DNA from: a virus | Direction: 5' to 3' (one strand) | IMG/VR virus record: IMGVR_UViG_3300044645_002359 | Location: 22,355-86,354 of that record | Length of the DNA: 64,000 nucleotides | Shown: positions 1 through 64,000 of the stretch, piece after piece | Numbering within the stretch: position 1 is the first letter of the stretch | Layout of the letters: every line of letters starts with the position of its first letter | The notes under the pieces: model-generated | What the model was told of the DNA's origin: nothing | Seen by the model: the letters and a program-made list of their open reading frames with translations, nothing else | Databases searched by the model: none | Made by a program: the position numbers and the translations under genes

Positions 1-181
1 TCCGGGTAGCTTATATTCCGGGACACGCTTTTGGAGACATGGCCCATCCAGACGTTGAACATGGTATTGTATCATCTAGCAATGGCAAATACGTGTTTGT
101 AAGGTTTGACAGAACAGTTTCACGATTCGGGTGGGACGGAGCTACATCACAATCTTGCTGCCCTGAGGATTTGGTAATCCT

Positions 182-439
182 ATGAATAAGCCCTACTTGT
201 TAATTGCCGGAGACTGCTATTACCCCCATGACACTTTAGATTGGGTAGGTTGTTTCTCAACCTACGAAGAAGCTCGAGAGCAAGTAGAACCCATTACTAC
301 ACATGATTACTACACTCAAGGGAAAAACAAGGGTGAAATTAAGTCTACTCGCACTACTTATGTTGTGAAAGGCGAAGAGTATGGAGCCCGGACTTGTGAT
401 TGGTACGAAATTGTTGACTTGAAGCGATGGACACAGTAA
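182..439 (+). CDS. hypothetical protein (85 aa)
   Basis: ORF in the co-oriented + strand array; no recognisable motif. Confidence 0.4.
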   Translation: MNKPYLLIAGDCYYPHDTLDWVGCFSTYEEAREQVEPITTHDYYTQGKNKGEIKSTRTTYVVKGEEYGARTCDWYEIVDLKRWTQ

Positions 440-454
440 ACACCTCCCTACAAG

Positions 455-522
455 GACCGGTCACCCGAACCGAACCGGTCGGTTTGCACCCTTGTTTCTG
501 CAGCGCAGAAACGGTTTAATAT
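455..522 (+). promoter_or_regulatory. hairpin-promoter cassette copy 1 (GACCGGT…ACCGGTC hairpin; -35 TTGTTT; palindromic spacer; -10 TTTAAT)
   Basis: Matches the recurrent cassette consensus; sits in an intergenic gap. Confidence 0.5.
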
Positions 523-583
523 TAGAGTGAAAGACTCCGAAGCCCTGTTGACACGACTCGTCGAGGGTAAATACTAAGTTCCT

Positions 584-1063
584 ATGTACTCAGCAATGAC
601 TATTGAAACTGAAGCCATCGATAAAATCGAACTGGTATTCAATCACATTCAAAATGTTCAAAGAAGTTGTTATAAGCTAGGGCTGAAACTTATGAAGCGT
701 GGAGATATTGAACTTGGTCGCAACCTAATTGCCAACGGACAAATCCACGACAACTCCAAATTTAAAGGCATTGAGTTTGCCCACCTTTTTCATTCAGACC
801 CTTTGCTTTCTGAAGTCGTCAAGCACCATCAATCTGTGAACCCTCATCACCCCGAATACTGGGGTAGCATCCACGATATGCCAAAAGTTTACGTTGCTGA
901 AATGGTGTGCGATTGGTATGCTCGGTCAACTGAGTTCGGTACCGGTATTCGAGAGTGGATTGATAGCAAAGCAACACAAAAATTCTCCTTCACTACTGAA
1001 GACCAGGTGTACAAAACCATTCAGGAAATGTTGTTCTTACTACTTGAGCCGAGCTTCAGCTAG
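584..1063 (+). CDS. hypothetical protein (159 aa)
   Basis: ORF downstream of cassette copy 1. Confidence 0.45.
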   Translation: MYSAMTIETEAIDKIELVFNHIQNVQRSCYKLGLKLMKRGDIELGRNLIANGQIHDNSKFKGIEFAHLFHSDPLLSEVVKHHQSVNPHHPEYWGSIHDMPKVYVAEMVCDWYARSTEFGTGIREWIDSKATQKFSFTTEDQVYKTIQEMLFLLLEPSFS

Positions 1064-1099
1064 CCTGGGTTATCTCTCTTTCGCACAGCGAAGGCTCGG

Positions 1100-1160
1100 G
1101 TAATCGACCGAAGACTTTCGGCTTGCACCCTTGTCTTTGCAACTCAAAACTACTATACTA
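1100..1160 (+). promoter_or_regulatory. hairpin-promoter cassette copy 2 (CCGAAgactTTCGG hairpin; -35 TTGTCT; -10 TATACT)
   Basis: Conserved cassette with the ATG at 1166, 6 nt after the -10. Confidence 0.5.
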
Positions 1161-1165
1161 TAAGT

Positions 1166-1405
1166 ATGAATTACAACGAGTTCCTCAAGCGTTTTTGGGA
1201 TAGTGCCGGAGAGGCGCGGCATAGTTTAAGGGTAGGGCAGCACCTTATGAATGAACTTGGCAAGGTGAGCCCCATTGCTTACAGCCGAATTCCCTCAGAG
1301 TTAGACCCGTTCTACAACGATCTTCTTCTCCCCAACTTCCTCAAATACCTGAAAGCAAACTGGAACGACCTGACCGATCCACTCAATTCTCCCGAACGCA
1401 AATGA
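1166..1405 (+). CDS. hypothetical protein (79 aa)
   Basis: ATG immediately after the cassette -10 (leaderless layout). Confidence 0.45.
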   Translation: MNYNEFLKRFWDSAGEARHSLRVGQHLMNELGKVSPIAYSRIPSELDPFYNDLLLPNFLKYLKANWNDLTDPLNSPERK

Positions 1406-1584
1406 CTCGTGTAGTGCCACTGTCTAACAAAGCTAAGAATCGTTTGGTCAACACCATGGAAAGTAACCCGGATATCCGCATTGAACAGCGGAAGGGTAAT
1501 AAGGTGTTTTTCATTTCAGCAAACGGAAAGTACTGTGCCTGGGTCGATCTTTCCGGCGACCCTAACTGGGTCATTGTTCTTTAA
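1402..1584 (+). CDS. hypothetical protein (60 aa)
   Basis: ATGA overlap with the upstream ORF. Confidence 0.35.
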   Translation: MTRVVPLSNKAKNRLVNTMESNPDIRIEQRKGNKVFFISANGKYCAWVDLSGDPNWVIVL

Positions 1585-1754
1585 CACACCTGTCTTTAAC
1601 CTTAACGTGACTCAACTAAAGACCGAAGTACCTTCCCAAACCATTAGCGATCCGATAGCCCTTAGCAACCCTGTTGTTGATAGTGTCCTTATTATAATAC
1701 TTTTCACCGCTCTCGTTTTCATGTTGAAACTCGCTGTGAAAGTCTCGAAAGTTC

Positions 1755-1816
1755 GGTAAACCGAACCGATCCGTTCGGTTCTCACCCTTGTTTCTGCAAG
1801 GCAGAAACGCTATGAT
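1755..1816 (+). promoter_or_regulatory. hairpin-promoter cassette copy 3 (GGTAAACCGAACcgatccGTTCGGTT; -35 TTGTTT; spacer CTGCAAGGCAGAAA; -10 TATGAT)
   Basis: Consensus copy; ATG at 1823. Confidence 0.55.
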
Positions 1817-1822
1817 TATTGT

Positions 1823-2065
1823 ATGAAACACTACCGGCTGTCCGTATCGGGTGAAGTGGTTACCAAGATCGTTGGTTTCGACTCACCCGACTCAGAACTT
1901 TACATTATCGCCCACGCTCACAATCTTTTGAAGTCGGGTGATTTTTTCTTCTTGGAGAAGGCAATTCTTGAGGAATGCCGTCCTAAAGATGAATCTGACG
2001 TCACTGTCGCAGAGTTTACTTTTAGCCGAGAAGGTTGGACTGCTTTCTACCCTGCGAGGGTCTAG
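1823..2065 (+). CDS. hypothetical protein (80 aa)
   Basis: Leaderless ATG after the cassette. Confidence 0.45.
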   Translation: MKHYRLSVSGEVVTKIVGFDSPDSELYIIAHAHNLLKSGDFFFLEKAILEECRPKDESDVTVAEFTFSREGWTAFYPARV

Positions 2066-2347
2066 GGTCTAAGGGCAAAGCCCTACCATACGGCTCAAAA
2101 CTGGGTGTAGCTCGGGCAGACGTTGCGGTGGACAAGGGGGCAGTACCCTTTAGCTCCACTTTCCCTTTACGGGGCTAATCTAGTTTCGACACCGTGAAAG
2201 TGTCACTTGAGTGAAAGCCGCTTGCATAAGCACAAAATAGACGCTAACAAAATCGTCAAATTCGAGAGGACTGCCGTAGCCGTTTGAGCTATAGCATTCT
2301 GACTCATTGCGGGGGCTTCGGCCCCCCTTAAACCAATTAGAAACAAA

Positions 2348-2740
2348 ATGTTGCAAATTACCTACGAGTCAGAACTAGACTCTGACTACAGGAAAGAACT
2401 TGATTCTTGCACAAGCGTTCAAGATTTGAAAGCCTTGATTGACAAGTACAAGGCAGTCTCCCCCGACTTAAAGGATGTTGTAATTGAGAGCGATGCCGAT
2501 TACAATGAGTTCAAGAAAGGCTTAGCCGTGGAACGAACTGGGCAATATGCTGGTGACGAATGGTGTGAAAGATTTGGCTCTTTGGCCCTTCCTGTCTACA
2601 TGCTTTACGCTTCACTTTTAGCCGGAGAGTATGGGGCACCTTGGGGAGTTGCTTACTTTAGAATGTGCGCGGAAGGGGCTGTCCCAGGTGTAGACCCTGA
2701 GCTTGCGAAACAAGAAATTTTCTCATTTCTGCCCAGTTAA
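2348..2740 (+). CDS. hypothetical protein (130 aa)
   Basis: ORF. Confidence 0.45.
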   Translation: MLQITYESELDSDYRKELDSCTSVQDLKALIDKYKAVSPDLKDVVIESDADYNEFKKGLAVERTGQYAGDEWCERFGSLALPVYMLYASLLAGEYGAPWGVAYFRMCAEGAVPGVDPELAKQEIFSFLPS

Positions 2741-2745
2741 ACAAA

Positions 2746-3096
2746 ATGGAAATCAACCCTAAATTATTGACCTCTTCCGGAAAGAAGAAAGTTAAGAAAA
2801 TCCTAGCAGAGTACAGTCCCCCAAACTATAACAGTCTAAATTGGAGTGACTTCCAAAGGGGGGAAGATTATTACAAGTTCCAATCTGAGTGGAATACCCA
2901 CAAGGTCCTCAGGGAAATTTTTGATGGGTCTGGAATTGAAGAGAATGATGAATACGAAAGCGGTTTTGAAGACCTTAGTTATAATGAAGGAATAATTTAC
3001 ACGAACATTGCCAACATTATAATCAGTTTAAGAAACCAAATTCAAAACACTGAAGAAACCGCCGATGAAGCTATCAGGCGATTGAATAATATCTGA
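2746..3096 (+). CDS. hypothetical protein (116 aa)
   Basis: ORF. Confidence 0.45.
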   Translation: MEINPKLLTSSGKKKVKKILAEYSPPNYNSLNWSDFQRGEDYYKFQSEWNTHKVLREIFDGSGIEENDEYESGFEDLSYNEGIIYTNIANIIISLRNQIQNTEETADEAIRRLNNI

Positions 3097-3104
3097 TTGG
3101 AAAA

Positions 3105-3338
3105 ATGACGCACTTACTTCTTGAAGGGCCAGACGGACGGTCTTATATTGCTAGGAAAGCAGAGCTTTCAAATGTTCCATGGGCATATGATAGGGAAAGC
3201 TGGTTGGTCACAGAATTTAACCACGGTACTAACCCGCCCACAGATTGGTGGATTGAAGAATCGGTGAACCAATGGGGTAGAAGCCAGACCTATGATAACC
3301 TGGACAAGTTTACCATCTTAGCAGCTCACTCAGACTAA
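3105..3338 (+). CDS. hypothetical protein (EGPDGR.YIA family, paralog A)
   Basis: Shares LEGPDGRSYIA with the next ORF's VEGPDGRHYIA. Confidence 0.45.
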   Translation: MTHLLLEGPDGRSYIARKAELSNVPWAYDRESWLVTEFNHGTNPPTDWWIEESVNQWGRSQTYDNLDKFTILAAHSD

Positions 3339-3359
3339 CCCTTGCACCTTTAAAACAAA

Positions 3360-3581
3360 ATGAACATTTACAATCAAGTTGCCTTAGTTGAAGGGCCTGA
3401 CGGAAGACATTATATCGCAGAATGGCACCCTAACTCTTACTGTATTATAGAAAACGAGGGAATTGGGTGGTGGTTGGGACCATTCGAGAAATTTGGATTA
3501 TTTGATGACAGGGAATGTCCGAAAGGTCCCCTACCTTCTTTGAAGGGTTACAAGATACTTGCACTTCCCCCGAAGCAATGA
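3360..3581 (+). CDS. hypothetical protein (EGPDGR.YIA family, paralog B)
   Basis: Tandem paralog of 3105..3338. Confidence 0.45.
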   Translation: MNIYNQVALVEGPDGRHYIAEWHPNSYCIIENEGIGWWLGPFEKFGLFDDRECPKGPLPSLKGYKILALPPKQ

Positions 3582-4285
3582 AAATCCTATCAAAATTCAA
3601 AGATTACTACGACTATGTAGAATACCTGTATAGCCAAGAAGGTGGAGACCCGGCTAACACTTATGTTCGTAGGGACGTGGAAGGTAGGGACGAGTATAGT
3701 TGTGGTTATTTTTCCATTGGTGCGAAAGGGGGAATTCCACCCAAACCGTTGCCAAAAGATGGCATATACTGGAAAAGAAACCCAGATGTATTCCCCTGGT
3801 CATATAAATGGTGCTCGGTATGTGGTAAGTTGTATCTATTGGTGGCTGAGGAACCTGGAGTGTGTCTCCCCAAATATAAACTAATTACCGAGGCTCACCC
3901 ATCCCTGGACTTAGTCTACAGCAGATCCCCTGGAGTTTGGTTCAAAGAACCGGACATTAAAAAGCTAATTGGAGTACCTAACCCAGCCTGCGTTGAAATA
4001 TCCAGAAAGCTACAAATTCCTGTCTTCATTTTGGAAGATTCCTACTACAAGAACCTTGGGGAACCATTTCATGTGACACTGAATCGAACGGTGCCAAACT
4101 TGGGGGAACTGGGGTTTGCGTCTATAATTTCTGCTGAGCAAATGTACCAGGAGATTGCAATGTTTTTGACTTCCCTTAGGGATAACCCCGACAGTTTGCC
4201 ACCAGTTAATATTTCGGACAAGGACCGATTGACACAAAAGGGGTTTGATTCTAAGATTTCTTTCCGCGGAAAACCACCTAAATAA
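3578..4285 (+). CDS. hypothetical protein (about 235 aa; start assigned at the ATGA-overlapping ATG)
   Basis: Long ORF; the ATG at 3578 overlaps the upstream TGA; the track alternative start is 3515. Confidence 0.45.
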   Translation: MKILSKFKDYYDYVEYLYSQEGGDPANTYVRRDVEGRDEYSCGYFSIGAKGGIPPKPLPKDGIYWKRNPDVFPWSYKWCSVCGKLYLLVAEEPGVCLPKYKLITEAHPSLDLVYSRSPGVWFKEPDIKKLIGVPNPACVEISRKLQIPVFILEDSYYKNLGEPFHVTLNRTVPNLGELGFASIISAEQMYQEIAMFLTSLRDNPDSLPPVNISDKDRLTQKGFDSKISFRGKPPK

Positions 4286-4313
4286 CCCACCGTAAATTCA
4301 ACAACAACAACAA

Positions 4314-4688
4314 ATGTATTTCTACGCTATCTCCCGCCGGGACCTTCCAACGCACCAACAAGCTATTCAGTCGGCCCATGCTCAGCTGGAGTATTGCCGT
4401 TTACGGGGAGTTCCTGAGGGCGAGCATCCCTCTTTCGTTTGGTTAACGGTGGAGGAGAGGTGGCACCTGATAGATTTACTCTTATCATTAGAGTATCACT
4501 CTATACCGGTAGTTAAGTTCCACGACCCAGACTACAAGGGCTATGACCCTAGCGCAATCGCTTGTTTGGTTAATGAGGAAAAACGATACTTGTTGTCTCA
4601 TCTTCCCCTCTGGAAGTGTGAAGCTCCTCGAAAGAAAAGTGGGCTGTTGAGCTGGTTTATCAGAAGAGGGGTAAGTTTAACTGAGTGA
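4314..4688 (+). CDS. hypothetical protein (124 aa)
   Basis: ORF. Confidence 0.45.
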   Translation: MYFYAISRRDLPTHQQAIQSAHAQLEYCRLRGVPEGEHPSFVWLTVEERWHLIDLLLSLEYHSIPVVKFHDPDYKGYDPSAIACLVNEEKRYLLSHLPLWKCEAPRKKSGLLSWFIRRGVSLTE

Positions 4689-4698
4689 ATGAGATACA

Positions 4699-6291
4699 AT
4701 GCAAGGTTCCTTTTCTGAACAGTCACTGAAGCAGTACGAAGAGTTAATCGGAGAAATAGCTTCTGTAAACTTTTCCGAATTAAATTCAGATGTGTACGAT
4801 TTCACACGTTGCGTTCGCGCGGACGGTACTGTCTACGGTTCACGAGGAAAGTGCCGCAAGGGACGTGAGGCTGCCGCAGGCGCTGGCCCTTCTCAAGCCC
4901 CGAGGAAGAGTACGGCAGCTCGAATGGCTGCTGCCGCTGAAAAGTTAGAAAGTCCTAAGCAAACTCCGGCCAAAGTTAAGGCACCGGTTCCCGCTCCCGT
5001 AGCAACTCCAGCAGTTAGAACCGTTAAAAAGCCCAGGGCAGCCCCACTCACCGCTGAGGGAAAGGCAGAGAAGAAGTGGCTCGCACAGAAAGATAAATTA
5101 GACGCGATAAAGGCAGAACACGCCAAGATGATTGCTGAGGTTGAAGCGCAGGGGCACAAAGTATACGCCACCGGTACGGGGGCCAGTATGCTTCATAGGC
5201 TGGCTAAAGAGAGGGGAATTGCTACACCGGCTCAGCTATCCAGTATGCGAATAAAACTCTTCCAACAAGAGCCTGAGCGCATCAAAAAAGAAAGGTTGGC
5301 GGAAGAAGAGAAGAAAAGACTGTCGGAAATTGCTGGAACCACTAGAGAACAGCGCAAGGGGATGGTCCGTGAGCGAATTGAGGAGCTGAAGAAGAGCAAA
5401 TATCTAGACACGTTGAAGGACGTTAATAACAACGTCGAAATGATGAAGAAGTGGATAGAAACAGACCCTTCCATGGATACCCTGAAAAACCGTGTTGCTT
5501 TGACGGCAATGCGGTCTTTCCGTGCGCAAATGGTGAGAGAAGCAAGGCTTAAGCGAGAAGAAAAGTACAGGAGCCTTGACGAATTCCTCAAAGAGTCGCC
5601 CAAGTATAACAGAACCCCTGGTTCCAGGGAGCCTATGAAAGCTAAGTATGATGACAGCGAAAGGGAGCAAAAAAGACTTGAAAAGATTTATGAAGCACAA
5701 GGGTTTAACGCTAGACCAGAACTTGTAAGGTCAAGATCTGACCTTGAGAAAAGGAAGGACATCCTAAGAGAGCCTGACGGAAGGCCACTAATTCTCTATC
5801 GAGGGGTATCGGAAGAAAGCTTAGCAAGACAGTTCCAAGGCTCTGGTCCAGACGGAGACAGACACTACCCTGGTCGGGGGGTGTATGGAAACGGGAGTTA
5901 CGCTGCTTCTGCGGGGGGAAATCCGGGTTCTTGGAACACGGACGGAAACTTTGACAAGACTGCACAAAGAACAGCTTCTTCGTATACGAGTAGTGGTGGA
6001 AACCCTAAGGATAAAGTTACAGCCTTCGCTCTTCGTTCGGACGCAAATGTGGTTCAGTTCGAAGGGACAAATCCTGCGCTAAGGGACTTAGAATACAGAA
6101 AATGGTCAAGAGAAATTAGGAAACAGGCGTCAGAGAAATTCGGGGCTGAGTTTAACGATCAGGGCGAAGCTGCCGCTGCTATGGGAATCCACGCCTATAG
6201 AGTTCCAATGAGTTCTGACGAAGACTACTGGATTATTCTAAATCGCGGTGCTGTCATCGCTGCACAAGATTCTCAACTACCAGACTTATGA
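4699..6291 (+). CDS. ADP-ribosyltransferase-like protein (R-S-E-type motifs), N-terminal DFTRCV…GKC module, K/E/A-rich central coiled coil
   Basis: C-terminal region carries LYRG…YTSSGG…QFEG, which resembles the Arg, STS and QxE motifs of ADP-ribosyltransferase toxins and T4 Alt. The N-terminal 45 aa are shared with the ORFs at 23382 and 29773. Confidence 0.5.
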   Translation: MQGSFSEQSLKQYEELIGEIASVNFSELNSDVYDFTRCVRADGTVYGSRGKCRKGREAAAGAGPSQAPRKSTAARMAAAAEKLESPKQTPAKVKAPVPAPVATPAVRTVKKPRAAPLTAEGKAEKKWLAQKDKLDAIKAEHAKMIAEVEAQGHKVYATGTGASMLHRLAKERGIATPAQLSSMRIKLFQQEPERIKKERLAEEEKKRLSEIAGTTREQRKGMVRERIEELKKSKYLDTLKDVNNNVEMMKKWIETDPSMDTLKNRVALTAMRSFRAQMVREARLKREEKYRSLDEFLKESPKYNRTPGSREPMKAKYDDSEREQKRLEKIYEAQGFNARPELVRSRSDLEKRKDILREPDGRPLILYRGVSEESLARQFQGSGPDGDRHYPGRGVYGNGSYAASAGGNPGSWNTDGNFDKTAQRTASSYTSSGGNPKDKVTAFALRSDANVVQFEGTNPALRDLEYRKWSREIRKQASEKFGAEFNDQGEAAAAMGIHAYRVPMSSDEDYWIILNRGAVIAAQDSQLPDL

Positions 6292-6437
6292 ACATTAACG
6301 AACCAAGCACCAGCCGTCAACTTGCTGCCCTGATTCAGGGTGTCAAAGGCGAGCACAGAGACCAATTTATTGAAGACGCTAAGAAAGCGAAAGACATGGG
6401 ATCTTTCATCAAGCACTTTCTGAAATCTTACGAATGA
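6288..6437 (+). CDS. small hypothetical protein (49 aa)
   Basis: ATGA-coupled small ORF, below the track cutoff. Confidence 0.3.
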   Translation: MNINEPSTSRQLAALIQGVKGEHRDQFIEDAKKAKDMGSFIKHFLKSYE

Positions 6438-6607
6438 CCGAAGAAGAGGAAACCTTCGAGGCCACAATGCAGAAACTATTCACTGCAAAGTGGAATATCC
6501 CTCAAGCAACCGCAGCTTTGGGCAAATCGGCGAATAAAGAAAACTGGGAAGAAACGAAAGATCTATTTCGGGAGTTTTGTGCTTTACACCCGCCTGCAAC
6601 CTTTTGA
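6434..6607 (+). CDS. small hypothetical protein (57 aa)
   Basis: ATGA-coupled small ORF. Confidence 0.3.
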   Translation: MTEEEETFEATMQKLFTAKWNIPQATAALGKSANKENWEETKDLFREFCALHPPATF

Positions 6608-6831
6608 GGTTGGCGGAAGGGGAGAAGTTTACCGGACCTTCGGCGAAGCTAAAATATGGGTGCCCTGAGACGTAAATACGTCGCCCATTATGAGAGGGTT
6701 CCCTGCCGAACTAGCAGGGTAGGACTCGGAGCCTAACATTGCGCTCTTAAACTTCTTGTGCCGTGGGAAAACGCACCTTGAAACAGGTGAGTGACCGTTT
6801 CCTATACGGATGTTGAATTCTATTTTACTGA

Positions 6832-7509
6832 ATGCTTGACCTCACTACACTTGTGGCCGTTTCCATCGTTGGAACTGCTGCAACCCCTCTGAGCGGATTC
6901 ACTGAGTTAAACAGACTGGAATACCCTGTCCCTCAGCAAGTCGCTATCAGAGTGATTGCCCCAGAAACGACCCTGGAATCGGGCCTCATTTGCACAGGCT
7001 GCGATCCCACAAAGTTTCTATCGGCTCCCGCTTACAAACTCACACCAGAGCGCAGAGCCCTTTTAAATACCATTCGCTTCGCTGAAGGAACCTGGAAAGA
7101 TGGCCACGAGGATGGCTACCGGGTTTTGTTCGGAGGTCGAATGGTTTCGTCTTTAGATAGACACCCGAACCAAATCCAATACTCCTCGCGCTACACCAGC
7201 GCAGCAGCCGGAGCTTACCAATTCCTTCCGGGAACTTGGGGAGAAGCCTCAAGAAAACTCAACCTTCTAAACTTCGGGCCTAAGAGCCAAGACCAAGCTG
7301 CTCTCTTTTTGATCGAACGGCGTAATGCCTTGAGCCTCGCAGATTCCGGGAAGATCACCCCAACGCTAATCGCAAAGCTAGCTCCTGAATGGGCCTCTCT
7401 TCCGACTTATGGCGGCAACAGCTACTATGGTCAGCCGGTCAAAAGGTATGAGGACCTGCGGCGCTTCTATGAGAGTAACTTGGCGATGCTCCGCCAGGAG
7501 GCAAGCTGA
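6832..7509 (+). CDS. lytic transglycosylase, lambda R-like (glycoside hydrolase family 104 (GH104)) with an about 70-aa N-terminal extension
   Basis: AEGTWKDGHEDGYRVLFGG…AAGAYQFLPGTW…FGPKSQDQAALFLI…WASLP aligns with lambda R over SEGT…GYDVIVGG…GAGRYQLL…FSPKSQDAVALQQI…WASLPG. Confidence 0.7.
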   Translation: MLDLTTLVAVSIVGTAATPLSGFTELNRLEYPVPQQVAIRVIAPETTLESGLICTGCDPTKFLSAPAYKLTPERRALLNTIRFAEGTWKDGHEDGYRVLFGGRMVSSLDRHPNQIQYSSRYTSAAAGAYQFLPGTWGEASRKLNLLNFGPKSQDQAALFLIERRNALSLADSGKITPTLIAKLAPEWASLPTYGGNSYYGQPVKRYEDLRRFYESNLAMLRQEAS

Positions 7510-7613
7510 TGAACGGTTTCCCGAACTTTACTTGCTCGTCGCAACAAGCTACAATGGTAGCGAGCCTGAGTAATCAGGCACTGAGCCGTGGTTGCCAACC
7601 GCAACAAACACGG

Positions 7614-7982
7614 ATGTCGAACTCTAATGTTTTCATGCGTTTTTCCAAATTAGCCTCATTCTTCCTCGTCGCAGGAATTCTTTCCGGAGTACCTGCACAA
7701 GCAAGGCAGTGTGGCCAAGCCAGTTGGTATGGCCCTGGCTTCTACGGGAACAAAACTGCCAACGGTGAAATTTACCGTCGTGGTACCATGACTGCAGCGC
7801 ACCCTTCACTCCCCCTTGGTAGCTGGGTAAGGGTTGTAAACCGAGATAATGGACTCATTGCCGATGTTCGTATTAACGACCGTGGTCCTTACTATGGTGG
7901 TCGAATTCTCGATCTCGGTCACGGTGCTGCAAGGAGCCTTGGAGTTAGTGGCGTGGCCAACGTTTGCATTTCTCGTCTCTGA
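7614..7982 (+). CDS. RlpA-like double-psi beta-barrel (DPBB) protein with a signal peptide
   Basis: ASWYGPGFYGNKTANGE…AAHPSLPLGSWVRVVN…NDRGPY…GRILDLGHGAARSLG matches the RlpA/3D-domain signature; the N-terminus MRFSKLASFFLVAGILSGVPAQA looks like a signal peptide. Confidence 0.6.
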   Translation: MSNSNVFMRFSKLASFFLVAGILSGVPAQARQCGQASWYGPGFYGNKTANGEIYRRGTMTAAHPSLPLGSWVRVVNRDNGLIADVRINDRGPYYGGRILDLGHGAARSLGVSGVANVCISRL

Positions 7983-8037
7983 TCGCCATGGGTGATGCCT
8001 TGCTGGTACTCACCCTTCTTTCCTATACTTCTTAAAA

Positions 8038-8256
8038 GTGACACGATTCAAATTTCGGACCCCTAACGGCTTGACCCGGATTGAGCTTTTAATCTGTGTG
8101 GCTATTTTTGGGATCCTTGCATCAATTGTTGCCGGGGAACTCTCTGGTAAAAGTCCGTACAGAATGAGTGACTGTGTTCGGTCCGGGGGAAATTGGACTG
8201 AAGGTTATGAACTCGGGCATGACACCGCACTTTGCATCTACGGCCCGAGAAAGTAA
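8038..8256 (+). CDS. membrane protein with a prepilin-type N-terminal segment (LTRIELLICVAIFGILASIVAG)
   Basis: Resembles the type IV pilin N-terminal methylation helix; sits downstream of the lysis genes, so it may instead be a holin-like transmembrane protein. Confidence 0.35.
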   Translation: MTRFKFRTPNGLTRIELLICVAIFGILASIVAGELSGKSPYRMSDCVRSGGNWTEGYELGHDTALCIYGPRK

Positions 8257-8276
8257 GTTCAACAACCTAAACTACA

Positions 8277-9248
8277 ATGTCCCAACTCAAAATAGAAACT
8301 CTTTTCAAGTACTTGAAAGTTACAGATTGGGGGGGAGAAGAGGTTTATTTCCCCTTTTACCATCAGAGGCCGTGCCCTCCGCCTGGGACTAGATGGCAAA
8401 AATTTGACCCAGTTGATCTAGGATTCAACACTGGAAATCACTTCCCCCACACCCAGATGTTTGTAGTAGGGAATCCGGATAGGGAAAGTACAAATATGTA
8501 TGTAGCTTTCCGTGAAAAGAGTTTACTAGAAAAGTTCATTTTCACGGTGAAGACACATTTCCACCCCTCAAGAGATGACTTTGTGTTGGTAGATGCAATT
8601 TTGTCTTTTATTAGAAAGTTTCCAGAATGTTGTTCCTCAGAAGCTTTCGAATTACAAAAAGAGATCCTACGGAAAAAAGGAAATTCCGAATTCAGCCGTT
8701 TCGATTTTTACGATAGAAGCCACATATACATTAACATAGTGAGTAAGTCCGAAGCTTCATACAAGGTCCATAACCTGAGGGATAGCTCCCGTTGTGTTAC
8801 AACACTTTCTCCTACAAGCCATTTCATGATTGAGCGGTCGGAGTCTAAAGCCAGGAAACAAAACCCTTTCTTCACGTCAGTGAATCGTAAAATCCTAGAG
8901 ATTACTAAAAAAGATGGGCAGACTTTGTTTTTTCCGATATTGCGAAATTATTTCATGGGAGTCGCAATGAACACTTTTCAAGACGCATTAGATTTTCTAG
9001 ACCTTGTCTCTCCCAATGTATATCCAGACTCGGACGTGCGTACAGTCGGGAAAGCTAAAAAAATCCTAGAAGATGTAACTAGAAGACTTTTTCAACTGAA
9101 AAACAGTTTAAATGCCCTCTCAGCCAACGAAGAGACAAGTAAATGGGTCGTCCAGGAAGTCCAAAAAGTCTATCCGAAGGGGAAAGTTTTTCATGGCTCA
9201 CGGACAACGGCCTATGAGTTCGGCCCTATAGGAGAAACTATGGTATAA
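8277..9248 (+). CDS. hypothetical protein (323 aa)
   Basis: Long ORF with no identifiable motif. Confidence 0.5.
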   Translation: MSQLKIETLFKYLKVTDWGGEEVYFPFYHQRPCPPPGTRWQKFDPVDLGFNTGNHFPHTQMFVVGNPDRESTNMYVAFREKSLLEKFIFTVKTHFHPSRDDFVLVDAILSFIRKFPECCSSEAFELQKEILRKKGNSEFSRFDFYDRSHIYINIVSKSEASYKVHNLRDSSRCVTTLSPTSHFMIERSESKARKQNPFFTSVNRKILEITKKDGQTLFFPILRNYFMGVAMNTFQDALDFLDLVSPNVYPDSDVRTVGKAKKILEDVTRRLFQLKNSLNALSANEETSKWVVQEVQKVYPKGKVFHGSRTTAYEFGPIGETMV

Positions 9249-9404
9249 TCCCCCATGGTAAATCTCCCAATAATCGACCCAATAGCAAGGTGATTGTAAC
9301 CCTGAGAGGGCAAAGTGCTATTTGCACCGGGGTTCATAACCCCACAATCACATTCCGGGATTTGTAACCCGGATCTGTACAGACAAAACATAAACAAAAA
9401 AAAA

Positions 9405-10253
9405 ATGAAAATTCGCATTATTGCTACCTCAGCAGCTATCGCTTCACTCGCCACTCCCGCGCTCGCCGCACCTCAATTTTCTGACGCTGCTCGGACAAAT
9501 TGGGCCTATGGCGCTCTTCAAAACCTCGCTGAAAAGTATGGTTGTGTTGCTGGTTATCCCGATGGTACTTTCCGTGGTAGCAATTCCACCACCCGTTACG
9601 AAAGCGTTGCTCTCGTGAGTGCCTGCATTGATCGGGTTTATGACACCCTGAGCCAAGCTGATCGTCGCATTGCAGACGAGGCTCGCATTGCAATCGTAGC
9701 GACTGATGCTCGTGTTTCTGCCCTTGAGAACACAGCAACTCGGAAAGCGGTTGGAGTCGGCAGTTACGTTGGTGCAGGCGTTAACCTGAATCGTCAAGGC
9801 GTTAGCAGCGATGCCTATGGAAACAATCGCACTGTTGTTGGAGCTACCCTTCAGGGACGTTTCCCCCTGGGTAACCTCTACGGAGTTTCCACTTCTGCCC
9901 GCCCCTATGTAAACTTTGCGGCTGGACCAGATAGCCAAATTGGTTCTGCCCTCGGTGTTCTGGGTACCGTTGACGTTTCCTTGGCTGGGCGTACCATTGG
10001 CGGTATCCTCGTTAGCAGCACTAACCTCTACTTCGGTGCCGGTGGCCAATGGGCTTTGACGAATAATGGTCAGGCCAACTATCAAACTAGCGTTGGTCAA
10101 GGTTCTCAGTTTGTATTTGTTGCCGGTGTTGAGCGTTCCTTCACTCCGTCCCTGGTTGGTTTCGCTGATCTGAAGTTCCCGACCCAGGAAAATGGTGTTG
10201 CTGGAACGGCTTACGCCCCAGTTGGCACTATCGGCCTCGGATTTAAGTTCTGA
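9405..10253 (+). CDS. SLH-domain outer-membrane beta-barrel protein (cyanobacterial Som/OprB-like mini-porin)
   Basis: Signal peptide, then the SLH motif FSDAARTNWAYGALQNLAEKYGCVAGYPDGTFRGSNSTTRYESVALV, then a Gly/Ser/Thr-rich region of alternating residues ending in …GLGFKF, the outer-membrane-protein C-terminal Phe. Confidence 0.6.
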   Translation: MKIRIIATSAAIASLATPALAAPQFSDAARTNWAYGALQNLAEKYGCVAGYPDGTFRGSNSTTRYESVALVSACIDRVYDTLSQADRRIADEARIAIVATDARVSALENTATRKAVGVGSYVGAGVNLNRQGVSSDAYGNNRTVVGATLQGRFPLGNLYGVSTSARPYVNFAAGPDSQIGSALGVLGTVDVSLAGRTIGGILVSSTNLYFGAGGQWALTNNGQANYQTSVGQGSQFVFVAGVERSFTPSLVGFADLKFPTQENGVAGTAYAPVGTIGLGFKF

Positions 10254-10258
10254 TTGCT

Positions 10259-10537
10259 GTGGGGGGTTTAACCCCCTCTTTCTTTTCATCCATTATTCCA
10301 AGCAAAATGACACCCGAAGATCAAACCAACGCAGTTATCAACCAAGTTAAAACTTCTTCGTTTTTCGTGGTTGCCGCACTGTCCCCCAGCTTCCTTATTT
10401 CTCTGCTTTGCGTTTTTGCTTACTTGGTTACGCAATTCCCCGAAATTAAGGAGCCAGTTTCTAACGTAATCAGCAACCTCCTGGCCCGTGCCGGAGTTAG
10501 GCCCAACCAACAAGACACTCACACCGATAGCAAATGA
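10259..10537 (+). CDS. small membrane protein (92 aa)
   Basis: Hydrophobic segment FVVAALSPSFLISLLCVFAYLV. Confidence 0.4.
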   Translation: MGGLTPSFFSSIIPSKMTPEDQTNAVINQVKTSSFFVVAALSPSFLISLLCVFAYLVTQFPEIKEPVSNVISNLLARAGVRPNQQDTHTDSK

Positions 10538-10673
10538 GTTCGATCCTTTCCCTTGAATTGATTTTCGCTCTGGTTATGTACGGGGCTGGTGTCATTACGG
10601 GGGCTTGGATTGTCGGAAAGCTTCGGCGCCAAAACCCTGTGACAACCAACAGGAATTAAAGTTGAGAGTATGG

Positions 10674-10738
10674 GGCGGAAAACCGAACGAAAACCTTCGG
10701 TTTTCACCCTTGTTTTCGCTCACCGAAAACGGTATGAT
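10674..10738 (+). promoter_or_regulatory. hairpin-promoter cassette copy 4
   Basis: AAAACCGAAcgaaaaccTTCGGTTTT hairpin; -35 TTGTTT; spacer TCGCTCACCGAAAA; -10 TATGAT. Confidence 0.55.
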
Positions 10739-10766
10739 TACTACATAAGCGAAACGAAACTCCCAG

Positions 10767-11018
10767 ATGACCATCAGCCAAATAGTTCACGAGCTATCCC
10801 TCGACAAGCTCAAAGAGCTCACTTCAGACTACGAACAGTTCGAGTGCGATGGTTCGATTCCCAACTGTTACCTTCGAAGGATGGCGGAACGGGCTCAACG
10901 AGAGCTGGGCCTGAACTCAGGCTTTCCTGTAATTCTTTGGGTGGAGAAGGTTGCGTTTGAAGCTTACCGTGAACTTTATAAGCGGTTGCAACACTTGCTT
11001 AGCGAAGAGGTCGGTTAA
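10767..11018 (+). CDS. hypothetical protein (83 aa)
   Basis: ORF downstream of the cassette. Confidence 0.4.
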   Translation: MTISQIVHELSLDKLKELTSDYEQFECDGSIPNCYLRRMAERAQRELGLNSGFPVILWVEKVAFEAYRELYKRLQHLLSEEVG

Positions 11019-11085
11019 CCGACCTTTACCTCCATCCTAAACAAGGCTATACTTAATTTAACAAGAAACTACGACGGAGCTGAAA

Positions 11086-12075
11086 ATGATCGCCCTACCC
11101 AACGTCAAGGAAGAAACGGTTATCGAGCCGTTAGTCAAAGAACTGATTCAGGTTACCGTTGAAACAGAAGGCGGTTTGGGTTACGTTCATAGGAAAACTT
11201 TTCAATTCAGTGCAGGAGAGACTCAAGTTCGCCTCAGTCCTTTGCCTACAGGAGTCAGGAAGATTCGAGTTAGGGCGGATATTGAGAGCAGCCAAACTTT
11301 GGTAGAACTTCTTCTGACTTTGGATGCTATTAACAATCTAGAGTACCAAGGTCCTGTCGGATTAACCCTCCCATACCTTCCTTACAGCCGTCAAGACCGC
11401 GCCTGCGCACCTGGCGAGGCTTTTGCCCTTTCTGTTCTTGTAAACTGCCTCGTCCCGTATCTCGGTGCCGACGACACTATCACAACTTGGGATGTTCACA
11501 GCAGTGTGGCACGAACCCTTTTCGATAGTAAATTCCAGGGAGTATTCTATAATGTCTCCGCAGCGAGTCTCTTGCAGAATTTTGAGCTTGAAAAAGATGT
11601 GGTATTCAATCCCTCAACCATTGTCATTGCCCCAGATAAGGGTGCTGTAGACCGGGCCACAGAAGTTCAAAATGTCCTGGGACTAGAACGGACCGTGTAC
11701 GCAACCAAAGTTCGCAATCCGGACGACGGCCAGATCCTAAGAACAGAAGTTCCCGAAGACGTGAATTACCGAGGCAAAAACCTTTTGATTGTAGACGACA
11801 TTTGTGATGGTGGCCGCACTTTCATCGAACTTGCCAAGGTTTTGCGAGAATACGAGCCGTCACGTATTGACCTTTATGTGACACATGGGATCTTCTCAAA
11901 AGGTTTCAAAGTTTTTGAGGGCTTTATTGACAACATCTACGTAGCCAACCTGTTGATGGAACTCATTGAGCACCGCGATGGACGAAAGTCGTTCCCATCA
12001 GGTTCTGACCTCTGTGAAAATGTGGGATGTTATAGAGAATTTCCGAGCAACGTGACTTATCTCCGAAACATTTAA
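11086..12075 (+). CDS. ribose-phosphate pyrophosphokinase (PRPP synthetase)-like; candidate ADPR-PP synthetase (Adps) of an NAD-reconstitution pathway
   Basis: 329 aa; PRPP/PRTase motif NLLIVDDICDGGRTF; Prs-like length; immediately upstream of the NAMPT-like gene. Confidence 0.65.
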   Translation: MIALPNVKEETVIEPLVKELIQVTVETEGGLGYVHRKTFQFSAGETQVRLSPLPTGVRKIRVRADIESSQTLVELLLTLDAINNLEYQGPVGLTLPYLPYSRQDRACAPGEAFALSVLVNCLVPYLGADDTITTWDVHSSVARTLFDSKFQGVFYNVSAASLLQNFELEKDVVFNPSTIVIAPDKGAVDRATEVQNVLGLERTVYATKVRNPDDGQILRTEVPEDVNYRGKNLLIVDDICDGGRTFIELAKVLREYEPSRIDLYVTHGIFSKGFKVFEGFIDNIYVANLLMELIEHRDGRKSFPSGSDLCENVGCYREFPSNVTYLRNI

Positions 12076-12113
12076 CCCTGCTCGACAACCCAAGTCAAAC
12101 CTCTTAACAAACA

Positions 12114-13616
12114 ATGAAACTCTTCGCCCCTAACCTTACAGACTTCTACAAGACGGGTCACTACCGCCAGTACCCTGAAAACACGGAGTTCATCTACTCG
12201 AACATGACCGCACGGTCGGACCGTCTCGCCAAGATGCTCCCCGACTACGACCACAAAGTAGTGGTAGCAGGTATTCTGGGCACAGCAGCTTGGTACCTTC
12301 GCGACCTTTGGAACGATACTTTCTTCAGTCAACCTAAAGACCGAGTACTTGAAAAGTACCGCAGGCGAATGGACTCGGCTCTCGGACCTGGCGCCGTGAG
12401 CACAGCCCACCTGGCCGAACTTCACGACCTCGGTTACCTTCCAATCCGAGTAAAGGCTCTCCCAGAAGGCACCCGTGTCAATCTGCGCGTCCCCTTCCTC
12501 ACGGTGGAGAACACACACCCCGACTTCTATTGGGTGACTAACTACATTGAAACTGCCCTGTCGGCTGAAGTTTGGAAGCATGTCAACAATGCAACCATCG
12601 CCTACGAGTTTCGCCGCCTACTTGACCGATACGCAGATCTAACAGGGACTGACCGGTCTTTTGTTGACTTCCAGGCGCACGACTTTTCCTTCCGAGGAGT
12701 TAGTGGTATTCACGATGCTGCTGCCCACGGGATTGGACACCTGTTCTCCTTCAAGGGTACGGACAACATCCCGGCAATTGACTTCTTGGAAGATTACTAC
12801 AACGTTGAAGGCGAATTTATCGCCGGTGGCGTCCCTGCTACCGAACACAGTGTTATGTGCACCGGGGGCCAAGATACTGAGATTGACACCTACAGGCGTC
12901 TGATTTCTGAAACTTACCCGACTGGTATTGTTAGCATTGTTAGCGACACTTGGGACTACTGGAACGTTCTCACGAACATTGCTGCCCAACTGGAGGAGAC
13001 GATCCTGAATCGCCAACCGGATGCCCTTGGCCTTGCCAAAGTTGTATTCCGCCCTGATAGTGGAGACCCCGAGAGAATCCTTTGCGGCGACCCGGACGCT
13101 GAACCCGGCAGTCCAGCCTTCAAAGGCTCTCTGCAGCTCCTCTGGGACCTCTTCGGAGGCACCGTAAACGAGCAGGGCTTCCGCGTCCTTAACCCTCGCG
13201 TGGGCCTCATCTACGGTGACTCGATCACCCTTCCTAGAGCTCTTTCCATTCTGGAGAACATGCACAGCAACGGATGGGCCAGCGGTAACGTTGTTTTCGG
13301 TGTGGGTTCGTACACTTACCAGTTCCACACTCGCGATACATTCGGCATCGCTTTCAAGACGACTTGGACTCAAATCAACGGTCAACCTGTCGAAGTTATG
13401 AAAGATCCGATTACCGACCGTGGAACTAAGAAGTCGGCCAAAGGGTTGCTTCGTGTTGAAGAAGAGAATGGCGAGTACGTTCTCTACGAGCAACAAAGTC
13501 GAGATGAAGAGAGTCGAGGAGAACTGCGAACCGTATTTATGAATAGCCAGGTCTTCGAAAGACCCGACGAGAGTTTGACGAACATTCGCAGTCGTCTTGT
13601 CTCGCCAAATTCCTAA
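12114..13616 (+). CDS. nicotinamide phosphoribosyltransferase (NAMPT/NadV)-like; candidate Namat
   Basis: 500 aa; the N-terminus NLTDFYKTGHYRQYPENTEFIYSNMTAR matches the NAMPT start (TDSYKVTHYKQYPPNT…); overall NAPRTase-family architecture. Confidence 0.75.
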   Translation: MKLFAPNLTDFYKTGHYRQYPENTEFIYSNMTARSDRLAKMLPDYDHKVVVAGILGTAAWYLRDLWNDTFFSQPKDRVLEKYRRRMDSALGPGAVSTAHLAELHDLGYLPIRVKALPEGTRVNLRVPFLTVENTHPDFYWVTNYIETALSAEVWKHVNNATIAYEFRRLLDRYADLTGTDRSFVDFQAHDFSFRGVSGIHDAAAHGIGHLFSFKGTDNIPAIDFLEDYYNVEGEFIAGGVPATEHSVMCTGGQDTEIDTYRRLISETYPTGIVSIVSDTWDYWNVLTNIAAQLEETILNRQPDALGLAKVVFRPDSGDPERILCGDPDAEPGSPAFKGSLQLLWDLFGGTVNEQGFRVLNPRVGLIYGDSITLPRALSILENMHSNGWASGNVVFGVGSYTYQFHTRDTFGIAFKTTWTQINGQPVEVMKDPITDRGTKKSAKGLLRVEEENGEYVLYEQQSRDEESRGELRTVFMNSQVFERPDESLTNIRSRLVSPNS

Positions 13617-13625
13617 ACTCAGGGC

Positions 13626-13645
13626 AAGGGAGAGTTTACTCTCCC
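13626..13645 (+). terminator. hairpin GGGAGAGTttaCTCTCCC after the NAMPT-like gene
   Basis: Perfect 8-bp stem directly after the stop codon. Confidence 0.4.
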
Positions 13646-13716
13646 TCTCCGGGGGGTATAATGATGAAAGAACTAACGTCCCCGTGCGATGGGGGAACAC
13701 CTAAATCACTAAGGTT

Positions 13717-14307
13717 ATGGACTACAAGACAATCGCATACAAAAAGACCATTCTGGTCCTCAATTCCACGTATGAACCACTCAATAGTACCTCATGGCGC
13801 AGGGCTAGAGTTCTAGTCTTGAAGGAAAAAGCTCATGTAGTTTCTAGTCGCACAATTCGCCTGAAAAACTACGTGAAGGTCCCCCAAGCCAAAATGGCTG
13901 CTGGAAAGCCTTCTCGCGCTCTCATTTTGAAGAGAGACGGACACACCTGCCAGTACTGTGAGTATTCCGGTCCCAACCTTACAATCGACCACGTAGTTCC
14001 GAAGTCTCGAGGCGGCCAAGACACTTGGCAGAACCTTGTTACTAGCTGCCTAGAATGTAACAACTGCAAGGACAATCGTACCCCAGAAGAATGGGCTATG
14101 GCCCTGAAGAAGGTGTTTGCCAAAGAAACTACGAATGTTTCCCCCTTGCCATTCACCTGGGATAGCTTCCAGGTCGGAATGATGGAGACCAGAGTAAACA
14201 GCCGGGGCACAACCTTAATTGGAAAGCCGAAGGCACCTTACAGCAAGATGTCTGTTACGATTAGCACTGCCGAAGTTGACGAGTGGCGCGAATACGTTTA
14301 CGTGTAA
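13717..14307 (+). CDS. HNH endonuclease
   Basis: CQYCEYSGPNLTIDHVVPKSRGGQDTWQNLVTSCLECNNCK is an HNH motif. Confidence 0.75.
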   Translation: MDYKTIAYKKTILVLNSTYEPLNSTSWRRARVLVLKEKAHVVSSRTIRLKNYVKVPQAKMAAGKPSRALILKRDGHTCQYCEYSGPNLTIDHVVPKSRGGQDTWQNLVTSCLECNNCKDNRTPEEWAMALKKVFAKETTNVSPLPFTWDSFQVGMMETRVNSRGTTLIGKPKAPYSKMSVTISTAEVDEWREYVYV

Positions 14308-14553
14308 CATCAACAGCCCTGTTTATCGGGGCTTTGCTTTTACAAACTTCCCCACTGAAACCTTACTGAAGTTTACAGAGAAAGTGAAAAAATCTAAGTT
14401 TAAGAAACTCATTCAGAAGCCACTAAGATTTCATCACCAGGACATTCACGAAGAGATTGAGGGTTTAACAGACCTTCTGCTTAACGTTTCCAACCGGCTG
14501 ATTCGAGTAGAGTCCTTGCTAGATAATCTAACTTCAAATAGCCCGAAGGGAGG

Positions 14554-14613
14554 GTAACCGAACGAAAGCCTTCGGTTCACACCCTTGTTTCTACGAGGCA
14601 GAAACGCTATACT
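14554..14613 (+). promoter_or_regulatory. hairpin-promoter cassette copy 5
   Basis: GGTAACCGAAcgaaagccTTCGGTT; -35 TTGTTT; spacer CTACGAGGCAGAAA; -10 TATACT; ATG at 14620. Confidence 0.55.
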
Positions 14614-14619
14614 TAGTTC

Positions 14620-15231
14620 ATGGAAAAGACCCCAACTACAACAAAAGAGCGGCCGATCTTTTTCAAAGGAGAAATGGTCCGAGCCATTTTGGACGGCAGC
14701 AAAACGCAGGAGCGGCGAATCGCTAAAGAGTTTGATGGCTTTCAAAATATGGATAAACTTTTGGCTCGGTTCCCTAATCAGGAAGGCTGCCCCTACGGCA
14801 AACCTGGCGATCGGTTGTGGATTCGCGAAACGTGGGCCGTTAGCAACATGTATGACAAACTCGCGCCATCGGCTATTTGCAAAGACTTGCCAAAGGGTCC
14901 TGGCCACGCACCAACCAAAGTCTTGTACCCATCAACCGACAGAATATCCGAAGGGATTAAACTTCGCCAATCTATCTTTATGCCCCGCTGGGCCAGCCGC
15001 ATCACTCTGGAGATCACTGCCATCAGGGTGGAGCAGCTGAATACAATCAGTGAGCCTGACGCAATGGCAGAAGGCGTAATTGAAGATTTCAGGCCACCTT
15101 TAGACAGGATGGGCATATGCAGCAACTACAGAGTTGCTTACCGAGATCTGTGGCAATCCATCCACGGCCCCGGATCATGGGCCGCCAACCCGTGGGTGTG
15201 GGTTGTGGAGTTTCGAAGGGTGCAGCTATGA
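14620..15231 (+). CDS. ASCH/PUA-like domain protein
   Basis: N-terminus RPIFFKGEMVRAILDGSKTQERR matches the PILF…MVRAIL.G.KTQTRR signature of phage ASCH-domain proteins. Confidence 0.5.
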   Translation: MEKTPTTTKERPIFFKGEMVRAILDGSKTQERRIAKEFDGFQNMDKLLARFPNQEGCPYGKPGDRLWIRETWAVSNMYDKLAPSAICKDLPKGPGHAPTKVLYPSTDRISEGIKLRQSIFMPRWASRITLEITAIRVEQLNTISEPDAMAEGVIEDFRPPLDRMGICSNYRVAYRDLWQSIHGPGSWAANPWVWVVEFRRVQL

Positions 15232-15824
15232 GCTACCCAATCCTGGGAAAAGGCGTGTCAAAACGACTAGGCCCAGCGGTAAACATCATTACTAGGTTTA
15301 ACACCTTTCGGCCAAGCGCACATTATCCATTGCGCGATGAGTTGGGTAGGGGTCGCTGGTATTATTCGAAAGAACTATTATCCATAGGCTATCGCCACAC
15401 CGGCAAAAACATTGTATGGGGTCAAACCATCAGCAGGGGGGAAGGTCTTCAGTTGCTTTTTGATGATCTTCTAGAACTAGAGTCCAATCTAAATCGCGAG
15501 TTGCCTTGGTTTCATCAGTGGCATTATTTGGTGCGTGCTGCTGTAATTTCAAGAGCCTTCCATGAAGGGTCCTATTTTTTCAGTAGCATGATGGGTATTG
15601 CAATGGGGAACGGCCCTTGGGGCACGCTTAACGGCTCGCATCGCCCTAGCTTATGCCTTGAAGAATGTCTTTCCTCGCAATGGGAGCACCTTGACGAACA
15701 ACAAAGAGAACTACGCATTGCTGAGCTTGATTTAGTGGACTTAAAAGACAAGCTTATGGAGCTGAAAGAAAAAGAAAAACCCCACGTAGGGCACTCGGGG
15801 AACGCTCGGAGGATACAACCATGA
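15228..15824 (+). CDS. hypothetical protein (about 198 aa)
   Basis: ATGA-coupled ORF. Confidence 0.4.
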   Translation: MSYPILGKGVSKRLGPAVNIITRFNTFRPSAHYPLRDELGRGRWYYSKELLSIGYRHTGKNIVWGQTISRGEGLQLLFDDLLELESNLNRELPWFHQWHYLVRAAVISRAFHEGSYFFSSMMGIAMGNGPWGTLNGSHRPSLCLEECLSSQWEHLDEQQRELRIAELDLVDLKDKLMELKEKEKPHVGHSGNARRIQP

Positions 15825-16060
15825 CTCGCCATATGGGCGGAAACTTTGATGATTTCCTTAGTGATGACGGTCTGTTGGAAGATTGCGAATTGATGGCCCT
15901 AGGACGGGTTTCAGGCCATGAAACTAGCCAGGGGTTGGATAGTAAAGTGATTGAGGAACTAAGGAATATCCACCACGAGCTGCTTGAAAAATCAAAGAAC
16001 CTCGACCCTGATTCCGAACGCATCCTTAGGGAAAATCTCTGGGACTTGTATGACTCTTGA
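15821..16060 (+). CDS. hypothetical protein (79 aa)
   Basis: ATGA overlap. Confidence 0.4.
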   Translation: MTRHMGGNFDDFLSDDGLLEDCELMALGRVSGHETSQGLDSKVIEELRNIHHELLEKSKNLDPDSERILRENLWDLYDS

Positions 16061-16277
16061 GATCAATATGGATGATTTCTGGTTGCATGAAGAAACCAAG
16101 CATGAACTCCTACTTATGAGAGCCCGTAAAAAGGTTTGCTCTTATAATCAGATTATACCGTCCGAGGATTTCACCACAGATAGCTACCTAGTTTTTCTAG
16201 AGTACGCTTCACCGAAGGAGCTGTCTGAGGATATTATAACAGAAGCTACATTTCAGAAAATTAACCCGATAGGGTGA
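16050..16277 (+). CDS. hypothetical protein (about 75 aa)
   Basis: ORF overlapping the upstream stop. Confidence 0.35.
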   Translation: MTLEINMDDFWLHEETKHELLLMRARKKVCSYNQIIPSEDFTTDSYLVFLEYASPKELSEDIITEATFQKINPIG

Positions 16278-16579
16278 GGACCATGAAAATTAAACACAAG
16301 GACATACTATCACGCGGGCGGTGGAGTGTAGGTGATTTACATCTCAATGAAGAACTAGATGAAGAATACAATGTAGACAAAACTTTTGACACCTCGAAAC
16401 GAGCCCGTTCTTATGCCAAGAGCCTCTTTCTCAGGAACCCTAGCCACACCATCTTCCTGACTGCCATCAAGCGAATAAAATTCGATGGTAAATACCTAAC
16501 TTGTACAAAGAAAGAGTGGGTTGTGACCTTGAAAAGTGGCAAAGTGAAGTTTAAAAGCAATGGTTTCTATTTTAGCTGA
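16274..16579 (+). CDS. hypothetical protein (101 aa)
   Basis: ORF. Confidence 0.4.
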   Translation: MRTMKIKHKDILSRGRWSVGDLHLNEELDEEYNVDKTFDTSKRARSYAKSLFLRNPSHTIFLTAIKRIKFDGKYLTCTKKEWVVTLKSGKVKFKSNGFYFS

Positions 16580-16687
16580 TTACCAAAACTAAACGGGCGG
16601 TTAACCGCCATAGCCCCCAGGTGACAGTCAGTGTAGGATGACCTTGGATTTGATCCCCCTTTTTTACAAACCCGTACCCCGGCAGCA

Positions 16688-16960
16688 ATGACATTTAAAG
16701 TTTTTACAGTCGAATACCGAGTTGGTGTAGTTTGTTATGATGCACTACCCCAAGTAGTATGCACAAGTATGGGCGATTTAAAATCTTTTTGCAGTCTTTT
16801 GGAGAGAGATAAAGACGTAATTGAGTATAAAATTACCTCTTGTGGTGTTACTTTCAGTAAAAAAACTTTAGATGCTGAGTATTTGATGACCAAACTTGTA
16901 GAAAAGTTCAATTGGAATTATGAAATTCCAGTGGTTCCATTTGTTTTTGAGGGTGATTAA
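16688..16960 (+). CDS. hypothetical protein (90 aa)
   Basis: ORF. Confidence 0.4.
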   Translation: MTFKVFTVEYRVGVVCYDALPQVVCTSMGDLKSFCSLLERDKDVIEYKITSCGVTFSKKTLDAEYLMTKLVEKFNWNYEIPVVPFVFEGD

Positions 16961-17065
16961 ATGTTGTAGACAAACTTCCAGATTTGGCATATTCTTGAAA
17001 TCAACTGGCTCGTCGTGAGCATCTGCCCCGTAATTGACCCATTCGCATTACTACCCCACAGCAAA

Positions 17066-17299
17066 ATGGCACGAATCACAGAAGAACAAATCCTGAGCAC
17101 AATCGGCGAACTTTGGCTTGTCGAGGTAAGAGAGTCTGAACGCGGGTGGGGAGGTGAGACCTGGAACGAACTTTTCACCACCTTCGGGGAAGCCCAGACT
17201 AGATTCATGGAAATTAACAAGGGTAATCCAACCGATCACGTTCCTGATTATTACATTGTTGCGTCCAAACCAAGGGTGGCCAAGATACACTTTAACTGA
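17066..17299 (+). CDS. hypothetical protein (77 aa)
   Basis: ORF; start chosen at an internal ATG (MARITEEQ…). Confidence 0.35.
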   Translation: MARITEEQILSTIGELWLVEVRESERGWGGETWNELFTTFGEAQTRFMEINKGNPTDHVPDYYIVASKPRVAKIHFN

Positions 17300-17366
17300 G
17301 GGGCGGTAAACCGCCCTACCCGGCTCGGTTTCCCGGCTTGTTTCTGCCACGCAGACACGGTATCAT
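17300..17366 (+). promoter_or_regulatory. hairpin-promoter cassette copy 6
   Basis: GGGCGGtaaaCCGCCC plus CCGGctcggtttcCCGG; -35 TTGTTT; spacer CTGCCACGCAGACA; -10 TATCAT; ATG at 17373. Confidence 0.55.
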
Positions 17367-17372
17367 TAGTTC

Positions 17373-18038
17373 ATGAACGAAGCTCCCTCGAAAACCATGA
17401 AACCGCTTCCTGAAGCTGTGACACAAGCTATCCTGTTGAAACCAGGGGACAGCGTCCAAGTCCCGGCTGTCGGCGTAAAAACAAAGGACGGTTGGAAGTA
17501 CGAGACCCAAGTCCCTTACCTCCACTTTCGGCAACAACCTGTAGAACCCGGTCTGTATCTAGTCACAGACATTTGGATGCACCCGAACGCGACAAATCCG
17601 GCTGACCCCTCTTCTTATTGTTACACTCTAAGGAGAATCCGTAGTAAGCGACGTCTTACTAGCTTAGAGTCAACCTGGAGGGAAAAGTACAAAAAGTCTG
17701 GATTTCAAGAGAAGTACTTTTCTTCCCAAAAAGTGAACTACAATTGCCTCGATTGGGATCAACTTATTAAGGAAGGTAAAGTTAAAACCGATGTGTACAA
17801 ACCGGGTGAGAAATTCAACCTAGACGAGTTCAAGAAGGATCTTGGTCAAGTGCTTTACAAGCACAAAGCAACTTTCCGACTTCGTCGCAGTTATGACGGG
17901 CCTTGGGATGCTGAGGGTTTTAATGTACTGATGGTATCTGTTCAAGGGGAAGATAAGGCCACACTTGCGACCGAGTGGCTGGACTTCCCTATCAGACGGT
18001 CGGAACCCACCTGGAAGGACGGTAAGCCGAACCGCTGA
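17373..18038 (+). CDS. hypothetical protein (221 aa)
   Basis: Leaderless ATG after the cassette; the C-terminal …DGKPNR is encoded by the downstream hairpin. Confidence 0.5.
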   Translation: MNEAPSKTMKPLPEAVTQAILLKPGDSVQVPAVGVKTKDGWKYETQVPYLHFRQQPVEPGLYLVTDIWMHPNATNPADPSSYCYTLRRIRSKRRLTSLESTWREKYKKSGFQEKYFSSQKVNYNCLDWDQLIKEGKVKTDVYKPGEKFNLDEFKKDLGQVLYKHKATFRLRRSYDGPWDAEGFNVLMVSVQGEDKATLATEWLDFPIRRSEPTWKDGKPNR

Positions 18039-18082
18039 GGGCGGTTAACCGCTCTTGTCCACACCCGAAAAACCTCTATAAT
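18029..18082 (+). promoter_or_regulatory. hairpin-promoter cassette copy 7 (-10 TATAAT)
   Basis: AACCGCtgagGGCGGTTAACCGC hairpins; -35 TTGTCC; -10 TATAAT; ATG at 18089. Confidence 0.5.
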
Positions 18083-18088
18083 GGAACC

Positions 18089-18496
18089 ATGGAACAAAAT
18101 CTGCGCCACTACCTGATCGACTGGCTTAACGAGTGGGGCTACAATGCCCTGGAAGAGTTGGCCGAATTTGACATCCGCGTTGCTCGCGATGAGCGTTACC
18201 CGAACCTCTTCAACCTGAAGTACGGCAGCGTGATGGCGGACAAGTCGCTGCCGATCGTTCGCGCTTGTCGTGGTGCTGTGGTTGAGCGTGTTGATAACGA
18301 TGGCGACCACTCGCCGTACTACCGCCTGGTAGCGTATGCTTTCGATCGTTTCTTCAACGTCGGCGAAGGTTATTGTCACGAACTAGATTGGTCGCATACC
18401 AAGGTTTATGAGAAGTACGATGGTTGCTTACATGCTGAGACTAAGGTAGAAACCTCAAAAGGTACAAACTATCAAAGAGATTTGCGAGAAGCCTGA
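18089..18496 (+). CDS. T4 Rnl1-like RNA ligase N-extein (motif I KYDG) fused to split-intein IntN; IntN is frameshifted and continues in another frame to about 18718
   Basis: DWLNEWGY…IVRACRGAVVERVD…DRFFNVGEG…KVYEKYDG tracks the T4 RnlA N-terminal region. This is followed by C|LHAETKVET (intein block A), and after a shift of one base by …YKITLENGNTIVLTGNHKVWD (block B, close to the gp41-1 IntN YKITLEDGKEIICSEEHLF). Confidence 0.6.
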   Translation: MEQNLRHYLIDWLNEWGYNALEELAEFDIRVARDERYPNLFNLKYGSVMADKSLPIVRACRGAVVERVDNDGDHSPYYRLVAYAFDRFFNVGEGYCHELDWSHTKVYEKYDGCLHAETKVETSKGTNYQRDLREA

Positions 18497-18688
18497 TGAA
18501 GTCAAAGTTTACGGCTTCGACCACAAATCTGAAGAGAAAGTAGAAGTTCCCATTGAGGCTGTCTCTGTCAAACAATGCAAGCCTGACACCCAGTGGTACA
18601 AAATCACATTGGAGAACGGAAACACCATCGTTCTAACAGGGAACCATAAAGTCTGGGATGAAGTGTCCCATTCCTACATCAGAGTAGA

Positions 18689-19789
18689 TCAACTTTCTGG
18701 AGAAGAGGAACTAAAGGAGTTTACTTGATACTTGACACTTTCACTAAGCTCATCTAGACTCATGTCCCGAATGTCTCTCTCCCAGATGTATATTACCGTA
18801 AACCCGTATTTCTCCGCAACTCCCTTCTTCTCTATATCCCTCTCCCAAATTTCTTCCACAAGGGTACTACCCCCTCCCGGAAGGTGAATACTGTCCCCAA
18901 ACGAATAGATTTCGGGGTTAGCGTGCCAATAGTCCCCCTGGACCTCTATTAGCACTTTGGTCCCCGTAATCAAAAAGTCAAATTGCCTTCTGGCAACAAA
19001 TCGAGAGAACTGAAATTTCAGACCCGCAAGTTCTAAAGCTTGAGACACCTTTTCTTCAACCTTGTTCATTTTCGTAAAAAACTTACCACTCAAGAAGTCA
19101 TCATTGACTTGCTTCCAGAATTTCCTTGTAAGCTCTCCTCTTCTTTCGGAGTACTCCTGCTTTCTTTCCTCGCCCCACCCCCTTCTCGTTTCCCTGAGTT
19201 TTTCTGCTATTGAACTCATCTTTTCCAAGGAAAAAGAAGCTCTAGTCAGAGAAATTGCCTCCGGGTTGGTAACCCTAAGCTTACCATAGCGCTCAAGATG
19301 AGTTTCGTTTATCTTTTCTTTGACATCTGAAAGTTGGAAAACATTGTCCACCCCGTACTTTGATCTAACTGTTTCATTTCTCTTGTGGTAAAATTCAGTT
19401 CCCTTACAGAGAACATTATTCACTCCGTACTTTTCTTGAGAAACTTTCACCATTTTACTTTTCTTTTGATTTGAACCATTAGCTTCTTTAATTTTTCTTA
19501 CAGGTATCTCAAAGTAGTCCATTAGAAAAGATAGTCTCCTGCCCGGTAATCCAAAAAGCTCTTTGAAGTCCGGGAAGCTGAACCCCTTAATCAGGTACAA
19601 GTGCTTTAGTTTTCTGCCACTCTCTAGTTTCAGCGCCGGGTAGCTAAGCTTCAAGGTGTTAAACCTGTACTCCTTTTCCGATAAACCAGGCCCCTTAAGA
19701 CAGGTTTTCAAATGAATCTTCCTTCCACACTCCTTAAGACAAACAAAGCAAACCAAACTCTTAACTAGAACCCCCATGAAAATCTCCAA
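18689..19789 (-). CDS. free-standing homing endonuclease (Vsr/DUF559-like PD-(D/E)xK C-terminal domain, repeated KYGVxNV N-terminal modules)
   Basis: The only − strand gene; C-terminal VLIEVQGDYWHANPE…ERDIEKK…GFTVIYIWERDI resembles a Vsr-like endonuclease domain; it sits between the IntN and IntC halves. Confidence 0.6.
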   Translation of the reverse strand: MEIFMGVLVKSLVCFVCLKECGRKIHLKTCLKGPGLSEKEYRFNTLKLSYPALKLESGRKLKHLYLIKGFSFPDFKELFGLPGRRLSFLMDYFEIPVRKIKEANGSNQKKSKMVKVSQEKYGVNNVLCKGTEFYHKRNETVRSKYGVDNVFQLSDVKEKINETHLERYGKLRVTNPEAISLTRASFSLEKMSSIAEKLRETRRGWGEERKQEYSERRGELTRKFWKQVNDDFLSGKFFTKMNKVEEKVSQALELAGLKFQFSRFVARRQFDFLITGTKVLIEVQGDYWHANPEIYSFGDSIHLPGGGSTLVEEIWERDIEKKGVAEKYGFTVIYIWERDIRDMSLDELSESVKYQVNSFSSSSPES

Positions 19790-20654
19790 AATAGAAAAGA
19801 TAGAAAGTGACTCCCACCTATATGATATACAAACTTTTACCCGTAACTTCTACGCTGAGGGGGTATTGGTACACAATAGCTTAATCAAGCTCTTCAACTA
19901 CAACGGGGACTGGATTGTTTCGACGTCCGGATCGGTGGCAGCAGCTTCGGAAGTTGGTTCCACTGGGCGTTCTTTTGAGGAACTGTTCTGGCTTGTCTTT
20001 GACGAAGTTGGTTATTCTCGGGAATGGCTCGATGAGGGTCTGTGCTATATCTTCGAACTGTGCCACCGCGATAACCGCATCGTTGTGGATTATGCAGAGC
20101 CTCAGTTACCGCTGCTGGCTGTGCGCGACCGTTCCAACGATTTCGAAGAGCTTGAACTTGTTTCGTTCTGCAACCTGTTCGGGTTCAAAGCTGCCAAGTC
20201 GTATGACCTGGGGAGCATGGAAGGCTTGATGGCAGTCGTGAACGATCGTGGCGCCGACCACGAAGGGTTTATCCTGTTTGACGGTGTTGGTCGTGCGAAA
20301 GCAAAGTCCGATGTGTACTGCCAAATGCACCGTGTTCGCGGAAACGGCGATCCGGACTTCTCCGAGCTTTTTCTGAACGACGATTTGGAAGAATTCCTAC
20401 TGCACTTCCCTGAGTACCGTGAGGGCTTCGACGTTCACCTGCGTTCCATCGACATAATGGAAGTTGCTGTGGAAGAGATCATGGGGGTTTACAACCACTT
20501 GAATCAGAAGGACTTTGCTCAAGTTGTAATTGCTAAGGAGAGGGAACTGTCGGGGGCTTGTTTTGCGATTCGCTCCGGTAAAGTTGGCTCCTTCGGTCAG
20601 TGGCTGGAAGGCTTGTCTCCGAAGAAGCTGGATGCCCTGCTGGGTATCAACTGA
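19776..20654 (+). CDS. split-intein IntC (…FYAEGVLVHN|S) fused to the RNA ligase 1 C-extein
   Basis: MKISKIEKIESDSHLYDIQTFTRNFYAEGVLVHNS gives intein blocks F and G with a +1 Ser. The extein SLIKLFNYNGDWIVSTSGS…EGFILFDGVGRAKAKSDVY matches T4 Rnl1 DGSLVST…KSKGS and motifs IV and V EGYVAV…KIKSDWY. Confidence 0.65.
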   Translation: MKISKIEKIESDSHLYDIQTFTRNFYAEGVLVHNSLIKLFNYNGDWIVSTSGSVAAASEVGSTGRSFEELFWLVFDEVGYSREWLDEGLCYIFELCHRDNRIVVDYAEPQLPLLAVRDRSNDFEELELVSFCNLFGFKAAKSYDLGSMEGLMAVVNDRGADHEGFILFDGVGRAKAKSDVYCQMHRVRGNGDPDFSELFLNDDLEEFLLHFPEYREGFDVHLRSIDIMEVAVEEIMGVYNHLNQKDFAQVVIAKERELSGACFAIRSGKVGSFGQWLEGLSPKKLDALLGIN

Positions 20655-20685
20655 CCTTAATTCCCTTTAGTAAAATCCAAACAAA

Positions 20686-20979
20686 ATGTCAATGTCAACC
20701 TACGTCTACGGTTATCGTTCCCCTGACGATGACGAACATCAAAAACATCTCAAAGTTCTAAGAGTTTGCCGCGAAGTTGGGGTTTCCCTTCCAGATGAAA
20801 CTTCGGACTATTTCGACGGTGTCAAACCAGAGTATATCGACCCAGATTGTACTCTGAAAGTGAGGATCCCGTTCATGAAGTCGTCCCCTGTCCTGGTTCC
20901 GCAGGCTATGAGATCATCCTTTCGGAGATTCCCCAAGGTGTCCATAAAATTCGATTTGAACATAGTTGGTAATCCCTAG
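20686..20979 (+). CDS. hypothetical protein (97 aa)
   Basis: ORF. Confidence 0.4.
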   Translation: MSMSTYVYGYRSPDDDEHQKHLKVLRVCREVGVSLPDETSDYFDGVKPEYIDPDCTLKVRIPFMKSSPVLVPQAMRSSFRRFPKVSIKFDLNIVGNP

Positions 20980-21011
20980 TTTTCTTTCTTACACATGCAC
21001 TCAACGAAACT

Positions 21012-21191
21012 ATGAACCCGAACAACGACGATCTGAACTATCTGCTTAGCCTACCCACCCCCAGACTGCTCAAGGTATTTCAAAGAGTGCGCGGCCAGTT
21101 GAGCGTGATAAATGAGTGTGACTGGGACAATTATAAACTTCAAGACGAGGAACTTAACTGGCTTCCTGAAAATGCGGATGTTTCGAGGTGA
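21012..21191 (+). CDS. small hypothetical protein (59 aa)
   Basis: ATG ORF below the track cutoff that fills an otherwise empty gap. Confidence 0.25.
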   Translation: MNPNNDDLNYLLSLPTPRLLKVFQRVRGQLSVINECDWDNYKLQDEELNWLPENADVSR

Positions 21192-21313
21192 GTTACAGAC
21201 GAACACGGTCACCCTAAGTTTAACCCAATATATGGGGCTTTGCAGATCAGAAATCTAGTGAATCTAAAAGAGAATCTTAAGGCAGAACTTGGCAAAAGGG
21301 AACATGTCACCCG

Positions 21314-21559
21314 TTGAATTCATTACAATTTCATCCTTTATATAAAATGATTTCAGTTCAATTTACAAACGCTGATTATGGCAATTCACCCATCGACCAT
21401 TACCCAGTGACACTTCCTTCAATTCCTGAGAGAGATAGTTTGGTGGAACTAGATGGAAAGTTACACCGTTTCAATGGCTCAACCTGGGAAGTCTGGTCCC
21501 ATAGCAATACACACGAGGTTAAGGTTGGCTTGTGTCCCATTTATTCCGAAAGTAATTAA
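21314..21559 (+). CDS. hypothetical protein (81 aa)
   Basis: ORF. Confidence 0.4.
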   Translation: MNSLQFHPLYKMISVQFTNADYGNSPIDHYPVTLPSIPERDSLVELDGKLHRFNGSTWEVWSHSNTHEVKVGLCPIYSESN

Positions 21560-21571
21560 CACGTCAGCAAA

Positions 21572-22045
21572 ATGGCAAAGTCTCAACATTATATCAATGC
21601 CCATGGTGAAGAAATTGACTTCACAGTTCAAGTGGCTACTCGTCCGAACCTTCGAGACAGTATTTCATACATGTTTCAATACCGTGGAATGAACATCCTT
21701 GAGCAGATGTTTGACAAGTGCGAAGTGGATCTCACCGTAGAAAAATTTGACCTTGAGTACCCCGAGCGATGGGCAAACTTGCTAGAGCTAAGAGCCATCC
21801 CTGAGAGAATGATGGTATGTTTTCCCAATCTAAAGACGGTATTCATTCAAACCCACTCTGTTTACCTTATTCAGAGCGTACATAATGGTCACGTATTTAT
21901 TGAGAAATTAATGGATGAAGAAGGTAACGAGGTGATCTACGATGAGGGAGACCCCAAAGATTTGACAAAACGCTATTGCCCACTTAATCGTGAGTTCAAG
22001 GGAATGTTCGTAGCCACTCCCAGTTCGATTCAACATATCCTTTAA
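21572..22045 (+). CDS. hypothetical protein (157 aa)
   Basis: ORF. Confidence 0.45.
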   Translation: MAKSQHYINAHGEEIDFTVQVATRPNLRDSISYMFQYRGMNILEQMFDKCEVDLTVEKFDLEYPERWANLLELRAIPERMMVCFPNLKTVFIQTHSVYLIQSVHNGHVFIEKLMDEEGNEVIYDEGDPKDLTKRYCPLNREFKGMFVATPSSIQHIL

Positions 22046-22405
22046 ATGGCCGAAATCAAAGTAGTCAACAAGTACCACATCGGCGGGAGGCCGATGAAGC
22101 CCCCGGAAGGAGTCATTCGTGCAGCAGTTTACCGCAGCACACCTTTAGGCAACCCTTTCAAAATGGTTAACTCTTCTATTGAGGAGAGGAACAGGGTGTG
22201 CGACGCTTACGAACAATGGTTACCAGCTAAGCTCCTGCAAGATGGAGCTGAGTTAGCCCAGTTCAACGAACTACTGAAACTAGCTCAAACACCGGGGTGC
22301 GAGGCACTAGAACTAATCTGCCATTGCGCCCCAAAACGTTGCCACGGAGACACCATTAAACGCTTACTCGAAACAGAACTTCAAAATGAAATTACCTTTG
22401 ACTAA
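22046..22405 (+). CDS. DUF4326-like protein
   Basis: GNPFKM…RVCDAYEQWL…CHCAPKRCHGD matches the DUF4326 pattern GNPF…Y..WL…C.C.P..CHGD. Confidence 0.45.
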   Translation: MAEIKVVNKYHIGGRPMKPPEGVIRAAVYRSTPLGNPFKMVNSSIEERNRVCDAYEQWLPAKLLQDGAELAQFNELLKLAQTPGCEALELICHCAPKRCHGDTIKRLLETELQNEITFD

Positions 22406-22625
22406 CGTCCTGTCAGAACTCTCTACTGAAGACAAGAATCTTTACACGGCACTTTTGAGTGTCGTCACAGTTGTAATTCTGCTCCTGCTGGGAATGACCT
22501 CTTGTGCTATCACGGAAAGTCGAGAGCGGATTAATAGAACAATCCTAGATTGCAGAAGTACAGCTGTTAATAGAGTCGAGTCAACAGATACACTCGACTT
22601 GATTTGTGGGAAACTGCCTCAGTGA
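22386..22625 (+). CDS. small membrane protein (79 aa)
   Basis: Transmembrane segment LLSVVTVVILLLLGMTSCAI. Confidence 0.35.
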   Translation: MKLPLTNVLSELSTEDKNLYTALLSVVTVVILLLLGMTSCAITESRERINRTILDCRSTAVNRVESTDTLDLICGKLPQ

Positions 22626-23362
22626 CACACTCCCGATATGCCATTATCGGAGACGTTCACTCTCAAGCATTCCCCTTGAAGAATGCCCTAGACTACTGTT
22701 ACGATAACAACTTAACTCCAATTATTCTTGGCGACCTTTTTGATTCGCAGTGTCAGGTTTCAGAGTCAGTTTCTGTTTACAACCTTGTAAGAAAGTCTCA
22801 GGGCGATCTTGGAGCGATTGTACTTCGCTCGAACCACCAGCACCTCCTTGAGAAACTTATCAAAAAAGAAGAGGTTTCCCTTAAAAAAGACTTGTGTAAA
22901 ACAGTCAGAGAGTTTCAAGAGGCAGGAATTTGTCTAACTGAGGTAGGGCAGTGGCTTGAAACTTTCCCTTACGTTTTCGCCTTCCGAGACTCTCGAGGAC
23001 AAGAGTACAGAGTCGCTCACGCGGAAATTCCTGCTTCAGTAAAGGTACCGAACTTCGATCAAACCTGGATGTATCTTCACCCCACGGAACAAGAGCTGCG
23101 ATGCCTGCTTTGGGGCGCCGATTACTCCCTGCCCAACCGTGACCGGTTCTGGTGGCTCGGGAAGCCCGAGAGGGACTGGGTAGCCGTCGCGGGCCATTAC
23201 CACAAGGTTGTCAACGATGGCCGCTCTCTCGTCCTCGACGCTGGGTGTGGAGGGAAGACCCGCGCCTGGTACGACAAGCGTCCCCCTGCGTTACTTCTCT
23301 ACGACGTTGAGGTCCAAAGCCTGATTGAATTCCCGGCTTTTGATAACTCGGTCGTAGGGTAA
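22622..23362 (+). CDS. metallophosphoesterase, PPP/ApaH-like (paralog 1)
   Basis: YAIIGDVHSQ…ILGDLFDS…LRSNHQHLL are PPP-family motifs; GTGA-coupled GTG start inferred. Confidence 0.6.
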   Translation: MTHSRYAIIGDVHSQAFPLKNALDYCYDNNLTPIILGDLFDSQCQVSESVSVYNLVRKSQGDLGAIVLRSNHQHLLEKLIKKEEVSLKKDLCKTVREFQEAGICLTEVGQWLETFPYVFAFRDSRGQEYRVAHAEIPASVKVPNFDQTWMYLHPTEQELRCLLWGADYSLPNRDRFWWLGKPERDWVAVAGHYHKVVNDGRSLVLDAGCGGKTRAWYDKRPPALLLYDVEVQSLIEFPAFDNSVVG

Positions 23363-23381
23363 GTTTCATCAGCGCAACTTC

Positions 23382-24032
23382 TTGATAATGAATCCTGGGT
23401 CAATCTCCGAAAGCACTCGCGAACTTGTATTTGACTTTACTCGGTGCGTCAAAGCCGACGGGAGCTTTTATGGTACGTCAGGTAAGTGCCGAAAAGGCTC
23501 CGAAGTTGATGCCAAGGAAAAACCCTATAAAGTAGGAGTAACTTGGGGCAAGTACAATATTCCAACCCCAGGCCACGCTCGCGTTGTCAAGAACCTGCTC
23601 AAGAAATCTCAGGTTGTGAACGTGATTATGAGCGGAGCGAAGACCAACGTCGACTGGAACTTGCGAAATCTAATGTTTCGCCGAGTGCTCAAGCAACAAG
23701 GGGTGGACGTTTCTCGTGTGAAATTCGTTCACGCCTCAAATACCTTTGAAGCTCTGACAAAGATCATTGATTCTCAAGGTTCGAAAAATGTTCTCCTTGC
23801 ACTTGGCGAAGATCGTAAGAACTACCTAGATGGACTGACCAAAAAGTTAGGGATCGGAGGGCAGTTAATCCCTCGTGCCGCTGGGTCGGAAAGTTCAACT
23901 ATGATGCGTGGGTTGATTGACTCCAAGGACTTCAAAAAGTTAGGAGAAATATACGGCAATGATCCTTATTTGGTGAAACTGGCTAGAATTATCCGGAACG
24001 AAGAGACGAAGAGGGACGGTAAACCGAACTGA
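23382..24032 (+). CDS. NMN/NaMN adenylyltransferase-like nucleotidyltransferase with the N-terminal DFTRCV…GKC module
   Basis: N-terminus LVFDFTRCVKADGSFYGTSGKCRKG is the shared module; then GKYNIPTPGHARVV (an HxGH-type motif) with cytidylyltransferase-fold similarity; paralog of 47873. Confidence 0.5.
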   Translation: MIMNPGSISESTRELVFDFTRCVKADGSFYGTSGKCRKGSEVDAKEKPYKVGVTWGKYNIPTPGHARVVKNLLKKSQVVNVIMSGAKTNVDWNLRNLMFRRVLKQQGVDVSRVKFVHASNTFEALTKIIDSQGSKNVLLALGEDRKNYLDGLTKKLGIGGQLIPRAAGSESSTMMRGLIDSKDFKKLGEIYGNDPYLVKLARIIRNEETKRDGKPN

Positions 24033-24079
24033 AGCCTTCGGCTTCCACCCTTGTTTTCGCTGAGCGAAAGCGGTATGAT
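24017..24079 (+). promoter_or_regulatory. hairpin-promoter cassette copy 8
   Basis: GGTAAACCGAActGAAGCCttcGGCTTC; -35 TTGTTT; spacer TCGCTGAGCGAAAG; -10 TATGAT; ATG at 24086. Confidence 0.55.
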
Positions 24080-24085
24080 TAATGT

Positions 24086-24409
24086 ATGAAAAGGAAAGTT
24101 AAAAAGAGAATCCAAAAACGGCTTCAGAAAAAAGTCTTTGATTTCGTACACCCGGTAGATCTGAACAAGGTTGTACCTCAAATTGAGAAAAACAAAAGGG
24201 CTATTCAGGCTCTTAGGGCTTTACACCTTGCTTACGATTCCGATCGACGGAGCGGTAGTGAGACCTACGGGTACTCTAGTTTAGAGAGTATCGAATCTAG
24301 CTTAGAGTACATCTGCGATCGCTGGGGCTGTGCATTCCGCTTAACTTGGCTTCTCGGAGTACCTGAAGCAGTGAGCAACCTGAAACAATTCAACTCATCT
24401 TCAAAATGA
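24086..24409 (+). CDS. hypothetical protein (107 aa)
   Basis: Leaderless ATG. Confidence 0.45.
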   Translation: MKRKVKKRIQKRLQKKVFDFVHPVDLNKVVPQIEKNKRAIQALRALHLAYDSDRRSGSETYGYSSLESIESSLEYICDRWGCAFRLTWLLGVPEAVSNLKQFNSSSK

Positions 24410-24711
24410 CCCTCAAGAATCTGAAAACTTTCCAGTCTGAAATCGAAAATCTTCTGAAGTTCGTGAAAAGAACTATTCAGTCTGATGACCGAGCTTGTGA
24501 AGATGACACCCTTCCTGGAATTCTGGTGACGGTTGGCGCCGGTGAGAACGATGACGGTTCTTTCTCTTGGAGTTACCAGACCGGTGACAACAGCTATACT
24601 GGAGGGGCATACGGCTTTCCCCACTGGGCCGTAATCAGCCTGCATCGCCGGAGCAACTGCCGCGCTCTTGCTCAGGATGCTGTGAACGAAATTCTCTACA
24701 GCCTAGTTTGA
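24406..24711 (+). CDS. hypothetical protein (101 aa)
   Basis: ATGA overlap. Confidence 0.4.
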   Translation: MTLKNLKTFQSEIENLLKFVKRTIQSDDRACEDDTLPGILVTVGAGENDDGSFSWSYQTGDNSYTGGAYGFPHWAVISLHRRSNCRALAQDAVNEILYSLV

Positions 24712-24746
24712 TACAGCGAATTCAACCCACTTAAACAACCGAAACC

Positions 24747-25127
24747 ATGCCTTGCAGTGACCCTTTCCCCTATGATCTCCCGGAGCCCCCTCCAAGGGAG
24801 CACACTCAACAAAAACTAAAATCAAACTCCTCTTACCAGAGAGCGAAGAATCTGGGACTTTACGGAGTCGAAACCACCGACGAAGAACTCCCTGGCAGAT
24901 TGATGGAAATTGCGTGCCAGGCGTTTCAAGAGTTGGATAATGCCCTCTCTGTGCTTATGTTTCCTGGGTTCGTGTACGAGTGTAAATTTCCAGAAAACCA
25001 CGAATGGTGGATCAACCATCAAGCGCGTGATGCAAAACGACTCGAAAGAGTTCTAGAGAATGCCCTAGCTAAACTAAGTGCTGAAGAGCAAGAGGTTCTC
25101 AAGGCTTTCTTCGGAGAGCAAAAATGA
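24747..25127 (+). CDS. hypothetical protein (126 aa)
   Basis: ORF. Confidence 0.4.
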   Translation: MPCSDPFPYDLPEPPPREHTQQKLKSNSSYQRAKNLGLYGVETTDEELPGRLMEIACQAFQELDNALSVLMFPGFVYECKFPENHEWWINHQARDAKRLERVLENALAKLSAEEQEVLKAFFGEQK

Positions 25128-25657
25128 ATACCATTGAACGAATTGCGGAGAACCTGGCTATATCTCTCTTAGAGTTTACGGGGAATTACTCAGGGTCTCC
25201 TTACAAAGAGAAGGCGGAGAAGGCTCTGGCAGAGTACAATATATGGGTGAGTAAAGGTTTGCAGTACGCTGCGGCGACCGGGTCTTTGAAGGACTTGGAG
25301 AAAGACATTTACTGGTTTCTCTGTGAGAACGAAGACAGCAGAACCGTTCAGTCTGCCGAGGTTGCAAGGATGGTTGAAGCCTTCCTAATCAGGCAGTCTG
25401 CTAAAGTAGACGCTGGCTCTCAAACACATGGAAAAACTTCCAGTGTAAGGGTGGATCCAGACAAAGTCATGCGATCTTTTCAAGAGGCCCTAGAGTCAGG
25501 ACTCTCGCAGGAAAGTGCGGTAGGGCAAGCAATCCTGTCGGCAACTCAGCAAATGTGGAGCCAATCTGATCTAGATGCCAATAGCGCTTCGATTCTATGC
25601 AGCTTTTCGGACCTGTGGAAAGAACTTTCCCTAAGCAAACCCTCTGAACAAACCTGA
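25124..25657 (+). CDS. hypothetical protein (177 aa)
   Basis: ATGA overlap. Confidence 0.45.
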   Translation: MNTIERIAENLAISLLEFTGNYSGSPYKEKAEKALAEYNIWVSKGLQYAAATGSLKDLEKDIYWFLCENEDSRTVQSAEVARMVEAFLIRQSAKVDAGSQTHGKTSSVRVDPDKVMRSFQEALESGLSQESAVGQAILSATQQMWSQSDLDANSASILCSFSDLWKELSLSKPSEQT

Positions 25658-25732
25658 ACAATGTCTTACCGCTCCCGTCGAAATTCAACCACCATGTCAT
25701 CTTCCTCATCTTCTGGATGAGGATTTTCCGGA

Positions 25733-25882
25733 TTGCTTACCGTCCTCTTCATCGGATTGAAACTCACCGGCCACATCACCTGGCCTTGGATTTGGGTTCT
25801 TTCCCCGTTGTGGATTTCCGCCCTGATCGCCATTGCTTTTATCGTCCTGTTCCTAGTTTTGGCTGTCCTCCTTAATAAGTGA
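25733..25882 (+). CDS. small membrane protein, paralog of 35765..35940 (TTG start; an in-frame TGA lies upstream)
   Basis: LLTVLFIGLKLTGHITWPWIWVLSPLWISALIAIAF aligns with GLLLGLKLTGQIAWSWLWVFSPILVV at 35765. Confidence 0.3.
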   Translation: MLTVLFIGLKLTGHITWPWIWVLSPLWISALIAIAFIVLFLVLAVLLNK

Positions 25883-26100
25883 CCCTTAGCACAACCAACA
25901 TCCGGAGAATCACCCCCGAGATCGCAGCCAAACTTGACATGCGACCGGGAGAGTGGTTTCGCAACTTGTTGCTGTGGGATTGCTATAAGGCAAGGCCCTT
26001 GGCTTTTAATCGTTGCACAGACCATCAGGAAGTTGTGGCCAAAGGGCTGTTGCCTGACGAGTTGTTGATTGGCGATTGCATTGACTTGGACTCTTCCTAG
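25879..26100 (+). CDS. hypothetical protein (73 aa, GTG start)
   Basis: GTGA-coupled ORF. Confidence 0.3.
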   Translation: MTLSTTNIRRITPEIAAKLDMRPGEWFRNLLLWDCYKARPLAFNRCTDHQEVVAKGLLPDELLIGDCIDLDSS

Positions 26101-26344
26101 TTACCAACATGTTTGAAAATTTAAAACAAAAATTCAGCGAGTGGCTCGAAGACACTACCCACTGGTTTAAAATCGGTGAGTCAACTATGTGGAGAGCTCG
26201 GAACAAACATTAAATTTAACAACCTGACACAAATGACAATACTACTCTCTTTTCTCCTAGTGGCAGCTACACTGGCTGTGAATCTTTCTATCTGGAGAGC
26301 TGCTGAGACTAAAGACGATCTCAAAAAGAATAAAACTAGTTTTT

Positions 26345-26426
26345 AGGGGGGACGGTTAACCGACTTTCTGCGGGGCGGAAAGGTTCGGTTCCCCCCCTTG
26401 TTTCTACTGTGCAGAAACGCTATGAT
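26345..26426 (+). promoter_or_regulatory. hairpin-promoter cassette copy 9 (long nested hairpin)
   Basis: GGGGGGAcggttaaccg…ggttcggtTCCCCCC; -35 TTGTTT; spacer CTACTGTGCAGAAA; -10 TATGAT. The conserved ATGAAC at 26433 opens only a 6-codon ORF. Confidence 0.5.
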
Positions 26427-26461
26427 TATTGCATGAACATGACACGAGCCTAATCTACAAA

Positions 26462-27586
26462 ATGGCAAACATCGAACGCAAACTTGCATCTGTCCGCAAA
26501 GTAACGGACATTCGCCCCATCCCCGACGCTGACGCCATCGAATGCGCCATTGTAGGTGGTGGTTGGCCCGTGGTAGTGAAAAAGGGAGAATTTCAGGTTG
26601 GCGACCTCGCCATCTACTTCGAGATTGATTCCTGGATTCCTCACGAACTTGCCCCATTCCTCTCCAAGGGGAAGAAACCAAGGGAGTATAATGGAGTGAA
26701 GGGGGAGAGGCTGAAAACTGTCAGGCTCCGTGGTCAAGTCTCCCAGGGTCTCCTGCTCCGCTTCTCGGACATCTCTCCAAGCTTCTACGTTGTCTCGCTA
26801 GCCGAACCTTACGGGGGGAGGGAATTTCTCCGAGTTGATCAGTGCGTGTGGGAGGAAGGTGAGGACTTCACTCTAGAGTTCGGAATTCAGAAATGGGAAG
26901 CTCCTGTCCCAGCTTGCTTGGCTGGTCAAGTTCGCGGGAACTTTCCTAGCTTCCTCGTGAAGACGGACCAGGAACGTTGTCAGAATGTTGTGGAGGAAAT
27001 CTTTGAGCGCCATAAGGGTGAAACCTACGAAGTTACTATCAAACTTGATGGGTCTTCCTGCACGGTCTACGTCAAGGACGGGGAAGTTGGGGTGTGCAGC
27101 CGTAACCTTGACCTCAAGGAAACCGAAGGCAATAGTTTCTGGAAGGCTGCTAGGGATCAGGGCATTATCGATGCTATGCTTGCATACAATGGGAAGACTG
27201 GTCACAGTATTGCCTTGCAGTCGGAAACCCTTGGAGAAGGCATCCAGGGCAACCAGGAAGGAATCAAGGGACAACGCCTATTCCTGTTTGACATCTTCGA
27301 TATCGACAGCCAAACTTACATGAAGCCAGGGGCCAGAATGAACCTCTTGGACAAGTACCTAGTTCCATTAGGCGCTGATTTAACCCATACCCCTGTCCTA
27401 CACCCCGCAATGTGTGTAACTGATAGTTCCGCCAACCTTGATGAGCTACTAGCGTACGCCGATGGCCCGTCCATGAACCCCAAAGTCAAACGCGAAGGCT
27501 TAGTATTCAAGTCCAATGACTCTGAGTTTTCCTTCAAGGCCATTAGTAATGAATGGCTCTTATCCAAGGGAAAGAAGGGTGGCTGA
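26462..27586 (+). CDS. ATP-dependent RNA ligase (KxDG nucleotidyltransferase with an N-terminal OB-like extension; DraRnl/Rnl5-like)
   Basis: Motif I IKLDGSS, motif IV EGLVFK, motif V FKAISNEWLLSKGKK; an N-terminal domain of about 170 aa precedes the nucleotidyltransferase. Confidence 0.65.
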   Translation: MANIERKLASVRKVTDIRPIPDADAIECAIVGGGWPVVVKKGEFQVGDLAIYFEIDSWIPHELAPFLSKGKKPREYNGVKGERLKTVRLRGQVSQGLLLRFSDISPSFYVVSLAEPYGGREFLRVDQCVWEEGEDFTLEFGIQKWEAPVPACLAGQVRGNFPSFLVKTDQERCQNVVEEIFERHKGETYEVTIKLDGSSCTVYVKDGEVGVCSRNLDLKETEGNSFWKAARDQGIIDAMLAYNGKTGHSIALQSETLGEGIQGNQEGIKGQRLFLFDIFDIDSQTYMKPGARMNLLDKYLVPLGADLTHTPVLHPAMCVTDSSANLDELLAYADGPSMNPKVKREGLVFKSNDSEFSFKAISNEWLLSKGKKGG

Positions 27587-27642
27587 TGCCAGTGCCCAAA
27601 GGACCCGTTGGCTGAATATTTAAAGTTTATCCACTCCGAAAA

Positions 27643-27864
27643 ATGCCCCCCCTAATCCGCTACGCAAACTGGCACATTCGCCGTTATAGGCAAAGAAATT
27701 CTACTCTGGAGCTAGCAATTATCTTTGCTTTTCATTGTTTGATTGCTTGTATTTCCTTGGCCGTAGGGGTCATGTCAACCCCTGTGAATCCCCTATTGGT
27801 GTCATGGGGCATCTCACTCCTTGCCGTTACCTGCTACATTCATCGCCCCATTCGCTACTACTGA
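27643..27864 (+). CDS. small membrane protein (73 aa)
   Basis: Two hydrophobic helices. Confidence 0.35.
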   Translation: MPPLIRYANWHIRRYRQRNSTLELAIIFAFHCLIACISLAVGVMSTPVNPLLVSWGISLLAVTCYIHRPIRYY

Positions 27865-27940
27865 CCGTCCCGCAACCCTTCACCGAAACATCCGACCCTC
27901 AACTACAAAAAGGGTATACCACCCGTACTCACACACCGCA

Positions 27941-28246
27941 ATGACTAAGCCCTTAGCCTACAACTACCCGCCCGGAACCACGCCGGAAGCAATCGAAGCC
28001 TTCCGCACCATGTGGGGACAAACCCCCGAAGATGACATTCGTTTGGGTTCAACCTTTGAGATTTTCCTGAAGGGTTATGTGTGCGGAAGAAATTTATCTA
28101 GGAATTTAGACCCTCAAGTAAGAGATAATGATAGTATACGAGATGAAATCAACGACTTGACTCAAAGGATTGAAGACTTGGAAAGATTCAAAGAAGCTAC
28201 AGTGAGTTATGATTCCCATGGCAATTATGCCAGACATGTTGGTTGA
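27941..28246 (+). CDS. hypothetical protein (101 aa)
   Basis: ORF from the first ATG. Confidence 0.4.
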   Translation: MTKPLAYNYPPGTTPEAIEAFRTMWGQTPEDDIRLGSTFEIFLKGYVCGRNLSRNLDPQVRDNDSIRDEINDLTQRIEDLERFKEATVSYDSHGNYARHVG

Positions 28247-28289
28247 TACTGTAATTAATTACCATGCAAACAAATAAACCACAACAACC

Positions 28290-28562
28290 ATGATCGACAC
28301 CATCCCGCCAACAACATTCGATACTCGAACAGATACCATTAGGTATCCGGACGGCGTTGAAGAAACCTTAGTCCAATACCAAAAACGCAACCGCCAATTT
28401 GAATATATCCGGGGCCTGCAAAATGCTTTAGAAAGAATGAAGGTCCTATATCAGAACCCCGGCTGCCTTACCGAAGGGGAGTATAACGCAGCGAAGGACG
28501 CCATCCAAGGGCAATTTGACTATTGGGAAATGAATCTGTTTATCGAATTCGGAGACAAATGA
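28290..28562 (+). CDS. hypothetical protein (90 aa)
   Basis: ORF. Confidence 0.4.
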   Translation: MIDTIPPTTFDTRTDTIRYPDGVEETLVQYQKRNRQFEYIRGLQNALERMKVLYQNPGCLTEGEYNAAKDAIQGQFDYWEMNLFIEFGDK

Positions 28563-29026
28563 CCATTACCAAATTCTCAGGCCAATTCAGTTTCCTGTCA
28601 AACTTTTATGAGAGCGTTCTAGAATACGAGGGGATCAAATACCCCACAGTCGAACACGCCTTTCAAGCAGCTAAGACTCAGGATCCCGAAGCTCGCCAGC
28701 AAATTGCAAATATGCAAAAGCCGAGCGAGGCCAAAGCTGCGGGAAACCGTAACGGCATTATCAGGGACTTTGACCCCGTAGAGTGGGAACTTAGAAAAAA
28801 CGGAGTCATGGAAGAGTTACTACGCATTAAATTTCAGAACCCAGATCTAAAAAACCTCCTAGCACAAACAGGAAACGCAAAACTAATCGAAGGCAACACT
28901 TGGGGAGACACTTATTGGGGAGTTGATGTTGTGACCGGCGAGGGCGCTAACAAACTTGGTGTCATCCTTGAGGGGATTCGCAACGAGATTGCTGAGGCAA
29001 TGGCAAAGAATAAGCGTCAATCTTGA
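28559..29026 (+). CDS. NADAR-domain protein (YbiA-like)
   Basis: FSGQFSFLSNFYESVLEYEGIKYPTVEHAFQAAK…GNTWGDTYWG matches the NADAR/DUF1768 signature F.G.Y.FLSNF…Y.T.EHAFQA.K. Confidence 0.7.
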   Translation: MTITKFSGQFSFLSNFYESVLEYEGIKYPTVEHAFQAAKTQDPEARQQIANMQKPSEAKAAGNRNGIIRDFDPVEWELRKNGVMEELLRIKFQNPDLKNLLAQTGNAKLIEGNTWGDTYWGVDVVTGEGANKLGVILEGIRNEIAEAMAKNKRQS

Positions 29027-29041
29027 ACATCCGCACAAACA

Positions 29042-29563
29042 ATGACTGCACTCAACAAAACCGAAGGCGACCTATTAGCAATGGCTCGCGAGGGCCAGTT
29101 TGACATAATCGTTCACGGGGCAAACTGCTTCAACAAAATGGCTTCTGGAATTGCCGGGCAAATCAGCCGTGAACACCCTGAGGCTGCTGAAGCCGACCGC
29201 GCCACAGAGTCTGGTGACAGGGGCAAGCTTGGCAACTATACTATGGCTCACGTGCGAGAGATATGGTTGATACAACGTGCCTTCACGATCGTTAACGCTT
29301 ACACTCAGTACACCTATGGGCGAGAAGGAGACTTGTTTGAGTACAACGCCTTTGAAAAGTTTCTGGCAAATTTTGAGACTTTTCTGAGAAAAGTGTACGT
29401 GTTGGCGGGTGCCGACAAGAAAACCAGGGTTGGCTTCCCTTACATCGGTTGTGGCCTTGCAGGTGGAGACGAGCAAAGAATAGTAGAGATGATCGAAAAC
29501 TTCTCTGTGTCTTGCCAAGACATTGCGGATGTCACTCTTGTTAGATTTGTCCGAGATACATGA
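29042..29563 (+). CDS. macro-domain protein (ADP-ribose binding or processing)
   Basis: FDIIVHGANCFNKMASGIAGQI matches the macro-domain core, with a phosphate-binding-loop-like GCGLAGGD. Confidence 0.55.
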   Translation: MTALNKTEGDLLAMAREGQFDIIVHGANCFNKMASGIAGQISREHPEAAEADRATESGDRGKLGNYTMAHVREIWLIQRAFTIVNAYTQYTYGREGDLFEYNAFEKFLANFETFLRKVYVLAGADKKTRVGFPYIGCGLAGGDEQRIVEMIENFSVSCQDIADVTLVRFVRDT

Positions 29564-29748
29564 ACTCACTACAATGGCTTAACGTTGCCAGTTGCTCTGC
29601 CCGCCGCTTATCAAGCCTTCGCTTCAGAGGTAGTTCCACATCGGAAACTAAGAAGGGAGAGAAAGAAACTCTCGATATGGCGCTCGCCAAGGTTAATACC
29701 ACTATCCTAAACCGTCTGAGGAAGCAACTCCCGAACCCTCAAGGGTAA
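29560..29748 (+). CDS. hypothetical protein (62 aa)
   Basis: ATGA overlap. Confidence 0.3.
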   Translation: MNSLQWLNVASCSARRLSSLRFRGSSTSETKKGEKETLDMALAKVNTTILNRLRKQLPNPQG

Positions 29749-29772
29749 AAGTAGTATAACTGCGGCTTCAAC

Positions 29773-30105
29773 ATGCAAGGTTCATTCTCTGAAGATTCTC
29801 TTAAAATCTTTCACAATTTGGCTTCACAGTCCCAAGGTTTAAGCTATAGTGAGTCTAGGGAAGATTCGTATGACTTTACACGCTGTGTAAGACCAAATGG
29901 GACCAGCTTTGGAACCTCAGGGAAATGCACACCACCGAATCGCCAAGCGGCGCCAAGTAATCTTGTAGCGGAAGTTAACCGCGAGGAAGTAGAGGCTCGG
30001 CAGTTAATGTCCGGTGGCCGCAGAAACAGCAGGGCTATGCAGCGCCGCGCAAAAGAACTACTTGAGAGTGCTCGAAGAAAGAGGAGCGGCAAGCCGACGG
30101 CATGA
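29773..30105 (+). CDS. small basic protein made of the shared N-terminal DFTRCV…GKC module plus an Arg-rich tail
   Basis: MQGSFSEDSLK…YDFTRCVRPNGTSFGTSGKC is near-identical to the N-terminus of 4699. Confidence 0.5.
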   Translation: MQGSFSEDSLKIFHNLASQSQGLSYSESREDSYDFTRCVRPNGTSFGTSGKCTPPNRQAAPSNLVAEVNREEVEARQLMSGGRRNSRAMQRRAKELLESARRKRSGKPTA

Positions 30106-30310
30106 GTTCGGTTCTCACGCTTCACTCCTACAGGTGAGGCACTATACTTGTAATACCCTTGTGGAAGCCCTTAGAGCGCACCAGGCGCTCCTAGAGGAGC
30201 CCGTTTCTCCTAACCCGGAGACCCCTGCCCCAATAGCGGCGGATGCTCTACAGGCGGTGTCCGTGCCCTCTGAGTTCATACACAAAGGCACCTCCACCCT
30301 GTGACGCAAA

Positions 30311-30376
30311 GGGCGGTAAACCGACCAAAAACTTTCGGTTCTCCCCCTTGTGCCTGCAGCGCAGAGACGCTATAGT
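30311..30376 (+). promoter_or_regulatory. hairpin-promoter cassette copy 10
   Basis: GGGCGGTAAACCGaccaaaaactttCGGTT; -35 TTGTGC; spacer CTGCAGCGCAGAGA; -10 TATAGT; ATG at 30383. Confidence 0.55.
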
Positions 30377-30382
30377 AATAAT

Positions 30383-31114
30383 ATGAAGAACGTCAATTAC
30401 GCCTTTATTGGCGACCTCCACTCTCAAATTTCGCCTTTGCGAAAAGCACTGAACTATTGCAACGAAAACGGATGCGTCCCTGTGCTTTTGGGCGACCTGT
30501 TTGACTCGCGCATGGAAACCAGCGATAGCGTAGCTGTCTACAACACTGTGCGTCAAGCTGTTGAAAACGGTGCGATTGCTCTGAGAAGCAATCACCAGAA
30601 CAAGCTGGAGCGTCACGCTCGCGGTAACAACGTTCTGTTGAAAGAAGGTTTTGATCGCACTGTCCGAGACTTTCAAGAAGCTGGTATCTGCTTGACTGAA
30701 GTAGGGCAATGGCTGGAAACTTTCCCGTATGGTATCGCCCTGAGGGACTCTCGAGGAGTCGAATACCGCTGCGCCCACGCAATGTTCCCCCGATGGGTTC
30801 TCGTTCCTGAAAACTACGATGGGGTTTACCGTGTGAACGAAGTGACTCGTAAAGCGAAAGATTACATGCTGTATGGGCCACGCCGTGCTGGTGCGGTCTG
30901 GCCTCAAGACCAAACTCGAGTGTTCTGGTGGGAAGAAGAATCGAATCGCGATTGGGTTCGTGTCGCGGGCCACTACCACCACATTCACGTGAGCGATAAG
31001 AGCCTTGTTCTCGACGGACAGATGGGTGGCAGCACCCAAGAAGGCTTCGACCCGGCGCAAGCTCGCCTCTGCGTCTGGAACCTCGAAGAGCAAACGCTTA
31101 CTCAATTCACCTGA
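30383..31114 (+). CDS. metallophosphoesterase, PPP/ApaH-like (paralog 2)
   Basis: YAFIGDLHSQ…LLGDLFDS…LRSNHQNKL; 50-60% similar to 22622..23362. Confidence 0.65.
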   Translation: MKNVNYAFIGDLHSQISPLRKALNYCNENGCVPVLLGDLFDSRMETSDSVAVYNTVRQAVENGAIALRSNHQNKLERHARGNNVLLKEGFDRTVRDFQEAGICLTEVGQWLETFPYGIALRDSRGVEYRCAHAMFPRWVLVPENYDGVYRVNEVTRKAKDYMLYGPRRAGAVWPQDQTRVFWWEEESNRDWVRVAGHYHHIHVSDKSLVLDGQMGGSTQEGFDPAQARLCVWNLEEQTLTQFT

Positions 31115-31121
31115 TTGCCTT

Positions 31122-31379
31122 ATGAACTATACTCCTGACCCCGGACCCACAGACAATGTCCTCCCGGAAGAAGTCGCTTTTCGAAGTACTGGTTTCTCCC
31201 TTGAGGACGCAGTCCAAATTCACTTGTGGGATTTGGTCGTTCAGTGCGAGAAACTTCGCAAACAGCGAAAGTTTAACCTTGTGAAGTTGCTTCAAACCGA
31301 GGGTGAGGATCTCGCCCTAGCTTACGAAAACAAAGAACTTTTCATCATTTCATACTTTCACCAAAACAAACAAGTTTGA
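31122..31379 (+). CDS. hypothetical protein (85 aa)
   Basis: ORF from the first ATG after the upstream stop. Confidence 0.35.
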   Translation: MNYTPDPGPTDNVLPEEVAFRSTGFSLEDAVQIHLWDLVVQCEKLRKQRKFNLVKLLQTEGEDLALAYENKELFIISYFHQNKQV

Positions 31380-31382
31380 TCT

Positions 31383-31544
31383 ATGCTTAGTCGTTTCTTA
31401 GGAGTTCTCTCTGGCCTTACCCTTATTTTGTTCGTCCTTCACTGGCGCGGTCTCCCCGTTCTCATCCTACTGAAGGCTATCCCCCTTCTACTTATTGTGG
31501 GTGCAGGGATTCTACTCATAGTAGCAGGTTTGTCCAAGGACTAA
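31383..31544 (+). CDS. small membrane protein (53 aa)
   Basis: Hydrophobic ORF below the track cutoff. Confidence 0.25.
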   Translation: MLSRFLGVLSGLTLILFVLHWRGLPVLILLKAIPLLLIVGAGILLIVAGLSKD

Positions 31545-31619
31545 CCCTTTACCCTCCTCTTCTGACTTAAGATAAAAGTCACAACCACGAAAACCAAACT
31601 TTCTCAAAAACAAAACCAA

Positions 31620-32438
31620 ATGTCTGTCACTAAAGTTGCAATCGGCTCTGGCGCCATTCTCCTTTCTCTGGTTCTAGCCGCAGGCCAATTTACCACAATT
31701 AGCACGGGTGAAAATGGTCTTTACATTGGCTTCGATGGCCAAGTCAAAAACGAAGTGCTGACCCCAGGCATCAAGTACGACGGGTTGGGCTCCATCAAGG
31801 TGTTTAACACTCGTAAGATCACTGTCACAGCGAACGACCTTCGTCCCAAGACTAAAGATAACACCATCATGAAAGAGATGGACGTCACGGTTACTTACAG
31901 CATTAATCCTAACTCCCTTTACGAGTTTTTCACCAACTACGACCTTACCAACCACGGTATTGCCGAAAACGGTCAGCTTCAACTGATGTCAAGTTACATC
32001 TCTCGTCTTATTACATCCGCTGTTAACCAGTCGGTAGACGAATTCCCTGCTTTGGCTGTTAACAGTAGTCTTGAGCAAATTCAAGACACAATTAAGGCCA
32101 ACCTTTCGGAAGCTTTACAGAAAAATGGTCTTGAAGGTAAGATCACCGTGGATTCAATCATAGTTGGCAAGGCAGACCTTCCTGACGACCTGGTTGCCTC
32201 GGTTAACCGTGTGGTTGCCGCTCAGTCGGGTTTGAAAGAACAACAAGTTAGGACAGAAACTGCCCAATTGAAGGCGGAAGAGAACAAAGCTCTGGCTTCT
32301 ACCGTTACCGCACAATCGTTGGAATACCAGCGAAATGAAATCCTGAAGGCTGCCTTTGCCAACGGATCCATTCAGAAGATGGTTATCATCAACGGTGCCA
32401 AGATGGACTTTCTGCCCGGTGGCTTGACCGATAAGTAA
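31620..32438 (+). CDS. SPFH/band-7 (prohibitin/HflC-like) membrane protein
   Basis: N-terminal transmembrane segment, then a beta-rich segment, then a coiled-coil segment, the pattern of SPFH domains. Confidence 0.5.
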   Translation: MSVTKVAIGSGAILLSLVLAAGQFTTISTGENGLYIGFDGQVKNEVLTPGIKYDGLGSIKVFNTRKITVTANDLRPKTKDNTIMKEMDVTVTYSINPNSLYEFFTNYDLTNHGIAENGQLQLMSSYISRLITSAVNQSVDEFPALAVNSSLEQIQDTIKANLSEALQKNGLEGKITVDSIIVGKADLPDDLVASVNRVVAAQSGLKEQQVRTETAQLKAEENKALASTVTAQSLEYQRNEILKAAFANGSIQKMVIINGAKMDFLPGGLTDK

Positions 32439-32455
32439 ACATAAGCTGAAGCAAC

Positions 32456-32523
32456 GGGGGACGGCTAACCGAACCGAAAGGGGCGGTTCCCTCCCTTGTT
32501 TCACTGAGAGAAAACGCTATAGT
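32456..32523 (+). promoter_or_regulatory. hairpin-promoter cassette copy 11
   Basis: GGGGGACGGCTAACCGAACCGaaaGGGGCGGTTCCCTCCC; -35 TTGTTT; spacer CACTGAGAGAAAA; -10 TATAGT; ATG at 32530. Confidence 0.55.
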
Positions 32524-32529
32524 AAGTTC

Positions 32530-32883
32530 ATGAAAACACAATCACTGGCACCAAAAACCAAAGAAATTCGCGGCGGCAAAGTTGCCGTCTTGTACAGCCC
32601 AGGCTTTGGCGCAGGTTGGAGCACCTGGAACTCAGACCCCGATAAAGGTCTCGAGCATTTCCTATTGTTTGACCCAACCTTGGTCCACATGGTGGAAAAC
32701 GACCAAAGGGAACGTATCCTCGCTTACGTTGAGTCCGTTTACCCTGATTCTGGCTTTTACGCAGGAGGGGCAGATAATCTCTCCATTCAGTGGATTCCAG
32801 AAGGTTGTCTGTTCAAAGTTACGGAGTACGATGGGGCAGAGTCCATTGAGTACCGTGATTACGATAACTGGAAAATTGCATGA
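32530..32883 (+). CDS. hypothetical protein (117 aa)
   Basis: Leaderless ATG. Confidence 0.45.
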   Translation: MKTQSLAPKTKEIRGGKVAVLYSPGFGAGWSTWNSDPDKGLEHFLLFDPTLVHMVENDQRERILAYVESVYPDSGFYAGGADNLSIQWIPEGCLFKVTEYDGAESIEYRDYDNWKIA

Positions 32884-32910
32884 ATCATAAATTTACAAAG
32901 AAGAATAAAT

Positions 32911-33111
32911 ATGGGTATGTACACTGAGATTTACGTGAATGTTGAGCTCAAGCGGGACACACCCGAGGAGGTACTCCATGTTCTCAAGGCAATGTGCGGC
33001 AAACTTGACCCCGAGGTGGAGAAAGAAGCACTGGAAGGTTACCCTGACAGGTGGTGCATGCTCTTCAGTGACTGCAGCTACTACACTCCAAAACTTACTG
33101 CAAGTATTTAG
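32911..33111 (+). CDS. hypothetical protein, apparently interrupted: a frame-shifted continuation, open from 33072, ends at 33285
   Basis: The downstream frame shifted by one base encodes a protein-like 57 aa with no start codon (…GDIKNYEGEIEKFFEWISPHVDAWDRDFMGYKRYEE…). Confidence 0.35.
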   Translation: MGMYTEIYVNVELKRDTPEEVLHVLKAMCGKLDPEVEKEALEGYPDRWCMLFSDCSYYTPKLTASI

Positions 33112-33364
33112 AGTGGGACACAATTTCAAAACAGTGGTCCCTCCTTGGCAAGGGAGACATTAAGAACTACGAAGGAGAGATTGAGAAGTTCTTTGAATGG
33201 ATCTCCCCACACGTGGATGCTTGGGATAGAGATTTTATGGGTTACAAACGATACGAGGAAAGTCAAATACCTCTTTTGTTCTAGAAGAAGGGCGACTCCT
33301 ACACGACTGAGCAACCCTCACCACAACTATACTAACACACCCTGACTTCAACCGAGAAGCAACA

Positions 33365-33565
33365 ATGAACTTCGAACAAATCTGGAATGAATCCCGTGGC
33401 CGTTTCACGAAAACCGGACGAGAGGCCATCCATAATGCTGATACCACCGATTGGGTGCAGAAAGGCATTGACCTAGCGTTCAACCACTCTTTCTGGGAAG
33501 ACATGGCTCGTGAAGCTGTTGAACGCCTTCAAGAAGAAATTGCAGGGGTAGACAACCTCCGCTGA
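33365..33565 (+). CDS. hypothetical protein (66 aa)
   Basis: ORF. Confidence 0.4.
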   Translation: MNFEQIWNESRGRFTKTGREAIHNADTTDWVQKGIDLAFNHSFWEDMAREAVERLQEEIAGVDNLR

Positions 33566-33599
33566 TTACTTCAACGAAACAACTATTCAAAACAAACAA

Positions 33600-33779
33600 T
33601 GGGACTCGACTCTCACCTCTACGCCGAAAAGTACGTCAGCAACTACGATCATTCCTCTCCTCAAGAGAGGGAAACTTACCACAAAATTGTGGAGGCCACG
33701 GGACTCTCATCCCTTGAATACCCTTTGCCTCGGAGCAACAGTGCAACGATCCGTGTGAAGGTTGCCTACTGGCGCTAAG
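33600..33779 (+). CDS. hypothetical protein (59 aa) that continues in frame beyond the TAA into 33803..34123
   Basis: ATG ORF; the same reading frame stays open for another 114 codons after the TAA at 33777. Confidence 0.3.
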
Positions 33780-33802
33780 CCAATCAGATTCATCAGTTCT
33801 TC

Positions 33803-34123
33803 GTGGAAGTTTCCAAAGAAGAGGACAACTGCCAAGACATTGAGGTTTCACGTGAAGATCTAGAGAATTTGCTGAACCTTGCAAAGCAAGCTCTAAAAAC
33901 TCGAGACAAGACTTTGGAGAACTTGAAAGAAGGAGAAGTTGTGGTAGGGCCGGAAGACATTCTTCCTACTCGATCAGGCTTTTTCTTCGGCTCCACAGAC
34001 TACGACGAGTATTACTACTCCGACCTTGAACACACGGTTAAAGTCCTGGAGAAAATACTCAACCATCCGGGTATCCCAAAAGAGGACTACAGCTGGAGCT
34101 TCATCTACCGAGCGTCCTGGTAA
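33803..34123 (+). CDS. hypothetical protein (GTG start, or a read-through continuation of 33600)
   Basis: ORF with no ATG. Confidence 0.35.
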   Translation: MEVSKEEDNCQDIEVSREDLENLLNLAKQALKTRDKTLENLKEGEVVVGPEDILPTRSGFFFGSTDYDEYYYSDLEHTVKVLEKILNHPGIPKEDYSWSFIYRASW

Positions 34124-34270
34124 TTGCCGAGAGTTTACCGTCTACCCCTGGCCCTATGTTAGGGCTGTCGGTGTCCACGCCGCCATTTCCCTAGGGTAAC
34201 CCCGGGAACAAAGTTGATACAGCCATCACTTGTATCCAAAACACAAAAACAATCAACTTGAGAGAAGAAA

Positions 34271-35764
34271 ATGACAACCTTTTTGAACGCACTCGAAAAC
34301 GAATTCAATACTACGACCACAGCCAACGGCGCAAAAGCCTATAAGTCCACAGGTTCCAAGAACCTGGACCTTTTCGGGAAGATTGCAGCCTGCCGCAACG
34401 ACGTTAGCGAAGCAACTCGCCTATTCAACCTTGCTTATGCTGAAGACCCTGAGACCGCAACCAGAATCCTGTTCTGGGCACGTGACATTCGCGGTGGCCA
34501 GGGTGAGCGTAAGATCTTCCGAGAAGTTTTCAAGGAGCTGGTTCGCAATGATGCTACAATCGGCGCGAAACTCATTAGTTTGATCCCGCAGTATGGACGC
34601 TGGGATGATGTGGTAGCCCTTGAAGGCACCCTAGTTTGGAATGTTGCACTCGAGGCAATCAAGGCACAGCTGAACGCTGACTTGAACACCGAAGTTGGAA
34701 ACTCCGTGTCATTGCTTGCGAAATGGCTCCCTTCCATTAACGCCTCTAGCAAGGAGTCTAAGAGGATTGGCCGCAAGATTGCCGAGGCAATGGGTTGGAA
34801 TGAGCGTCAATATCGCAAGGCTTTGACTGCTCTTAGGACACAAATCAAAATTGTCGAACAGGCAATGTGTGCCCGTGAGTGGGATGCCATTGATTATAGC
34901 AAGTTGCCTTCTCGTGCAGGCTTCATGTATCGGAAAGCTTTCGCAAATCGTGATGGCGACCGTTACCAGTCCTACCTGGATGCAGTTAAAAAAGGTGAAG
35001 CAAAGATCAATGCCGGTACTTTGTATCCGTATGACATCGTTGAGAAGTGTCTCTACAACCAAGAATCCAATGATACTCTAGAAGTAATGTGGAAAGCCCT
35101 GCCGAACTTCATGGAGGGCAAGGAATTGAATGGGCTTGTTGTTGCCGATGTTAGCCGTTCTATGTCAGGCCGTCCAATGGCAGTATCCATCTCTCTGGCG
35201 ATGTATATCGCAGAGCGTAATACCGGCATCTGGAAGGACAAGTTCCTAACATTCTCAGGGAATCCTTCTCTACAGACTGTGACTGGCAGTAGCCTTTCAA
35301 ACAAGGTTCGCAACCTTAGCCGAGCAGATTGGGGCGGTAACACTGATATTCAGAAGACGTTTGACCTTATTCTGGATACTGCAGTTCGGAACAACATTCC
35401 AGAGTCAGACATGCCCCGCAAACTGATTATTGTCTCAGACATGCAGTTTGATAACTGTGTTATCATGGGAGGTAATTACTCCGGTCGTATGAGTTATGGC
35501 GGAGCCCGAGTCACCAACTACGAAGCAATCCGCATCAAGTACGCTCAAGCTGGCTACAGCTTGCCCGAAGTTATCTTCTGGAATGTCGATTCCTCAGATA
35601 ACGTCCCGATGAAGGCACATGATTCCGGTACCGCTCTCGTTAGCGGTTGCTCTCCGTCAATCCTGACCGCAGTTCTTACCAGAAACGCAATCACCCCATT
35701 GTCCCTAATGAGAGATGCTGTTTATACTGAAAGGTATGACGCTGTGGGTGCGGTCTTTAACTGA
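34271..35764 (+). CDS. DUF2828 family protein with a C-terminal von Willebrand A domain with a metal-ion-dependent adhesion site (vWA/MIDAS) (Ro60/TROVE-like domain order)
   Basis: N-terminus LNALENEFNTTTTANGAKAYKSTGSKNLDLFGKIAACR…LFWARDIRGGQGERKIFR fits the DUF2828 signature; C-terminal VADVSRSMSG is a MIDAS DxSxS motif. Confidence 0.6.
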   Translation: MTTFLNALENEFNTTTTANGAKAYKSTGSKNLDLFGKIAACRNDVSEATRLFNLAYAEDPETATRILFWARDIRGGQGERKIFREVFKELVRNDATIGAKLISLIPQYGRWDDVVALEGTLVWNVALEAIKAQLNADLNTEVGNSVSLLAKWLPSINASSKESKRIGRKIAEAMGWNERQYRKALTALRTQIKIVEQAMCAREWDAIDYSKLPSRAGFMYRKAFANRDGDRYQSYLDAVKKGEAKINAGTLYPYDIVEKCLYNQESNDTLEVMWKALPNFMEGKELNGLVVADVSRSMSGRPMAVSISLAMYIAERNTGIWKDKFLTFSGNPSLQTVTGSSLSNKVRNLSRADWGGNTDIQKTFDLILDTAVRNNIPESDMPRKLIIVSDMQFDNCVIMGGNYSGRMSYGGARVTNYEAIRIKYAQAGYSLPEVIFWNVDSSDNVPMKAHDSGTALVSGCSPSILTAVLTRNAITPLSLMRDAVYTERYDAVGAVFN

Positions 35765-35940
35765 TGGAAAGGACCCTAGTAACTACGTTAATGTCAGCCC
35801 AGGGTCTTCTCCTTGGGTTGAAGTTAACAGGGCAAATAGCCTGGTCGTGGCTGTGGGTGTTTAGTCCTATTTTAGTTGTAAGCTGTGGGTTAGGGTTACT
35901 TATCCTCCTATTGATCCTAGGGTTGATGGGCGGTAAGTAA
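35765..35940 (+). CDS. small membrane protein (58 aa), paralog of 25733
   Basis: MERTLVTTLMSAQGLLLGLKLTGQIAWSWLWVFSPILVV…; ATGA-coupled. Confidence 0.35.
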
Positions 35941-36048
35941 GGCAGACCCGTAAGATGGTTCAGCAATCAAACCTTTCTTTGTAACAGAAAAAACCAACCA
36001 TCTTGTTTAAATAAAGTCAACTTCCCTGGTAGTTCACCGGGGCAACAA

Positions 36049-36166
36049 TGGGGAATGGTGCAATGGCAGCACACGTAATTAACGGTTACCTTGGATAAGG
36101 TACAGACAGCAATTACAAAAATTCCATTCCACGGACGTGACGGAGGTTCGATTCCTTCTTCCCCAT
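36049..36166 (+). ncRNA. tRNA-like RNA with a non-canonical insert of about 85 nt (acceptor TGGGGAA/TTCCCCA; D arm GTGC…GCAC; T arm GGAGGttcgattCCTTC)
   Basis: Canonical 7-bp acceptor, D and T arms, but no standard anticodon stem; the insert carries a TACCTTggatAAGGTA hairpin and a CAGACAGCAATTA motif. Confidence 0.4.
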
Positions 36167-36363
36167 TTTCGAAAATCAACTCAAGCAATCAACAATGAAG
36201 TCATCTCATCTTTACACTTTGATCGGTGTTGTAGCACTGTGGTTTGTATTGACCTTGACACTAATTCTCAAGGAAAACTATCAAGGTGCTATCGGAACCG
36301 GATTGGCCCTTTTCTTTTCCTCGGTTGGTACGATAGGTGTTGTTGCCCATTTTGAAGGGAACA

Positions 36364-36429
36364 GGCGGTAAACCGCCCCATGTGGTTCGGTTTGCACCCT
36401 TGTTTTCGCACCGCGAAAACGCTATGATT
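36364..36429 (+). promoter_or_regulatory. hairpin-promoter cassette copy 12
   Basis: GGCGGTAAACCGCC…GGTTCGGTTT; -35 TTGTTT; spacer TCGCACCGCGAAAA; -10 TATGAT; ATG at 36435. Confidence 0.55.
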
Positions 36430-36434
36430 ATAAC

Positions 36435-36878
36435 ATGAACCAAGAGACCTACTTCCCTTGCTCTCGCCAGATCGAGATCCTCGATCAGCACGAGAACGCC
36501 AACGAGATTCCTCCGTACGTTAATTATCTGGTGCGGTTTGAGAACCCCTACGGTGGAGAAAGTGTCGGAGTGGTAATTGAGCCCAACTCCGAAGGCGTCG
36601 AAGAAGTTTACACTAACCAGAAATTTCCGGTAGCTTCCATGCTTCCTGGCCAATCGGAAAATGACGAGCTTCTGCTCAACCTTTTCCGCACCTGGGTGTT
36701 GACTCCGCCGATGTTTACACAAGTCACTGTTCGTCAACAGACGGACAAGTTCTACACCTTGAGTTTTCACAATCAGCACTGGAATTTCCATGCCCGCTCT
36801 CGGAACCTCTCGTACATCAAAGGGAAGATTCGGAACCTAGCAAAGTCCCGTGATGTGAAGGTCACCTGGGAGGTTTGA
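36435..36878 (+). CDS. hypothetical protein (147 aa)
   Basis: Leaderless ATG. Confidence 0.45.
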   Translation: MNQETYFPCSRQIEILDQHENANEIPPYVNYLVRFENPYGGESVGVVIEPNSEGVEEVYTNQKFPVASMLPGQSENDELLLNLFRTWVLTPPMFTQVTVRQQTDKFYTLSFHNQHWNFHARSRNLSYIKGKIRNLAKSRDVKVTWEV

Positions 36879-37023
36879 CTCCAAGTTTACCTCCCTCCTT
36901 GAGGCCTATGCTGTTTTTGAGACGAGTCAGCGTTAACTAAAGGATAATGCGAGACAGTTAAAAACTTTTTCAGCTAGGTGGTTCAAATCCACTGTCAACA
37001 CTCATCTTGTTCACAAATAAAAC

Positions 37024-37147
37024 CGAAGAGTAGACAAGTGGTTAGGCAGCGGTAATGCAAAAAAGATTATCTAGTTTAGGTGATTCAGCAATACCCTAAT
37101 ACGCTAAAAGGAACCGCCATACGCAAGTTCGAATCTTGCCTCTTCGA
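37024..37147 (+). ncRNA. tRNA-like RNA with an insert of about 50 nt (acceptor CGAAGAG/CTCTTCG; T arm GCAAGttcgaatCTTGC)
   Basis: Perfect 7-bp acceptor and T arm; the middle carries a GGTAATGC…GCAATACC long stem and a GATTCAGCAATACC motif. Confidence 0.4.
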
Positions 37148-37255
37148 TTGTTTTTCTTTGAAAACGTAGATAGTTCAGCAATTCACCCTAACTCAATAAG
37201 GAAAACAACTATCTTGCTGAATCTAGTTTCAACAAACTATTTGCGAAGCAAATAA

Positions 37256-37373
37256 GGGACCGTAGCTCAACTGGTAGAGCGCTAAATAAAAGTTATCTTG
37301 TACAAGATACGTCAGCAATTAAAAAATACCTCGTTTAAAGGAGTGGTTGCAGGTTCGAGTCCTGCCGGTCCCA
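37256..37373 (+). ncRNA. tRNA-like RNA with a 46-nt insert (acceptor GGGACCG/CGGTCCC; D arm GCTCAACTGGTAGAGC; T arm GCAGGttcgagtCCTGC)
   Basis: Textbook tRNA 5' half and T arm; between them is a palindromic hairpin ATCTTgtacAAGAT plus ACGTCAGCAATTA; no well-paired anticodon stem. Confidence 0.45.
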
Positions 37374-37588
37374 TTTACCCCAAGTCTAGCCATGAAAATT
37401 TCACGGTTGTTACCCTGCTGGCCTGCACAGTGCTAACTCTCTCGCCAACGTGGGCAAAATACCAGAGTCTAATCACTGGCGCAAACCCGGAGGAAGTTCA
37501 AGAAAATGCCTTCAAGAAAAGTATGAGCTATCCGGTGGGCTCTCTCAAGTGTAGCCAGCGTTGTTCTCAGTGGTGGCATCACGACTGA
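37298..37588 (+). CDS. doubtful ORF overlapping the tRNA-like gene; possible small lipoprotein if it starts downstream (LLAC lipobox)
   Basis: The track ORF starts inside the tRNA-like element; no in-frame ATG lies after the RNA. Confidence 0.15.
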   Translation: MYKIRQQLKNTSFKGVVAGSSPAGPIYPKSSHENFTVVTLLACTVLTLSPTWAKYQSLITGANPEEVQENAFKKSMSYPVGSLKCSQRCSQWWHHD

Positions 37589-37616
37589 CTTAGCATCAAG
37601 AGTAAAAAAGTTTAAC

Positions 37617-37985
37617 ATGACAAATAGTACAACCCCGTTTCACTTGACCCAAAGTCACCTGAAACTGCTGAGGAGAATGCACGTAGGTTGGAGCGTCTGT
37701 GAGTTTGGTGCTCCCGAGATAGACCCAAAGAGACCATACGGCAACAGTTGGGTGCTTGGCGACATACACGAGATTTTGACAGGGGAAGACATAGACGAAC
37801 TAACTGAATCTCAGAAGGAGGAATACAGGCAGTTACACGAAGAAACTCAAACAGCCCTCCAGATTATCCTTTCCATGGGCAAGTTTGAGGAAGGCTTGTA
37901 CATACGGACTAACCCGTACTCTTCCACCTGGGTACCGTACCCACTCGCGGGCAGAATCGCGGAAAAATCACAAAACGCTACTTAG
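37617..37985 (+). CDS. hypothetical protein (122 aa)
   Basis: ORF. Confidence 0.45.
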   Translation: MTNSTTPFHLTQSHLKLLRRMHVGWSVCEFGAPEIDPKRPYGNSWVLGDIHEILTGEDIDELTESQKEEYRQLHEETQTALQIILSMGKFEEGLYIRTNPYSSTWVPYPLAGRIAEKSQNAT

Positions 37986-38133
37986 TGGGCCAAATCGTAA
38001 GACCTCTTTCAGATTTACACCAGACTCTACCAACGAAGCGGGGACAAGGGCTGCCTTGAACTGCCAGAAACACCGACTTTTTCGGTTTTTGGGGCGAGAA
38101 CCGGGGGTCAACCGGCTGAGACAGTTTCCAAGA

Positions 38134-38200
38134 GGTTCGGTTACCCGAACCGGGTGGTTCGGTTCCCCTCCTTGTTTTTGCAGCGCAAAAACGCTATAGT
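38134..38200 (+). promoter_or_regulatory. hairpin-promoter cassette copy 13
   Basis: GGTTCGGTTACCCGAACCgggtGGTTCGGTTCC; -35 TTGTTT; spacer TTGCAGCGCAAAAA; -10 TATAGT; ATG at 38207. Confidence 0.55.
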
Positions 38201-38206
38201 AAGAGT

Positions 38207-38410
38207 ATGAAAGTTGATCCCTCCACTCAAGTCTCCATCCGCTTTGACCCTGTGTCGGTCGAATGGTTTTTGCAAGAAACCGTGAAGGCAGGTGCCTTCA
38301 GTTTTCAAGCCACTAAGGTATCCCCGAATTTCTCGAGGCTCTCCGAGGCTGAAGCTGCTCTGGCTGCTCTGCTTGAAGTGTACGACGCTGCGATGAAAGC
38401 CTGCGCCTGA
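38207..38410 (+). CDS. hypothetical protein (67 aa)
   Basis: Leaderless ATG. Confidence 0.4.
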   Translation: MKVDPSTQVSIRFDPVSVEWFLQETVKAGAFSFQATKVSPNFSRLSEAEAALAALLEVYDAAMKACA

Positions 38411-38464
38411 GCTCAGTGAGTTCGGTAACCCAACCTTTTATTCTTTCTGAGAAACCGTCCCAGT

Positions 38465-38674
38465 ATGATTATGAAAACTACTAACGCCTCTGAGGAGGCT
38501 CTGCTCCTCGCTGGGTTAATGGCGGATTGCGCCATTCGTCTTGTCGGAGGACAAGACTTAAACGGCACGGTCCCCGCAGCGCACCCGGACGATTTTTCTT
38601 ACTTTGTCAAACACTTGCGTATTTCAGTAGAGCGGTACAACCGACACATCATGTCAATGAACAGCAATGACTAA
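38465..38674 (+). CDS. hypothetical protein (69 aa)
   Basis: ORF. Confidence 0.4.
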   Translation: MIMKTTNASEEALLLAGLMADCAIRLVGGQDLNGTVPAAHPDDFSYFVKHLRISVERYNRHIMSMNSND

Positions 38675-38912
38675 GCTCCTCTCCCTCGCCGCTCAAGCTA
38701 CGCTTGATGCTTTCACCGCCGGATGGCTAGACGAGCCCTTGGATCAGGATCGTTGTCAGTTGGCATCCTCTATTCGCGCCTTAGCAAATCAGCCCCAGGA
38801 AGTTCCTGTTCATATTCAGGGCGAGAGCTATTGGCCGTATGTGAACGGCATTGAGGCCATGCAAGTGTTCCTCGAGCGCATCGCCGACGAACTAGAGGGC
38901 CCCAATGGCTGA
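38667..38912 (+). CDS. hypothetical protein (81 aa)
   Basis: Overlapping ORF. Confidence 0.4.
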   Translation: MTKLLSLAAQATLDAFTAGWLDEPLDQDRCQLASSIRALANQPQEVPVHIQGESYWPYVNGIEAMQVFLERIADELEGPNG

Positions 38913-39156
38913 CTTATCCCCTGCCGCGCAAGCAGTGGTCAACAAAATTGCTGCCAGTGACTGCATTGATCGCGGGGATGTCTACTACCGCCAAGTCGCC
39001 ACCGTCACCATTCGCGCCGTGGCAGATCTGGTAGTTCCCCTTGAGCTAGGCCCCCCAGAGCAAGCGCCGATAGACAGCTTCCAGAGGCAAGACCAGCGCA
39101 GCAAGACCCGCCGCGAACTCCTTGCCCTAGCCACCGAGTTGGAGGGCTCCATTTAA
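38905..39156 (+). CDS. hypothetical protein (83 aa)
   Basis: Overlapping ORF. Confidence 0.4.
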   Translation: MADLSPAAQAVVNKIAASDCIDRGDVYYRQVATVTIRAVADLVVPLELGPPEQAPIDSFQRQDQRSKTRRELLALATELEGSI

Positions 39157-39578
39157 TGTCACCTTGTTCATCCTGCATCCACTATCGAGTGGCCATAGGC
39201 AGTCTTCACCCTATCGAAAGGTGGTGCGCTATTTCGGGAGAATGGTTAAGTGCCAGCGACGTATGGCACAATAATCCTGAGGCACATACCCGAGTTTGGG
39301 GAGTCAAAACAAACGACATCCCCGAGTGTAAGTTTACCATGTCTGCCCGAGAAGTTTGGGAGTTTGACGAATGGCGTGCTTCAAAAATGACTCTATACTA
39401 TCGGGAGAATCGCGGAGGGTACAAAGGCTTCCACAACGATTTGCGTAATAGCCACTGGATAGACGCTCTCAACGAAGAAAAAGAGGTGGAATTAAACAAC
39501 AGTAAGAGGTTCTGGCCCGGTGGTGATCTTCACCACTTTGTACAACGACAACCCCGCGCCATCGCCAACGAGCTATAG
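39156..39578 (+). CDS. hypothetical protein (140 aa)
   Basis: ORF. Confidence 0.45.
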   Translation: MSPCSSCIHYRVAIGSLHPIERWCAISGEWLSASDVWHNNPEAHTRVWGVKTNDIPECKFTMSAREVWEFDEWRASKMTLYYRENRGGYKGFHNDLRNSHWIDALNEEKEVELNNSKRFWPGGDLHHFVQRQPRAIANEL

Positions 39579-39579
39579 G

Positions 39580-39645
39580 GTCGGTAAGCCGCCCGTAAAC
39601 GTTCGGTTCTCCCCCCTTGTTTTCGCACCGCTAAAACGCTAAAAT
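39580..39645 (+). promoter_or_regulatory. hairpin-promoter cassette copy 14 (-10 TAAAAT, leader of about 27 nt)
   Basis: CGGTAAGCCGCCCGTAAACGTTCGGTT; -35 TTGTTT; spacer TCGCACCGCTAAAA. Confidence 0.45.
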
Positions 39646-39676
39646 ACTTACAGTTCAAACAACCCTAACAAACAAA

Positions 39677-40504
39677 ATGCCCGCATTTGCAGTCACAGAC
39701 AACCTCAACTGGGAAGTTGAGCAGCGTCCCGTTTTCTTCCCTGATTCCCAGGGTAATCCCGTCCGCTTCGAGGACCGGGTTGCTATTGTTCGCAGCGACA
39801 ATGAGTTCCCCCTGGGTATCGTGTCCGAGGATTACGAAACGGTCCAGAACAAAGACCTGCTTGGTCTCATCAACCCTATGGTTGAAGAAGGTCTGCTTAC
39901 CATTGAAAACATGGGTTATCTGGCCCACGGCGCCAAAGTGTTCGCCCAGGCTGAGATTAACCAAGAGTTCCGCGTGATCGGCGAAGATTACAAAGCTTTC
40001 ATCACCCTGCTGAACGGTCACGTGGGTAATGCCTCTGTGGCTATCGGTCCGGTGGCCACCCGCGTTATTTGCGGTAACACTTTCTCCATGGCATACTCTA
40101 ACATTGGAGAGAAGTTCCGCCACTCTCTGGGTGTGAATGAGCGCATTCTTGAGAGCACCGCAGTGCTTGACTTTGTGAATAGCGCCATGGAAAAGTATTC
40201 CAAAAACGTTGAAACCATCGCCTCGGCAACTTGCACTTCCGCTCAATTCCGCACCTTCCTGGAAGCAACCTATAAGAAGGAAGCGGATAAGATGCGCAAT
40301 GTGAACGTTCTCAACGATCTGTTCTACAACGGCGCTGGCAACGAAGGTCGTACCTTCTACGACGCCATGAATGCGGTCACGGACTTCAGCTCCAATCGCA
40401 GCCGGAAGACTTCCTCTGGCCGCTTCGGCTACGCCAACTTCGGTCAAGGTGCCTCCATCAACCAACGGGCGATGCGAGTGGCCCTGGAGATGGCGGCGGT
40501 CTGA
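39677..40504 (+). CDS. DUF932-like (phage/plasmid-like protein TIGR03299-like)
   Basis: 275 aa; the RVICGNTFS motif is typical of DUF932 proteins. Confidence 0.45.
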   Translation: MPAFAVTDNLNWEVEQRPVFFPDSQGNPVRFEDRVAIVRSDNEFPLGIVSEDYETVQNKDLLGLINPMVEEGLLTIENMGYLAHGAKVFAQAEINQEFRVIGEDYKAFITLLNGHVGNASVAIGPVATRVICGNTFSMAYSNIGEKFRHSLGVNERILESTAVLDFVNSAMEKYSKNVETIASATCTSAQFRTFLEATYKKEADKMRNVNVLNDLFYNGAGNEGRTFYDAMNAVTDFSSNRSRKTSSGRFGYANFGQGASINQRAMRVALEMAAV

Positions 40505-40571
40505 CCTGAGCTTACAAGGGTCACAGGGTTGTCCCTGTGGCCTTTTCACACTGGTACACACCCTGTAAACT

Positions 40572-41171
40572 ATGAATATCGAAACGCTAGAAAAGTTCTG
40601 TTCGTCTTGGAGAACAAACTTTGAGAAGCCCTTCGTCTACGATAAAAAAACTTATTCTACTGATGGGCACATTCTCCTCCGTATCGACAGGATGCTAGAA
40701 GGTGTTGAAGAGAATCCTGACTTTCCTTATGACAGGATTAAGGAAAACTTCGACGGATCTTTTTTGAACCCTGCTCCCTTGGCCGACTATCGCACTGAGG
40801 AGAAGACAGAGATCTGTCCCGAGTGTAATGGAAAAGGAATTGTGTCGACTTGCCCTGAATGTGCAGGAAGTAGGGAGGTAGAATGGGACTCCGGATGGAA
40901 CTACTACACTGCTGAATGCCAATCTTGTGAAGGTACAGGGACCCTAGCTGACGGAGATTCGGGGGATGAATGCGATAACTGCGATGGAAAGGGAGTAATT
41001 GCGGTGAGAGAGACAGTACAGATTGGAAACTCAACTTTCACTAATCTCCTAATCAACAAACTTCTAAACAATTTGCCCGAAGACCTTGAGATCTTCCCGA
41101 GCACCGAGAAGCGAAAGCCAGCACTCCTGCGTTGGAATGGTGGTGACGGTCTTCTTATGCCCCTCCTCTGA
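40572..41171 (+). CDS. Cys-rich protein with DnaJ-type CxxCxGxG zinc-finger repeats
   Basis: CPECNGKG…CPECAGSR…CQSCEGTG…CDNCDGKG. Confidence 0.5.
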   Translation: MNIETLEKFCSSWRTNFEKPFVYDKKTYSTDGHILLRIDRMLEGVEENPDFPYDRIKENFDGSFLNPAPLADYRTEEKTEICPECNGKGIVSTCPECAGSREVEWDSGWNYYTAECQSCEGTGTLADGDSGDECDNCDGKGVIAVRETVQIGNSTFTNLLINKLLNNLPEDLEIFPSTEKRKPALLRWNGGDGLLMPLL

Positions 41172-41203
41172 TTCACCTCGTAAACAACAAAACTCACAAA
41201 AAA

Positions 41204-41674
41204 ATGACAATCACCAACCTTGCACAATCCGCTCGCCTAAGCATTCAACTGGACACTTCCCCAGGTCTTCCAAAGCTGCCCCACATTCCCCGCAACATCC
41301 TCGCCGACAAACTGACTCCGGAACAGCAGGAGGCAAACCTCCTTCACGTGTCTCTCTGGATCGTTGAGCGCGACCAGGGAAACTTGAAGATGAACTCGTG
41401 GCATGATTCTTGGGCGAACAATTTTGGCTGTGATTTGGATGGCAAGTACTGGAAGTGGTGCGGTGAACCCTCCTATAAGGAAGGTTTCTACAGCTGCGGT
41501 ACCGTTCACTGCATTGCCGGTTTCGCCCAGGCAATGGCCGGAGAGGTGGCGTTTGCTACGTACCCGGCTGCTGCCGGTGAGCACCTGCTCGGAATAGAAG
41601 CTGCCTGCCACTTTAACGACAAAGAACACACAGCACTGCAATACCTGAATAAAGTCATCGCCCGCAACTCCTGA
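41204..41674 (+). CDS. hypothetical protein (156 aa)
   Basis: ORF. Confidence 0.45.
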   Translation: MTITNLAQSARLSIQLDTSPGLPKLPHIPRNILADKLTPEQQEANLLHVSLWIVERDQGNLKMNSWHDSWANNFGCDLDGKYWKWCGEPSYKEGFYSCGTVHCIAGFAQAMAGEVAFATYPAAAGEHLLGIEAACHFNDKEHTALQYLNKVIARNS

Positions 41675-41822
41675 ACTAACCTGAATCGAAAAACGTGAAC
41701 ATCCGCCCCCATGCCTTCCTGCAATCCGTCCGATTTATCGAGAGGGGTGGCACCATCTTAATGCCAAAAGACTTAACCCTGGCAACAAACGCAAACATTC
41801 GTTTCCTACTTAAAGACCAAAA

Positions 41823-42110
41823 ATGCAAATCACATACAAAGCCCCAACTGCCATTGAACGCACAGTCGAACTTGACGAGTCCGAGTTGCCGCCCCTATAT
41901 GCTGCAATCCGAGACTGCTTCCTACAACGTCTCAGAACTTTTGGATTGGCGGACCCTTACTTACCCTTCGAAGAGGCAGCGATTGAAGTCTGCCGTAAAG
42001 TTGGTGTGGACCCGTCTAATCGCTTCGATGTAGTTGCATTCTTTGATGGTTTTCTTATTGGCGGGGAACCTGAAAATTCTAGTGAGGTAGAAAACAATGG
42101 AAATGAATGA
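41823..42110 (+). CDS. hypothetical protein (95 aa)
   Basis: ORF. Confidence 0.4.
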   Translation: MQITYKAPTAIERTVELDESELPPLYAAIRDCFLQRLRTFGLADPYLPFEEAAIEVCRKVGVDPSNRFDVVAFFDGFLIGGEPENSSEVENNGNE

Positions 42111-42414
42111 CTTTTACGATTATATCGTTGAGTATGAGGTTGAAAGTATTGAAGAAGAGTTTTTCCTGAGGTCCATAAAGAACATTTGTGATTCAGTTCC
42201 TGCAGAACATACGCCACTACTGTTATGGAAATGCGTTCTAGATATGTACAGGTTTTCGGTCCAAAGTGGAGACGCAATGTCTGAAGCTAAGAGAGTAATT
42301 GACGGGCAGACTAGGCTTTTAGTGGAGAATGACAATGCAATGACTGAAGCACAAATAGTTTTTGAGAAAATTTCAAAACAGATGAAATCACAAGAAGTCG
42401 GCGATGGAAACTAA
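42097..42414 (+). CDS. hypothetical protein (105 aa)
   Basis: ORF. Confidence 0.4.
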   Translation: MEMNDFYDYIVEYEVESIEEEFFLRSIKNICDSVPAEHTPLLLWKCVLDMYRFSVQSGDAMSEAKRVIDGQTRLLVENDNAMTEAQIVFEKISKQMKSQEVGDGN

Positions 42415-42841
42415 AATAACTAGCTTGAGAGTAACTGAAAGGGTTACAAAATCCAAAGGCAACTACCCCGATATTCCATTCCTAATAGTCGATATAACTT
42501 GGAAAATCTCTGAAGGTGACTTTTATTTTTTCAGGTTTCTAAGGGATTCACACGATGTGATTGAAGGACTGGCAATTGATAACCCTTTATCTTACGGTCT
42601 GTGTGGAGTCCCGACAAAGTTCACGAAGGTTTGGACTCCCCATGACCAAAAGTGGGTGTATCTGGAGAAGTTCCAAACTTTTTGGATGAAAGCATGGGTT
42701 TCTGATTGCCCTGTAGTTAGGATAGTGCTAGATGAACTAAGGCATTTTCATCAAACTGGTGAGTTCTCGTCGGTTTACAGGTTCTACAAAGAATCCACTC
42801 TCTATGCCCATTTGTCTACGTTGGATTCTTTCATGGATTAA
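42404..42841 (+). CDS. hypothetical protein (145 aa)
   Basis: ORF. Confidence 0.4.
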   Translation: METKITSLRVTERVTKSKGNYPDIPFLIVDITWKISEGDFYFFRFLRDSHDVIEGLAIDNPLSYGLCGVPTKFTKVWTPHDQKWVYLEKFQTFWMKAWVSDCPVVRIVLDELRHFHQTGEFSSVYRFYKESTLYAHLSTLDSFMD

Positions 42842-42867
42842 ACAGGGTAAAATTAGCTAGGTCAACT

Positions 42868-43158
42868 ATGGAAAACTTGGAAAAGAACGACGAAAATCCA
42901 GAGTGTTGCCGCCGCAGTTTCGGTGCCTCTCTCAAAGATACCGCCGCTAGATTGCTGGCCGACCCTACAATTGCCCCTCGCCAAGTTGCGAAAGATAGGT
43001 TAGCAATTTGCGAAAGTAATGTTTGCGGAGCGTTTAACGAAAAGAGTTCAACTTGTGAGCAATGTGGATGCTATATGCCATTAAAAACGACGATGGCGAA
43101 CATGAGGTGCCCACGAGATTATTGGACTGAATGGAAGAGAGGGCAAAGTGAAGATTGA
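42868..43158 (+). CDS. Cys-rich putative zinc-binding protein (96 aa)
   Basis: Paired CxxC motifs (CESNVC…CEQCGC). Confidence 0.4.
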   Translation: MENLEKNDENPECCRRSFGASLKDTAARLLADPTIAPRQVAKDRLAICESNVCGAFNEKSSTCEQCGCYMPLKTTMANMRCPRDYWTEWKRGQSED

Positions 43159-43435
43159 TCGCCTAACCTTCAAAGTCTGGCCATCCGAGTTCGTTAAAGA
43201 CTTTTTGCAAGCTGACAACGAAGTGAGACTCCCATGGTTGCAAAGACAGCCCGGTTTCCTGAACAAAACTTCCGAGTTCAAAGCGAATGGTGAAGTTTCT
43301 ATCCTGATTTTCTGGAAAAGTGATTCAGATTGGTCCGAAGCTAAGAAAAAAGTTCTCGAGTTGGAAAACGTAGAGCGTTTACTGAAACAACGCTCTCCGG
43401 GTTCTTTTAGACTCATAAGTTCACTTTCTCTTTGA
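43148..43435 (+). CDS. hypothetical protein (95 aa)
   Basis: ORF. Confidence 0.4.
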   Translation: MKIDRLTFKVWPSEFVKDFLQADNEVRLPWLQRQPGFLNKTSEFKANGEVSILIFWKSDSDWSEAKKKVLELENVERLLKQRSPGSFRLISSLSL

Positions 43436-43480
43436 GAGAGAGTTTACCTCTTCTCAGTCAACGCTAGACTAAATGTGAAT

Positions 43481-43552
43481 GCCCTGGTAGCTCAGTGGAA
43501 GAGCAGCGACCTTCTAAGTCGTCGGTCGGGGGTTCGAATCCCTCTCAGGGTG
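43481..43552 (+). tRNA. tRNA-Arg (anticodon UCU)
   Basis: Cloverleaf: D arm GCTCagtggaaGAGC; anticodon stem GCGAC/GTCGT with loop CTTCTAA; T arm GGGGGttcgaatCCCTC; acceptor has two G-U pairs. Confidence 0.6.
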
Positions 43553-43592
43553 TCGGTTGCTTTCGCAACCCTATCAAACAACAACATATCAA

Positions 43593-43745
43593 ATGGCAAA
43601 TCTTTCTCTAACCGCGAGAGCAGCAAGGATCTCTACCAAGAGCCCTTCTGGAGCTAATCTCTTGCTGAAGCTTGGCGAAGCTAAGACTAAGTCAGAAGTC
43701 CAACTGGCTTTGGAAGAATACGACAGAGCTCTAACTTCGAACTGA
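43593..43745 (+). CDS. hypothetical protein (50 aa)
   Basis: ATG ORF downstream of the tRNA. Confidence 0.25.
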   Translation: MANLSLTARAARISTKSPSGANLLLKLGEAKTKSEVQLALEEYDRALTSN

Positions 43746-43797
43746 TTCACTTGTCAGGGTTGGCCTAAACGTGAACAACCCTGACGTTTCAACTCAT

Positions 43798-43887
43798 GGG
43801 CGTGTGGTGTACGGTAGCACAGGGTCCCTTATGAAGACCACTCCGGCAGATTACCGGCTAGTTAGGGTTCGACTCCCTACGCGCCTA
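43798..43887 (+). tRNA. type-II-like tRNA (long variable arm CCGGcagattaCCGG; anticodon loop CTTATGA, identity ambiguous)
   Basis: Acceptor GGGCGTG/CGCGCCT; T arm TAGGGttcgactCCCTA; weak anticodon stem. Confidence 0.4.
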
Positions 43888-43971
43888 TTTGATTTTGGGT
43901 AATAATGACCATGCTTTGTAACCAAAGCATTAACAACCTGCATTAGCAATCTACGCTAACAACGACAAAAA

Positions 43972-44208
43972 ATGGCAAACACCAATCTAATTAAAAAACT
44001 AACGGAAAAATGGTCTCAGCCTGATAGTATGCCTGGTAAAGGATACGAACTGGTTAAAGCCCTAAAGCAAGATTATTATGTACAGCCCTTATCATTTTGC
44101 AATCTAGAAAATTCATCTTCGAAAGAAGGGTCTGAATGGGCCATCTCAGGTGGGAGAGAAGAGAAGTTCAAGCCAAGATTCAACGCACCCAAAGGTTTCA
44201 ATTCATAA
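43972..44208 (+). CDS. hypothetical protein (78 aa)
   Basis: ORF. Confidence 0.4.
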   Translation: MANTNLIKKLTEKWSQPDSMPGKGYELVKALKQDYYVQPLSFCNLENSSSKEGSEWAISGGREEKFKPRFNAPKGFNS

Positions 44209-44211
44209 GCC

Positions 44212-44517
44212 ATGTCACTAATTTCCAAACAAGATAAAGAACTCGCAATCGAAGCCCTTGATTTTTACGCATCAGAGTTAATCTTAGAAAGGGAATTTCT
44301 CACCTCAGGGGTAGATTCCAAACTTGGATACGTCTCCGCAGGCTATGATTCTGCTCAAAACGATATTATTCTAAATGAGGTTGACTCCTTAGCCAAGGCT
44401 GGCATTCACTGCGAAAGTTCCAATGCTCGTGCAGTTTTGTCTAACAAGATTCGGAGCGTTCAAACCCTTAAAAACTGGATTGCATTGGACCTTGCCAAGT
44501 CTAATTTGAAAGGTTAG
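44212..44517 (+). CDS. hypothetical protein (101 aa)
   Basis: ORF. Confidence 0.4.
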   Translation: MSLISKQDKELAIEALDFYASELILEREFLTSGVDSKLGYVSAGYDSAQNDIILNEVDSLAKAGIHCESSNARAVLSNKIRSVQTLKNWIALDLAKSNLKG

Positions 44518-44566
44518 TGCGCCGGGGGAGGGTAAAATTGAGGGTAGGTCTACCCCCCCTTCAGCC

Positions 44567-45487
44567 GTGAAACTCGAAGCCGTTATTGTTTGCGTCAACT
44601 ACTCTGACTTTTTGGCGCATACCCTACCAAGTACCAGAAATCAATTCGATAAACTTGTAGTTGTTACCGATACTAAGGATAACGATACTAAGAAGCTATG
44701 CGAATACTACAATGTAGAATGTGTTCAAACAGACGTATTCTATGAGGGGGGAGACGCATTTAATAAAGGTAAGGGTATCAATGCCGGTTTAGAGCGATTG
44801 GACCTTGATGGCTGGGTTATTCACTTAGATTCAGACATTTACTTGCCACCTCAAACACGGTCGATTCTAGAGAATTTGCCTCTAGATAATGGGAAAATCT
44901 ACGGGGCTGACCGTCTAATGTGCCCTGGTTACGAAGAGTGGTTGAGATTCTTAGATAAACCCTCCCCTATTCAAGACTCTTGGATTTTCATCCACCCTAC
45001 AAGATTCCCGGTCGGAGTCCGAATCGCAGAGTATAAAACTTGGCACGGTGGCTATGAACCAATTGGCTACTTCCAGCTATGGAATCCAGAAGGGTCAGGT
45101 ATTCACCGTTACCCGAATGAACACGGGTTCGCCGACCGTACAGATGTTCTGCATTGCAAAAAATGGCCTAGAGAAAAAAGAGAATTGCTTCCTGAAATTC
45201 TCGTTATACACCTAGAAAGCGAAGCAGGAATAGGTCTAAATTGGAAAGGCAGAAAGACTCCAATGTTTGGGCCAAAAGCCACCTTGCCAACCCTATCTTG
45301 GCTGGACAAACTATTTTTATTCTTAAATAAATTAAGCAAGTGCGGTTACAAACCTAACCTTAAAGTCTCAAAGGAATCAAAGAAAGAAAAATTAAGTAAG
45401 TTAGAACAAGGTGAGATAAAAGTCATAGGTGCAGGCTCAATTGAAGGTCCATTAGATGACTCATTGGAAGAGTGGCTGAGAGGCTGA
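44567..45487 (+). CDS. putative GT-A-fold glycosyltransferase / nucleotide-sugar transferase (GTG start)
   Basis: N-terminus AVIVCVNYSDFLAHTLPS…KLVVVTDTKDND with the DxD-like HLDSDIY resembles family-2 glycosyltransferases. Confidence 0.35.
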   Translation: MKLEAVIVCVNYSDFLAHTLPSTRNQFDKLVVVTDTKDNDTKKLCEYYNVECVQTDVFYEGGDAFNKGKGINAGLERLDLDGWVIHLDSDIYLPPQTRSILENLPLDNGKIYGADRLMCPGYEEWLRFLDKPSPIQDSWIFIHPTRFPVGVRIAEYKTWHGGYEPIGYFQLWNPEGSGIHRYPNEHGFADRTDVLHCKKWPREKRELLPEILVIHLESEAGIGLNWKGRKTPMFGPKATLPTLSWLDKLFLFLNKLSKCGYKPNLKVSKESKKEKLSKLEQGEIKVIGAGSIEGPLDDSLEEWLRG

Positions 45488-45549
45488 TAGCAGCAGTTTC
45501 GAAAACTGCAGAGGGTTAAACCTCCGGGGGTTCAAATCCCTCCTCTTCC
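45465..45549 (+). tRNA. tRNA-Ser (anticodon CGA), type II
   Basis: Acceptor GGAAGAG/CTCTTCC; D stem GCTG/TAGC; anticodon stem GCAGT/ACTGC with loop TTCGAAA; variable arm AGAGGGttaaaCCTCC; T arm GGGGGttcaaatCCCTC; overlaps the last 8 codons of the upstream CDS. Confidence 0.7.
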
Positions 45550-45588
45550 GTTTACGGTTTTTTCCGATGAATAATAATAAGTTCAGCG

Positions 45589-45858
45589 GTGCTGAAGAAA
45601 CCGTCTTACACAAAATTTAACATGACAATTGAAAACAAAACAGACTTCGTGAACGAAGTTATTTCACGAGTGCTTAGCAATGCCCCTGTGAGCGAAGTTA
45701 TGAGAGTTTATTCTCTATCGGTCCAGGCAGCAATTGAAGAACTTGACGACGAAGGATTCCTTCAAGCTGTTCTTAACGCGGGGTACACAGACTTAATTGA
45801 AAAGTATGTCGAACCCGAAGACTTTTTCGAAGAGGGAGAGCTTGCAGAGGTTATCTGA
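45589..45858 (+). CDS. hypothetical protein (89 aa)
   Basis: ORF. Confidence 0.4.
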   Translation: MLKKPSYTKFNMTIENKTDFVNEVISRVLSNAPVSEVMRVYSLSVQAAIEELDDEGFLQAVLNAGYTDLIEKYVEPEDFFEEGELAEVI

Positions 45859-45861
45859 CGA

Positions 45862-45926
45862 AGACGGTTAACCGAACGGAAACTGACGGTTTCCTCCCTT
45901 GTTTTGCTCCGGCGAAACCGCTATAG
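45862..45926 (+). promoter_or_regulatory. hairpin-promoter cassette copy 15
   Basis: ACGGTTAACCGaacggaaactgACGGTTTCC; -35 TTGTTT; spacer TGCTCCGGCGAAAC; -10 TATAGT. The conserved ATGAAC at 45935 opens a 14-codon ORF before the real gene. Confidence 0.5.
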
Positions 45927-45955
45927 TAGGTTCATGAACGAGCCTACTTTTACGT

Positions 45956-46453
45956 ATGAAGAGAGCCATTCAAATTAAAGGAAGGGTTTCTCTGCCAGAG
46001 GACACTCTTCACCGATTGTTTAAGATTGCGAACAAAATTGTTGTTCCTTCCAGTTGGACCCTCGGTGAAGTGGGTTCCAGGGCTCAACCCCCTTGGCTTC
46101 TACCTCTAGTGGAAGAAGCTTTAGTAAGGTTAAACTCACAAGGATCCCGTAAGTTTCGGTTCCTGAGTAAGGACTCCCCGGCCATGAGGGAAATCTCGGC
46201 AATTGCTTATGGAAAAGGTTCCGTACCGACGCACACGGACCACGTCTCGGGGTTATCTCTGCTGACTTTCCTTGGTGGTTCTCTTGAAGATAGCGACGGA
46301 TGTCATCTTGTGGCAGAGGGAGAGTTCTACGCTGGAGGGCAAATGGTAACCCTTAACGCTGGACAGTCGCTTGTTTTCGACGACAGTGAGCCTCACTCTT
46401 GGATGCATAACGGTTACTGGTTTTTTGCTTGCAATGCGCTTGAGAAAGTTTAG
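45956..46453 (+). CDS. cupin / 2OG-Fe(II) oxygenase-like protein (HxD…H), paralog A
   Basis: PTHTDHVSG…PHSWMHNG; paralog of 47241. Confidence 0.4.
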   Translation: MKRAIQIKGRVSLPEDTLHRLFKIANKIVVPSSWTLGEVGSRAQPPWLLPLVEEALVRLNSQGSRKFRFLSKDSPAMREISAIAYGKGSVPTHTDHVSGLSLLTFLGGSLEDSDGCHLVAEGEFYAGGQMVTLNAGQSLVFDDSEPHSWMHNGYWFFACNALEKV

Positions 46454-46674
46454 CATGGCAAAATACTACCCCTGAAAGCTTTCGTTGAACTTGTGGCAGA
46501 AGCCACTTTGCATAACTATTTGAACAGTGGAACCGACCGAGTCACAGAGCCACACTGGCCATCCGTCATATACGAAATTTCCGAAGTTAAGCTAGAGAGG
46601 AAAGTCCGGCGAGGGCCGGAAAGAATGAAAGCAAAGCACTACGAAAGTTCCAACCAGTAACCAGATACCAATAA

Positions 46675-47256
46675 ATGAAAACGAACAGCGTTCTCTGTCA
46701 AATTGACCGGCGCGGTCGCTTGAGCAAGCCCGAAACTCTGAGGGATTATGGCAAACTTAGAGACCACATGATTCAGCGACCTTGGGAGTTGCTGAGCGAC
46801 GAGACTTTTATAGATTTAATTACCGAAAAGGGTTGTACCTTTCACGGGTGCTTGTTTAAGGGTCTTGATCTCATGGAGCTACAGTACCAGCGTCTTTGCT
46901 GGCACACTCAAACCCTCATCGGCGTAGACTTTGATAAGTGTAAAATTCACCCGGAGGAAATGACAGACCTTTACTCACACTTGGGCTACCGACCTTGGAT
47001 TGCCTATCGGACTTTCTCTGACGGGGAATTTCAGGGGAGGAATTCTTACCGACTGCTGTGGAAAGTCTGCGTCAATTTAAATGTTTCCTACGAACGAACC
47101 CATGCTTTCATCAAAGCCTTCGCAGCACTTGCCGGAGAAGGCATCGCCGACAAACACAGTATGGACCCCAGTCGAATGTGGCAGGGTAGCCGAAAAGGCT
47201 TCACCCATTACGACCCGGAATCCCCTTCACTAGACCTGCAATGCTCAGTACTTTGA
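46675..47256 (+). CDS. hypothetical protein (193 aa)
   Basis: ORF. Confidence 0.45.
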   Translation: MKTNSVLCQIDRRGRLSKPETLRDYGKLRDHMIQRPWELLSDETFIDLITEKGCTFHGCLFKGLDLMELQYQRLCWHTQTLIGVDFDKCKIHPEEMTDLYSHLGYRPWIAYRTFSDGEFQGRNSYRLLWKVCVNLNVSYERTHAFIKAFAALAGEGIADKHSMDPSRMWQGSRKGFTHYDPESPSLDLQCSVL

Positions 47257-47759
47257 CCGAAATTACTGTGGTTTCCCGGTACCTCTACGTCACAAGTGAG
47301 ATGGCAGAAGACCTTGTAAGAGAAGCAAGAAGTTACCCGGAAGAGTGGTCATTCGGTGCTGTCGACGTGGCGAAACTTCCGGAATCTTGTCAGCACTTGG
47401 GGCAACAAGCGATTGAGTCTTTGAACGAAGAGACAAGAGATTTCACATGGAGTCTCGGCGGTCAGTCACATGCAAAACCAGCAATGGCGTTTGGCCGTGG
47501 GAGCATCCCTTTCCATATTGACGAAATTACGGGGTTGACTTTGCTGATTCTCGTATATTGCCGCCCTTTGCAGTTTAACCAGGCTGCTCACGACAATTTA
47601 ACTTTGTCCGGTCAATTCTTATCGGAAGACGGGTACACCCCATTGACCCTGGGAAAAGCTCTAGTCTTTAACGATTGCAAACCCCACGCCTGGTTGACAA
47701 ACTCGGCCTGGGCCTTCGCTACGTTCCCTGTCGTAAAGGAGCGCAGGTACGCTCTCTGA
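47241..47759 (+). CDS. cupin / 2OG-Fe(II) oxygenase-like protein (HxD…H), paralog B
   Basis: PFHIDEITG…KPHAWLTN; same architecture as 45956. Confidence 0.4.
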   Translation: MLSTLTEITVVSRYLYVTSEMAEDLVREARSYPEEWSFGAVDVAKLPESCQHLGQQAIESLNEETRDFTWSLGGQSHAKPAMAFGRGSIPFHIDEITGLTLLILVYCRPLQFNQAAHDNLTLSGQFLSEDGYTPLTLGKALVFNDCKPHAWLTNSAWAFATFPVVKERRYAL

Positions 47760-47872
47760 GGCCCTGTAAGAGCCTTCGCTCCGCTCCGCCCCCCGACCCC
47801 CTGGCCCAGCTCTGAAGCTCCCCTCTCGGCCTTCTAGGCCCCCTTCACAAAGTTCACCCTATTGCCTTAAAA

Positions 47873-48394
47873 GTGAGAAGCAAAATTGCTTTAACGTTCG
47901 GCCGGTTCAATATCGGTCACTCAGGCCATGTTGAGCTGATTGAGAAATTGCTCATCCACGGCGATATTGCCAAAGTGTACGTATCGTCCGGTGGGAAGAA
48001 CAACGACTGGAACCTTCGCGTTCTCCTCCTGCGCACGTTGTGTCGCCAAGCGGGACTTGACCTAAACAGGGTATCATTTCTCAAGGCCATTAATCCTTTC
48101 AAGGCTCTCTCCGAGACTTTAGAAGGTTGTGACCCTGAGAACGTTTCTCTGGTTCTCGGCTCTGACCAAGTTACGATTGGAAGGGAACTTTCGCAAAGAT
48201 TCGACGTTTTCTTCTTTGAAAATGGAAGAAGTAGTTCAAGCACTGAAGTGAGAAAGATCCTAGACAGGGGTGCAACCTTAACCCTTTACTCCAATAACCG
48301 ATACGCCTTGAAACTTGCAAAACTCTTGAGACACGAGGAAACTTCAAATGAAAAGTTCAGAAAAACTCAAAGAAAAACTAAGAACCCTGCTTAA
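47873..48394 (+). CDS. NMN/NaMN adenylyltransferase-like nucleotidyltransferase (GTG start), paralog of 23382
   Basis: FGRFNIGHSGH (an HxGH-type motif); NDWNLRVLLLRTLCRQAGLDLNRVSF parallels VDWNLRNLMFRRVLKQQGVDVSRVKF of 23382. Confidence 0.5.
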   Translation: MRSKIALTFGRFNIGHSGHVELIEKLLIHGDIAKVYVSSGGKNNDWNLRVLLLRTLCRQAGLDLNRVSFLKAINPFKALSETLEGCDPENVSLVLGSDQVTIGRELSQRFDVFFFENGRSSSSTEVRKILDRGATLTLYSNNRYALKLAKLLRHEETSNEKFRKTQRKTKNPA

Positions 48395-48569
48395 GAACTA
48401 CCCTGGGCTTAAGGTCAGTGCTCGCTGGCCTTGGGAAGAACAAACCTTTCAGGAAATTGCCTGGGTGGTTCAAGACTACGTGAACAACAGTGGGGACGTA
48501 ATCAACGAGGATCCGCTGCAAGAGTGGATTGAAGAGTACAACTTTTTCCGGTTTGAAGTTGAAAAGTAA
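48348..48569 (+). CDS. hypothetical protein (73 aa)
   Basis: Overlapping ORF. Confidence 0.35.
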   Translation: MKSSEKLKEKLRTLLKNYPGLKVSARWPWEEQTFQEIAWVVQDYVNNSGDVINEDPLQEWIEEYNFFRFEVEK

Positions 48570-48573
48570 GCTC

Positions 48574-48638
48574 GGGCGGTAAACCGAACGGAAACTTTCG
48601 GCTTCCCACCTTGGCTCTGGCTCGCAAACCAGGTATAG
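48574..48638 (+). promoter_or_regulatory. hairpin-promoter cassette copy 16
   Basis: GGGCGGTAAACCGAACGGaaactttCGGCTTCCCACC; -35 TTGGCT; -10 TATAGT; ATG at 48646. Confidence 0.5.
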
Positions 48639-48645
48639 TTGTTGT

Positions 48646-49107
48646 ATGAACGAACTCGAAGCCTACGTGATGGTCGGTGCCCCTGGCTCTGGAAAGTCGA
48701 CCCAAGTTTCTAAGCTGGTCGCCAGCCACCCGGATGCCATTGTGATTTCCGGTGATGATATCCGCGCTGAACTCTACGGCGACGCAAACATCCAAGGCAA
48801 TTACGTCGAAATTCACGACCGTATGCTGGAAATTCTCGAAGAGAATGTCGGTCGCACCGTAATCATGGATGGCACCCACTACAGGGCCGCTTACCGCAAG
48901 GAAGCTATCGCTATGCTGAACTCATACGGGTACAACAAAGTTGTTGCTGTAGTAGTCGACAAACCTCTTGCTGTTTGCTTGCGACAGAACTCTTTGCGGG
49001 ACCGTAAAGTTCCCGAGCATGTGATTGAGCGCATGCACAACTCTTTGCAAGCTTCCCTCAAGAGCATCATCAACGAACCCTTCCACCGAATTGACTTTAT
49101 ATACTGA
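48646..49107 (+). CDS. P-loop polynucleotide 5'-kinase domain protein (T4 Pnk kinase-like)
   Basis: Walker A VMVGAPGSGKST, then …ISGDDIRAELYG, similar to the Pnk kinase N-domain. Confidence 0.6.
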   Translation: MNELEAYVMVGAPGSGKSTQVSKLVASHPDAIVISGDDIRAELYGDANIQGNYVEIHDRMLEILEENVGRTVIMDGTHYRAAYRKEAIAMLNSYGYNKVVAVVVDKPLAVCLRQNSLRDRKVPEHVIERMHNSLQASLKSIINEPFHRIDFIY

Positions 49108-49111
49108 CGCA

Positions 49112-49825
49112 ATGATCACCTACAGCAACAAATTACATCAAGGTGACGTAGTTGCCCTCGGGGATATTCACGCGACCTGGACTCTTTTTGGGCAATTTCT
49201 GAGTTGGGTGAAAGACTCTCGGGCTACAGTCATCCTTTTGGGGGATATGTGTGACCGTGGCGGTGGCGACCTGAAAGTTTTAGAGCAGGTGAAAAGGCTC
49301 CTTAACGGTCCGGAGGACTGGGGGCTTCAAGCCTTTTATGCCCTGATGGGAAACCATGAGAGAATGTTTCTTGATGCCATGTTGGGTGATCCTCATGGTC
49401 AAGGTTACCACTTGTGGATACAAAACGGGGGCAATTTTGATCAGGCACCTGAGATGGTGAAAGAGCACGCAGCCTGGATAAAAGAACTACCAATCTACAT
49501 GACCATCGGTGATACTTTATTTGTACACGGGGGTATTTACCCTGGTCACGACCCAGCTAAAGCTGTTGCGGAGAAACGAGGAGATGCTCTTCTGTGGATG
49601 CGCCAACCTTTCCTCACGTTTGGCCCTGAGTTCGAACTTTGGAACCCTAACTTAAAGAGGGTTGTTCACGGTCACACACCCACGGTTTTTGAAGAAGGTG
49701 GTCAAGATCGCGTGCCAATTCACAAAGGCGACAGGGTGAATATTGACACCGGTGCTTACGCTCGTAAAGGGTGCCTCACTGCCTACAACGTTACTCAAGA
49801 TACCTTTTGCCAGTTCTTCCGTTAG
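49112..49825 (+). CDS. metallophosphoesterase, PPP/ApaH-like (paralog 3; GDxHG, GDxxDRG, GNHE)
   Basis: VVALGDIHAT…LLGDMCDRGG…LMGNHE; adjacent to the Pnk-like kinase. Confidence 0.65.
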   Translation: MITYSNKLHQGDVVALGDIHATWTLFGQFLSWVKDSRATVILLGDMCDRGGGDLKVLEQVKRLLNGPEDWGLQAFYALMGNHERMFLDAMLGDPHGQGYHLWIQNGGNFDQAPEMVKEHAAWIKELPIYMTIGDTLFVHGGIYPGHDPAKAVAEKRGDALLWMRQPFLTFGPEFELWNPNLKRVVHGHTPTVFEEGGQDRVPIHKGDRVNIDTGAYARKGCLTAYNVTQDTFCQFFR

Positions 49826-49860
49826 GTTTAACTTTCAATCTAGACAACAATTTCTAAACC

Positions 49861-50757
49861 ATGAAACTTTTGCTCGTTGATACTTCGGCCCTCCTATACC
49901 GCTCTCGTTCAGCACTTTGCCGGGCCATGGGAGAAATGGTTACGAGTTTCGGGGTGCCTGTTACCGGCACCTACGGTTTTTGTAACGCCTTGTTCGCTGT
50001 CATGGCGGAGAACAACTACGACTGCGTAATCCCTTGTTTCGATAAAGGAGGAAACTTTCGTAAGAAAGAAGAAGGAACTTACAAAGCGAATCGGGAAAAG
50101 GCTAGCGTTGAGCATTACTCCGACCTTAGCCTTTTGCTTGAGGACGTTCTTCCTACTCTTGGTTTCTCCCCTGTCGGCGCCCAAGGATTTGAGGCTGACG
50201 ACGTTATCGCGCACATTTCTCGCAACTCTCCCGCTTATTCAGAAATCCATATTTTTTCTTGCGATAAAGACCTTTTACAACTTGTAACTGAACGTGTGAA
50301 AGTGCTTCTATTTAGCTCAACCAAGAAGATGGAACTTGTTGACGTAGAAGGGGTGAAGAAACACTTCGGAGTAATGCCTTCGGAAGTCAAATACTTCAAG
50401 GCATTGGCAGGTGATTCTTCCGACAATATCGCGGGTATTGCTGGCATCGGGCCGAAGACTGCTTTGAAAATTATTGAAGAGTGCCGAGCTGATAGCACCA
50501 GCGAAGGATTCTCGATTGCAGACCGGATCACCTTCCACCCAAAGGTTGTGTCTAAAGCCTCAACCTTCTTGGGGAATCTTCGCCTTGTAACTCTAGAAAA
50601 CGATGTCCCCGATCTGTCTTGGTATGCTTCTTCACCACCTATAGAATCACACGTGAAAACGTTGTTTGAAGGGCTTGAGTTCAAGTCATATTTGAAGCCT
50701 GCTCGGTTGGGTAAAGTCCTGAAAACTCTCAAAGTTCTACAAGTTAATGAAACTTGA
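49861..50757 (+). CDS. 5'-3' exonuclease / flap endonuclease (T4 RNase H / Pol I N-domain-like)
   Basis: LLLVDTSALLYRS…FDKGGNFRKKEEGTYKANR…GFEADDVIA…GIAGIGPKTALKIIEE (the helix-three-turn-helix (H3TH) motif). Confidence 0.7.
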   Translation: MKLLLVDTSALLYRSRSALCRAMGEMVTSFGVPVTGTYGFCNALFAVMAENNYDCVIPCFDKGGNFRKKEEGTYKANREKASVEHYSDLSLLLEDVLPTLGFSPVGAQGFEADDVIAHISRNSPAYSEIHIFSCDKDLLQLVTERVKVLLFSSTKKMELVDVEGVKKHFGVMPSEVKYFKALAGDSSDNIAGIAGIGPKTALKIIEECRADSTSEGFSIADRITFHPKVVSKASTFLGNLRLVTLENDVPDLSWYASSPPIESHVKTLFEGLEFKSYLKPARLGKVLKTLKVLQVNET

Positions 50758-51005
50758 AAATGATCTCCCTAAAGTGCAGATTCACAACAAGTCAGTTTAG
50801 AGTCTTAGGCAACTTTGCTTTAATTGTAGGCCAATTCATTCTTCTTTTCAAAAGCAGGCAGATCGGTCTCCTGACACTTCTTCTTGGAAGCAGCCTCAGC
50901 CTCCCTTACTTTCTAAAACAAAAACAATGGGATGTCGTTGCTGTGATCGTAATGGGAATTACCCTTAACCTTTCCGGCCTTTTCATAAACCCTTTTCTCA
51001 TGTGA
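50754..51005 (+). CDS. small membrane protein (83 aa)
   Basis: Hydrophobic helices. Confidence 0.35.
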   Translation: MKMISLKCRFTTSQFRVLGNFALIVGQFILLFKSRQIGLLTLLLGSSLSLPYFLKQKQWDVVAVIVMGITLNLSGLFINPFLM

Positions 51006-51014
51006 GTGTAGAGT

Positions 51015-51077
51015 CGGATAACCGAACCGCTGAAGGCGGTTCACCCCCTTGTCTCTGAAGAGATGGCACGCTATGAT
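51015..51077 (+). promoter_or_regulatory. hairpin-promoter cassette copy 17
   Basis: AACCGCtgaaGGCGGTT; -35 TTGTCT; -10 TATGAT; ATG at 51084. Confidence 0.5.
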
Positions 51078-51083
51078 TATAGT

Positions 51084-51221
51084 ATGAAAAACGACTCGAT
51101 TCGCTGCAAACTCGGACCCCGTGAGAAGGGCCGGAAACATAAGGGCAAGGCGAAGCCCCAAGCTCTGCGCCAGGCGAAATCCCGTCGTGCTAACCTCCTT
51201 CAAAAACTCGCTGCAAAATGA
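51084..51221 (+). CDS. small basic protein (45 aa, K/R-rich)
   Basis: Leaderless ATG directly after the cassette; ATGA-coupled to the next ORF; below the track cutoff. Confidence 0.35.
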   Translation: MKNDSIRCKLGPREKGRKHKGKAKPQALRQAKSRRANLLQKLAAK

Positions 51222-51475
51222 CAACCCTGCCCTGCATCCATCTTAACGGCACTGGTGCCGCTTCCCTTGCCGCGGAGTACGAGGAGGCCTACAGAGCCCT
51301 TCAGAATGCCCAGAGCAAGCTGGCTGAAGCCACCTGTCATCCCCGCGACTTCTACCCTCTTGGAGACCAAGCCTGGTCTCAAGCCCGTGAAGAACGCGAG
51401 AGTGCCCTGAAAAAACTTCGCGAAGTTAAAGAGTACTTGGCAGGTTGGGTGAATCACTGCTCTGATTATTCCTGA
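51218..51475 (+). CDS. hypothetical protein (85 aa)
   Basis: ORF. Confidence 0.4.
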   Translation: MTTLPCIHLNGTGAASLAAEYEEAYRALQNAQSKLAEATCHPRDFYPLGDQAWSQAREERESALKKLREVKEYLAGWVNHCSDYS

Positions 51476-51509
51476 ACTTTTCGATAAACACTGAACCCCG
51501 TGAGTTAAA

Positions 51510-51830
51510 ATGAAAGAAAAGTACGCCATCTTTCTGTTGTTAATTCCTGTTATTATCTTTTCTTTTCTGTTTTCTAAGAATCGAGGAGGTAGTGAAAGAT
51601 ACTATACTAAGAAAAGTCTCTCAACAAGGGGAATAGAAATCACTAAGTCTGAAAACGAAATAGGTGACGAAGCGTGCTCACATCTCTCTTACTGCAAACA
51701 ATCTAAACCGAGTGAATCACTGAAACCACCCGTGCCTTCAGTGCCAGGACCCTTACCAGTAGTAGGACTCTTTTCGGCTCTAGCCTACAGCCGCAAACTT
51801 CGACAGAGGATAAAAAATGAGCATCCATGA
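51510..51830 (+). CDS. secreted or membrane protein (106 aa)
   Basis: N-terminal hydrophobic segment. Confidence 0.35.
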   Translation: MKEKYAIFLLLIPVIIFSFLFSKNRGGSERYYTKKSLSTRGIEITKSENEIGDEACSHLSYCKQSKPSESLKPPVPSVPGPLPVVGLFSALAYSRKLRQRIKNEHP

Positions 51831-52038
51831 GTTCTGCGCTGAAGAAATGATACGGTTCGCTCAAGCTAATCCCCAAGTTCAAAAAGAAAAAGACCACGAA
51901 GGACGGAGTGAAATGATTTCTTTTATAGCTTTACAAAATTGTAACTATTTAGATTATCTCCAGGATAGAGAAGACAGCTTTTCTTTAAAGCCGAAAAATG
52001 TTTCTAATCCCTTAAGAAGTTCCAACCCGGCCTTCTAA
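51817..52038 (+). CDS. hypothetical protein (73 aa)
   Basis: ORF. Confidence 0.35.
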   Translation: MSIHEFCAEEMIRFAQANPQVQKEKDHEGRSEMISFIALQNCNYLDYLQDREDSFSLKPKNVSNPLRSSNPAF

Positions 52039-52041
52039 ACT

Positions 52042-52404
52042 GTGTCACTTAACAAGAAAAGTCTAATCACCGAAAAAATGAACGACAACTTAAGCAGGAT
52101 TAAGCCCAAGCTGAGAACCGAGGGTCGAGTCTCAGGCAACTTCGGCAGAAATAAAGTTGAGGGAAAAAGACAGACTCTGGATCTGAGCTCCAGCATATTG
52201 AACAAAGACATTTTGAGGATCCCCGATCCCCGAAAAGTTTACGAAAGGCTGGAACAAGCCTATACTATTACCACAGACCCCGAGCTGAAAGCTTTCCTAG
52301 CTGAAATGCTTAAGAAGCGTAAAGCAACGACCCAGACTAAAGTAGCCGAAAAAACTGCTCGTCCTCGGTCCGAATACTGGGAGGAAGTTAACCGTGTACG
52401 GTAA
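52042..52404 (+). CDS. hypothetical protein (120 aa)
   Basis: ORF. Confidence 0.4.
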   Translation: MSLNKKSLITEKMNDNLSRIKPKLRTEGRVSGNFGRNKVEGKRQTLDLSSSILNKDILRIPDPRKVYERLEQAYTITTDPELKAFLAEMLKKRKATTQTKVAEKTARPRSEYWEEVNRVR

Positions 52405-52633
52405 CCCTGTGACTTATAAATCGCCTCTTCGAATATACGAAAACCTACCATCACTTGTAGTTTACAAGTGCTCTCAAACAGAGACTGTGGTTGGTAAGGT
52501 TTACAAAACTCCCGAAGGGAAGTGGTTTTTAGCAACACGATATGTAAGCCATTGGCAACCTATTGAGGTATTTGCTAAGTACCAAGGTTTCCTTTTTCTA
52601 AACAAACTTCACAAACAACACACTCAAACTTGA
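52394..52633 (+). CDS. hypothetical protein (79 aa)
   Basis: ORF. Confidence 0.35.
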   Translation: MYGNPVTYKSPLRIYENLPSLVVYKCSQTETVVGKVYKTPEGKWFLATRYVSHWQPIEVFAKYQGFLFLNKLHKQHTQT

Positions 52634-52886
52634 GTCAAACGTTCAGGCTGCTTCGGCAGCCCGGAAGTAGGTGACAAAGGAACGCATTCGTTCAGTCTGT
52701 TTACAGGCCGGGATTGTCTCCAAAGGAACGCGCAAAGCAACCCTAGGAGAACACAATGATTAACACTTCAGACAATTCAACCAAAGGTCTCAACCCTCTG
52801 TTTCTTATCAAAAAAAGCCTTATCAAAGAAAGCAAACTCAAAGAAGCACAGCTTGAGATGGCCAAGAAACCCTAAATTCTATAAAA

Positions 52887-53147
52887 ATGAGCTATATCCC
52901 TGTTTTAGTATTGCTTCCAGAGCCAGAAGCCGAAGAAATTCACCGATCTGTAAACCTTTCTAACCATGAATGGCTTGTTCTTTCTCAATGCACAGAATCT
53001 TTTTCTGCTGCTTACCGGGAAAGTCACAGCCAAGTGATTGCAACTTATGTCACTCGTGGGCAGCTAGATTTAGCTGTTGAAGAGGCGGCGAAAATGAACG
53101 GTTTGCTACAGCAACTCGATAAAATTCAAGCCAAACTTGTATCCTGA
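52887..53147 (+). CDS. hypothetical protein (86 aa)
   Basis: ORF. Confidence 0.4.
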   Translation: MSYIPVLVLLPEPEAEEIHRSVNLSNHEWLVLSQCTESFSAAYRESHSQVIATYVTRGQLDLAVEEAAKMNGLLQQLDKIQAKLVS

Positions 53148-53155
53148 CGAATCAA

Positions 53156-53554
53156 ATGCTTAGCAATGTTCCCCCTGTCGTGTTTGACATTGACATGACA
53201 TTGACCAGCGAATGGTACTACAATGACAACGTCACTCGACTCCACGTGAACAAGCCGATCGTTCAACTTGCAAGAGCACTTGTTGATTCAGGAGTTCCAG
53301 TTGTGATTTCGACCGCTCGACCCGAACGATTGAGAATTGACTCTCAAATTTGGCTTCGAGGCATCGGGCTCAAATACGAAGCCTTGTATATGAGAGAAGA
53401 CGGGGACGACCGTCCAGATCACTACGTTAAAACCGAACAAGCACTTTCGATTATCGAAGATTTCGGACGCCCTATGTTGTGGTATGACGACAACGCGGAC
53501 AACTGCAAAGTTGTGAAAAACCTGGGAATCCCCTGCATACAAGTAATTCAATGA
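53156..53554 (+). CDS. HAD-superfamily phosphatase (DxDxT; Pnk 3'-phosphatase-like)
   Basis: VVFDIDMTLT motif I, followed by a small Rossmann-like core. Confidence 0.5.
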   Translation: MLSNVPPVVFDIDMTLTSEWYYNDNVTRLHVNKPIVQLARALVDSGVPVVISTARPERLRIDSQIWLRGIGLKYEALYMREDGDDRPDHYVKTEQALSIIEDFGRPMLWYDDNADNCKVVKNLGIPCIQVIQ

Positions 53555-53772
53555 AGAAGGATCAAAAAGAAATAAGTTTAAAACCTCCGATTAAAATTGG
53601 CCTAAAAGAGGCTCAAAACCGCAGGGATTTGATGGCGACTATGGCAGAGATGAGCCAGCACTTACCTAACGTTTCTTCGGAAAAGCAAGAGCTAGTGGCT
53701 CAGTTCATGGTAGAACAACTCCGTGGGGCGGCTAACCGAACCGAACCGTTCGGTTCTAACCCTGACTCCTAA
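53551..53772 (+). CDS. hypothetical protein (73 aa)
   Basis: ATGA overlap. Confidence 0.35.
   Translation: MKKDQKEISLKPPIKIGLKEAQNRRDLMATMAEMSQHLPNVSSEKQELVAQFMVEQLRGAANRTEPFGSNPDS
53728..53758 (+). terminator. cassette-type hairpin without a promoter half (CCGAACcgaaccGTTCGG)
   Basis: Hairpin only; the next ATG is at 53772. Confidence 0.4.
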
Positions 53773-54050
53773 TGGAGACCCAAGCTAAACTAAAATTACC
53801 GAAACAACTTCCAATGGTTACCGAATCCGAAATTTCCATTACGTTTAACAACGAATCTTGGAAGCTCTTGTACGACCTTTTAAAAGTGAGGCAATATTCT
53901 CTCGAGCGCGATGTTGCCCGGGCAGACGAAACTGGCTCAATGGACTTTGCGCAAATTCTCCTGGACGAAGCTGCTGAATGCAAGGAGATTTCCGATCTGA
54001 TCTCATTTAACATTACTCTCAACAACTTATCAGAAGCCTTTGTAGATTAA
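53772..54050 (+). CDS. hypothetical protein (92 aa)
   Basis: ORF. Confidence 0.4.
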   Translation: METQAKLKLPKQLPMVTESEISITFNNESWKLLYDLLKVRQYSLERDVARADETGSMDFAQILLDEAAECKEISDLISFNITLNNLSEAFVD

Positions 54051-54082
54051 AGTAAAGTTCACTGTTCACTCGCGAAGCTTTC

Positions 54083-54391
54083 ATGCTATCCCCGAATACA
54101 AGGCTACGGTTAGAAAACATTGCAGATAGGATTTCAAAAAACGAAGAGGTTTCATTCGAAGAAGCCTCGTTCATTCAAAAATGGGCGAACCATAACCGTC
54201 ACGCTTATGAGATCCTTCAGAGGGCTAGGCGGAGGGCAATATCGGGGGAGCCTGAGCCGGGGTCGCTTGACGATCTTATCGACGGTATGAACCTCGGCTT
54301 TGCAGATCCCTCCTCTCACCTAATCGGTCCTCAATCTCCAGACGACCTTGCAAACTTTTTCAAAGCACCACCCTGGCTCAAAAATGACTGA
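54083..54391 (+). CDS. hypothetical protein (102 aa)
   Basis: ORF. Confidence 0.4.
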   Translation: MLSPNTRLRLENIADRISKNEEVSFEEASFIQKWANHNRHAYEILQRARRRAISGEPEPGSLDDLIDGMNLGFADPSSHLIGPQSPDDLANFFKAPPWLKND

Positions 54392-54614
54392 TAAACTCCC
54401 TGAAGAAAGCCTTGAGCTGTACGACGATTGCTTTCACGTGAAAGAAAGTGCGTGTAAAACTTGGAATTCTTGTCAGACTGATGGAACCAAACTAGTCACT
54501 TCATTGTCAAAACAACTTTGCATTAACGCCACCCGCTTCTACCTGAAAAATAAACAGGAAACATCCTTAGAAAATGTCAGAACTTACGAAGGAACGGTCG
54601 GAGGGAAACTTTGA
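54384..54614 (+). CDS. hypothetical protein (76 aa)
   Basis: ATGA-coupled. Confidence 0.35.
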   Translation: MTDKLPEESLELYDDCFHVKESACKTWNSCQTDGTKLVTSLSKQLCINATRFYLKNKQETSLENVRTYEGTVGGKL

Positions 54615-54759
54615 CTGCCGAGAGTAAACTGGAAACCTTGGACCCCTTAACTCCTTGGTACGAGTTTCTTTCATACTGCGAAGTTTGTCGGAGTCTGGGT
54701 GTGACTCCTTCAGTGGGCCGTTTCACTCGCTATCAAAACTACCTGAAGACAATCAAACA

Positions 54760-55704
54760 ATGACAAACGAACTAACCAGCCCCATGTTAGATAGAGCCAA
54801 AGGCTGCTTAATCGGACTCGCAATCGGCGATGCCTTGGGTGCGCCAGTAGAATTTGGCAGTTACGGGTCTTTTGACCCTGTTGTTGGGTTCAGGGATGGA
54901 GGACCATTCAACCTTAAAGCGGGCCAATGGACCGATGATACTTCTCAGGCTTTGTGCTTGGCCGACTCCATTCTGTCCAACAAAGGGTTTAGCCAAGGCG
55001 ACTTCCTAAACAGGATGATTAATTGGAAGCAGTATGGACACAACAGCAGTACTGGGAAGTGTTTTGACATTGGAATCGGAACGGCCCATGCTCTCCAGTC
55101 TTATAGCAGCACAGGCAAGGTGCCAGTGAATACAAATTCAGGTGGTAACGGAAACATAATGAGGCTCGCACCGGTTGCTATAGCTTTCTTTAGGGATAAC
55201 TACAAAACCCAAGAGATTGCCAGCCTGTCGAGTCTAACTACCCATGGCCACATTTCAGCATTAACTTGCGCGGACTTCCTCAGTGTGATGCTAAGGTCTT
55301 ATATCGTAAGTAGTGATTGCGAAGGGGACATTACATATAACTGTCAAACTAACGAGGAAACTTATGAAATTGACCTGTGTAGTGTGACTCTGGAAAGAAT
55401 AGCGAATGCTGTGACTTCTGAGGAAAGTGAGTGGCATAATGTAAGCGGATTCTCAACCGACACTTTGTGTGCAGCTTTGTATTGTTTCTTCAACACGGAG
55501 TCCTTTGAAGAATGTGTATTGGCTGCGGTAAACCTTGGCGGAGACGCGGATAGCGTAGGCGCCGTAGCTGGACAAATTGCAGGAGCTTACTACGGGCTTT
55601 CCGGTATACCTCAAAGATTCATTGTTGGATTGCAGGACAGCGATAAGTTTCTGAATTTGGCAGAACAATTATTTAACTTGTATCGAAACAAAGATGAAAA
55701 CTAA
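54760..55704 (+). CDS. ADP-ribosylglycohydrolase (ARH/DraG family)
   Basis: LDRAKGCLIGLAIGDALGAPVEF…GQWTDDTSQAL is the ARH signature. Confidence 0.75.
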   Translation: MTNELTSPMLDRAKGCLIGLAIGDALGAPVEFGSYGSFDPVVGFRDGGPFNLKAGQWTDDTSQALCLADSILSNKGFSQGDFLNRMINWKQYGHNSSTGKCFDIGIGTAHALQSYSSTGKVPVNTNSGGNGNIMRLAPVAIAFFRDNYKTQEIASLSSLTTHGHISALTCADFLSVMLRSYIVSSDCEGDITYNCQTNEETYEIDLCSVTLERIANAVTSEESEWHNVSGFSTDTLCAALYCFFNTESFEECVLAAVNLGGDADSVGAVAGQIAGAYYGLSGIPQRFIVGLQDSDKFLNLAEQLFNLYRNKDEN

Positions 55705-56371
55705 AGCGGAAAAGGGCAAATTCATTGCCTTTGAAGGAATAGATGGATGCGGAAAGACAACTCAACTGGCAAGTATCGCCGATTGGCTGTGGTCAAGTGG
55801 ATTACTGCCGGAAGGGACTCACGTTGTAGAAACCAGAGAACCCGGTTGTTTGTCACAAGTTAGAGCCCTACTTAAAGATCCTGACACTACGTTGACTCCG
55901 AGAGCCGAACTCCTATTGTTAATGGCTGATCGAGCCCAACATGTAGAAACTGTAATTAAGCCCGAACTCGAAAGGGGCAATTGGGTACTATGCGATCGGT
56001 TCTACACCAGCACCATGGCATATCAAGGTTGGGGAAGAGCCCTAGGGTGGCAGGCTGTTAAGCAAGCCCACGAACTCGCTTGTGGTTTGTTTTATCCAGA
56101 CTTTGAGATCTACTTCGATGTCCCTGCTGATGAAGCTGCTTTGAGGATTGAAAGGAGGAATAAGCAACTGAGACGGGAGCATGGAAGGAACTTTGAGGTT
56201 AAAGACCGTTTTGAGGCACAGGGGTCCTCATTTATGAACAGGGTAATTGAGGGGTTCGATAATGCGATTAAGCTCCCTTTCCTTAAAGAGTACTCTCACG
56301 TTACGATCGACGGGTGTCGCAAACCTGAAGAGGTTACTGCCGAGTGCATTGAGAAAATTTCGAGGCTATGA
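55694..56371 (+). CDS. tmk: thymidylate kinase
   Basis: FIAFEGIDGCGKTTQ P-loop and DRF…S motif. Confidence 0.75.
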   Translation: MKTKAEKGKFIAFEGIDGCGKTTQLASIADWLWSSGLLPEGTHVVETREPGCLSQVRALLKDPDTTLTPRAELLLLMADRAQHVETVIKPELERGNWVLCDRFYTSTMAYQGWGRALGWQAVKQAHELACGLFYPDFEIYFDVPADEAALRIERRNKQLRREHGRNFEVKDRFEAQGSSFMNRVIEGFDNAIKLPFLKEYSHVTIDGCRKPEEVTAECIEKISRL

Positions 56372-56730
56372 AACCTTTTCTACATGGGCGAAAACACGCC
56401 AAGAAGTACGGTGGGTCACCAGATGATTATGCCGACATCGACGACTTCATTGACAGCAGCAAGATCGCGTTTCCCGACATACGCCACCGTGCTTTATTGC
56501 ATTCTTCTTTCGGCTGTTTCGTCGTCGAGCAAATGTTCGGACGCACTCGTGTAAACTCTGCGGGGTTTACTTACTCTCCGCGAGACATTGCCGAAGACCA
56601 TATAATTCAAGACCTAGGGTTTATCCCCACAGTCGAGAAATACTTGAACAACATGGAAATTCAGCCGTGGATGTCAGGTACCAACAAATCACCAAACAAA
56701 CAAAACAAATTCATTCCGATCGGAGACTAA
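56368..56730 (+). CDS. hypothetical protein (120 aa)
   Basis: ATGA overlap. Confidence 0.4.
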   Translation: MKPFLHGRKHAKKYGGSPDDYADIDDFIDSSKIAFPDIRHRALLHSSFGCFVVEQMFGRTRVNSAGFTYSPRDIAEDHIIQDLGFIPTVEKYLNNMEIQPWMSGTNKSPNKQNKFIPIGD

Positions 56731-56733
56731 ACC

Positions 56734-57210
56734 ATGTCACAATCCCTTGACTCTCTCATTCAAGACTTCATCTCTTACCAAGAGCAATTCGGGAAGGTAG
56801 CTACGGAAAAACTCAAAGAATTCTTCGTAGAATTCTGGGAAAAGAACCCTGCCATCAAAGCCGTAACTTGGAATCAATACGCACCTTACTTCAACGACGG
56901 AGATCCTTGTGAGTTTAGTGTAAATGACCCTTACTTCACGAACGCTGAAGGAGAAGACCTTGAGGAAATCACCCGGTGGGGTGAATACGAAGGGGAAAAA
57001 GAGGATATCTGGTCCGAGTACTCGTTCTCAGGTCGATACGGTGCTGTCGCACCTGAAGGAGTAGACCCCGTCTCAACAGACTCTCTTTCGACTCTTTTGA
57101 CCTCTGAGGTGATGGAATCAATCATGAAGACAACCTTCGGGTCAGACAACACCGTAATTGCAACACGAGAAGGGTTTCAGGTGGAGGACTTTTCGGGAGG
57201 GCATGACTGA
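56734..57210 (+). CDS. hypothetical acidic protein (158 aa)
   Basis: ORF. Confidence 0.4.
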   Translation: MSQSLDSLIQDFISYQEQFGKVATEKLKEFFVEFWEKNPAIKAVTWNQYAPYFNDGDPCEFSVNDPYFTNAEGEDLEEITRWGEYEGEKEDIWSEYSFSGRYGAVAPEGVDPVSTDSLSTLLTSEVMESIMKTTFGSDNTVIATREGFQVEDFSGGHD

Positions 57211-57237
57211 ACTTTCCAAGAGATAGGTTAAAAAAAA

Positions 57238-57303
57238 GGGGGGTTAACCGAACCGAAACGGTCGGTCTCCGCCCTTGTTTTCGCTCCGAGAAAACGCTAT
57301 AGT
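57238..57303 (+). promoter_or_regulatory. hairpin-promoter cassette copy 19
   Basis: GGGGGGTTAACCGAACCGaaacGGTCGGTCTCCGCCC; -35 TTGTTT; spacer TCGCTCCGAGAAAA; -10 TATAGT; ATG at 57310. Confidence 0.55.
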
Positions 57304-57309
57304 AAGAGC

Positions 57310-57915
57310 ATGGAACTCAAGTCTACCCTCTCCTCCTCGTTCTTCCGTCGGTTCTGCCCCGACCCCACCGTGATGTATGATCTTGGCGATCTCCACGCTG
57401 AGTTAAACGCTCGCTTCTTCAACGGTGAACTGCCTGTCCTTCCTTCCGACACTTACTCCGACAAGAACGGCGAGACTCGCACTCGCTTCGGCACCCTAAA
57501 GTGGGATGGCCGCATGGGACAGCGCACTCTGGGCACCTACAAGGCTTCGGCTCGCCGTGGACACGGAACCATCCGCCTGGCCCGCTCGATCGCCTCGGAC
57601 CCTGTGAAGACCCGCAGCGTTCTTCTGCACGAGATGCTCCACAAGTACCTTGACTTCAAAGGTATGGACGACGGTATTCTCGGACACGGCGAGAATTTCG
57701 TCACCGAAGCGAAACGCATCAATGAAAGCTGTCAAGCCGCTGGAGTTGACTACCGTATTCACTTCTACGATGAAGAAGTTACCAAGGACGAACCCTTCGT
57801 GATTTCCGAACTTGCTAAGAAAGAGATCTACTGCGGTAAAGACCTCGATGTAGCTCGCAACATGCAGGCTATTATGAGGGCAGCGTTCGACCAAAAGTTC
57901 GAATACTTCCAGTGA
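57310..57915 (+). CDS. HExxH zinc-metallopeptidase-like protein (SprT/Wss1-like)
   Basis: LLHEMLHKYLD motif in a 201-aa protein. Confidence 0.4.
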   Translation: MELKSTLSSSFFRRFCPDPTVMYDLGDLHAELNARFFNGELPVLPSDTYSDKNGETRTRFGTLKWDGRMGQRTLGTYKASARRGHGTIRLARSIASDPVKTRSVLLHEMLHKYLDFKGMDDGILGHGENFVTEAKRINESCQAAGVDYRIHFYDEEVTKDEPFVISELAKKEIYCGKDLDVARNMQAIMRAAFDQKFEYFQ

Positions 57916-57954
57916 GACCTTCGGGTCTCTTTTTATTTCACCTTGAGACAGTAA

Positions 57955-58317
57955 ATGAAACCTACACAAGAACAATTAAACGAATGGGCAGAGTGCTACT
58001 TTTCGTCTGGCGCCGGCATGTCTACTATTCGAGAAACCATTATGCCAAACTTAGTTCAAAATGTTGTAGAGTGGGCCACCGAAGAGATTGCACAGGTGTT
58101 CGATAGAAAAGAACAAGCAGGAGCGAAAGGTTACGGACCGAGTGTGCCAGCTAAGATAGTACGAGAGTTAGGAGCCCCTGCTGGGTTAACCCTGAAAGAA
58201 ATGTCTCTTCGTGCTCTTGAGGACTTGGTCCCCTTGGACCAAAGAAGAGGGAATTCTTACAAACTACTTGAAACAGTTCTGTCGAACATTCCTGAATCAC
58301 CAACCAACATCAGGTGA
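57955..58317 (+). CDS. hypothetical protein (120 aa)
   Basis: ORF. Confidence 0.4.
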   Translation: MKPTQEQLNEWAECYFSSGAGMSTIRETIMPNLVQNVVEWATEEIAQVFDRKEQAGAKGYGPSVPAKIVRELGAPAGLTLKEMSLRALEDLVPLDQRRGNSYKLLETVLSNIPESPTNIR

Positions 58318-58371
58318 AAGGGTGGGTAAATCTACTCTAGTTGGACACTGTTATACCAACCTACATACGAA

Positions 58372-59859
58372 ATGACTATGGCAATAGAAAGTACAAAGCA
58401 AGCCGCTGCGGCAGTCTGCGATAAAAATACCAAATGCGACAATAGCTGCTCCGTTGGTGAAACCGTTGTCTGTGACTTACGCTCTCGCTCTGCCCCACGC
58501 AGAATTGACCTCGATACACTTTACAAGTGCGACCCGAAAGATTACATCGGTTACTTCGCTGACGATTCCTCCTACGACAATCTTATTCAAGAAGACTGCG
58601 ACGTTTACGTTGCCGGTGTCAAAGTTGTCGCTTTTCGTAAGTCCCTGTTCCCAAAACTGAAGGAAGGTTCCAAGGGCGACCCAAAGACTTGGGAATACTT
58701 CCGCTGGGCAGCCCGCGATCTGTATTCTGACCAGCGCGGTCTGGTTGCCGGTCGGGAACTTACAACCGATCTCGAAATCAGAGTAACTAATGGTATTCTA
58801 AACTTCTTCAAAAAAGCCATTGCTGGGCAAGTCACAGAAGTTGAAGAGGCTCTTAAAATTGTTGCTCTTTCTCCAGATCATGGTAAGCTTACAGTAAGAA
58901 TCACCGAAGTCAAGAAAGACTATCCGGAAATTGCCAAAGCTCTTGAGCCCATCGAAGCCGAACTTCGTAAGAAAACGACGAGCGAAGAAAGAAAAGTAGA
59001 GCTGAAGAAAGCAAAGGGAGAAGAACTTGCGAAGTGGTTCCCGACCTGGTTGACACGAACTTGGGCTAAGGCTGAAAACAAAGTAGAGGCAGCTAAGCTA
59101 GGGGACGACAGGTATATCAGCAAGCAGCTGCGTTCAAACAAGTGCTATTCTAACGTTCTTGGTGCCTTCGATAGAGGGGCAAGAAATCCTTACGGTCGCT
59201 TAACCGCTACTACTCTTAAAAACTACGACGGTTTCGTGAGTCATACAGACATCTACCAAACCGCTTGTGCCGCTCTGAAAGAAACCCTAAACACACAAGA
59301 AAACCCCCGTTGGGATCGTCTTCACGACCGCTTCGGTAACGTGAAAGATCCACATTATAACCTTTTCGGTACGGTATTTACCGCCCTCACCTTAAACTGG
59401 AATTTCCGCTGTGCTATGCACTATGACGGGAACAATTGCGAAGGCGGTATTGCCGTTCTTACCGCAATGACTCAAGGCGAGTACGAAGGTCATTACCTTG
59501 TATTCCCAGAAATCCGGTGCGCCTTTGATCTTCGTGACGGGGACTTTATTGCAGGTGACAACCAGGGTTTGATTCATGGCAACACCGCTATGATTCCAAA
59601 GACTCCTGATGCGGAAAGAGTATCCTTCGTTTTCTATTCTCGCGAGCGTATGACCTTGCTTGATGACATGGAGTGCGAGGACTGCCGCCGCGATTTCATG
59701 AAATACGCAGCTGAGAACTACACTCAGTACGGTAAAGGTCACAAAACCTGGAATGGTGTGTGGCAGGGAATGTGGAAGTCTTCGGAATGGATGGACTTCA
59801 AAGAACTTAACGGTGCGGAGCGTTGCTCAAACACCAACTACTGGGGAACTGAAAATTAA
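58372..59859 (+). CDS. two-domain protein: unknown N-domain plus 2OG-Fe(II) dioxygenase-like double-stranded beta-helix (DSBH) domain (HxD…H…RxS); fused version of 60571 plus 61062
   Basis: MHYDGNN…LIHGN…RVSFVFYSRE facial triad with a 2OG-binding Arg-x-Ser; paralogous over its full length to the two following split ORFs. Confidence 0.5.
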   Translation: MTMAIESTKQAAAAVCDKNTKCDNSCSVGETVVCDLRSRSAPRRIDLDTLYKCDPKDYIGYFADDSSYDNLIQEDCDVYVAGVKVVAFRKSLFPKLKEGSKGDPKTWEYFRWAARDLYSDQRGLVAGRELTTDLEIRVTNGILNFFKKAIAGQVTEVEEALKIVALSPDHGKLTVRITEVKKDYPEIAKALEPIEAELRKKTTSEERKVELKKAKGEELAKWFPTWLTRTWAKAENKVEAAKLGDDRYISKQLRSNKCYSNVLGAFDRGARNPYGRLTATTLKNYDGFVSHTDIYQTACAALKETLNTQENPRWDRLHDRFGNVKDPHYNLFGTVFTALTLNWNFRCAMHYDGNNCEGGIAVLTAMTQGEYEGHYLVFPEIRCAFDLRDGDFIAGDNQGLIHGNTAMIPKTPDAERVSFVFYSRERMTLLDDMECEDCRRDFMKYAAENYTQYGKGHKTWNGVWQGMWKSSEWMDFKELNGAERCSNTNYWGTEN

Positions 59860-59883
59860 CCCTTAGGTCGGTTACCGGAGCGG

Positions 59884-59922
59884 AGTAGATTCAAATTTAC
59901 TCTGCTTTTATCCAGCTATATT
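59884..59922 (+). terminator. rho-independent terminator (GGAGTAGAttcaaattTACTCTGC plus TTTTAT)
   Basis: Stem-loop followed by a T-tract. Confidence 0.5.
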
Positions 59923-59947
59923 AGAACTGAAGTTTACCAAGAGAGAA

Positions 59948-60172
59948 ATGACAAACTTTGACGACCTCTTTGAAGCAGTAGAATCTTCTTCATACGACTT
60001 GTCCAGAAACCTGGACACCATACGTTATGAAATTGAAGGTCTCACTAGGGAATATGAGGAACTACTTAATCTGTTGCAAGTTTCTGACCATCAGTCAGCG
60101 GTAGAAGCAATTATTTCTCTTAAGTCTAAACGAGATCTTACTGCACCTCGGAGAGGATCGGAAACGCTTTAA
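59948..60172 (+). CDS. hypothetical protein (74 aa)
   Basis: ORF. Confidence 0.4.
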   Translation: MTNFDDLFEAVESSSYDLSRNLDTIRYEIEGLTREYEELLNLLQVSDHQSAVEAIISLKSKRDLTAPRRGSETL

Positions 60173-60262
60173 CGAAGTCCATATCAAAAGCTAATAACAC
60201 TTATAGAGACCTTGTGGATTTGAGCTAACTCTCTTTAATTTCACCACTATACGACAACAAAC

Positions 60263-60574
60263 ATGACGACTGAACCGCAAGCCGAAAGTGAAGAACAATC
60301 CTCTCAGGAAACTTTACAAACAACTGTTACTATCAATCTACCCCCAGATTTTGCAGAGGCTTTCAACTCTCTGGCAGAACGCGAAGGACTATCTCAAGAT
60401 GCGCTGGTTATGCGCTCTCTTGGCCTTTACTCCGTAGCATCGCAAGCTGAGAAGGGGGGTTACGCTTTGTCTTTCACCCGGATTGAAGGAACCAACGACC
60501 TGACTGCCAAGGAAGCTATTCGCATCGAAGACGAGCCAGAATCTAACTTGTTTATTCCAGGCAAGAGGCAATGA
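60263..60574 (+). CDS. hypothetical protein (103 aa)
   Basis: ORF. Confidence 0.4.
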   Translation: MTTEPQAESEEQSSQETLQTTVTINLPPDFAEAFNSLAEREGLSQDALVMRSLGLYSVASQAEKGGYALSFTRIEGTNDLTAKEAIRIEDEPESNLFIPGKRQ

Positions 60575-61065
60575 TTCGAGTAGCAATAGCGAAAGAATTG
60601 CAGTCTAGAGCTGAACCATTGCGGATCGATAGGGGAACCCTTGAAAACTGCCCTCGCAGTGAATACATTGGACAATTCCCCAAGACAACAGATTATGACA
60701 CTGTCATAGACAAAGACTGTGACGTTTACGTCTCAGGTGTGAAAGTCTTGTCCTTCCGAAAAGCTCTCTTTCCAATTCTTTCCGAGGGTTCTTCCAAACA
60801 GAAAGAAACTTGGGACTTTTTCCGAGCAGCTTCAAAAGAAGTTTATGGCACCCAAAGAGGTGTCGTTGCGGGCACAGAGTTTACAACTCGTCCCGAGTCA
60901 CGCTTAACTAAAGGCCAGGTTGCTTTCTTCGCCGGTGCTTCAGTGGGTTTGATTACAACGCTTCCTCAAGCGCGAGAGGCTCTGGAAAGTTCCAACGAAC
61001 TCACTAGCAAGACTCTCAAGATCAAGTATATAAAGAAAGACTACCCAGAACTTGCGGAAAAATGA
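60571..61065 (+). CDS. N-domain paralog (split copy) of the 58372 protein
   Basis: RIDRGTLENCPRSEYIGQFP…DCDVYVSGVKVLSFRKALFP parallels RIDLDTLYKCDPKDYIGYFA…DCDVYVAGVKVVAFRKSLFP. Confidence 0.5.
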   Translation: MIRVAIAKELQSRAEPLRIDRGTLENCPRSEYIGQFPKTTDYDTVIDKDCDVYVSGVKVLSFRKALFPILSEGSSKQKETWDFFRAASKEVYGTQRGVVAGTEFTTRPESRLTKGQVAFFAGASVGLITTLPQAREALESSNELTSKTLKIKYIKKDYPELAEK

Positions 61066-62057
61066 AGCCCTTGGAGGCAGAAATTCGCACACTGAGCCCC
61101 GAAGACCCGAAACTAGAAAGTCTGAGAAACCAGAGAAGGGAACTACTTTGGTGTTGGTTTGAACCTTGGTTACTGGAAGTTTGGTTGCCCTCTGAAAACA
61201 AAGTAGAAGAAGTCAAAAAAGTTTTAAACACTTACATTAGCTCTCAGTTAAATTTCAACCATTGCTACAGTAACGTCCTGGGGGCAATTGACCGTGGGGC
61301 AAGATTCCCCTATGGTCGTTTGAGCGGAACCACTCAGAGATACTATGAGCAGTTCTCTAAATACAGAGACATTTATTACGCGGCCTGCGAAGGTTTCAGG
61401 TACAATTTTCCGGAGACCTGGAGCAAAGTTAAAGAAGTAATTTCGAAGGCTAAAGACCCTAACTACAACTTGTTCGGCACTGCCTTTACGAGCGTAACTC
61501 TAAACTTCAATTTTAAGACTGCCTACCACGTTGACAAGAACAACTTGAAAGGGGGGCTGGCTGTCTTGACTGCGTTCACAAAGGGAGACTATGAGGGCCA
61601 CTACTTAGTGTTCCCCGAAGTTAAGCTAGCTTTCAACTTGAGAGACGGGGACTTTATCGTAGGAGACACTCAAGTCCTACTTCACGGGAACAGCCCCATG
61701 ACAAAACTCACTGAGGATGCTGAGCGGGTTTCTCTGGTTTTCTACTCTCGAGAGAATATGACCCGATTGGACGATCTTGATTGTGAAGAATGCCGAAAAC
61801 AATTCATGAAGTTTTCACTTCAGTCCCTGAAGGAACGGGGCAAAGATCACAAAGACTGGAGGGGCGTGTGGCAAGGAATGTGGACTTCTCAGGAGTGGTT
61901 AGACTTTCGAAAAGAAAGAAACTTGGAACACTGTTCAAACTCCAACTGGCAGCTTTCTTCGCCTTACGAGAATGAAGTTACGAAAGAGATGAAGCTGTTT
62001 AAGGACGATCCAGGTGAGGGATGGAAACTCGTACAAGTATTTACACAAGGTCGGTAA
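61062..62057 (+). CDS. 2OG-Fe(II) dioxygenase-like (HxD…H…RxS) paralog, ATGA-coupled to 60571
   Basis: AYHVDKNN…LLHGN…[10 protein letters not shown]; about 55% identical to the C-half of 58372. Confidence 0.5.
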
Positions 62058-62113
62058 CCGCCCGGAAGCCTTCGGCTTCCTCCCTTGTTTCTGATCCACA
62101 TAAACGCTATGAT
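62049..62113 (+). promoter_or_regulatory. hairpin-promoter cassette copy 20
   Basis: GGTCGGTAACCGCCCGGAAGCCttcGGCTTCC; -35 TTGTTT; spacer CTGATCCACATAAA; -10 TATGAT; ATG at 62120. Confidence 0.55.
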
Positions 62114-62119
62114 TGTTGT

Positions 62120-62704
62120 ATGGAAATCTACTTTAGCACAGACGTTGAAACTGACGGGCCGATTCCCGGCCCCAACAGCATGCTCTCCCTAGGGTCAGCT
62201 GCGTTCTCCTCTTCAGGAAAGCTGCTGGCTACCTTCTCGGTGAACCTGGAGACCCTCCCCGGAGCCGAGCCGGACCCCTCTACCCAAGCGTGGTGGGAGG
62301 CCCACCCAGAGGCTTACAGAGCCTCCAGAGAAGGGACCCTGGCCCCGGACCAAGCCATGCTTGCCTTTTCACAGTGGGTCACTGCTACGGTCAGCTCGTA
62401 CACTCAAGCGACTGTTAGAAAAGTTTCTCCAGTATTCGTCGGGTTCCCTGCAGGTTTTGACTTCCTCTTCGTGTATTGGTACCTTATTAAATTCACAGGG
62501 CAATCCCCGTTCAGCTTCTCCGCACTTGACGGTAAGACCTATGCCATGGCACTTCTTAAGAAAGGCTACCGGCAATCTACAAAAAAGAACTATCCGAAGG
62601 AATGGTTCCCCCCGACTGACAAACACACTCACATTGCTGTGGAAGATGCCATCGAGCAGGGTCGTATTTTCTGTAAGATGCTGGCCGCAAATGGACAATC
62701 TTGA
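62120..62704 (+). CDS. DEDDh (DnaQ-like) 3'-5' exonuclease
   Basis: [11 protein letters not shown] (Exo I) … [10 protein letters not shown] (Exo III, H-x4-D). Confidence 0.5.
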
Positions 62705-63038
62705 AATTTACAACCGTAAGCATAAGCTCGTGCTAGAACTGAGAGAACTAGGCGAAGAAGAAGCTGAAGATAGCCTGTTGGAGGAGTTGGACGATCTCTG
62801 GCATAAGATGAATGAATCAGACCGTCATAAGGCCCAAGCTTTCACCTATACTTTGCTTTACGGATCCTCCTTACCCCCTACAATCTCCCATTCAGAAAAG
62901 ATGAGAGAGTACTCTGGAAAAGTTAATGCATCTTTTAAGGCGCTACTGGAAGGGGATATCGAAACTAGTGATACTCTCCTAAAGGAAGTCAGATCGCTAT
63001 GGGAAGAATTAATCTCAGATGATTTCCCAGAAGAATGA
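62691..63038 (+). CDS. hypothetical protein (115 aa)
   Basis: ORF from the ATG; overlaps the upstream gene by 14 nt. Confidence 0.35.
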
Positions 63039-63112
63039 TTGAGATCCTAGCTGCATTCATAGCCTTCGGCTTGTTCATGTTTGTATTATCTGTCCTTTAA
63101 CTCTCAACCTTA

Positions 63113-63877
63113 ATGAAAGACCCACTCTTCCTTCTCCAAGCCGGAGGCCCGCTACCCACCGAGAAAATTGCCTGCAGCTTTTCGTGTTATCCAGTGAAGT
63201 ATTGTCCTTTTTCGGATATCAAGAAGTTAGACCCCAAGGAATCCTTAACTCAACTTGTCCCAGTAGGTTCCGTAGAGTTTGTTAAAGCTTATAGTGAGCA
63301 CGTGAGCATCGAGCTTCCCAGGGACTTTTCTTATGGCATTTGCGACGGTCAACTTGACCAGTTCCTGATGAGATCTATGCGAAAGGGGACTTACGGTGAG
63401 GCAACCCTTATTGATTTTGTCAAACCCATTGAGATAAAGTTTTTCACAGGAAATGTAAAAGGGCATCTTGAAATGGAGGCACCGGGGCTCATTCCGAATG
63501 ATACTCCAGTCTGGGTTACCGAAGCCGTACCCTTCGGAGCCGAATTTCGCTTCTATATTCACGACTTCATTGGTGGTGGTAAAATCCAAGGTTGGTCTCG
63601 ATACGATGATTCAAACATGCAATGTTCAGAGCCTGACTTTGGCCTGGTTGAAGCCGTAATGAAAGAGTTGGAGTACGGGGGTGCTCCAGGTGCCTATACA
63701 ATTGACATTGGGTGGAGGCCTGATTTAGAACGCTATTGCTTAGTTGAACTCAATGATGCATGGGCATTAGGATTATACGAAAATGCAGACCCTCAATCTA
63801 ATCCACCTACCCGACAGCAGTACGCCGATATGTTGGTCTCTCGCTGGAGACAAATTCTTTTCTGCAGTTTAGTATAA
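63113..63877 (+). CDS. ATP-grasp fold protein
   Basis: EFRFYIHDFIGGG…YTIDIGW…LVELNDAWALGLY matches ATP-grasp C-terminal motifs. Confidence 0.5.
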   Translation: MKDPLFLLQAGGPLPTEKIACSFSCYPVKYCPFSDIKKLDPKESLTQLVPVGSVEFVKAYSEHVSIELPRDFSYGICDGQLDQFLMRSMRKGTYGEATLIDFVKPIEIKFFTGNVKGHLEMEAPGLIPNDTPVWVTEAVPFGAEFRFYIHDFIGGGKIQGWSRYDDSNMQCSEPDFGLVEAVMKELEYGGAPGAYTIDIGWRPDLERYCLVELNDAWALGLYENADPQSNPPTRQQYADMLVSRWRQILFCSLV

Positions 63878-64000
63878 TGTGTGCTTTATTCGGATGTGAC
63901 CTAGAAGAAGTCACGCAAAACAACATCCAAACAATACAACGCATTGCTCTTGAATCACAGGTCAGAGGCAAACATGCTACTGGCATCTCCTACATTGGAA
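63877..64000 (+). CDS. class-II (Ntn) glutamine amidotransferase domain, asparagine-synthetase-like (partial; runs off the window)
   Basis: The MCALFGC N-terminus carries the catalytic Cys2 and an RGKHATGIS motif. Confidence 0.45.
   Translation, partial: MCALFGCDLEEVTQNNIQTIQRIALESQVRGKHATGISYIG

Follow-up and report, generated by a model that had tools for sequence, protein, structure and literature searches.

The stretch of viral DNA analysed here (the window, 64,000 nucleotides) raises the question of what a short unit does that recurs at about twenty intergenic sites along its length. In a preliminary description the unit was taken for an upstream terminator fused to a downstream promoter. 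The virus is a large uncultured phage and most likely a cyanophage, as a glutamine riboswitch, a tmRNA in permuted form, weak protein matches to cyanophages and a pstS gene in a relative point to a cyanobacterial-type host.

By pooling the window copies with copies from relatives we obtained 73 non-redundant cassettes, which were aligned and used to train a covariance model, and the whole window was scanned with filters off. The scan recovered 19 strong matches (47–96 bits), all of them full cassettes on the + strand between genes, as well as three degenerate or partial cassettes; beyond these the model gave no match in the window. A bare hairpin at position 16596 was detected separately and counts as a fourth remnant. 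By chance less than one full cassette is expected. With at most one mismatch CACCCTTGTTT is found 18 times (2.0 expected), CGGTAAACCGAAC with at most two mismatches 20 times (1.2 expected) and CGGTWAMCCG 19 times (0.35 expected), and the skeleton TTG-N20-TAnnnT-N6-ATG has 14 matches (0.38 expected), of which each lies on the + strand and inside a cassette. Every copy lies 15–185 nt past the stop codon of the upstream gene. The repeated intergenic unit of about 20 copies is real, and none of the full window copies is inside a long gene.

The cassette is about 70 bases long. It begins with a GC-rich dyad element (CGGTWAACCG, 12 nt, CGGTT and CCC at the end), which spans about -75 to -36 when the purine 7 nt past the -10 box is counted as +1, and continues with TTGTTT (-35), a 17-bp spacer, TATRRT (-10), 6 nt and the purine. 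The spacer contains an 8-3-8 dyad, GTTTCTGC-NNN-GCAGAAAC. This dyad had been described as a 14-nt palindrome, but it is 19 nt long and includes the last 4 bases of the -35 box; the 17-bp spacing given for all copies is found in 17 of them, whereas two have 16 bp. Two features had been overlooked, namely the ATG placed exactly 7 nt past the -10 box, which is a leaderless geometry, and the covariation of the spacer dyad. The copies are the following.

c491, 458–529, + strand: -10 box TTTAAT; GTG at +1 with just 16 open codons; leadered, as the next gene begins at 584
c1130, 1097–1168, + strand: ATG at +1 (1166), 79-codon ORF
c1787, 1754–1825, + strand: best copy (96 bits); upstream dyad element 1751–1782, -35 TTGTTT 1788–1793, spacer dyad 1790–1808, -10 TATGAT 1811–1816, ATG at +1 (1823)
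c10709, 10676–10747, + strand: leadered, as +1 is ATA; the ORF begins at 10767
c14584, 14552–14622, + strand: ATG at +1 (14620), 203-codon ORF
c17337, 17304–17375, + strand: ATG at +1 (17373), 221-codon ORF
c18054, 18020–18091, + strand: variant with 16-bp spacer and -10 TATAAT, without dyad (47 bits); ATG at +1 (18089), 135-codon ORF
c24050, 24017–24088, + strand: ATG at +1 (24086), 107-codon ORF
c26397, 26353–26435, + strand: 11-nt self-complementary insertion within the upstream element; the ATG at +1 opens 6 codons only, the true RNA ligase start at 26462 leaving a 29-nt leader
c30347, 30314–30385, + strand: ATG at +1 (30383), 243-codon ORF
c32495, 32462–32532, + strand: 16-bp spacer; ATG at +1 (32530), 117-codon ORF
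c36399, 36366–36437, + strand: ATG at +1 (36435), 147-codon ORF
c38171, 38138–38209, + strand: ATG at +1 (38207), 67-codon ORF
c39616, 39582–39654, + strand: -10 TAAAAT; +1 is the A of AGT; 25-nt A/C-rich leader ahead of a DUF932 gene at 39677
c45898, 45865–45936, + strand: the ATG at +1 opens 14 codons only; gene start at 45956
c48610, 48577–48648, + strand: ATG at +1 (48646), 153-codon AAA_33 kinase
c51048, 51015–51086, + strand: weak dyad; ATG at +1 (51084), 45-codon ORF
c57274, 57241–57312, + strand: ATG at +1 (57310), 201-codon SprT-like ORF
c62084, 62052–62122, + strand: ATG at +1 (62120), 194-codon exoribonuclease-like ORF; the upstream TET/JBP gene ends with its TAA stop in the CGG-TAA-CCG loop
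Diverged cassette, 11005–11053 (scan match 10993–11071), + strand: 18.3 bits, without dyad; hairpin GAGGTCGGTTAACCGACCTT, then TTTACC-17-TATACT, 32 nt before the ATG (11086) of the PRPP synthetase gene
Solitary hairpin, 16596–16609, + strand: GGCGGTTAACCGCC
Degenerate tandem cassette, 30077–30154 (scan match 30068–30166), + strand: 22.7 bits, about 230 nt upstream of c30347; CGGCAAGCCG…TTCGGTTCTCACGCTTC, an 8-bp hairpin, then TATACT
Hairpin-only copy, 53729–53763 (scan match 53710–53809), + strand: 40 bits; upstream dyad element only, promoter half gone; ATG of the following gene at 53772

Two hairpin-only copies had been proposed. The one at 53728 is genuine, but the one at 2307 is not a cassette remnant: it is an unrelated GGGGGC-TTCG-GCCCCC stem that follows the tmRNA gene.

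For the promoter half the in silico support is strong, as TTG and TAnnnT are best conserved (the best columns of the cassette being CTTG, TAT and the last T of the -10 box), the spacer has 17 bp and a pyrimidine/purine step at -1/+1 is found in 69 of 73 cassettes, with a purine at the predicted +1 in all 73. The -35 box reads TTGTTT in 44/69 cassettes and the -10 box TATAGT, TATGAT, TATACT or TATAAT in 63 of the 73. In addition, a start codon stands at +1 in 58 of 73 cassettes (52 ATG, 6 GTG), so that the mRNAs would be leaderless. Of the 19 window copies 14 have an ATG at +1 from which an ORF of 45 codons or more extends, and no gene starts at +1 in the other five. A Pfam domain starts at residue 8 of the gene at 48646 and at residue 7 of the gene at 62120, and on this evidence the ATG at +1 would be a real N-terminus. 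Leaderless translation would fit a genome that makes no use of Shine–Dalgarno sequences: these are not enriched before 73 internal genes (14% compared with 17% background), whose leaders are 42% A.

Related phage genomes carry the cassette as well: about 25 IMG/VR contigs, the largest of 279 kb, contain it in arrays with a density of about one copy per kb. Whole cassettes, start codon included, are gained or lost between close relatives. Thus, c491 is absent from L023 and L081, and at the site of c14584 L081 has the same gene with an A/C-rich leader and a different start codon in place of the cassette, whereas L025 lacks c14584 plus most of its gene; the relatives without these two copies have 85–91% nucleotide identity. 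Conversely, L025 has a complete cassette and a gene at the position of the solitary 16596 hairpin. Several gene indels end at cassette edges: in L081 pstS is inserted exactly at the 5′ edge of the c10709 orthologue. In L015 the upstream half of c39616 is shared, and a different gene follows it. The c45898 orthologue in L015 has ATA at +1. Among 44 indel gaps relative to these genomes 18 touch a cassette and 26 do not.

We suggest, with a probability of about 70%, that the unit is a compact one-directional cassette of terminator, promoter and start codon, that is, a leaderless variant of the PeSL (promoter-early stem-loop) type with a structured spacer. In the RNA of the upstream gene the GC-rich element would fold into a long interrupted hairpin, and the TTGTTT behind it would act as the U-tract at which upstream transcription stops. 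The same TTGTTT would be the -35 box for the primary-σ (σ70-type) polymerase of the host, together with the 17-bp spacer and a -10 box TATAGT or TATGAT, a pattern present in the copies which predicts promoter activity. Initiation is expected at the purine 7 nt downstream of the -10 box, which coincides with the first base, A or G, of the start codon in about 70–80% of copies. The first gene of each unit would then be translated from a leaderless mRNA, the geometry being observed and the 5′ ends predicted from it. The spacer dyad, whose self-complementarity is maintained by compensatory changes, probably acts on the promoter as DNA, whether a regulator binds it or a hairpin is extruded from it; of all the steps proposed here, this one is the least secure. 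The roughly 70 bp common to all copies would let cassettes be acquired, lost or exchanged as blocks reaching through the ATG and roughly the first two codons, and they also mark some gene indels in the manner of T4-type PeSLs. What we say of termination, of early timing and of the function of the dyad is inferred from the sequences.

How far the upstream element is a terminator has to be weighed against a promoter with protein-binding sites and without terminator, which we regard as rather unlikely. According to this alternative the CGGTWAACCG dyad (around -69) and the CGGTT half-site (around -47), two helical turns apart, bind a transcription factor of phage or host, for example, an activator or an architectural or recombination protein, and the hairpin is a by-product of the repeated palindrome. 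The CGG/CCG/CGG cores are in fact 90–100% conserved, the stem-forming flanks vary without compensation in any tested register, the CGGT–CGGT spacing of 22 nt is nearly invariant and becomes 33 nt, one extra helical turn, in the insertion variant, and a divergent subfamily carries a full CGGTTTACCG palindrome as its second site. Near-invariant cores and spacing suit a terminator no better than a binding site for a protein. Folding gives no advantage of the + over the - strand, for the upstream element or for the dyad, and no U-tract follows the hairpin-only copies at 53729 and 16596. On the other hand, the predicted stem (mean MFE -14.9 kcal/mol) ends 0–2 nt from the U-rich TTGTTT in 48 of 69 cassettes, so that TTGTTT could double as U-tract and -35 box; the 11-nt insertion is itself self-complementary and extends the stem, and the element stands directly behind stop codons as a terminator would. 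Moreover, no DNA-binding protein was detected in the window and a GC-rich element upstream of the -35 box matches no known type of UP element. A role of the hairpin as RNA is putative. Of the fused terminator and promoter proposed as an analogue of the PeSLs, the promoter half, the layout, the gain and loss of cassettes and the indels at their edges are supported by the sequences, whereas the terminator half is plausible only.

The spacer dyad shows strong covariation. Pairing is found in 81% of its cells compared with 71% in shuffles, a change on both sides in 67 cells compared with 27 (reached by 0 of 500 shuffles), and the energy of native versus cross-paired arms gives z = -8.9. The arms vary (CTGC/GCAG, TCGC/GCGA, TTGC/GCAA, TTCC/GGAA and shifted-centre variants), and orthologous cassettes, such as that of c10709 in L081, differ by compensated pairs. 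Mismatches are as often A·C (29) as G·U (23), which gives no support to an RNA role of the dyad; the missing G·U bias and strand asymmetry suggest that the symmetry acts at the DNA level. The dyad could be an operator on which a dimeric phage-encoded repressor sits, exactly between the -35 and -10 boxes, and shuts off the whole promoter class together, for example, in an early-to-late switch. This proposal, which we consider tentative and somewhat doubtful, concerns the dyad only and is compatible with the cassette reading. Any protein reading the dyad would be phage-encoded, as none of 185,579 species genomes contains the cassette and no host taxon is enriched in the dyad by itself, and repeated operators are known in phage genomes, with more than 30 dyad copies in Cluster O mycobacteriophages (PMC4351075). 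However, a homodimer on fixed half-sites would not select compensated arm changes, the loop is unconstrained, the dyad is poor in about 30% of cassettes, and among the window ORFs no helix-turn-helix, ribbon-helix-helix or other DNA-binding protein able to read it was found. Alternatively, both hairpins could serve in polycistronic read-through RNA as processing sites or 3′/5′ stabilisers, with apparent leaderless ends arising from RNase cleavage in the AU-rich GCUAUGAUUAUUGU between dyad and ATG. Stable RNA folds (mean -15 kcal/mol upstream and -6 kcal/mol for the dyad, each z about -2) speak for this, but TTG, 17 bp, TAnnnT, 6 nt and a purine behind a pyrimidine are a signature of σ70-type initiation and not of cleavage, and the cassettes match no Rfam family; together with the lack of G·U preference and strand asymmetry this makes it improbable. 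Least probable is a promoter of the N4 type, in which supercoiling of the DNA would extrude the spacer hairpin (3-nt loop, stem of no more than 8 bp) for recognition by a virion or early phage RNA polymerase. Its stem and loop sizes, the covariation without wobble bias and DNA-parameter folding of -5 to -8 kcal/mol would fit, but the loop centre, counted from the conserved pyrimidine/purine start, is at -24 instead of -11 and the loop is free, whereas N4 needs specific loop and stem bases (PMC4496689); in addition, the -35 and -10 boxes, the best-conserved part of the unit, would have to be coincidental, and no gene for an RNA polymerase was noticed in the window.

For the proposed terminator–promoter–start-codon cassette the closest known systems include the PeSLs of the T4-like phages RB49/phi1, T4/PST and KVP40/nt-1, in which a stem–loop lies just upstream of a σ70-like promoter with N17 spacer, in one orientation, between small genes and near indels (Arbiol et al. 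2010, PMC2839356; Comeau et al. 2014, PMC4122927). Both have the stem–loop immediately 5′ of such a promoter with 17-bp spacer. Both occur in dozens, in one orientation, in short intergenic spaces flanked by small genes, most of them unknown or accessory. Both include decayed half copies, and in both, copies lie where close relatives differ by an indel or a gene replacement; the -35 consensus TTGYVH of KVP40/nt-1 accommodates TTGTTT. Promoter and terminator activity and mini-circles were demonstrated experimentally for PeSLs, whereas the present cassettes are known from sequence alone, in a phage not visibly T4-like. They differ in having the start codon at +1 without Shine–Dalgarno sequence or leader, a conserved GC-rich CGGTWAACCG…CGGTT upstream of the -35 box where PeSLs have an AT-rich tract and a variable stem, a covarying 8-3-8 dyad filling the spacer, and a -35 box that would itself be the U-tract of the terminator.

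The promoters of the coliphage N4 virion RNA polymerase likewise contain a short inverted repeat with a 3-nt loop, whose non-conserved stem bases matter through pairing only (PMC4496689); the position and freedom of the loop and the canonical boxes set the cassette apart, with no vRNAP gene in evidence. Cluster O mycobacteriophages carry a 17-bp TGTTCGGNNNCCGAACA dyad repeat whose function is not known there either (PMC4351075). It resembles the cassette in its many intergenic copies of a short GC-rich dyad and in some recombination between copies, and its core resembles GTTCGGTAAACCGAAC of c1787, a sequence likeness which is probably coincidental. Its arms are invariant 7-mers around a 3-nt centre and it often lies inside genes and mostly not near promoters, whereas the present site has CGG-N4-CCG as its sole invariant part and belongs in every case to a promoter cassette.

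Leaderless first genes are known in phages from λ cI transcribed from PRM and from Thermus phage φYS40. They also follow the SigA-type promoters PL1, PR2 and PL2 of the Cluster O mycobacteriophages (PMC4351075). In contrast to these few isolated promoters, a repeated cassette of a probable cyanophage here has the leaderless geometry as its rule (in about 75% of 73 copies), and a terminator-like element and a spacer dyad come with it.

The repeated cassette is real. A search of the window with CACCCTTGTTT allowing at most one mismatch gave 18 matches against 2.0 expected, and CGGTAAACCGAAC with at most two mismatches gave 20 against 1.2 expected. As the preliminary description had proposed, the window copies were aligned, which yielded an nhmmer profile, and a covariance model was then built from 73 non-redundant cassettes of the window and its relatives. 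Run without filters over both strands of the 64 kb, this model returned 19 strong matches of 47–96 bits, all of them on the plus strand, together with one hairpin-only, one degenerate and one diverged copy, and no further matches. This is in agreement with the about twenty intergenic copies originally reported, every full copy lying 15–185 nt downstream of the stop codon of the upstream gene. Several copies have this stop codon as the TAA within the CGG-TAA-ACCG loop, so that a cassette can itself provide the stop of the reading frame before it. Among the reading frames ending at such a TAA, some are short and perhaps not genes; the TET/JBP gene at 61062–62057 is real.

1751–1825, plus strand: a typical full copy (c1787; cassettes are named by position)
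10993–11071: diverged copy (covariance-model scan)
30068–30166: degenerate tandem copy (covariance-model scan)
53710–53809: hairpin-only copy (covariance-model scan, 40 bits)
16596: solitary GGCGGTTAACCGCC hairpin
32200: the one CGGTTAACCG within a gene
1757–1759, 14555–14557, 17307–17309, 36369–36371 and 62055–62057: TAA stops of upstream reading frames within the CGG-TAA-ACCG loop

Two copies, at 53728 and 2307, had been thought to keep only the hairpin. The first is the 40-bit match; the second is a different GC-rich stem of unrelated sequence and is not regarded as a cassette remnant. This GGGGGC-TTCG-GCCCCC hairpin, at about 2310–2330, directly follows and closes the tmRNA gene, whose terminator it may be.

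Relative to +1, for which we take the purine that follows the −10 hexamer at a distance of 7 nt, the cassette is organized as follows.

about −75 to −36: upstream dyad element, (G)GGnCGGTWAACCG, 12 nt, CGGTTyyCnCCC
−35 to −30: −35 hexamer TTGTTT
−33 to −15: spacer dyad GTTTCTGC-NNN-GCAGAAAC
−12 to −7: −10 hexamer TATRRT, preceded by CG(C/G)
+1: ATG, after six further bases

This geometry is nearly free of indels: CTTG is separated from the −10 hexamer by 20 nt in 17 of the window copies and by 19 nt in two, and the −10 hexamer and the ATG are invariably 6 nt apart. The 17-bp spacing noticed before was found as TTGTTT-17-TATRRT in 17 of the 19 window copies, the remaining two having a 16-bp spacer, whereas the palindrome described as 14 nt long in fact measures 19 nt (8-3-8).

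Among the 73 cassettes the most conserved columns are CTTG, TAT and the final T of the −10 hexamer, which are the positions weighing most in σ70-type recognition. The −10 hexamer is TATAGT in 28 of them, TATGAT in 19, and TATACT and TATAAT in eight each; the −35 hexamer is TTGTTT in 44 of 69. A purine stands at +1, as defined here, in 73/73 (63 A, 10 G) and a pyrimidine at −1 in 69/73. Reduced to its bare skeleton, TTG-N20-TAnnnT-N6-ATG, the pattern still has 14 matches in the window where 0.38 would be expected, and every one of them lies on the plus strand and within a cassette. The hallmarks of a primary-σ promoter, that is, a −35 TTG, a spacer of 17±1 bp, TAnnnT and a pyrimidine followed by a purine start about 7 nt on, are thus all present, and the sequence evidence that the cassette carries a promoter for the host primary σ factor is strong.

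Since ATG is found at +1 in 52 of the 73 cassettes and GTG in six, 58 of 73 have a leaderless geometry. In 14 of the 19 window cassettes the ATG at +1 opens a reading frame of 45–243 codons. The ATGs at 48646 and 62120 are real N-termini, as the Pfam domains of their products (an AAA_33 kinase and a Rv2179c-like exoribonuclease, respectively) begin at residues 7–8. For the same reason the cassette at 62084 does not lie within a longer gene, a possibility that the preliminary description had raised for the copies in general. The start-codon geometry would fit leaderless mRNAs, and reading-frame length and Pfam boundaries support the N-termini. Five window cassettes are leadered exceptions.

c491: gene start at 584
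c10709: ATA at +1
c26397: RNA ligase start at 26462, from the relative contig L013
c39616: 25-nt leader
c45898: gene start at 45956

At c26397 the ATG at +1 opens a mini-ORF of six codons (26433–26453) in a different frame from the RNA ligase gene; this mini-ORF may be a remnant of a start codon brought by the cassette, or else a short ORF of the upstream type. Before the 73 internal genes starting with ATG no enrichment of Shine–Dalgarno sequences was found, an SD-like 4-mer being present in 14% versus 17% in the background. The positions −15 to −1 of these genes contain 42% A and 15% G, and their leaders are A/C-rich strings, for example, AACAAACAAA or CAACAACAACAA. Thus, the genome as a whole is compatible with SD-independent, leaderless initiation.

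The role of the upstream element is less clear-cut, and two explanations have to be weighed. Its RNA is predicted to fold with a mean of −14.9 kcal/mol into a long, interrupted stem ending in CCC, which in 48 of 69 copies stops 0–2 nt before TTGTTT and is followed by UUGUUU(C/U). Stem and TTGTTT would then have the layout of an intrinsic terminator in which the −35 hexamer doubles as U-tract, and we infer that this double duty may be why the hexamer is TTGTTT rather than TTGACA. On the other hand, there is hardly any variation in the CGG/CCG/CGG cores or in the 22 nt between them, which fits a protein-binding site at least as well as a terminator, and the stem does not covary: neither of the fixed stem models (CGG/CCG plus flanks, and CCGAAC/GTTCGG) exceeds shuffles, and a register-free comparison of native with cross-paired duplex energies for the inner and outer (GGG/CCC) stems gave a null result (z = −0.4 and p = 0.32, respectively). 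Moreover, the element does not fold better on the plus strand than on the minus strand, and the hairpin-only copies have no U-tract. A protein-binding role therefore stays a serious rival to the terminator. The only insertion variant, c26397 and its relatives with 11 extra, self-complementary nucleotides, is compatible with both explanations.

The spacer dyad behaves differently. Of the cells in its arms 81% are paired versus 71% in shuffles, and 67 cells are changed on both sides versus 27 in shuffles, a number reached by none of 500 shuffles. When the 3′ partners are slid by 1–3 columns, 40–52% are paired, and native arms pair 2 kcal/mol more stably than cross-paired arms (z = −8.9). The arms occur as CTGC/GCAG, TCGC/GCGA, TTGC/GCAA, TTCC/GGAA and TTTTTTC/GAAAAAA, and between c10709 and its orthologous cassette in a relative (L081:16074) two compensated pairs differ. 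At least seven of the eight Watson–Crick pairs are formed in 38 of 69 cassettes (about 55%) and at most five in 21 (about 30%). Among the mismatches G·U (23) is not in excess over A·C (29), and folding is without strand asymmetry, which argues that self-complementarity of the DNA and not of a plus-strand RNA is acted on; for either hairpin of the cassette these counts and the folding energies of both strands gave no assignment to RNA. The dyad would thus be kept by selection or by a palindrome-correcting mutation process at the DNA level.

To our knowledge, no mechanism of promoter control accounts for base-pair covariation inside a σ70-type spacer. In a classical homodimer operator the half-site would stay fixed, yet the arms covary, and no cognate DNA-binding domain was found among the 121 ORFs of the window, which represents 64 kb of a genome of roughly 280 kb as inferred from related contigs. 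An N4-type hairpin promoter does not fit either: the dyad is centred at −24 and not at −11, and its loop is unconstrained in contrast to the specific loop and stem bases of that type; a gene for an RNA polymerase was not found in the window. Tentatively, and with a probability of only about 15%, we suggest that the covarying 8-3-8 dyad forms a hairpin or cruciform in the DNA and thereby gates an otherwise canonical σ70-type promoter; it might, for example, sense supercoiling once the genome has entered the cell, or be the target of a phage factor that recognizes such structures. The whole unit would then be a portable module of terminator, promoter and start codon that the phage lineage copies before genes, so that internal genes with a leader become leaderless and are transcribed independently.

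The cassette is also present in related phage genomes, where the preliminary description had proposed to look for it. A strict pattern of the cassette matched 39 loci, spread over about 25 IMG/VR contigs with lengths of up to 279 kb, and these relatives are 65–92% identical to parts of the window. They contain 128 further profile matches in co-oriented arrays of up to 12 in 13 kb, about one per kb. The dense arrays belong to more distant relatives (12 in 13 kb in contig L016, 8 in 8 kb in L022 and 6 in 7.3 kb in L009), where the cassette precedes nearly every small gene. One subfamily has an upstream part of two direct copies of GGGCGGTT(T/A)ACCG, 22 nt apart, and CCGGCTTG instead of CACCCTTG. 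Elsewhere the searches were negative. When the window and one cassette were compared with 50,697 phage records by Megablast and blastn, neither a relative nor a cassette emerged, and the protein search for relatives returned metagenomic sequences only and no named isolates; the best NAMPT match, to 'Acinetobacter phage MD-2021a', traces back to a bacterial contig under a wrong label. An origin from a host regulon or prophage found no support in 185,579 species genomes, in which the cassette has 0 matches and the bare dyad 40, distributed over different phyla without enrichment in any taxon.

Comparison with the relatives reveals plasticity around the cassettes. Of 44 indel gaps between window and relatives 18 touch a cassette and the majority are not cassette-flanked; contact at indels may be enriched and is far from exclusive. 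Cassette c491 is cleanly missing from contigs L023 and L081. Cassette c14584 is missing from L081, where the same gene has the leader ACCAACCAACCAGCC followed by ATGACAACC… in place of the cassette and ATGGAAAAG…; the exchange therefore takes in the start codon and about two codons along with the cassette, and this is why ATGGAAAAC follows so many cassettes. The upstream gene and cassette of c39616 are shared with contig L015, but a different gene comes next, and contig L025 has a cassette and a gene at the site where the window has only the 16596 hairpin. In L081 (ENA contig GROS21-1…scaffold_58, 104.8 kb, 85–91% nucleotide identity) a pstS-like phosphate-binding gene (15094–16062), which the window does not have, is inserted directly at the 5′ edge of the c10709 orthologue, separating it from the upstream gene. 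Ahead of the position where the window starts, the same contig also has genes for EF-Ts and radical-SAM proteins.

The genes of the window are all on one strand and comprise NAD salvage, RNA repair, nucleotide metabolism, TET/JBP oxygenases and many unknowns, besides tRNAs, a tmRNA and a riboswitch. The following features accompany the cassettes.

2103–2287: permuted two-piece tmRNA (ARAGORN span 2069–2378; 73 bits against RF04321), just downstream of the leaderless ORF of c1787; relatives have 304 nt more (an 82-aa ORF) between the two
4699–6291: 530-aa protein, its C-terminal half like a cyanophage PSS2 'minor head / head morphogenesis' protein; one distant metagenomic homologue has an ADP-ribosyltransferase domain (PF03496)
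36049–36166 and 37256–37373: two 118-nt tRNA-like genes flanking c36399 and its leaderless ORF, not called by ARAGORN, matching the tRNA model end to end with about 46 extra nucleotides in the anticodon arm, too few for a group I intron
43797–43888: tRNA-Ile(TAT), at 92 nt long for its type, called by ARAGORN and absent from the Rfam gathering scan
52638–52688: glutamine riboswitch (glnA leader, RF01739; 41 bits, gathering score 35), upstream of the small ORF at 52887–53147
54655–55704: ADP-ribosylglycohydrolase gene; a NADAR-domain gene is likewise in the window
58372–59859 and 61062–62057: two neighbouring TET/JBP-family 2OG-Fe(II) oxygenase genes

The oxygenase pair suggests hypermodified bases in the phage DNA, and the glutamine riboswitch is one hint of a cyanobacterial host. 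Together with the tmRNA, whose predicted tag ANKIVKFERTAVAV resembles cyanobacterial tags, the weak protein matches to the cyanophages PSS2 and S-CBWM1 and the pstS gene of the relative, the riboswitch points to a large cyanophage as source.

What we state about the function of the cassette derives from sequence and comparative evidence, and on these grounds its points of interest would be the systematic leaderless starts, the start codon carried by the cassette itself and the unexplained covariation in the spacer, the last being the most interesting loose end. If our interpretation is true, the design is markedly more compact, as one hexamer would serve as U-tract and −35 element and the start codon would be cassette-borne; it would offer a rule by which gene starts and transcription units can be annotated in these metagenomic genomes and would predict widespread leaderless translation in the host, probably a picocyanobacterium, where it is little documented. 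The idea of a cassette as recombination linker would also extend beyond T4-like coliphages and vibriophages to one lineage of large uncultured phages that is unrelated to them.

Among known systems, the likeness of positions 1751–1766 of the window to the repeat of Cluster O mycobacteriophages is probably coincidental. The closest match is the promoter-early stem-loop (PeSL) of T4-like phages, to which the cassette had been likened from the beginning. PeSLs have a stem–loop terminator just 5′ of a σ70-like early promoter with N17 spacing and are found in hyperplastic regions near indels (PMC2839356, PMC4122927). The cassette likewise has σ70-like hexamers 17 bp apart in 17 of 19 window copies and is repeated many times in one orientation between small accessory genes, with 19 copies in 64 kb, all on the plus strand. 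In contrast, PeSLs carry a Shine–Dalgarno sequence and a start codon at their 3′ end, whereas the start codon of the cassette is at the predicted +1 and leaves no room for the former, and the AT-rich tract preceding the −35 hexamer of PeSLs is replaced by C(A/C)CCC after a GC-rich, sequence-conserved dyad element. The cassette differs further in the covarying dyad of its spacer and in a −35 hexamer that would double as terminator U-tract. As two defining features of PeSLs are thus absent, we describe the cassette as working like a PeSL without counting it among them, and the earlier interpretation as a fused, PeSL-like terminator and promoter appears to be essentially right.

What the first reader, a model, noticed from the sequence alone, without database searches (positions are those of the whole stretch)
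1780..62108. The promoter spacer is a palindrome that covaries between copies
The 14-nt segment between -35 and -10 is an inverted repeat in nearly every copy, for example TTTCTGCagcGCAGAAA, TTTTCGCtcacCGAAAAC, TTTCTACgagGCAGAAA, TTTCACTgagAGAAAAC, TTTTTGCagcGCAAAAA and TTTTCGCaccGCGAAAAC. The two arms change in a compensatory way. That pattern indicates selection for a secondary structure, either a hairpin in RNA or single-stranded DNA or a dyad operator, rather than for one particular sequence. This is unusual inside a sigma70 spacer. It may be a second hairpin of a tandem terminator, an RNase III site, or the binding site of a phage-encoded dimeric regulator.
Basis: seen in the sequence. 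Interest (0 to 1): 0.55.

Follow-up and report, generated by a model that had tools for sequence, protein, structure and literature searches.

The report
Hairpin palindrome inside repeated phage promoters
At least 18 copies of a compact terminator-plus-promoter cassette in this uncultured phage carry, between the promoter's two boxes, a short palindrome whose two arms change together; it is real, and closely resembles the "promoter-early stem-loop" (PeSL) cassettes already described in T4-type phages.

Summary
The window has at least 18 same-strand copies of one intergenic cassette. Each has an upstream GC-rich hairpin (T1), then CCTTGTTT (-35 = TTGTTT), a 17-nt spacer, TAnnnT (-10), and usually an ATG exactly at the predicted transcript start.

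A 19-nt palindrome, G-TTTyyGC-nnn-GCrrAAA-C, runs from the G of the -35 box to position -15. Its arms covary in the window and in 96 diverged cassettes from related viral contigs:
- 77.6% of cells are paired, against 68.5±0.9 in shuffles.
- 89 cells are changed on both sides, against 38±11.
- Swapping arms between copies weakens the fold (z = -9).
- Many distinct perfect stems exist, and the loop is 3-5 nt.

This argues for base pairing rather than a fixed protein-binding sequence. Only 11 of 18 window copies have at least 7 of 8 pairs. A stem-loop in a sigma70 spacer is also not unprecedented: PeSL cassettes of T4-type phages RB49/phi1 place theirs there, and one tested stem-loop terminates transcription.

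My preferred reading is a PeSL-like cassette whose palindrome is a back-up attenuator hairpin. Whether it acts in RNA or DNA is unresolved: unlike T1, it shows no RNA-type G·U bias. I rate it a new variant of a known kind, of moderate interest.

The parts
494..512 (+). Spacer palindrome, cassette 490: GTTTCTGC agc GCAGAAAC, 8 of 8 pairs. The -10 is TTTAAT and GTG stands in place of ATG.
   Evidence: RNA -10.6 kcal/mol, z -3.3. This cassette (window 456-555) is absent from relative L025.
1133..1151 (+). Cassette 1129: GTCTTTGC aac TCAAAACT. Degenerate, 4 of 8 pairs; the -35 is TTGTCT.
   Evidence: 0 kcal/mol. The ortholog in L025 is better paired (GCAAAACC).
1790..1808 (+). Cassette 1786: GTTTCTGC aag GCAGAAAC, 8 of 8 pairs. 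ATG at 1823.
   Evidence: -10.2 kcal/mol
10712..10730 (+). Cassette 10708: GTTTTCGC tca CCGAAAAC, 7 of 8 pairs. ATA in place of ATG.
   Evidence: -6.7 kcal/mol
14587..14605 (+). Cassette 14583: GTTTCTAC gag GCAGAAAC, 7 of 8 pairs (A·C mismatch). ATG at 14620.
   Evidence: At this cassette, relative L042 has an extra ORF flanked by a duplicated T1 hairpin.
17340..17358 (+). Cassette 17336: GTTTCTGC cac GCAGACAC, 7 of 8 pairs. ATG at 17373.
   Evidence: -6.9 kcal/mol
24053..24071 (+). Cassette 24049: GTTTTCGC tga GCGAAAGC, 7 Watson-Crick pairs plus one T·G. ATG at 24086.
   Evidence: -9.7 kcal/mol
26365..26381 (+). Extra copy of the same palindrome (TTTCTGC ggg GCGGAAA) outside any promoter. It forms the apical stem of the upstream hairpin T1 of cassette 26396.
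   Evidence: The same arrangement is seen in L009 and L056.
26400..26418 (+). Cassette 26396: GTTTCTAC tgt GCAGAAAC, 7 of 8 pairs.
30350..30368 (+). Cassette 30346: GTGCCTGC agc GCAGAGAC, 6 of 8 pairs. The -35 is TTGTGC; ATG at 30383.
32498..32516 (+). Cassette 32494: GTTTCACT gag AGAAAACG. Poorly paired, and its spacing is one base shorter.
   Evidence: -0.8 kcal/mol
36402..36420 (+). Cassette 36398: GTTTTCGC acc GCGAAAAC, 8 of 8 pairs. ATG at 36435.
   Evidence: Relative L056 has 2.8 kb extra at its T1 hairpin.
38174..38192 (+). Cassette 38170: GTTTTTGC agc GCAAAAAC, 8 of 8 pairs. ATG at 38207.
   Evidence: -7.5 kcal/mol
39619..39637 (+). Cassette 39615: GTTTTCGC acc GCTAAAAC, 7 of 8 pairs. 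The -10 is TAAAAT, followed by a roughly 30-nt leader rather than an ATG at +1.
   Evidence: Homology with L016 breaks at 39641.
45901..45919 (+). Cassette 45897: GUUUUGC ucc GGCGAAAC pairs in a register shifted by one base, with a 4-nt loop.
   Evidence: -8.2 kcal/mol
48613..48631 (+). Cassette 48609: the -35 is TTGGCT and there is no clear palindrome. Its orthologs in L016 and L062 also lack one. ATG at 48646.
51051..51069 (+). Cassette 51047: GTCTCTGA aga GATGGCAC. Only a short shifted stem, and the orthologs are not palindromic either.
57277..57295 (+). Cassette 57273: GTTTTCGC tcc GAGAAAAC, 7 of 8 pairs. Ortholog L020 pairs 8 of 8 and its loop is gga, the reverse complement of tcc.
62087..62105 (+). 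Cassette 62083: GTTTCTGA tcc ACATAAAC, 6 of 8 pairs. ATG at 62120.
   Evidence: -1.2 kcal/mol
1734..1825 (+). One whole cassette as a model. The upstream ORF stops at 1759. Hairpin T1 (AACCGAAC..GTTCGGTT plus a C-rich 3' side) runs into TTGTTT, which is both the -35 box and the T-rich tract after T1. Then follow the palindrome, the -10 TATGAT (1811-1816) and an ATG at 1823, the 7th nt after the -10.
53726..53765 (+). T1-type hairpin with no promoter and no palindrome: CCCTGA replaces CCCTTG and there is no -10. Other stand-alone T1-type hairpins lie at 11008-11025 and 16596-16609.

Best explanation
The palindrome is the stem-loop part of a PeSL-type (promoter-early stem-loop) composite terminator/promoter cassette. 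The cassette is repeated between co-oriented small genes of an uncultured jumbo phage.

Each cassette packs several elements into about 90 nt:
- a GC-rich terminator hairpin (T1);
- a sigma70-type promoter whose -35 box, TTGTTT, doubles as T1's U-rich tract;
- a 17-nt spacer and a -10 box;
- a start codon at the predicted +1, giving a leaderless mRNA.

The last four bases of the -35 box plus four more bases pair with the promoter-distal half of the spacer, forming an 8-10-bp hairpin with a 3-5-nt loop. Base pairing is what is conserved (shown). The sequence of the stem is free to change on both sides, and this includes the variable half of the -35 box.

Most likely (inferred by analogy with RB49/phi1 PeSLs), the hairpin forms in RNA that has read through T1 from the upstream gene. 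Followed by the T-rich -10/discriminator region, it would act as a second attenuator/terminator just before the next gene's +1. That would keep each leaderless gene an insulated unit. The repeated cassettes also serve as recombination points for gene shuffling.
For: Anatomy:
- The cassettes share -35, 17-nt spacing, -10 and strand.
- Upstream ORFs stop 21-70 nt before the -35 in 16 of 18 copies (175 and 189 nt in the other two), and ATG is the 7th nt after the -10 in 13 of 18.
- The proteins starting there have N-terminal catalytic motifs at sensible distances.
- T1 folds ahead of TTGTTT: mean -16.5 kcal/mol, with 5.6 T in the next 10 nt.

Pairing constraint:
- Window shuffle test, 0 of 10,000.
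- In 96 diverged cassettes, 77.6% of cells are paired against 68.5±0.9. Cells changed on both sides number 89 against 38±11. The covariation score is 0.324 against 0.199±0.014 (0 of 500 shuffles), and slid registers give only 41-53% paired.
- Native MFE is -5.69 against -3.94±0.19 for arm-swapped chimeras, z -9.2.
- Distinct perfect stems: CTGC/GCAG, TCGC/GCGA, TTGC/GCAA, TCTC/GAGA, TTTC/GAAA, GTCTTTGC/GCAAAGAC, GCTTTTTC/GAAAAAGC, GGTTTTGC/GCAAAACC. There is also a class with a shifted centre and 4-nt loop, CTTTCC-GNNA-GGAAAG.

Precedent:
- PeSL stem-loops lie most often between -35 and -10, and one tested stem-loop terminates about as well as rrnB T1 (PMC2839356).
- The concept was extended to T4/PST and KVP40/nt-1 (PMC4122927).

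Shuffling:
- Indels against relatives sit at cassettes.
- 8 of 83 homology breakpoints fall at cassettes, against 3.2 expected (p 0.015).
Against: - The palindrome lacks RNA signatures. Among non-Watson-Crick cells, G·T-type number 22 and A·C-type 26. Single-mismatch stems show 3 G·T-type, 4 A·C-type and 11 transversion-type. Loops are unconstrained triloops.
- T1 in the same cassettes does show RNA signatures. CTTCGG (a UUCG tetraloop) occurs in 13 of 96, against 1.0 expected, and G·T-type cells number 29 against 9 A·C-type. The latter count is rough.
- The tract after the palindrome is a poor U-tract, with 4.5 T in 12 nt.
- Stand-alone T1-type hairpins have no palindrome, and the palindrome never occurs without a cassette.
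- About a third of cassettes lack the palindrome, stably so across orthologs.
- T1 and palindrome strengths do not compensate for each other (rho +0.22).
- The phage is not shown to be T4-type.
- No transcript data exist.
Confidence: 0.4

Rival explanations
1. The hairpin acts at the DNA level. The palindrome would form a hairpin or cruciform in single-stranded or supercoiled phage DNA. That structure could switch the promoter off, since the -35 box is inside the stem. Alternatively it could be a preferred site for strand exchange or cleavage that drives cassette recombination.
For: - The mismatch spectrum is symmetric: G·T-type roughly equals A·C-type, and transversion types are in random proportion. 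This is what a both-strand palindrome predicts and differs from T1.
- Loops are 3 nt and unconstrained.
- The palindrome is tied to the promoter, not to stand-alone T1 hairpins.
- DNA-parameter folds give -5 to -7.7 kcal/mol, z -2 to -4.4.
- There is one possible loop flip, tcc against gga, between orthologs.
- From memory, not checked here: promoters repressed by cruciform extrusion (Horwitz and Loeb 1988) and the hairpin promoters of phage N4.
Against: - From general knowledge, an 8-bp stem with arbitrary loops is short for cruciform extrusion in duplex DNA.
- No structure-specific protein was identified in the window.
- The mismatch test has low power (48 informative cells) and the copies are related by descent.
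- The geometry differs from N4 promoters: the hairpin centre lies near -24.
Confidence: 0.25
2. The arms evolve in concert without any function. Once a palindrome existed in the ancestral cassette, intrastrand template switching during replication (quasipalindrome correction) would copy changes from one arm to the other. This mimics compensatory evolution.
For: - The mismatch spectrum is symmetric and random.
- A third of cassettes have lost the palindrome and stay promoter-like.
- Perfect short-loop palindromes are also in excess outside cassettes: 30, against 12.4±3.6 expected for the whole window.
- The mechanism is well known in T4 and E. coli (from memory).
Against: - Enrichment inside cassettes is about 45-fold: 15 perfect palindromes in roughly 1.7 kb, against about 0.3 expected.
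- The position relative to -35 and -10 is kept across 96 diverged cassettes, while the loops are randomised.
- The 3' arm tracks changes in the -35 box itself, for example TTGCCT, TTGGTT and TTGCTT.
Confidence: 0.15
3. The palindrome is a dyad operator. A dimeric phage or host regulator would bind TTTCTGC-N3-GCAGAAA over the -35 box and shut off (or activate) all the early promoters together.
For: - One stem type, CTGC/GCAG, dominates, and the outer TTT/AAA and inner GC/GC are the most conserved positions.
- A palindrome overlapping the -35 box is the classical geometry for a phage repressor operator.
- The same sequence recurs three times outside promoters.
Against: - The half-sites are not independent. 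At pair 5 there are 36 C-G and 22 T-A cells but only 5 mixed.
- Every stem position except the outermost shows changes on both sides.
- The dyad centre shifts by half a base and the loop varies from 3 to 5 nt.
- No candidate regulator gene was identified. The window's ORFs were only partly annotated.
Confidence: 0.12
4. The covariation is an artefact of descent: a few palindrome 'alleles' were copied many times.
For: Cassettes are paralogs, and shuffle tests ignore relatedness (caveat).
Against: - At least nine different perfect stems occur, with unrelated loops and flanks.
- Slid-register controls, which keep relatedness, give much lower pairing and covariation.
- The sequences were clustered at under 80% context identity before testing.
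Confidence: 0.04

Closest known systems
PeSLs (promoter-early stem-loops) of T4-type phages RB49/phi1, T4/PST and KVP40/nt-1 (Arbiol et al. 2010, PMC2839356; Comeau et al. 2014, PMC4122927)
   Same: - A cassette of about 100 bp, repeated between co-oriented small genes.
- It combines a sigma70-like early promoter (17-nt spacer) with a stem-loop.
[quoted passage not shown]
- The stem sequence varies between copies.
- Cassettes sit at indels and replacements between close relatives.
   Different: - Two hairpins per cassette here: T1 upstream plus the spacer palindrome.
- The -35 box also serves as the T-rich tract after T1.
- No AT-rich upstream region and no Shine-Dalgarno sequence: the ATG is at +1 (leaderless).
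- The stems are T-rich/A-rich, not polyG/polyC.
- The host phage is an uncultured lineage not shown to be T4-type.
- No functional test exists.
- Dense PeSLs were not found in cyanophage S-PM2 (PMC4503421).
Tandem or back-up intrinsic terminators
   Same: Two hairpins in series downstream of a gene. The first has a GC-rich base and a U-rich tract.
   Different: The second hairpin is followed by only a weak U-rich tract (the -10 box), shows no G·U tolerance, and is absent from stand-alone T1 hairpins in the same window.
Hairpin promoters of coliphage N4 virion RNA polymerase, and promoters repressed by cruciform extrusion (from memory; papers not read here)
   Same: A short inverted repeat with a 3-nt loop inside a phage early promoter, where structure rather than sequence matters.
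   Different: The elements here look like host sigma70-type promoters (TTG, 17 nt, TAnnnT, G at -14). The hairpin centre is near -24, the loops are unconstrained, and no phage RNA polymerase is seen in the window.
Phage repressor operators overlapping -35 (lambda or 434 type; mycobacteriophage stoperators as repeated sites)
   Same: A repeated site of about 17-19 bp with dyad symmetry over the -35 box of many promoters.
   Different: The arms covary instead of each keeping a consensus, and the centre and loop length vary.

Membership tests
PeSL (promoter-early stem-loop) cassette | A sigma70-like promoter with -35 and -10 boxes about 17 nt apart, repeated many times per genome | tested here: met
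   At least 18 copies in 64 kb with CTTG(-35)-N17-TAnnnT. The alignment of 96 cassettes has CTTG and T30, A31, T35 invariant, in part because the collecting pattern required them. Promoter activity itself was not tested.
PeSL (promoter-early stem-loop) cassette | A sequence able to form a stable stem-loop within or next to the promoter (between -35 and -10, or overlapping a box) | tested here: met
   An 8-10-bp stem from the G of the -35 box to -15. RNA energies reach -10.6 kcal/mol and DNA energies -7.7. Covariation is supported. About a third of cassettes have lost it.
PeSL (promoter-early stem-loop) cassette | [quoted passage not shown] | tested here: met
   The upstream frame stops 21-70 nt before the -35 in 16 of 18 copies, and an ATG lies 33 nt after the G of the -35 in 13 of 18. 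The genes are accessory: NAD salvage, RNA ligases, Tet/JBP and many with no hit.
PeSL (promoter-early stem-loop) cassette | Association with insertions, deletions and replacements between closely related phages | tested here: met
   Examples lie at 456-555, 14538-14577, 36366-36377 and 39641. 8 of 83 breakpoints fall at cassettes, against 3.2 expected, p 0.015 (a crude test).
PeSL (promoter-early stem-loop) cassette | The stem-loop terminates or attenuates upstream transcription | not testable with these tools
   Shown only for one RB49 stem-loop (PMC2839356). Here the sequence signals are equivocal.
PeSL (promoter-early stem-loop) cassette | AT-rich region upstream of -35 and a Shine-Dalgarno sequence before the start codon | tested here: not met
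   The upstream region is the GC-rich T1 hairpin, and the ATG follows the -10 by 6 nt with no room for a Shine-Dalgarno sequence.
PeSL (promoter-early stem-loop) cassette | The host genome is a T4-type myovirus | tested here: inconclusive
   Two proteins hit Kyanoviridae (T4-like cyanophages) best, at 58-63% identity. Others hit unrelated phages. No T4 core gene lies in the window, and there is no nucleotide relative among isolates.
Intrinsic terminator (for the spacer palindrome taken alone) | A stable RNA hairpin immediately followed by a U-rich tract | tested here: inconclusive
   The hairpin is present, but the tail has only 4.5 T in 12 nt. Only copy 490 passes the simple terminator scan.
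Dyad operator of a dimeric regulator | Two half-sites that each keep a consensus at fixed spacing | tested here: not met
   The half-sites covary, and the centre and loop length vary.

The most novel reading that the evidence does not exclude
The spacer palindrome may not be an RNA element at all. It could be a DNA-level hairpin built into every early promoter of this phage lineage. It could act as a structural switch that removes the -35 box from duplex form, shutting off early promoters together. Or it could be the site where cassettes recombine, making each leaderless gene a mobile, self-expressed module in a way loosely comparable to structure-recognised integron attC sites.
Probability: 0.2. 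Interest if true: 0.7.

Novelty: new variant of a known kind. Interest (0 to 1): 0.4.

Why it matters
It extends the PeSL idea outside the enterobacterial and vibrio T4-type phages where it was described. In that idea, small composite terminator/promoter cassettes insulate accessory genes and let them be shuffled. The new carrier is an uncultured jumbo-phage lineage, probably of cyanobacteria, seen in dozens of viral metagenome contigs.

It also supplies a comparative test of the stem-loop: across 96 diverged cassettes it is conserved as a pairing.

The cassette is unusually economical. One TTGTTT serves as U-tract, as -35 box and as hairpin arm, and the genes appear to be leaderless. I found no mention of leaderless genes in the cyanophage papers I could search.

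The contrast between an RNA-marked upstream hairpin and an unmarked, symmetric spacer palindrome gives a concrete, testable question about whether PeSL stem-loops work in RNA or in DNA.

Tried and rejected
- Nucleotide searches against 50,697 phage records found nothing. The closest isolates by protein, Synechococcus phages B3 and S-CREM1, carry no cassette in the 41-kb stretches examined.
- One viral-contig scan was wasted on a miscounted spacer, 22 N instead of 20.
- A scan of GTDB genomes for the consensus palindrome gave four chance matches with no cassette context, so there is no host clue.
- Rfam has no family for the cassette.
- The simple promoter/terminator scan misses most cassettes because TTGTTT scores poorly against TTGACA.
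- I tried to use T1 as a clean positive control for G·U bias. It has at least two architectures, so that count is only rough.
- I looked for compensation between T1 and palindrome strength and found none.
- Literature searches for leaderless cyanophage genes found only software citations.
- RNase III site rejected by inference: the stem has only 8-10 pairs.
- N4-type hairpin promoter rejected as a membership claim, because the promoter is sigma70-like and the geometry differs.

Full report
**1. What is there**

The window is phage-like, with nearly all genes on the + strand. Its accessory genes include NAMPT, PRPP synthase, two RNA ligases, two Tet/JBP oxygenases and an ADP-ribosylglycohydrolase. 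It also carries tRNAs, a permuted tmRNA and a glutamine riboswitch. It has no nucleotide relative among 50,697 deposited phage genomes. Two of its proteins hit T4-like cyanophages best: Synechococcus phage B3 at 58% and S-CREM1 at 63% (both Kyanoviridae). Other proteins hit unrelated phages best.

An intergenic cassette of about 90 nt is scattered through the window in at least 18 copies, all on the + strand. It reads: a GC-rich hairpin region built on CGGTWAACCG...GTTCGGTT plus a C-run ("T1"), then CCTTGTTT, 17 nt, TAnnnT, 6 nt, ATG. The -35 (TTGTTT), the 17-nt spacer, the -10 and a conserved G at -14 make a sigma70-type promoter.

The upstream reading frame stops 21-70 nt before the -35 in 16 of 18 copies. 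In 13 of 18 the ATG is exactly the 7th base after the -10, which is the expected +1. The proteins that start there have catalytic motifs at normal distances from the N-terminus: GDxH, a P-loop and DxE. These genes therefore look leaderless.

**2. The observation**

The palindrome is a 19-nt element, G-TTTyyGC-nnn-GCrrAAA-C. It starts at the G of the -35 TTG and ends at -15, so it overlaps the -35 box rather than lying strictly between the boxes.
- In 16 copies, 102 of 128 stem positions are Watson-Crick, against 86.8±3.0 when the 3' arms are dealt out among copies (0 of 10,000). For the four inner, variable pairs the figures are 48 of 64 against 33.5±3.0.
- Four copies pair 8 of 8, seven pair 7 of 8, two pair 6 of 8, one pairs in a shifted register and four are poor.
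- Nine of 18 fold at -6.7 kcal/mol or lower as RNA. The eight copies also folded with DNA parameters give -3.2 to -7.7 kcal/mol, five of them at or below -5.

"Nearly every copy" is thus an overstatement, but the signal is far beyond chance.

**3. Relatives**

Pattern scans of IMG/VR found the same cassette in dozens of viral contigs, some of 134-279 kb. The scan fixed only the flank upstream of the -35, the CCTTG and the -10, leaving the palindrome free. I collected 189 distinct matches and kept those with the upstream motif. Clustering at under 80% identity over a 104-nt context gave 96 cassettes.

On their ungapped alignment (A1):
- The 8-pair helix has 77.6% of cells paired, against 68.5±0.9 in shuffles.
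- 89 cells are changed on both sides, against 38.3±11.1.
- The covariation score is 0.324 against 0.199±0.014 (0 of 500 for each measure).
- Sliding the partner by 1-3 columns, which keeps relatedness, gives 41-53% paired and 0.13-0.21.
- Joining the 5' half of one cassette to the 3' half of another raises the mean fold energy from -5.69 to -3.94±0.19 kcal/mol (z -9.2).

There are at least nine different perfect stems. Some have the variable half of the -35 box changed (TTGTCT, TTGCTT, TTGGTT, TTGCCT) with the distal spacer changed to match (AGAC, AAGC, AACC, GGAAAG). One class has its centre shifted by half a base with a 4-nt GNNA loop, and another is shifted the other way. This pattern is what base pairing predicts. 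It is not what a dimeric protein reading two fixed half-sites predicts.

About a third of the cassettes have no usable hairpin. In two window cassettes (48609, 51047) the orthologs lack it too. The palindrome is therefore not needed for a cassette to persist.

**4. Surroundings**

T1 folds into a long hairpin whose base is a G-run/C-run. Its 3' side runs straight into TTGTTTyy. The mean is -16.5 kcal/mol, with 5.6 T in the next 10 nt. The -35 box therefore doubles as the U-rich tract of a terminator, and it is also the 5' arm of the palindrome.

T1 carries marks of an RNA element. CTTCGG, a C(UUCG)G tetraloop, occurs in 13 of 96 cassettes against 1.0 expected. In a rough count, G·T-type cells number 29 against 9 A·C-type, and one lineage has runs of U·G.

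The palindrome does not carry such marks:
- G·T-type 22 against A·C-type 26.
- Among 18 single-mismatch stems, 3 are G·T-type, 4 A·C-type and 11 transversion-type, the random proportion.
- Loops are unconstrained triloops.
- The tract after it is only moderately T-rich, 4.5 of 12.

T1-type hairpins occur alone three times in the window, without a palindrome. The palindrome never occurs apart from a cassette. However, three times it forms the apical stem of T1, away from any -35 or -10: window 26365-26381, L009 and L056.

**5. What is known**

Arbiol et al. 2010 described PeSLs in the T4-type phages RB49 and phi1. These are repeated intergenic cassettes of a strong sigma70-like early promoter plus a stem-loop. 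[quoted passage not shown] One tested stem-loop lowered downstream lacZ expression about as much as rrnB T1. Recombination between PeSLs produces indels and mini-circles, with one crossover mapped within the loop (PMC2839356). Comeau et al. 2014 extended the concept to T4/PST and KVP40/nt-1 (PMC4122927). A search for dense PeSLs in cyanophage S-PM2 was negative (PMC4503421), and I found no later report in other groups.

The present cassettes meet the structural definition. They also show the shuffling signature:
- Relative L042 has an extra ORF of about 165 aa, flanked by a duplicated T1, at cassette 14583.
- L056 has 2.8 kb extra at the T1 of cassette 36398.
- Cassette 490 is itself an indel against L025, and homology with L016 breaks at cassette 39615.
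- Overall, 8 of 83 breakpoints lie at cassettes against 3.2 expected (p 0.015; a crude test).

They differ from PeSLs in four ways. They have two hairpins. They have no AT-rich upstream region. They have no Shine-Dalgarno sequence, being leaderless. And they sit in a lineage not shown to be T4-type.

**6. Mechanism**

Shown:
- The repeated cassette and its promoter-like geometry.
- The pairing constraint on the palindrome.
- The intergenic position.
- The association with indels.

Inferred:
- Transcription starts at the ATG.
- T1 terminates at TTGTTT.
- The palindrome folds in read-through RNA and, with the T-rich -10 region, stops or slows polymerases that escaped T1.

I give the third inference 0.4, mainly on the PeSL precedent and because every gene is co-oriented, so the palindrome is necessarily transcribed by any read-through.

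The missing G·U bias and the tie to the promoter rather than to terminators keep a DNA-level role alive (0.25). That role could be promoter occlusion by extrusion or a recombination site. Concerted evolution of the arms by template switching without function (0.15) is weakened by the 45-fold enrichment in cassettes and the fixed position. It could still contribute to keeping the arms alike. A plain dyad operator (0.12) fits the dominant consensus but not the covariation or the shifting centre. An artefact of descent is unlikely (0.04).

**7. Verdict**

The claim of rarity is not: this is a PeSL-type stem-loop, here in a new, compact, leaderless, two-hairpin variant from an uncultured phage lineage. 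Interest is moderate (0.4). The open and testable point is whether the stem-loop works in RNA or in DNA.

Noticed in passing
window, 13 of the 18 cassettes (for example ATG at 1823, 14620, 17373, 30383, 36435, 48646, 57310, 62120): The start codon is exactly the 7th base after the -10 hexamer and there is no Shine-Dalgarno sequence, so these genes look leaderless. N-terminal catalytic motifs of the encoded proteins fit these starts. I found no report of leaderless genes in cyanophages in the searchable literature.
   Followed up: partly
window 36049-36166 and 37256-37373 (+), downstream of ORF 34271-35764: Two 118-nt tRNA-like genes have normal acceptor, D and T arms but 58 nt in place of the anticodon arm (Rfam tRNA 41.5 and 50.1 bits; ARAGORN does not call them). 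They follow a DUF2828/DUF7788 gene. In Synechococcus phage B3, the homologous gene is likewise followed by a 110-nt 'tRNA-Pseudo'. This recalls Ro60-type proteins with tRNA-like Y RNAs (from memory; not tested).
   Followed up: partly
window 2069-2378 (+): A permuted tmRNA gene (Rfam tmRNA_permuted, 73 bits; ARAGORN tag peptide ANKIVKFERTAVAV) is carried by the phage, just downstream of cassette 1786 and its 80-aa ORF.
   Followed up: no
window 52638-52688 (+): A glutamine riboswitch aptamer (glnA type, 41.3 bits against a gathering score of 35) lies in the phage. Together with the cyanophage protein hits, this points to a cyanobacterial host.
   Followed up: no
window 26365-26381; L009 around 5802; L056 5395-5412: The promoter palindrome (TTTyyGC-n3/4-GCrrAAA) also occurs away from any -35 or -10, as the apical stem of the upstream T1 hairpin or between two T1-type repeats. 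Its origin is unexplained: copying between cassette parts, or a module recognised in its own right.
   Followed up: partly
window, whole (for example 29378, 34350, 35449, 36470, 39520): Perfect palindromes with a 7-bp stem and 3-5-nt loop are in excess outside the cassettes too: 30, against 12.4±3.6 expected for the whole window under a first-order Markov model. A few of these are tRNA arms or terminators.
   Followed up: no
window 58372-59859 and 61062-62057 (+): Two Tet/JBP-family 2OG-Fe(II) oxygenase genes suggest that the phage modifies its DNA bases. NAMPT and PRPP synthase (11086-13616) suggest phage-encoded NAD salvage.
   Followed up: no
window 57285-57287 against L020 (orthologous cassette): The 3-nt loop is tcc in the window and gga in the ortholog, its reverse complement. 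This is what flipping of a hairpin loop would give. It is a single case and could be chance.
   Followed up: partly
window 43797-43888 (+): ARAGORN calls a 92-nt tRNA-Ile (anticodon tat) that did not reach Rfam's gathering score. It lies in a small tRNA cluster with tRNA-Arg (tct), and tRNA-Ser (cga) follows about 1.6 kb downstream.
   Followed up: no

Follow-up and report, generated by a model that had tools for sequence, protein, structure and literature searches.

The 64,000-nucleotide stretch of DNA analyzed here (the window) comes from an uncultured cyanobacterial virus and contains three open reading frames on the + strand, P1, P2 and P3, which are the only window ORFs that open with a common N-terminal module, hereafter called the leader. 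These genes, their parts and a leaderless paralogue of P2 are listed below.

4699..6291, + strand: P1, 530 aa, consisting of leader, K/A/P-rich linker, coiled-coil-like region and ART-fold effector
4699..4869, + strand: leader copy 1 (aa 1-57), MQGSFSE, helix, NFSE, then YDFTRCVRADGTVYGSRGKCRKGRE; profile HMM E 7e-27
4870..5088, + strand: basic low-complexity linker of P1 by sequence composition (aa 58-130, pI 10.8)
5677..6291, + strand: effector domain of P1 (aa 327-530), with the split beta-sheet NAD+ pocket of the ART fold
23388..24032, + strand: P2, 214 aa, a short leader followed by an NMNAT/cytidylyltransferase-like domain
23388..23507, + strand: leader copy 2 (aa 1-40), MNPGSISE...FDFTRCVKADGSFYGTSGKCRKGSEV, without the helical half; profile HMM E 1.5e-16 at profile positions 29-55
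29773..30105, + strand: P3, 110 aa, pI 10.1, a leader followed by a basic tail with SGGRRNSRAMQ
29773..29946, + strand: leader copy 3 (aa 1-58), a variant with a GKCTPPNR end; profile HMM E 2e-26
47873..48394, + strand: NMNAT-like P2 paralogue that has no leader, used as an internal control; 33% identity (E 4e-30) with aa 48-210 of P2

The first-pass annotation had described a 45-aa module shared by an ART-like protein (4699), an NMNAT-like protein (23382) and a basic 110-aa protein (29773), with near-identical starts and complete divergence afterwards. The sharing was confirmed in three ORFs, with HMM E-values from 1e-16 to 1e-27. A six-frame regular-expression scan counted exactly three modules in the window, a profile HMM run with filters off gave the same result, and the fourth-ranked HMM match had an E-value of 3.7. 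"Near-identical" was an overstatement, as N-terminal identity is 41-64%: BLASTP aligned 86 aa of P1 and P3 at 41% identity (E 3e-18), 33 aa of P1 and P2 at 64% (E 2e-11), and 30 aa of P2 and P3 at 63% (E 1.5e-9). The divergence was borne out, since these pairwise matches were limited to the N-termini and no significant likeness among the three proteins was found downstream of the module. The common core reads (Y/F)DFTRCV(R/K)x(D/N)G(T/S)x(Y/F)G(T/S)xGKC; P1 and P3 additionally share MQGSFSE.SLK and a second (F/Y)SE. Of the 45-aa module, the common N-terminal character stood and the length did not: it spans 57-58 aa in P1 and P3, where it comprises a helix and a Cys hairpin, and only ∼40 aa in P2 because the helical half is absent. 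The P2 start was also moved, from the TTG at 23382 to the ATG at 23388 used in public gene calls (MNPGSISES...). The three leaders are not recent duplications, because their coding DNA is dissimilar, apart from the opening 21 nt that P1 and P3 have in common. The three genes are surrounded by NAD+ and RNA-repair genes, not by structural genes.

P1 has only two Cys, C38 and C52. Its residues 202-523 match phrog_16619, a "minor head protein" (E 2e-22), in PHROGs, and aa 327-523 are 37% identical (E 5e-33) to aa 1180-1379 of gp030 of cyanophage PSS2. Pfam gave no ART match for P1. In the alignment of the P1 effector domain (A5), the candidate catalytic residues H90, Y102 and R69 (domain numbering) are invariant, and an invariant catalytic Glu could not be assigned. 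P2 likewise contains only C20 and C34 and no Cys in its cargo part, vs. two Cys in the leaderless paralogue. Its Pfam match to CTP_transf_like (PF01467) has E 0.031 and 14.9 bits, which is under the 21-bit cut-off; P2 carries a TPGH motif of the (H/T)xGH type, and its relative P0038 reaches PF01467 at E 4e-7. The P2 orthologue in phage S-CBWM1, whose host Synechococcus CBW1002 can be cultured, is an NMNAT that bears the module and is 36.8% identical over 87% of the P2 length. The P3 tail has a pI of 11.7, and the proteins P0001, P0002 and P0020 are orthologues of P3. Judging from domain type, P1 would be expected to modify a host target as an ART, P2 to sustain the NAD+ pool as a nucleotidyltransferase, and P3 to serve as a basic internal protein.

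The leader family has a total length of 40-58 residues and an invariant C-x13-C hairpin, conserved F(S/A)E and G(T/S)E motifs, and Glu kept at three positions. The leader as a whole is acidic (pI 5.4), the core hairpin (RCVRPDG...GKCRKG) is basic, and the 60 aa past the leader contain, family-wide, 16% K, 13.5% A, 9% E and no Cys. An AF2 model of the P1 leader predicts a helix at residues 7-20 and a hairpin at 37-39/45-48 with moderate confidence (pLDDT 67.5); a Foldseek search with this model found no structural neighbor. The leader was left unmatched by Pfam and PHROGs searches with P1, P2 and P3, and the leader profile reached only E 0.04 among PDB sequences, to unrelated lyases. A full-text literature search for the motif, or for a described cyanophage packaging leader, returned nothing relevant. 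The earlier suggestion of a nucleotide-binding module was rejected because the glycine spacing, G-x3-G-x2-G-K-C, is not that of a Walker A motif (G-x4-G-K-[ST]); moreover, the element is a hairpin of ∼25 residues with no NTPase fold. A single-domain zinc ribbon or knuckle was also rejected, as four ligands are needed and the leader offers two invariant Cys and no conserved His. A metal site shared between molecules may still form, and the two-Cys metal-binding idea can stand alongside a loading role instead of competing with it.

To find the module on other proteins we used an exhaustive profile search, since a word-indexed protein search was too insensitive (22 short matches). It returned 921 protein clusters at E ≤ 1e-3 and 400 at E ≤ 1e-10. 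The first-pass annotation had proposed looking for other cargo in metagenomes, and the module is indeed not confined to one protein family. Across the clusters it almost always starts at residue 1, and in nearly all of the top 150 it lies at residues 1-55. Portability on unrelated proteins is strongly supported, with at least 80 unrelated cargo groups among the 171 module proteins examined; cargo Pfam matches include ADPrib_exo_Tox/ART, Pkinase/ABC1/APH, CTP_transf_like and DUF3626, and basic tails also occur. The module is restricted to phages: IMG/VR gave 104 confirmed matches, whereas 185,579 cellular species genomes gave three, all on short MAG contigs. By tblastn with three leader variants, S-CBWM1 was the sole carrier among 50,697 phage records. 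Module-bearing contigs carry psbA and a TerL that shares 50-60% identity with the S-CBWM1 protein. The genes are clustered, with 2-7 modules in 38 of 75 loci, all on the same strand and 2-6 kb downstream of terL; in S-CBWM1-like cyanophage contigs the module heads tandem arrays of up to six genes. In the polyproteins P0038, P0048, P0059 and P0082 an internal copy precedes each enzyme domain, starting exactly at (D/N)F(S/A)E, right where the preceding domain ends.

The cargo is almost free of Cys. Outside the leader, 33 Cys were counted in 62,094 residues (0.053%), and 233 of 253 leader proteins had none. The background level was 1.15%, and 85 of the 605 background ORFs had no Cys (Fisher p = 3e-110), so that cargo is depleted 22-fold; leaderless controls had normal Cys content. 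That hundreds of unrelated enzyme domains should lack Cys almost totally is unusual in evolutionary terms and merits its own explanation. In principle, the depletion might be of use to the Cys chemistry of the leader within the cytoplasm, and not to existence in a virion.

Homologues of the P1 effector domain carry the leader described above (leader 1), a four-Cys "leader 2" or no leader, and in PSS2 gp030 the domain forms the tail of a MuF + Zeta-toxin head protein, with Phage_Mu_F (PF04233) at residues 154-270. Leaders are therefore swapped with each other and with MuF on this domain; PF04233 was absent from P1, P2 and P3 by Pfam. Cys content in leader-2 cargo is 0.024%, and leader-1 and leader-2 genes adjoin in 27 of the 75 loci. 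The APH, ChoK and RIO kinases of S-CBWM1 begin with leader 2, as does gp023, which is annotated as a "virion structural protein". By second-hand accounts of the original proteome (Xu et al. 2018), S-CBWM1 virions contain the three kinases (PMC10665884) and the NMNAT (PMC10665884; PMC9602691). Abundant contaminants can accompany CsCl-purified virions (PMC9602691).

We consider that the module is probably a virion-loading leader, combining capsid targeting and ejection. A capsid-targeting or injection signal had been proposed at the outset, and it now finds indirect support in the exchange of the P1 effector domain between leader 1, leader 2 and MuF, the adjoining leader-1 and leader-2 genes near terL in related contigs, the Cys-poor cargo and the second-hand report of the S-CBWM1 NMNAT in virions. 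Three other explanations were weighed. It seems unlikely that the module works inside the infected cell as a small metal-binding or dimerizing domain for assembly or targeting, gathering enzymes into a complex or onto a host structure without packaging. Such a domain would suit the predicted helix plus hairpin, which is unlike an autonomous fold, and the location of the window genes among metabolic counter-defense genes; with just two Cys invariant, the module could complete a metal site only together with a partner. However, it leaves unexplained the Cys depletion of cargo, the terL-adjacent position in relatives, the swap with MuF and with the leader of the virion-reported kinases, and the second-hand virion report of the S-CBWM1 NMNAT.

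We give still less weight to a processing tag or pro-domain whose F(S/A)E and G(T/S)E sites would be cleaved, independently of the virion, to split polyproteins or to release toxic enzymes held inactive. The exact start of internal copies after the preceding domain, the three conserved Glu positions and the potentially toxic ARTs and kinases among the cargo are in its favor, but most copies lie right at the start of proteins that have one domain or are purely basic, and these offer nothing to separate. No conserved neighboring protease was found, and a cleavage site gives no reason for the invariant Cys and Gly. Processing is compatible with virion loading as one of its sub-steps, by analogy with T4; cleavage at F(S/A)E or G(T/S)E is speculation, and Pfam gave no match for the S-CBWM1 head protease and neighboring head genes. 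Least probable, by a little, is a nucleic-acid-binding motif in which the basic hairpin and K/A-rich linker bind DNA or RNA of the phage or the host and bring enzymes to it. Both the core and the linker after it are basic, and ejection proteins of cyanophage A4 touch DNA via Arg/Lys clusters (PMC12002296), yet the whole leader is acidic, it has no likeness to a known DNA-binding fold or family, and it is not obvious why NMNAT-like or kinase cargo would need DNA. This explanation would merge with virion loading if DNA binding gave co-packaging.

Under the virion-loading explanation, the leader would present an acidic amphipathic helix, the (D/N)F(S/A)E motif and the basic beta-hairpin between the two invariant Cys. 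Late in infection it would dock cargo on an internal procapsid component or on other leader-bearing proteins, and docked cargo would therefore be inside before DNA packaging. The cargo is probably tethered by the Cys pair, which would contribute to a shared metal site or form a disulfide in the oxidized virion. At infection the Cys-free cargo, joined to the leader by the flexible basic linker, would exit with the DNA and act immediately in the cyanobacterial cytoplasm. Portability, phage restriction, clustering, leader swapping and Cys-poor cargo were observed directly, and virion detection of one orthologue is published; docking, what the Cys do, ejection and any cleavage of the leader are inferred.

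The leader is a new sequence family with a probable role of a known kind. In T4, proteins with a capsid-targeting sequence (CTS) are taken into the head and later injected; the CTS is ∼10 residues long, ends in (L/I)xE and is removed by gp21. Like the CTS of IPI-III and Alt, the leader is a portable, putative N-terminal signal on unrelated proteins that include an ART and small basic proteins, and it resembles the CTS in its amphipathic N-terminus and in conserved Glu residues at which a protease could cut. The leader differs in being about five times longer, in its Cys hairpin, in its internal copies in polyproteins and in its host phages, which are S-CBWM1-like rather than T4-like. It has no sequence relationship to the CTS and is not its homologue. 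The polyvalent or polymorphic-toxin head proteins with a MuF domain (SPP1 gp7-like), such as PSS2 gp030 with its P1-type ART-fold effector, also place diverse enzymes on one vehicle and confine Cys to the vehicle domain, as leader proteins do. The MuF vehicle exceeds 100 aa vs. ∼55 aa for the leader, whose cargo is mostly encoded by separate genes in arrays; P1 lacks MuF but shares its C-terminal effector domain with the polyvalent proteins. Jumbo phages of the phiKZ and SPN3US type and the Dar system of phage P1 load many non-structural proteins in order into large heads and eject them as anti-defense factors, but they rely on paralogous families, protease-removed S/A/G-x-E propeptides or hierarchical protein-protein loading and have no common Cys-hairpin leader. 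Encapsulin cargo-loading and microcompartment encapsulation peptides offer an analogy only: a short portable tag with a flexible linker sends unrelated enzymes into a shell (HK97-fold for encapsulin), but these tags are of 10-20 residues, usually C-terminal and without Cys, and the shells are cellular organelles, not virions. The pre-ejectosome of the podovirus A4 (PDB 9k3a; PMC12002296) consists of four giant ejection proteins with no leader homologue.

A broader picture is put forward tentatively, and it may well not hold in full. In a large, mostly uncultured cyanophage clade, a universal Cys-based tag would load and inject an exchangeable enzyme arsenal; two unrelated mini-leaders (a two-Cys hairpin and a four-Cys knuckle) would be interchangeable with MuF, a metal or disulfide tether would be released in the reducing host cytoplasm, multi-leader polyproteins would be cut into effectors, and the repertoire (>900 clusters) would be readable from sequence. 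If the leader is a loading tag, its combination with Cys-free cargo would predict ejected effectors from sequence alone, and the ∼55-aa leader would be a compact tag for putting foreign proteins into phage heads. It would also account for the recurrent kinases and NMNAT-like enzymes in cyanophage virion proteomes. The leader would mark the proteins that an abundant freshwater and estuarine cyanophage clade injects ahead of gene expression, including ARTs, kinases, NMNAT-like, GNAT-like and DUF3626-like enzymes and basic internal proteins, and these would form the first line against host defenses such as NAD+ depletion.

Three window proteins begin with a common two-cysteine N-terminal segment (the module, or leader 1) followed by different cargo:

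4699-6291, + strand: P1, ORF of 530 aa, ART-fold cargo
23388-24032, + strand: P2, ORF of 214 aa, NMNAT-like cargo
29773-30105, + strand: P3, ORF of 110 aa, pI 10.1, basic tail

A six-frame regex scan and a profile HMM with filters off both gave exactly three module copies in the 64 kb (HMM E-values of 7e-27, 2e-26 and 1.5e-16; next-best match E 3.7), in agreement with the first-pass annotation. Its claim that the sequences diverge after the module also held, as BLASTP likeness was limited to the N-termini (E 1.5e-9 to 3e-18). The coding DNAs are unlike and the genes are therefore not recent duplications. All three N-termini contain (Y/F)DFTRCV(R/K)x(D/N)G(T/S)x(Y/F)G(T/S)xGKC, and P1 and P3 additionally have MQGSFSE.SLK, a helix and a second (F/Y)SE. 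The module had been called near-identical and 45 aa long; it is present, at 41-64% identity, with a length of 57-58 aa in P1 and P3 and a short form of ∼40 aa in P2. The P2 start had been placed at the TTG at 23382, and public gene calls take the ATG at 23388. In the P3 family (P3, P0001, P0002, P0020, P0024, P0042 and P0045, the last six being database proteins), the leader ends in GKCT(P/A)PNR rather than GKCRKG and the tail motif SGGRR(H/N)SRAMQ is conserved (P3 aa 58-110, window 29947-30105).

The three leader genes are dispersed in the window, each starting 10-25 nt after the preceding ORF, and their neighbors are NAD+/ADP-ribose and RNA-repair genes. Other genes in the window are:

6832-10253, + strand: likely cell-wall-related cluster immediately downstream of P1, with a DPBB lytic-transglycosylase-like gene (7509-7982), an SLH-domain protein (9315-10253) and an ORF (6832-7509) without a match in a Pfam search
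11086-13616, 28523-29563 and 54655-55704, + strand: dense NAD+/ADP-ribose genes (PRPP-synthetase-like, NAMPT, NADAR, a weak macro-domain match, ADP-ribosylglycohydrolase)
19776-20654 and 26429-27586, + strand: Rnl1-like and Rnl2-like (PHA02142 OB-fold + RNA_ligase) RNA ligases, flanking the P2 region
22046-22405: DUF4326 gene
22604-23362 and 30350-31114, + strand: paralogous metallophosphatases (48% identity), one immediately upstream of P2, the other immediately downstream of P3
58372-59859 and 61062-62057, + strand: two Tet/JBP-type 2OG-Fe dioxygenase genes

Both metallophosphatases contain the identical stretch FQEAGICLTEVGQWLETFPY; in Synechococcus phage S-CBWM1 a phosphatase also adjoins the NMNAT gene. 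Together with the two NMNAT-like genes, the NAD+/ADP-ribose genes look like an arsenal for NAD+ reconstitution and de-ADP-ribosylation. The ligases and DUF4326 gene point to a group of genes for repairing RNA or tRNA, and the dioxygenases suggest DNA base hypermodification.

An exhaustive profile search of 1.84 billion representative proteins found 921 module clusters at E ≤ 1e-3, of which 400 reached E ≤ 1e-10; a word-indexed protein search returned 22 short proteins only. Among the best 150 matches (proteins of 68-699 aa), nearly all had the module at residues 1-55. With the module masked, the cargo of 171 proteins clustered into 80 groups, 70 of them singletons, so this search bears out a portable module on other cargo. 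A Pfam search left the majority of the cargo unmatched; the families found were ADPrib_exo_Tox/ART, Pkinase/ABC1/APH, CTP_transf_like, DUF3626 and DUF6496. About one in eight proteins has two or three module copies, the internal ones standing ahead of each downstream domain, as in these examples (acetyltransferase-like labels assigned by eye):

P0038: NMNAT, then an unknown domain, each preceded by a module copy
P0082: acetyltransferase-like domain, then a kinase, each preceded by a module copy
P0059: acetyltransferase-like domain, then a P1-type ART, each preceded by a module copy

A search of 185,579 species genomes gave three matches only, each on a short MAG contig. S-CBWM1 was the sole carrier among 50,697 phage records, with the module in two places: on its NMNAT and on gp165, the latter sitting directly upstream of a block of tail-sheath, portal and capsid genes. 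IMG/VR gave 104 confirmed matches at 75 loci, on contigs that carry psbA and whose TerL shares 50-60% identity with the S-CBWM1 protein. Thirty-eight of these loci hold 2-7 modules within ≤20 kb, and all 168 module copies lie on one strand. At L077, L014 and L032, arrays of up to six successive genes, each with a leader at its start, begin 2-6 kb downstream of terL; their cargo is kinase, P1-type ART, DUF3626-like, NMNAT, acetyltransferase-like (by eye) or basic. The module is restricted to phages, portable and clustered.

Alignment of 71 copies gave the consensus MxGxFSEEALxxYxxLxAxxxxxDFSEGxxYDFTRCVRPDGSxYGTxGKCRKGTE, with F35, C38, G43, G47, G50 and C52 invariant. An AF2 model from this alignment predicted a helix (7-20) and a beta-hairpin (37-39/45-48) at moderate confidence (pLDDT 67.5). 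Across 319 copies, (D/N)-F-(S/A)-E-G-(E/D)-(T/S)-Y precedes the core, R-K-G-(T/S)-E follows the second Cys, and in the linker behind, which has zero Cys, K makes up 16%, A 13.5% and E 9%. The module had no Pfam, PHROG or PDB sequence match and its predicted model no structural neighbor. A two-Cys metal- or nucleotide-binding domain had been proposed: the two invariant Cys are there, a Walker A reading was rejected on the spacing G-x3-G-x2-GKC, and the module is not a self-contained zinc finger because only two ligands are conserved.

The leader pair are the sole Cys of P1, P2 and P3. In a set of 253 distinct leader proteins, each with cargo of 80 aa or more, the cargo held 33 Cys in 62,094 residues (0.053%) and was Cys-free in 233, vs. 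1.15% Cys and 85 of 605 Cys-free in the remaining + strand ORFs of 150 aa or longer from the same DNA (Fisher p = 3e-110). This signature is unusual. Leaderless S-CBWM1 controls have a normal Cys content, with 7 (PknB-like kinase), 11 (DNA polymerase) and 5 Cys (TerL). In cyanophage PSS2 gp030 (L002, 1499 aa), a polyvalent protein fusing the phage head-protein domain MuF to a P1-type effector domain, all four Cys lie inside MuF; their cluster, C-x2-C...C-x-C at aa 240-268, mirrors the pattern of Cys in the vehicle only. The simplest reading would have leader cargo either residing for a time in an oxidizing virion or traveling in an unfolded state, with the leader Cys playing a specific part.

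A second leader, (K/R)(K/R)C-x2-GK(S/P)C-x3-C(I/V)-x5-6-C, precedes five S-CBWM1 proteins (gp106, the RIO, ChoK and APH kinases, and the 'virion structural protein' gp023); its cargo is 0.024% Cys. The window has zero copies. Its loci are:

S-CBWM1 (NC_048106): 66779-, 70410-, 117840-, 118742-, 132540-
IMG/VR: L010, L022-L065

Leader 2 also precedes ART proteins of the P1 type and virion proteins resembling gp023, and the annotated RIO and ChoK starts apparently lie downstream of it. Leader-1 and leader-2 genes adjoin in 27 of the 75 loci, and leader swapping is observed. P2 is 36.8% identical to its orthologue, the S-CBWM1 NMNAT (N-terminus MLGHIDPAVLDYVLTLDFTRCERPDGTAYGTAGTCRKGVE), across 87% of its length. 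PMC10665884 and PMC9602691, both citing Xu et al. 2018, report detection of this NMNAT in the virion proteome, and the former also reports the RIO, ChoK and APH kinases from virions. The literature found on the subject goes no further than noting the recurrence of kinases and NMNAT-like enzymes in virions of cyanophages.

We consider it fairly probable that the module is a virion-loading leader whose cargo is ejected with the DNA. The leader would dock cargo onto an internal procapsid component or onto other leaders, and its Cys pair may tether it via a shared metal site or disulfide; in cyanophage A4 a disulfide joins Cys5 of one ejection protein to another (PMC12002296). We speculate that a protease may cut at F(S/A)E and G(T/S)E, both of them conserved, which would also split polyproteins. 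Cargo would leave the capsid together with the DNA; judged by domain type, P1 could act like T4 Alt, P2 could work as a nucleotidyltransferase as soon as it arrives, and P3 would resemble a basic internal protein. An intracellular assembly or targeting domain appears unlikely, a processing tag or pro-domain quite improbable and a nucleic-acid-binding motif very improbable. None of these explains jointly the Cys depletion, the exchange with MuF and leader 2, and the virion detection. The tag and the nucleic-acid-binding motif could each be a sub-step of virion loading.

In function, such a leader would resemble the T4 capsid-targeting sequence (CTS), MuF polyvalent proteins, the propeptides of jumbo-phage ejection proteins and encapsulin loading peptides, but it belongs to none of them: the T4 CTS is dissimilar in sequence and length, and the leader has no MuF domain. 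Full-text literature searches found neither the motif nor any cyanophage packaging leader described. A leaderless NMNAT-like paralogue of P2 (47873-48394, + strand, 33% identical to P2) has 2 Cys, again a normal control; the phage therefore encodes an NMNAT-like enzyme both with and without the leader, a natural pair for testing packaging. The leader, a sequence family not described before, probably serves in an already known role.
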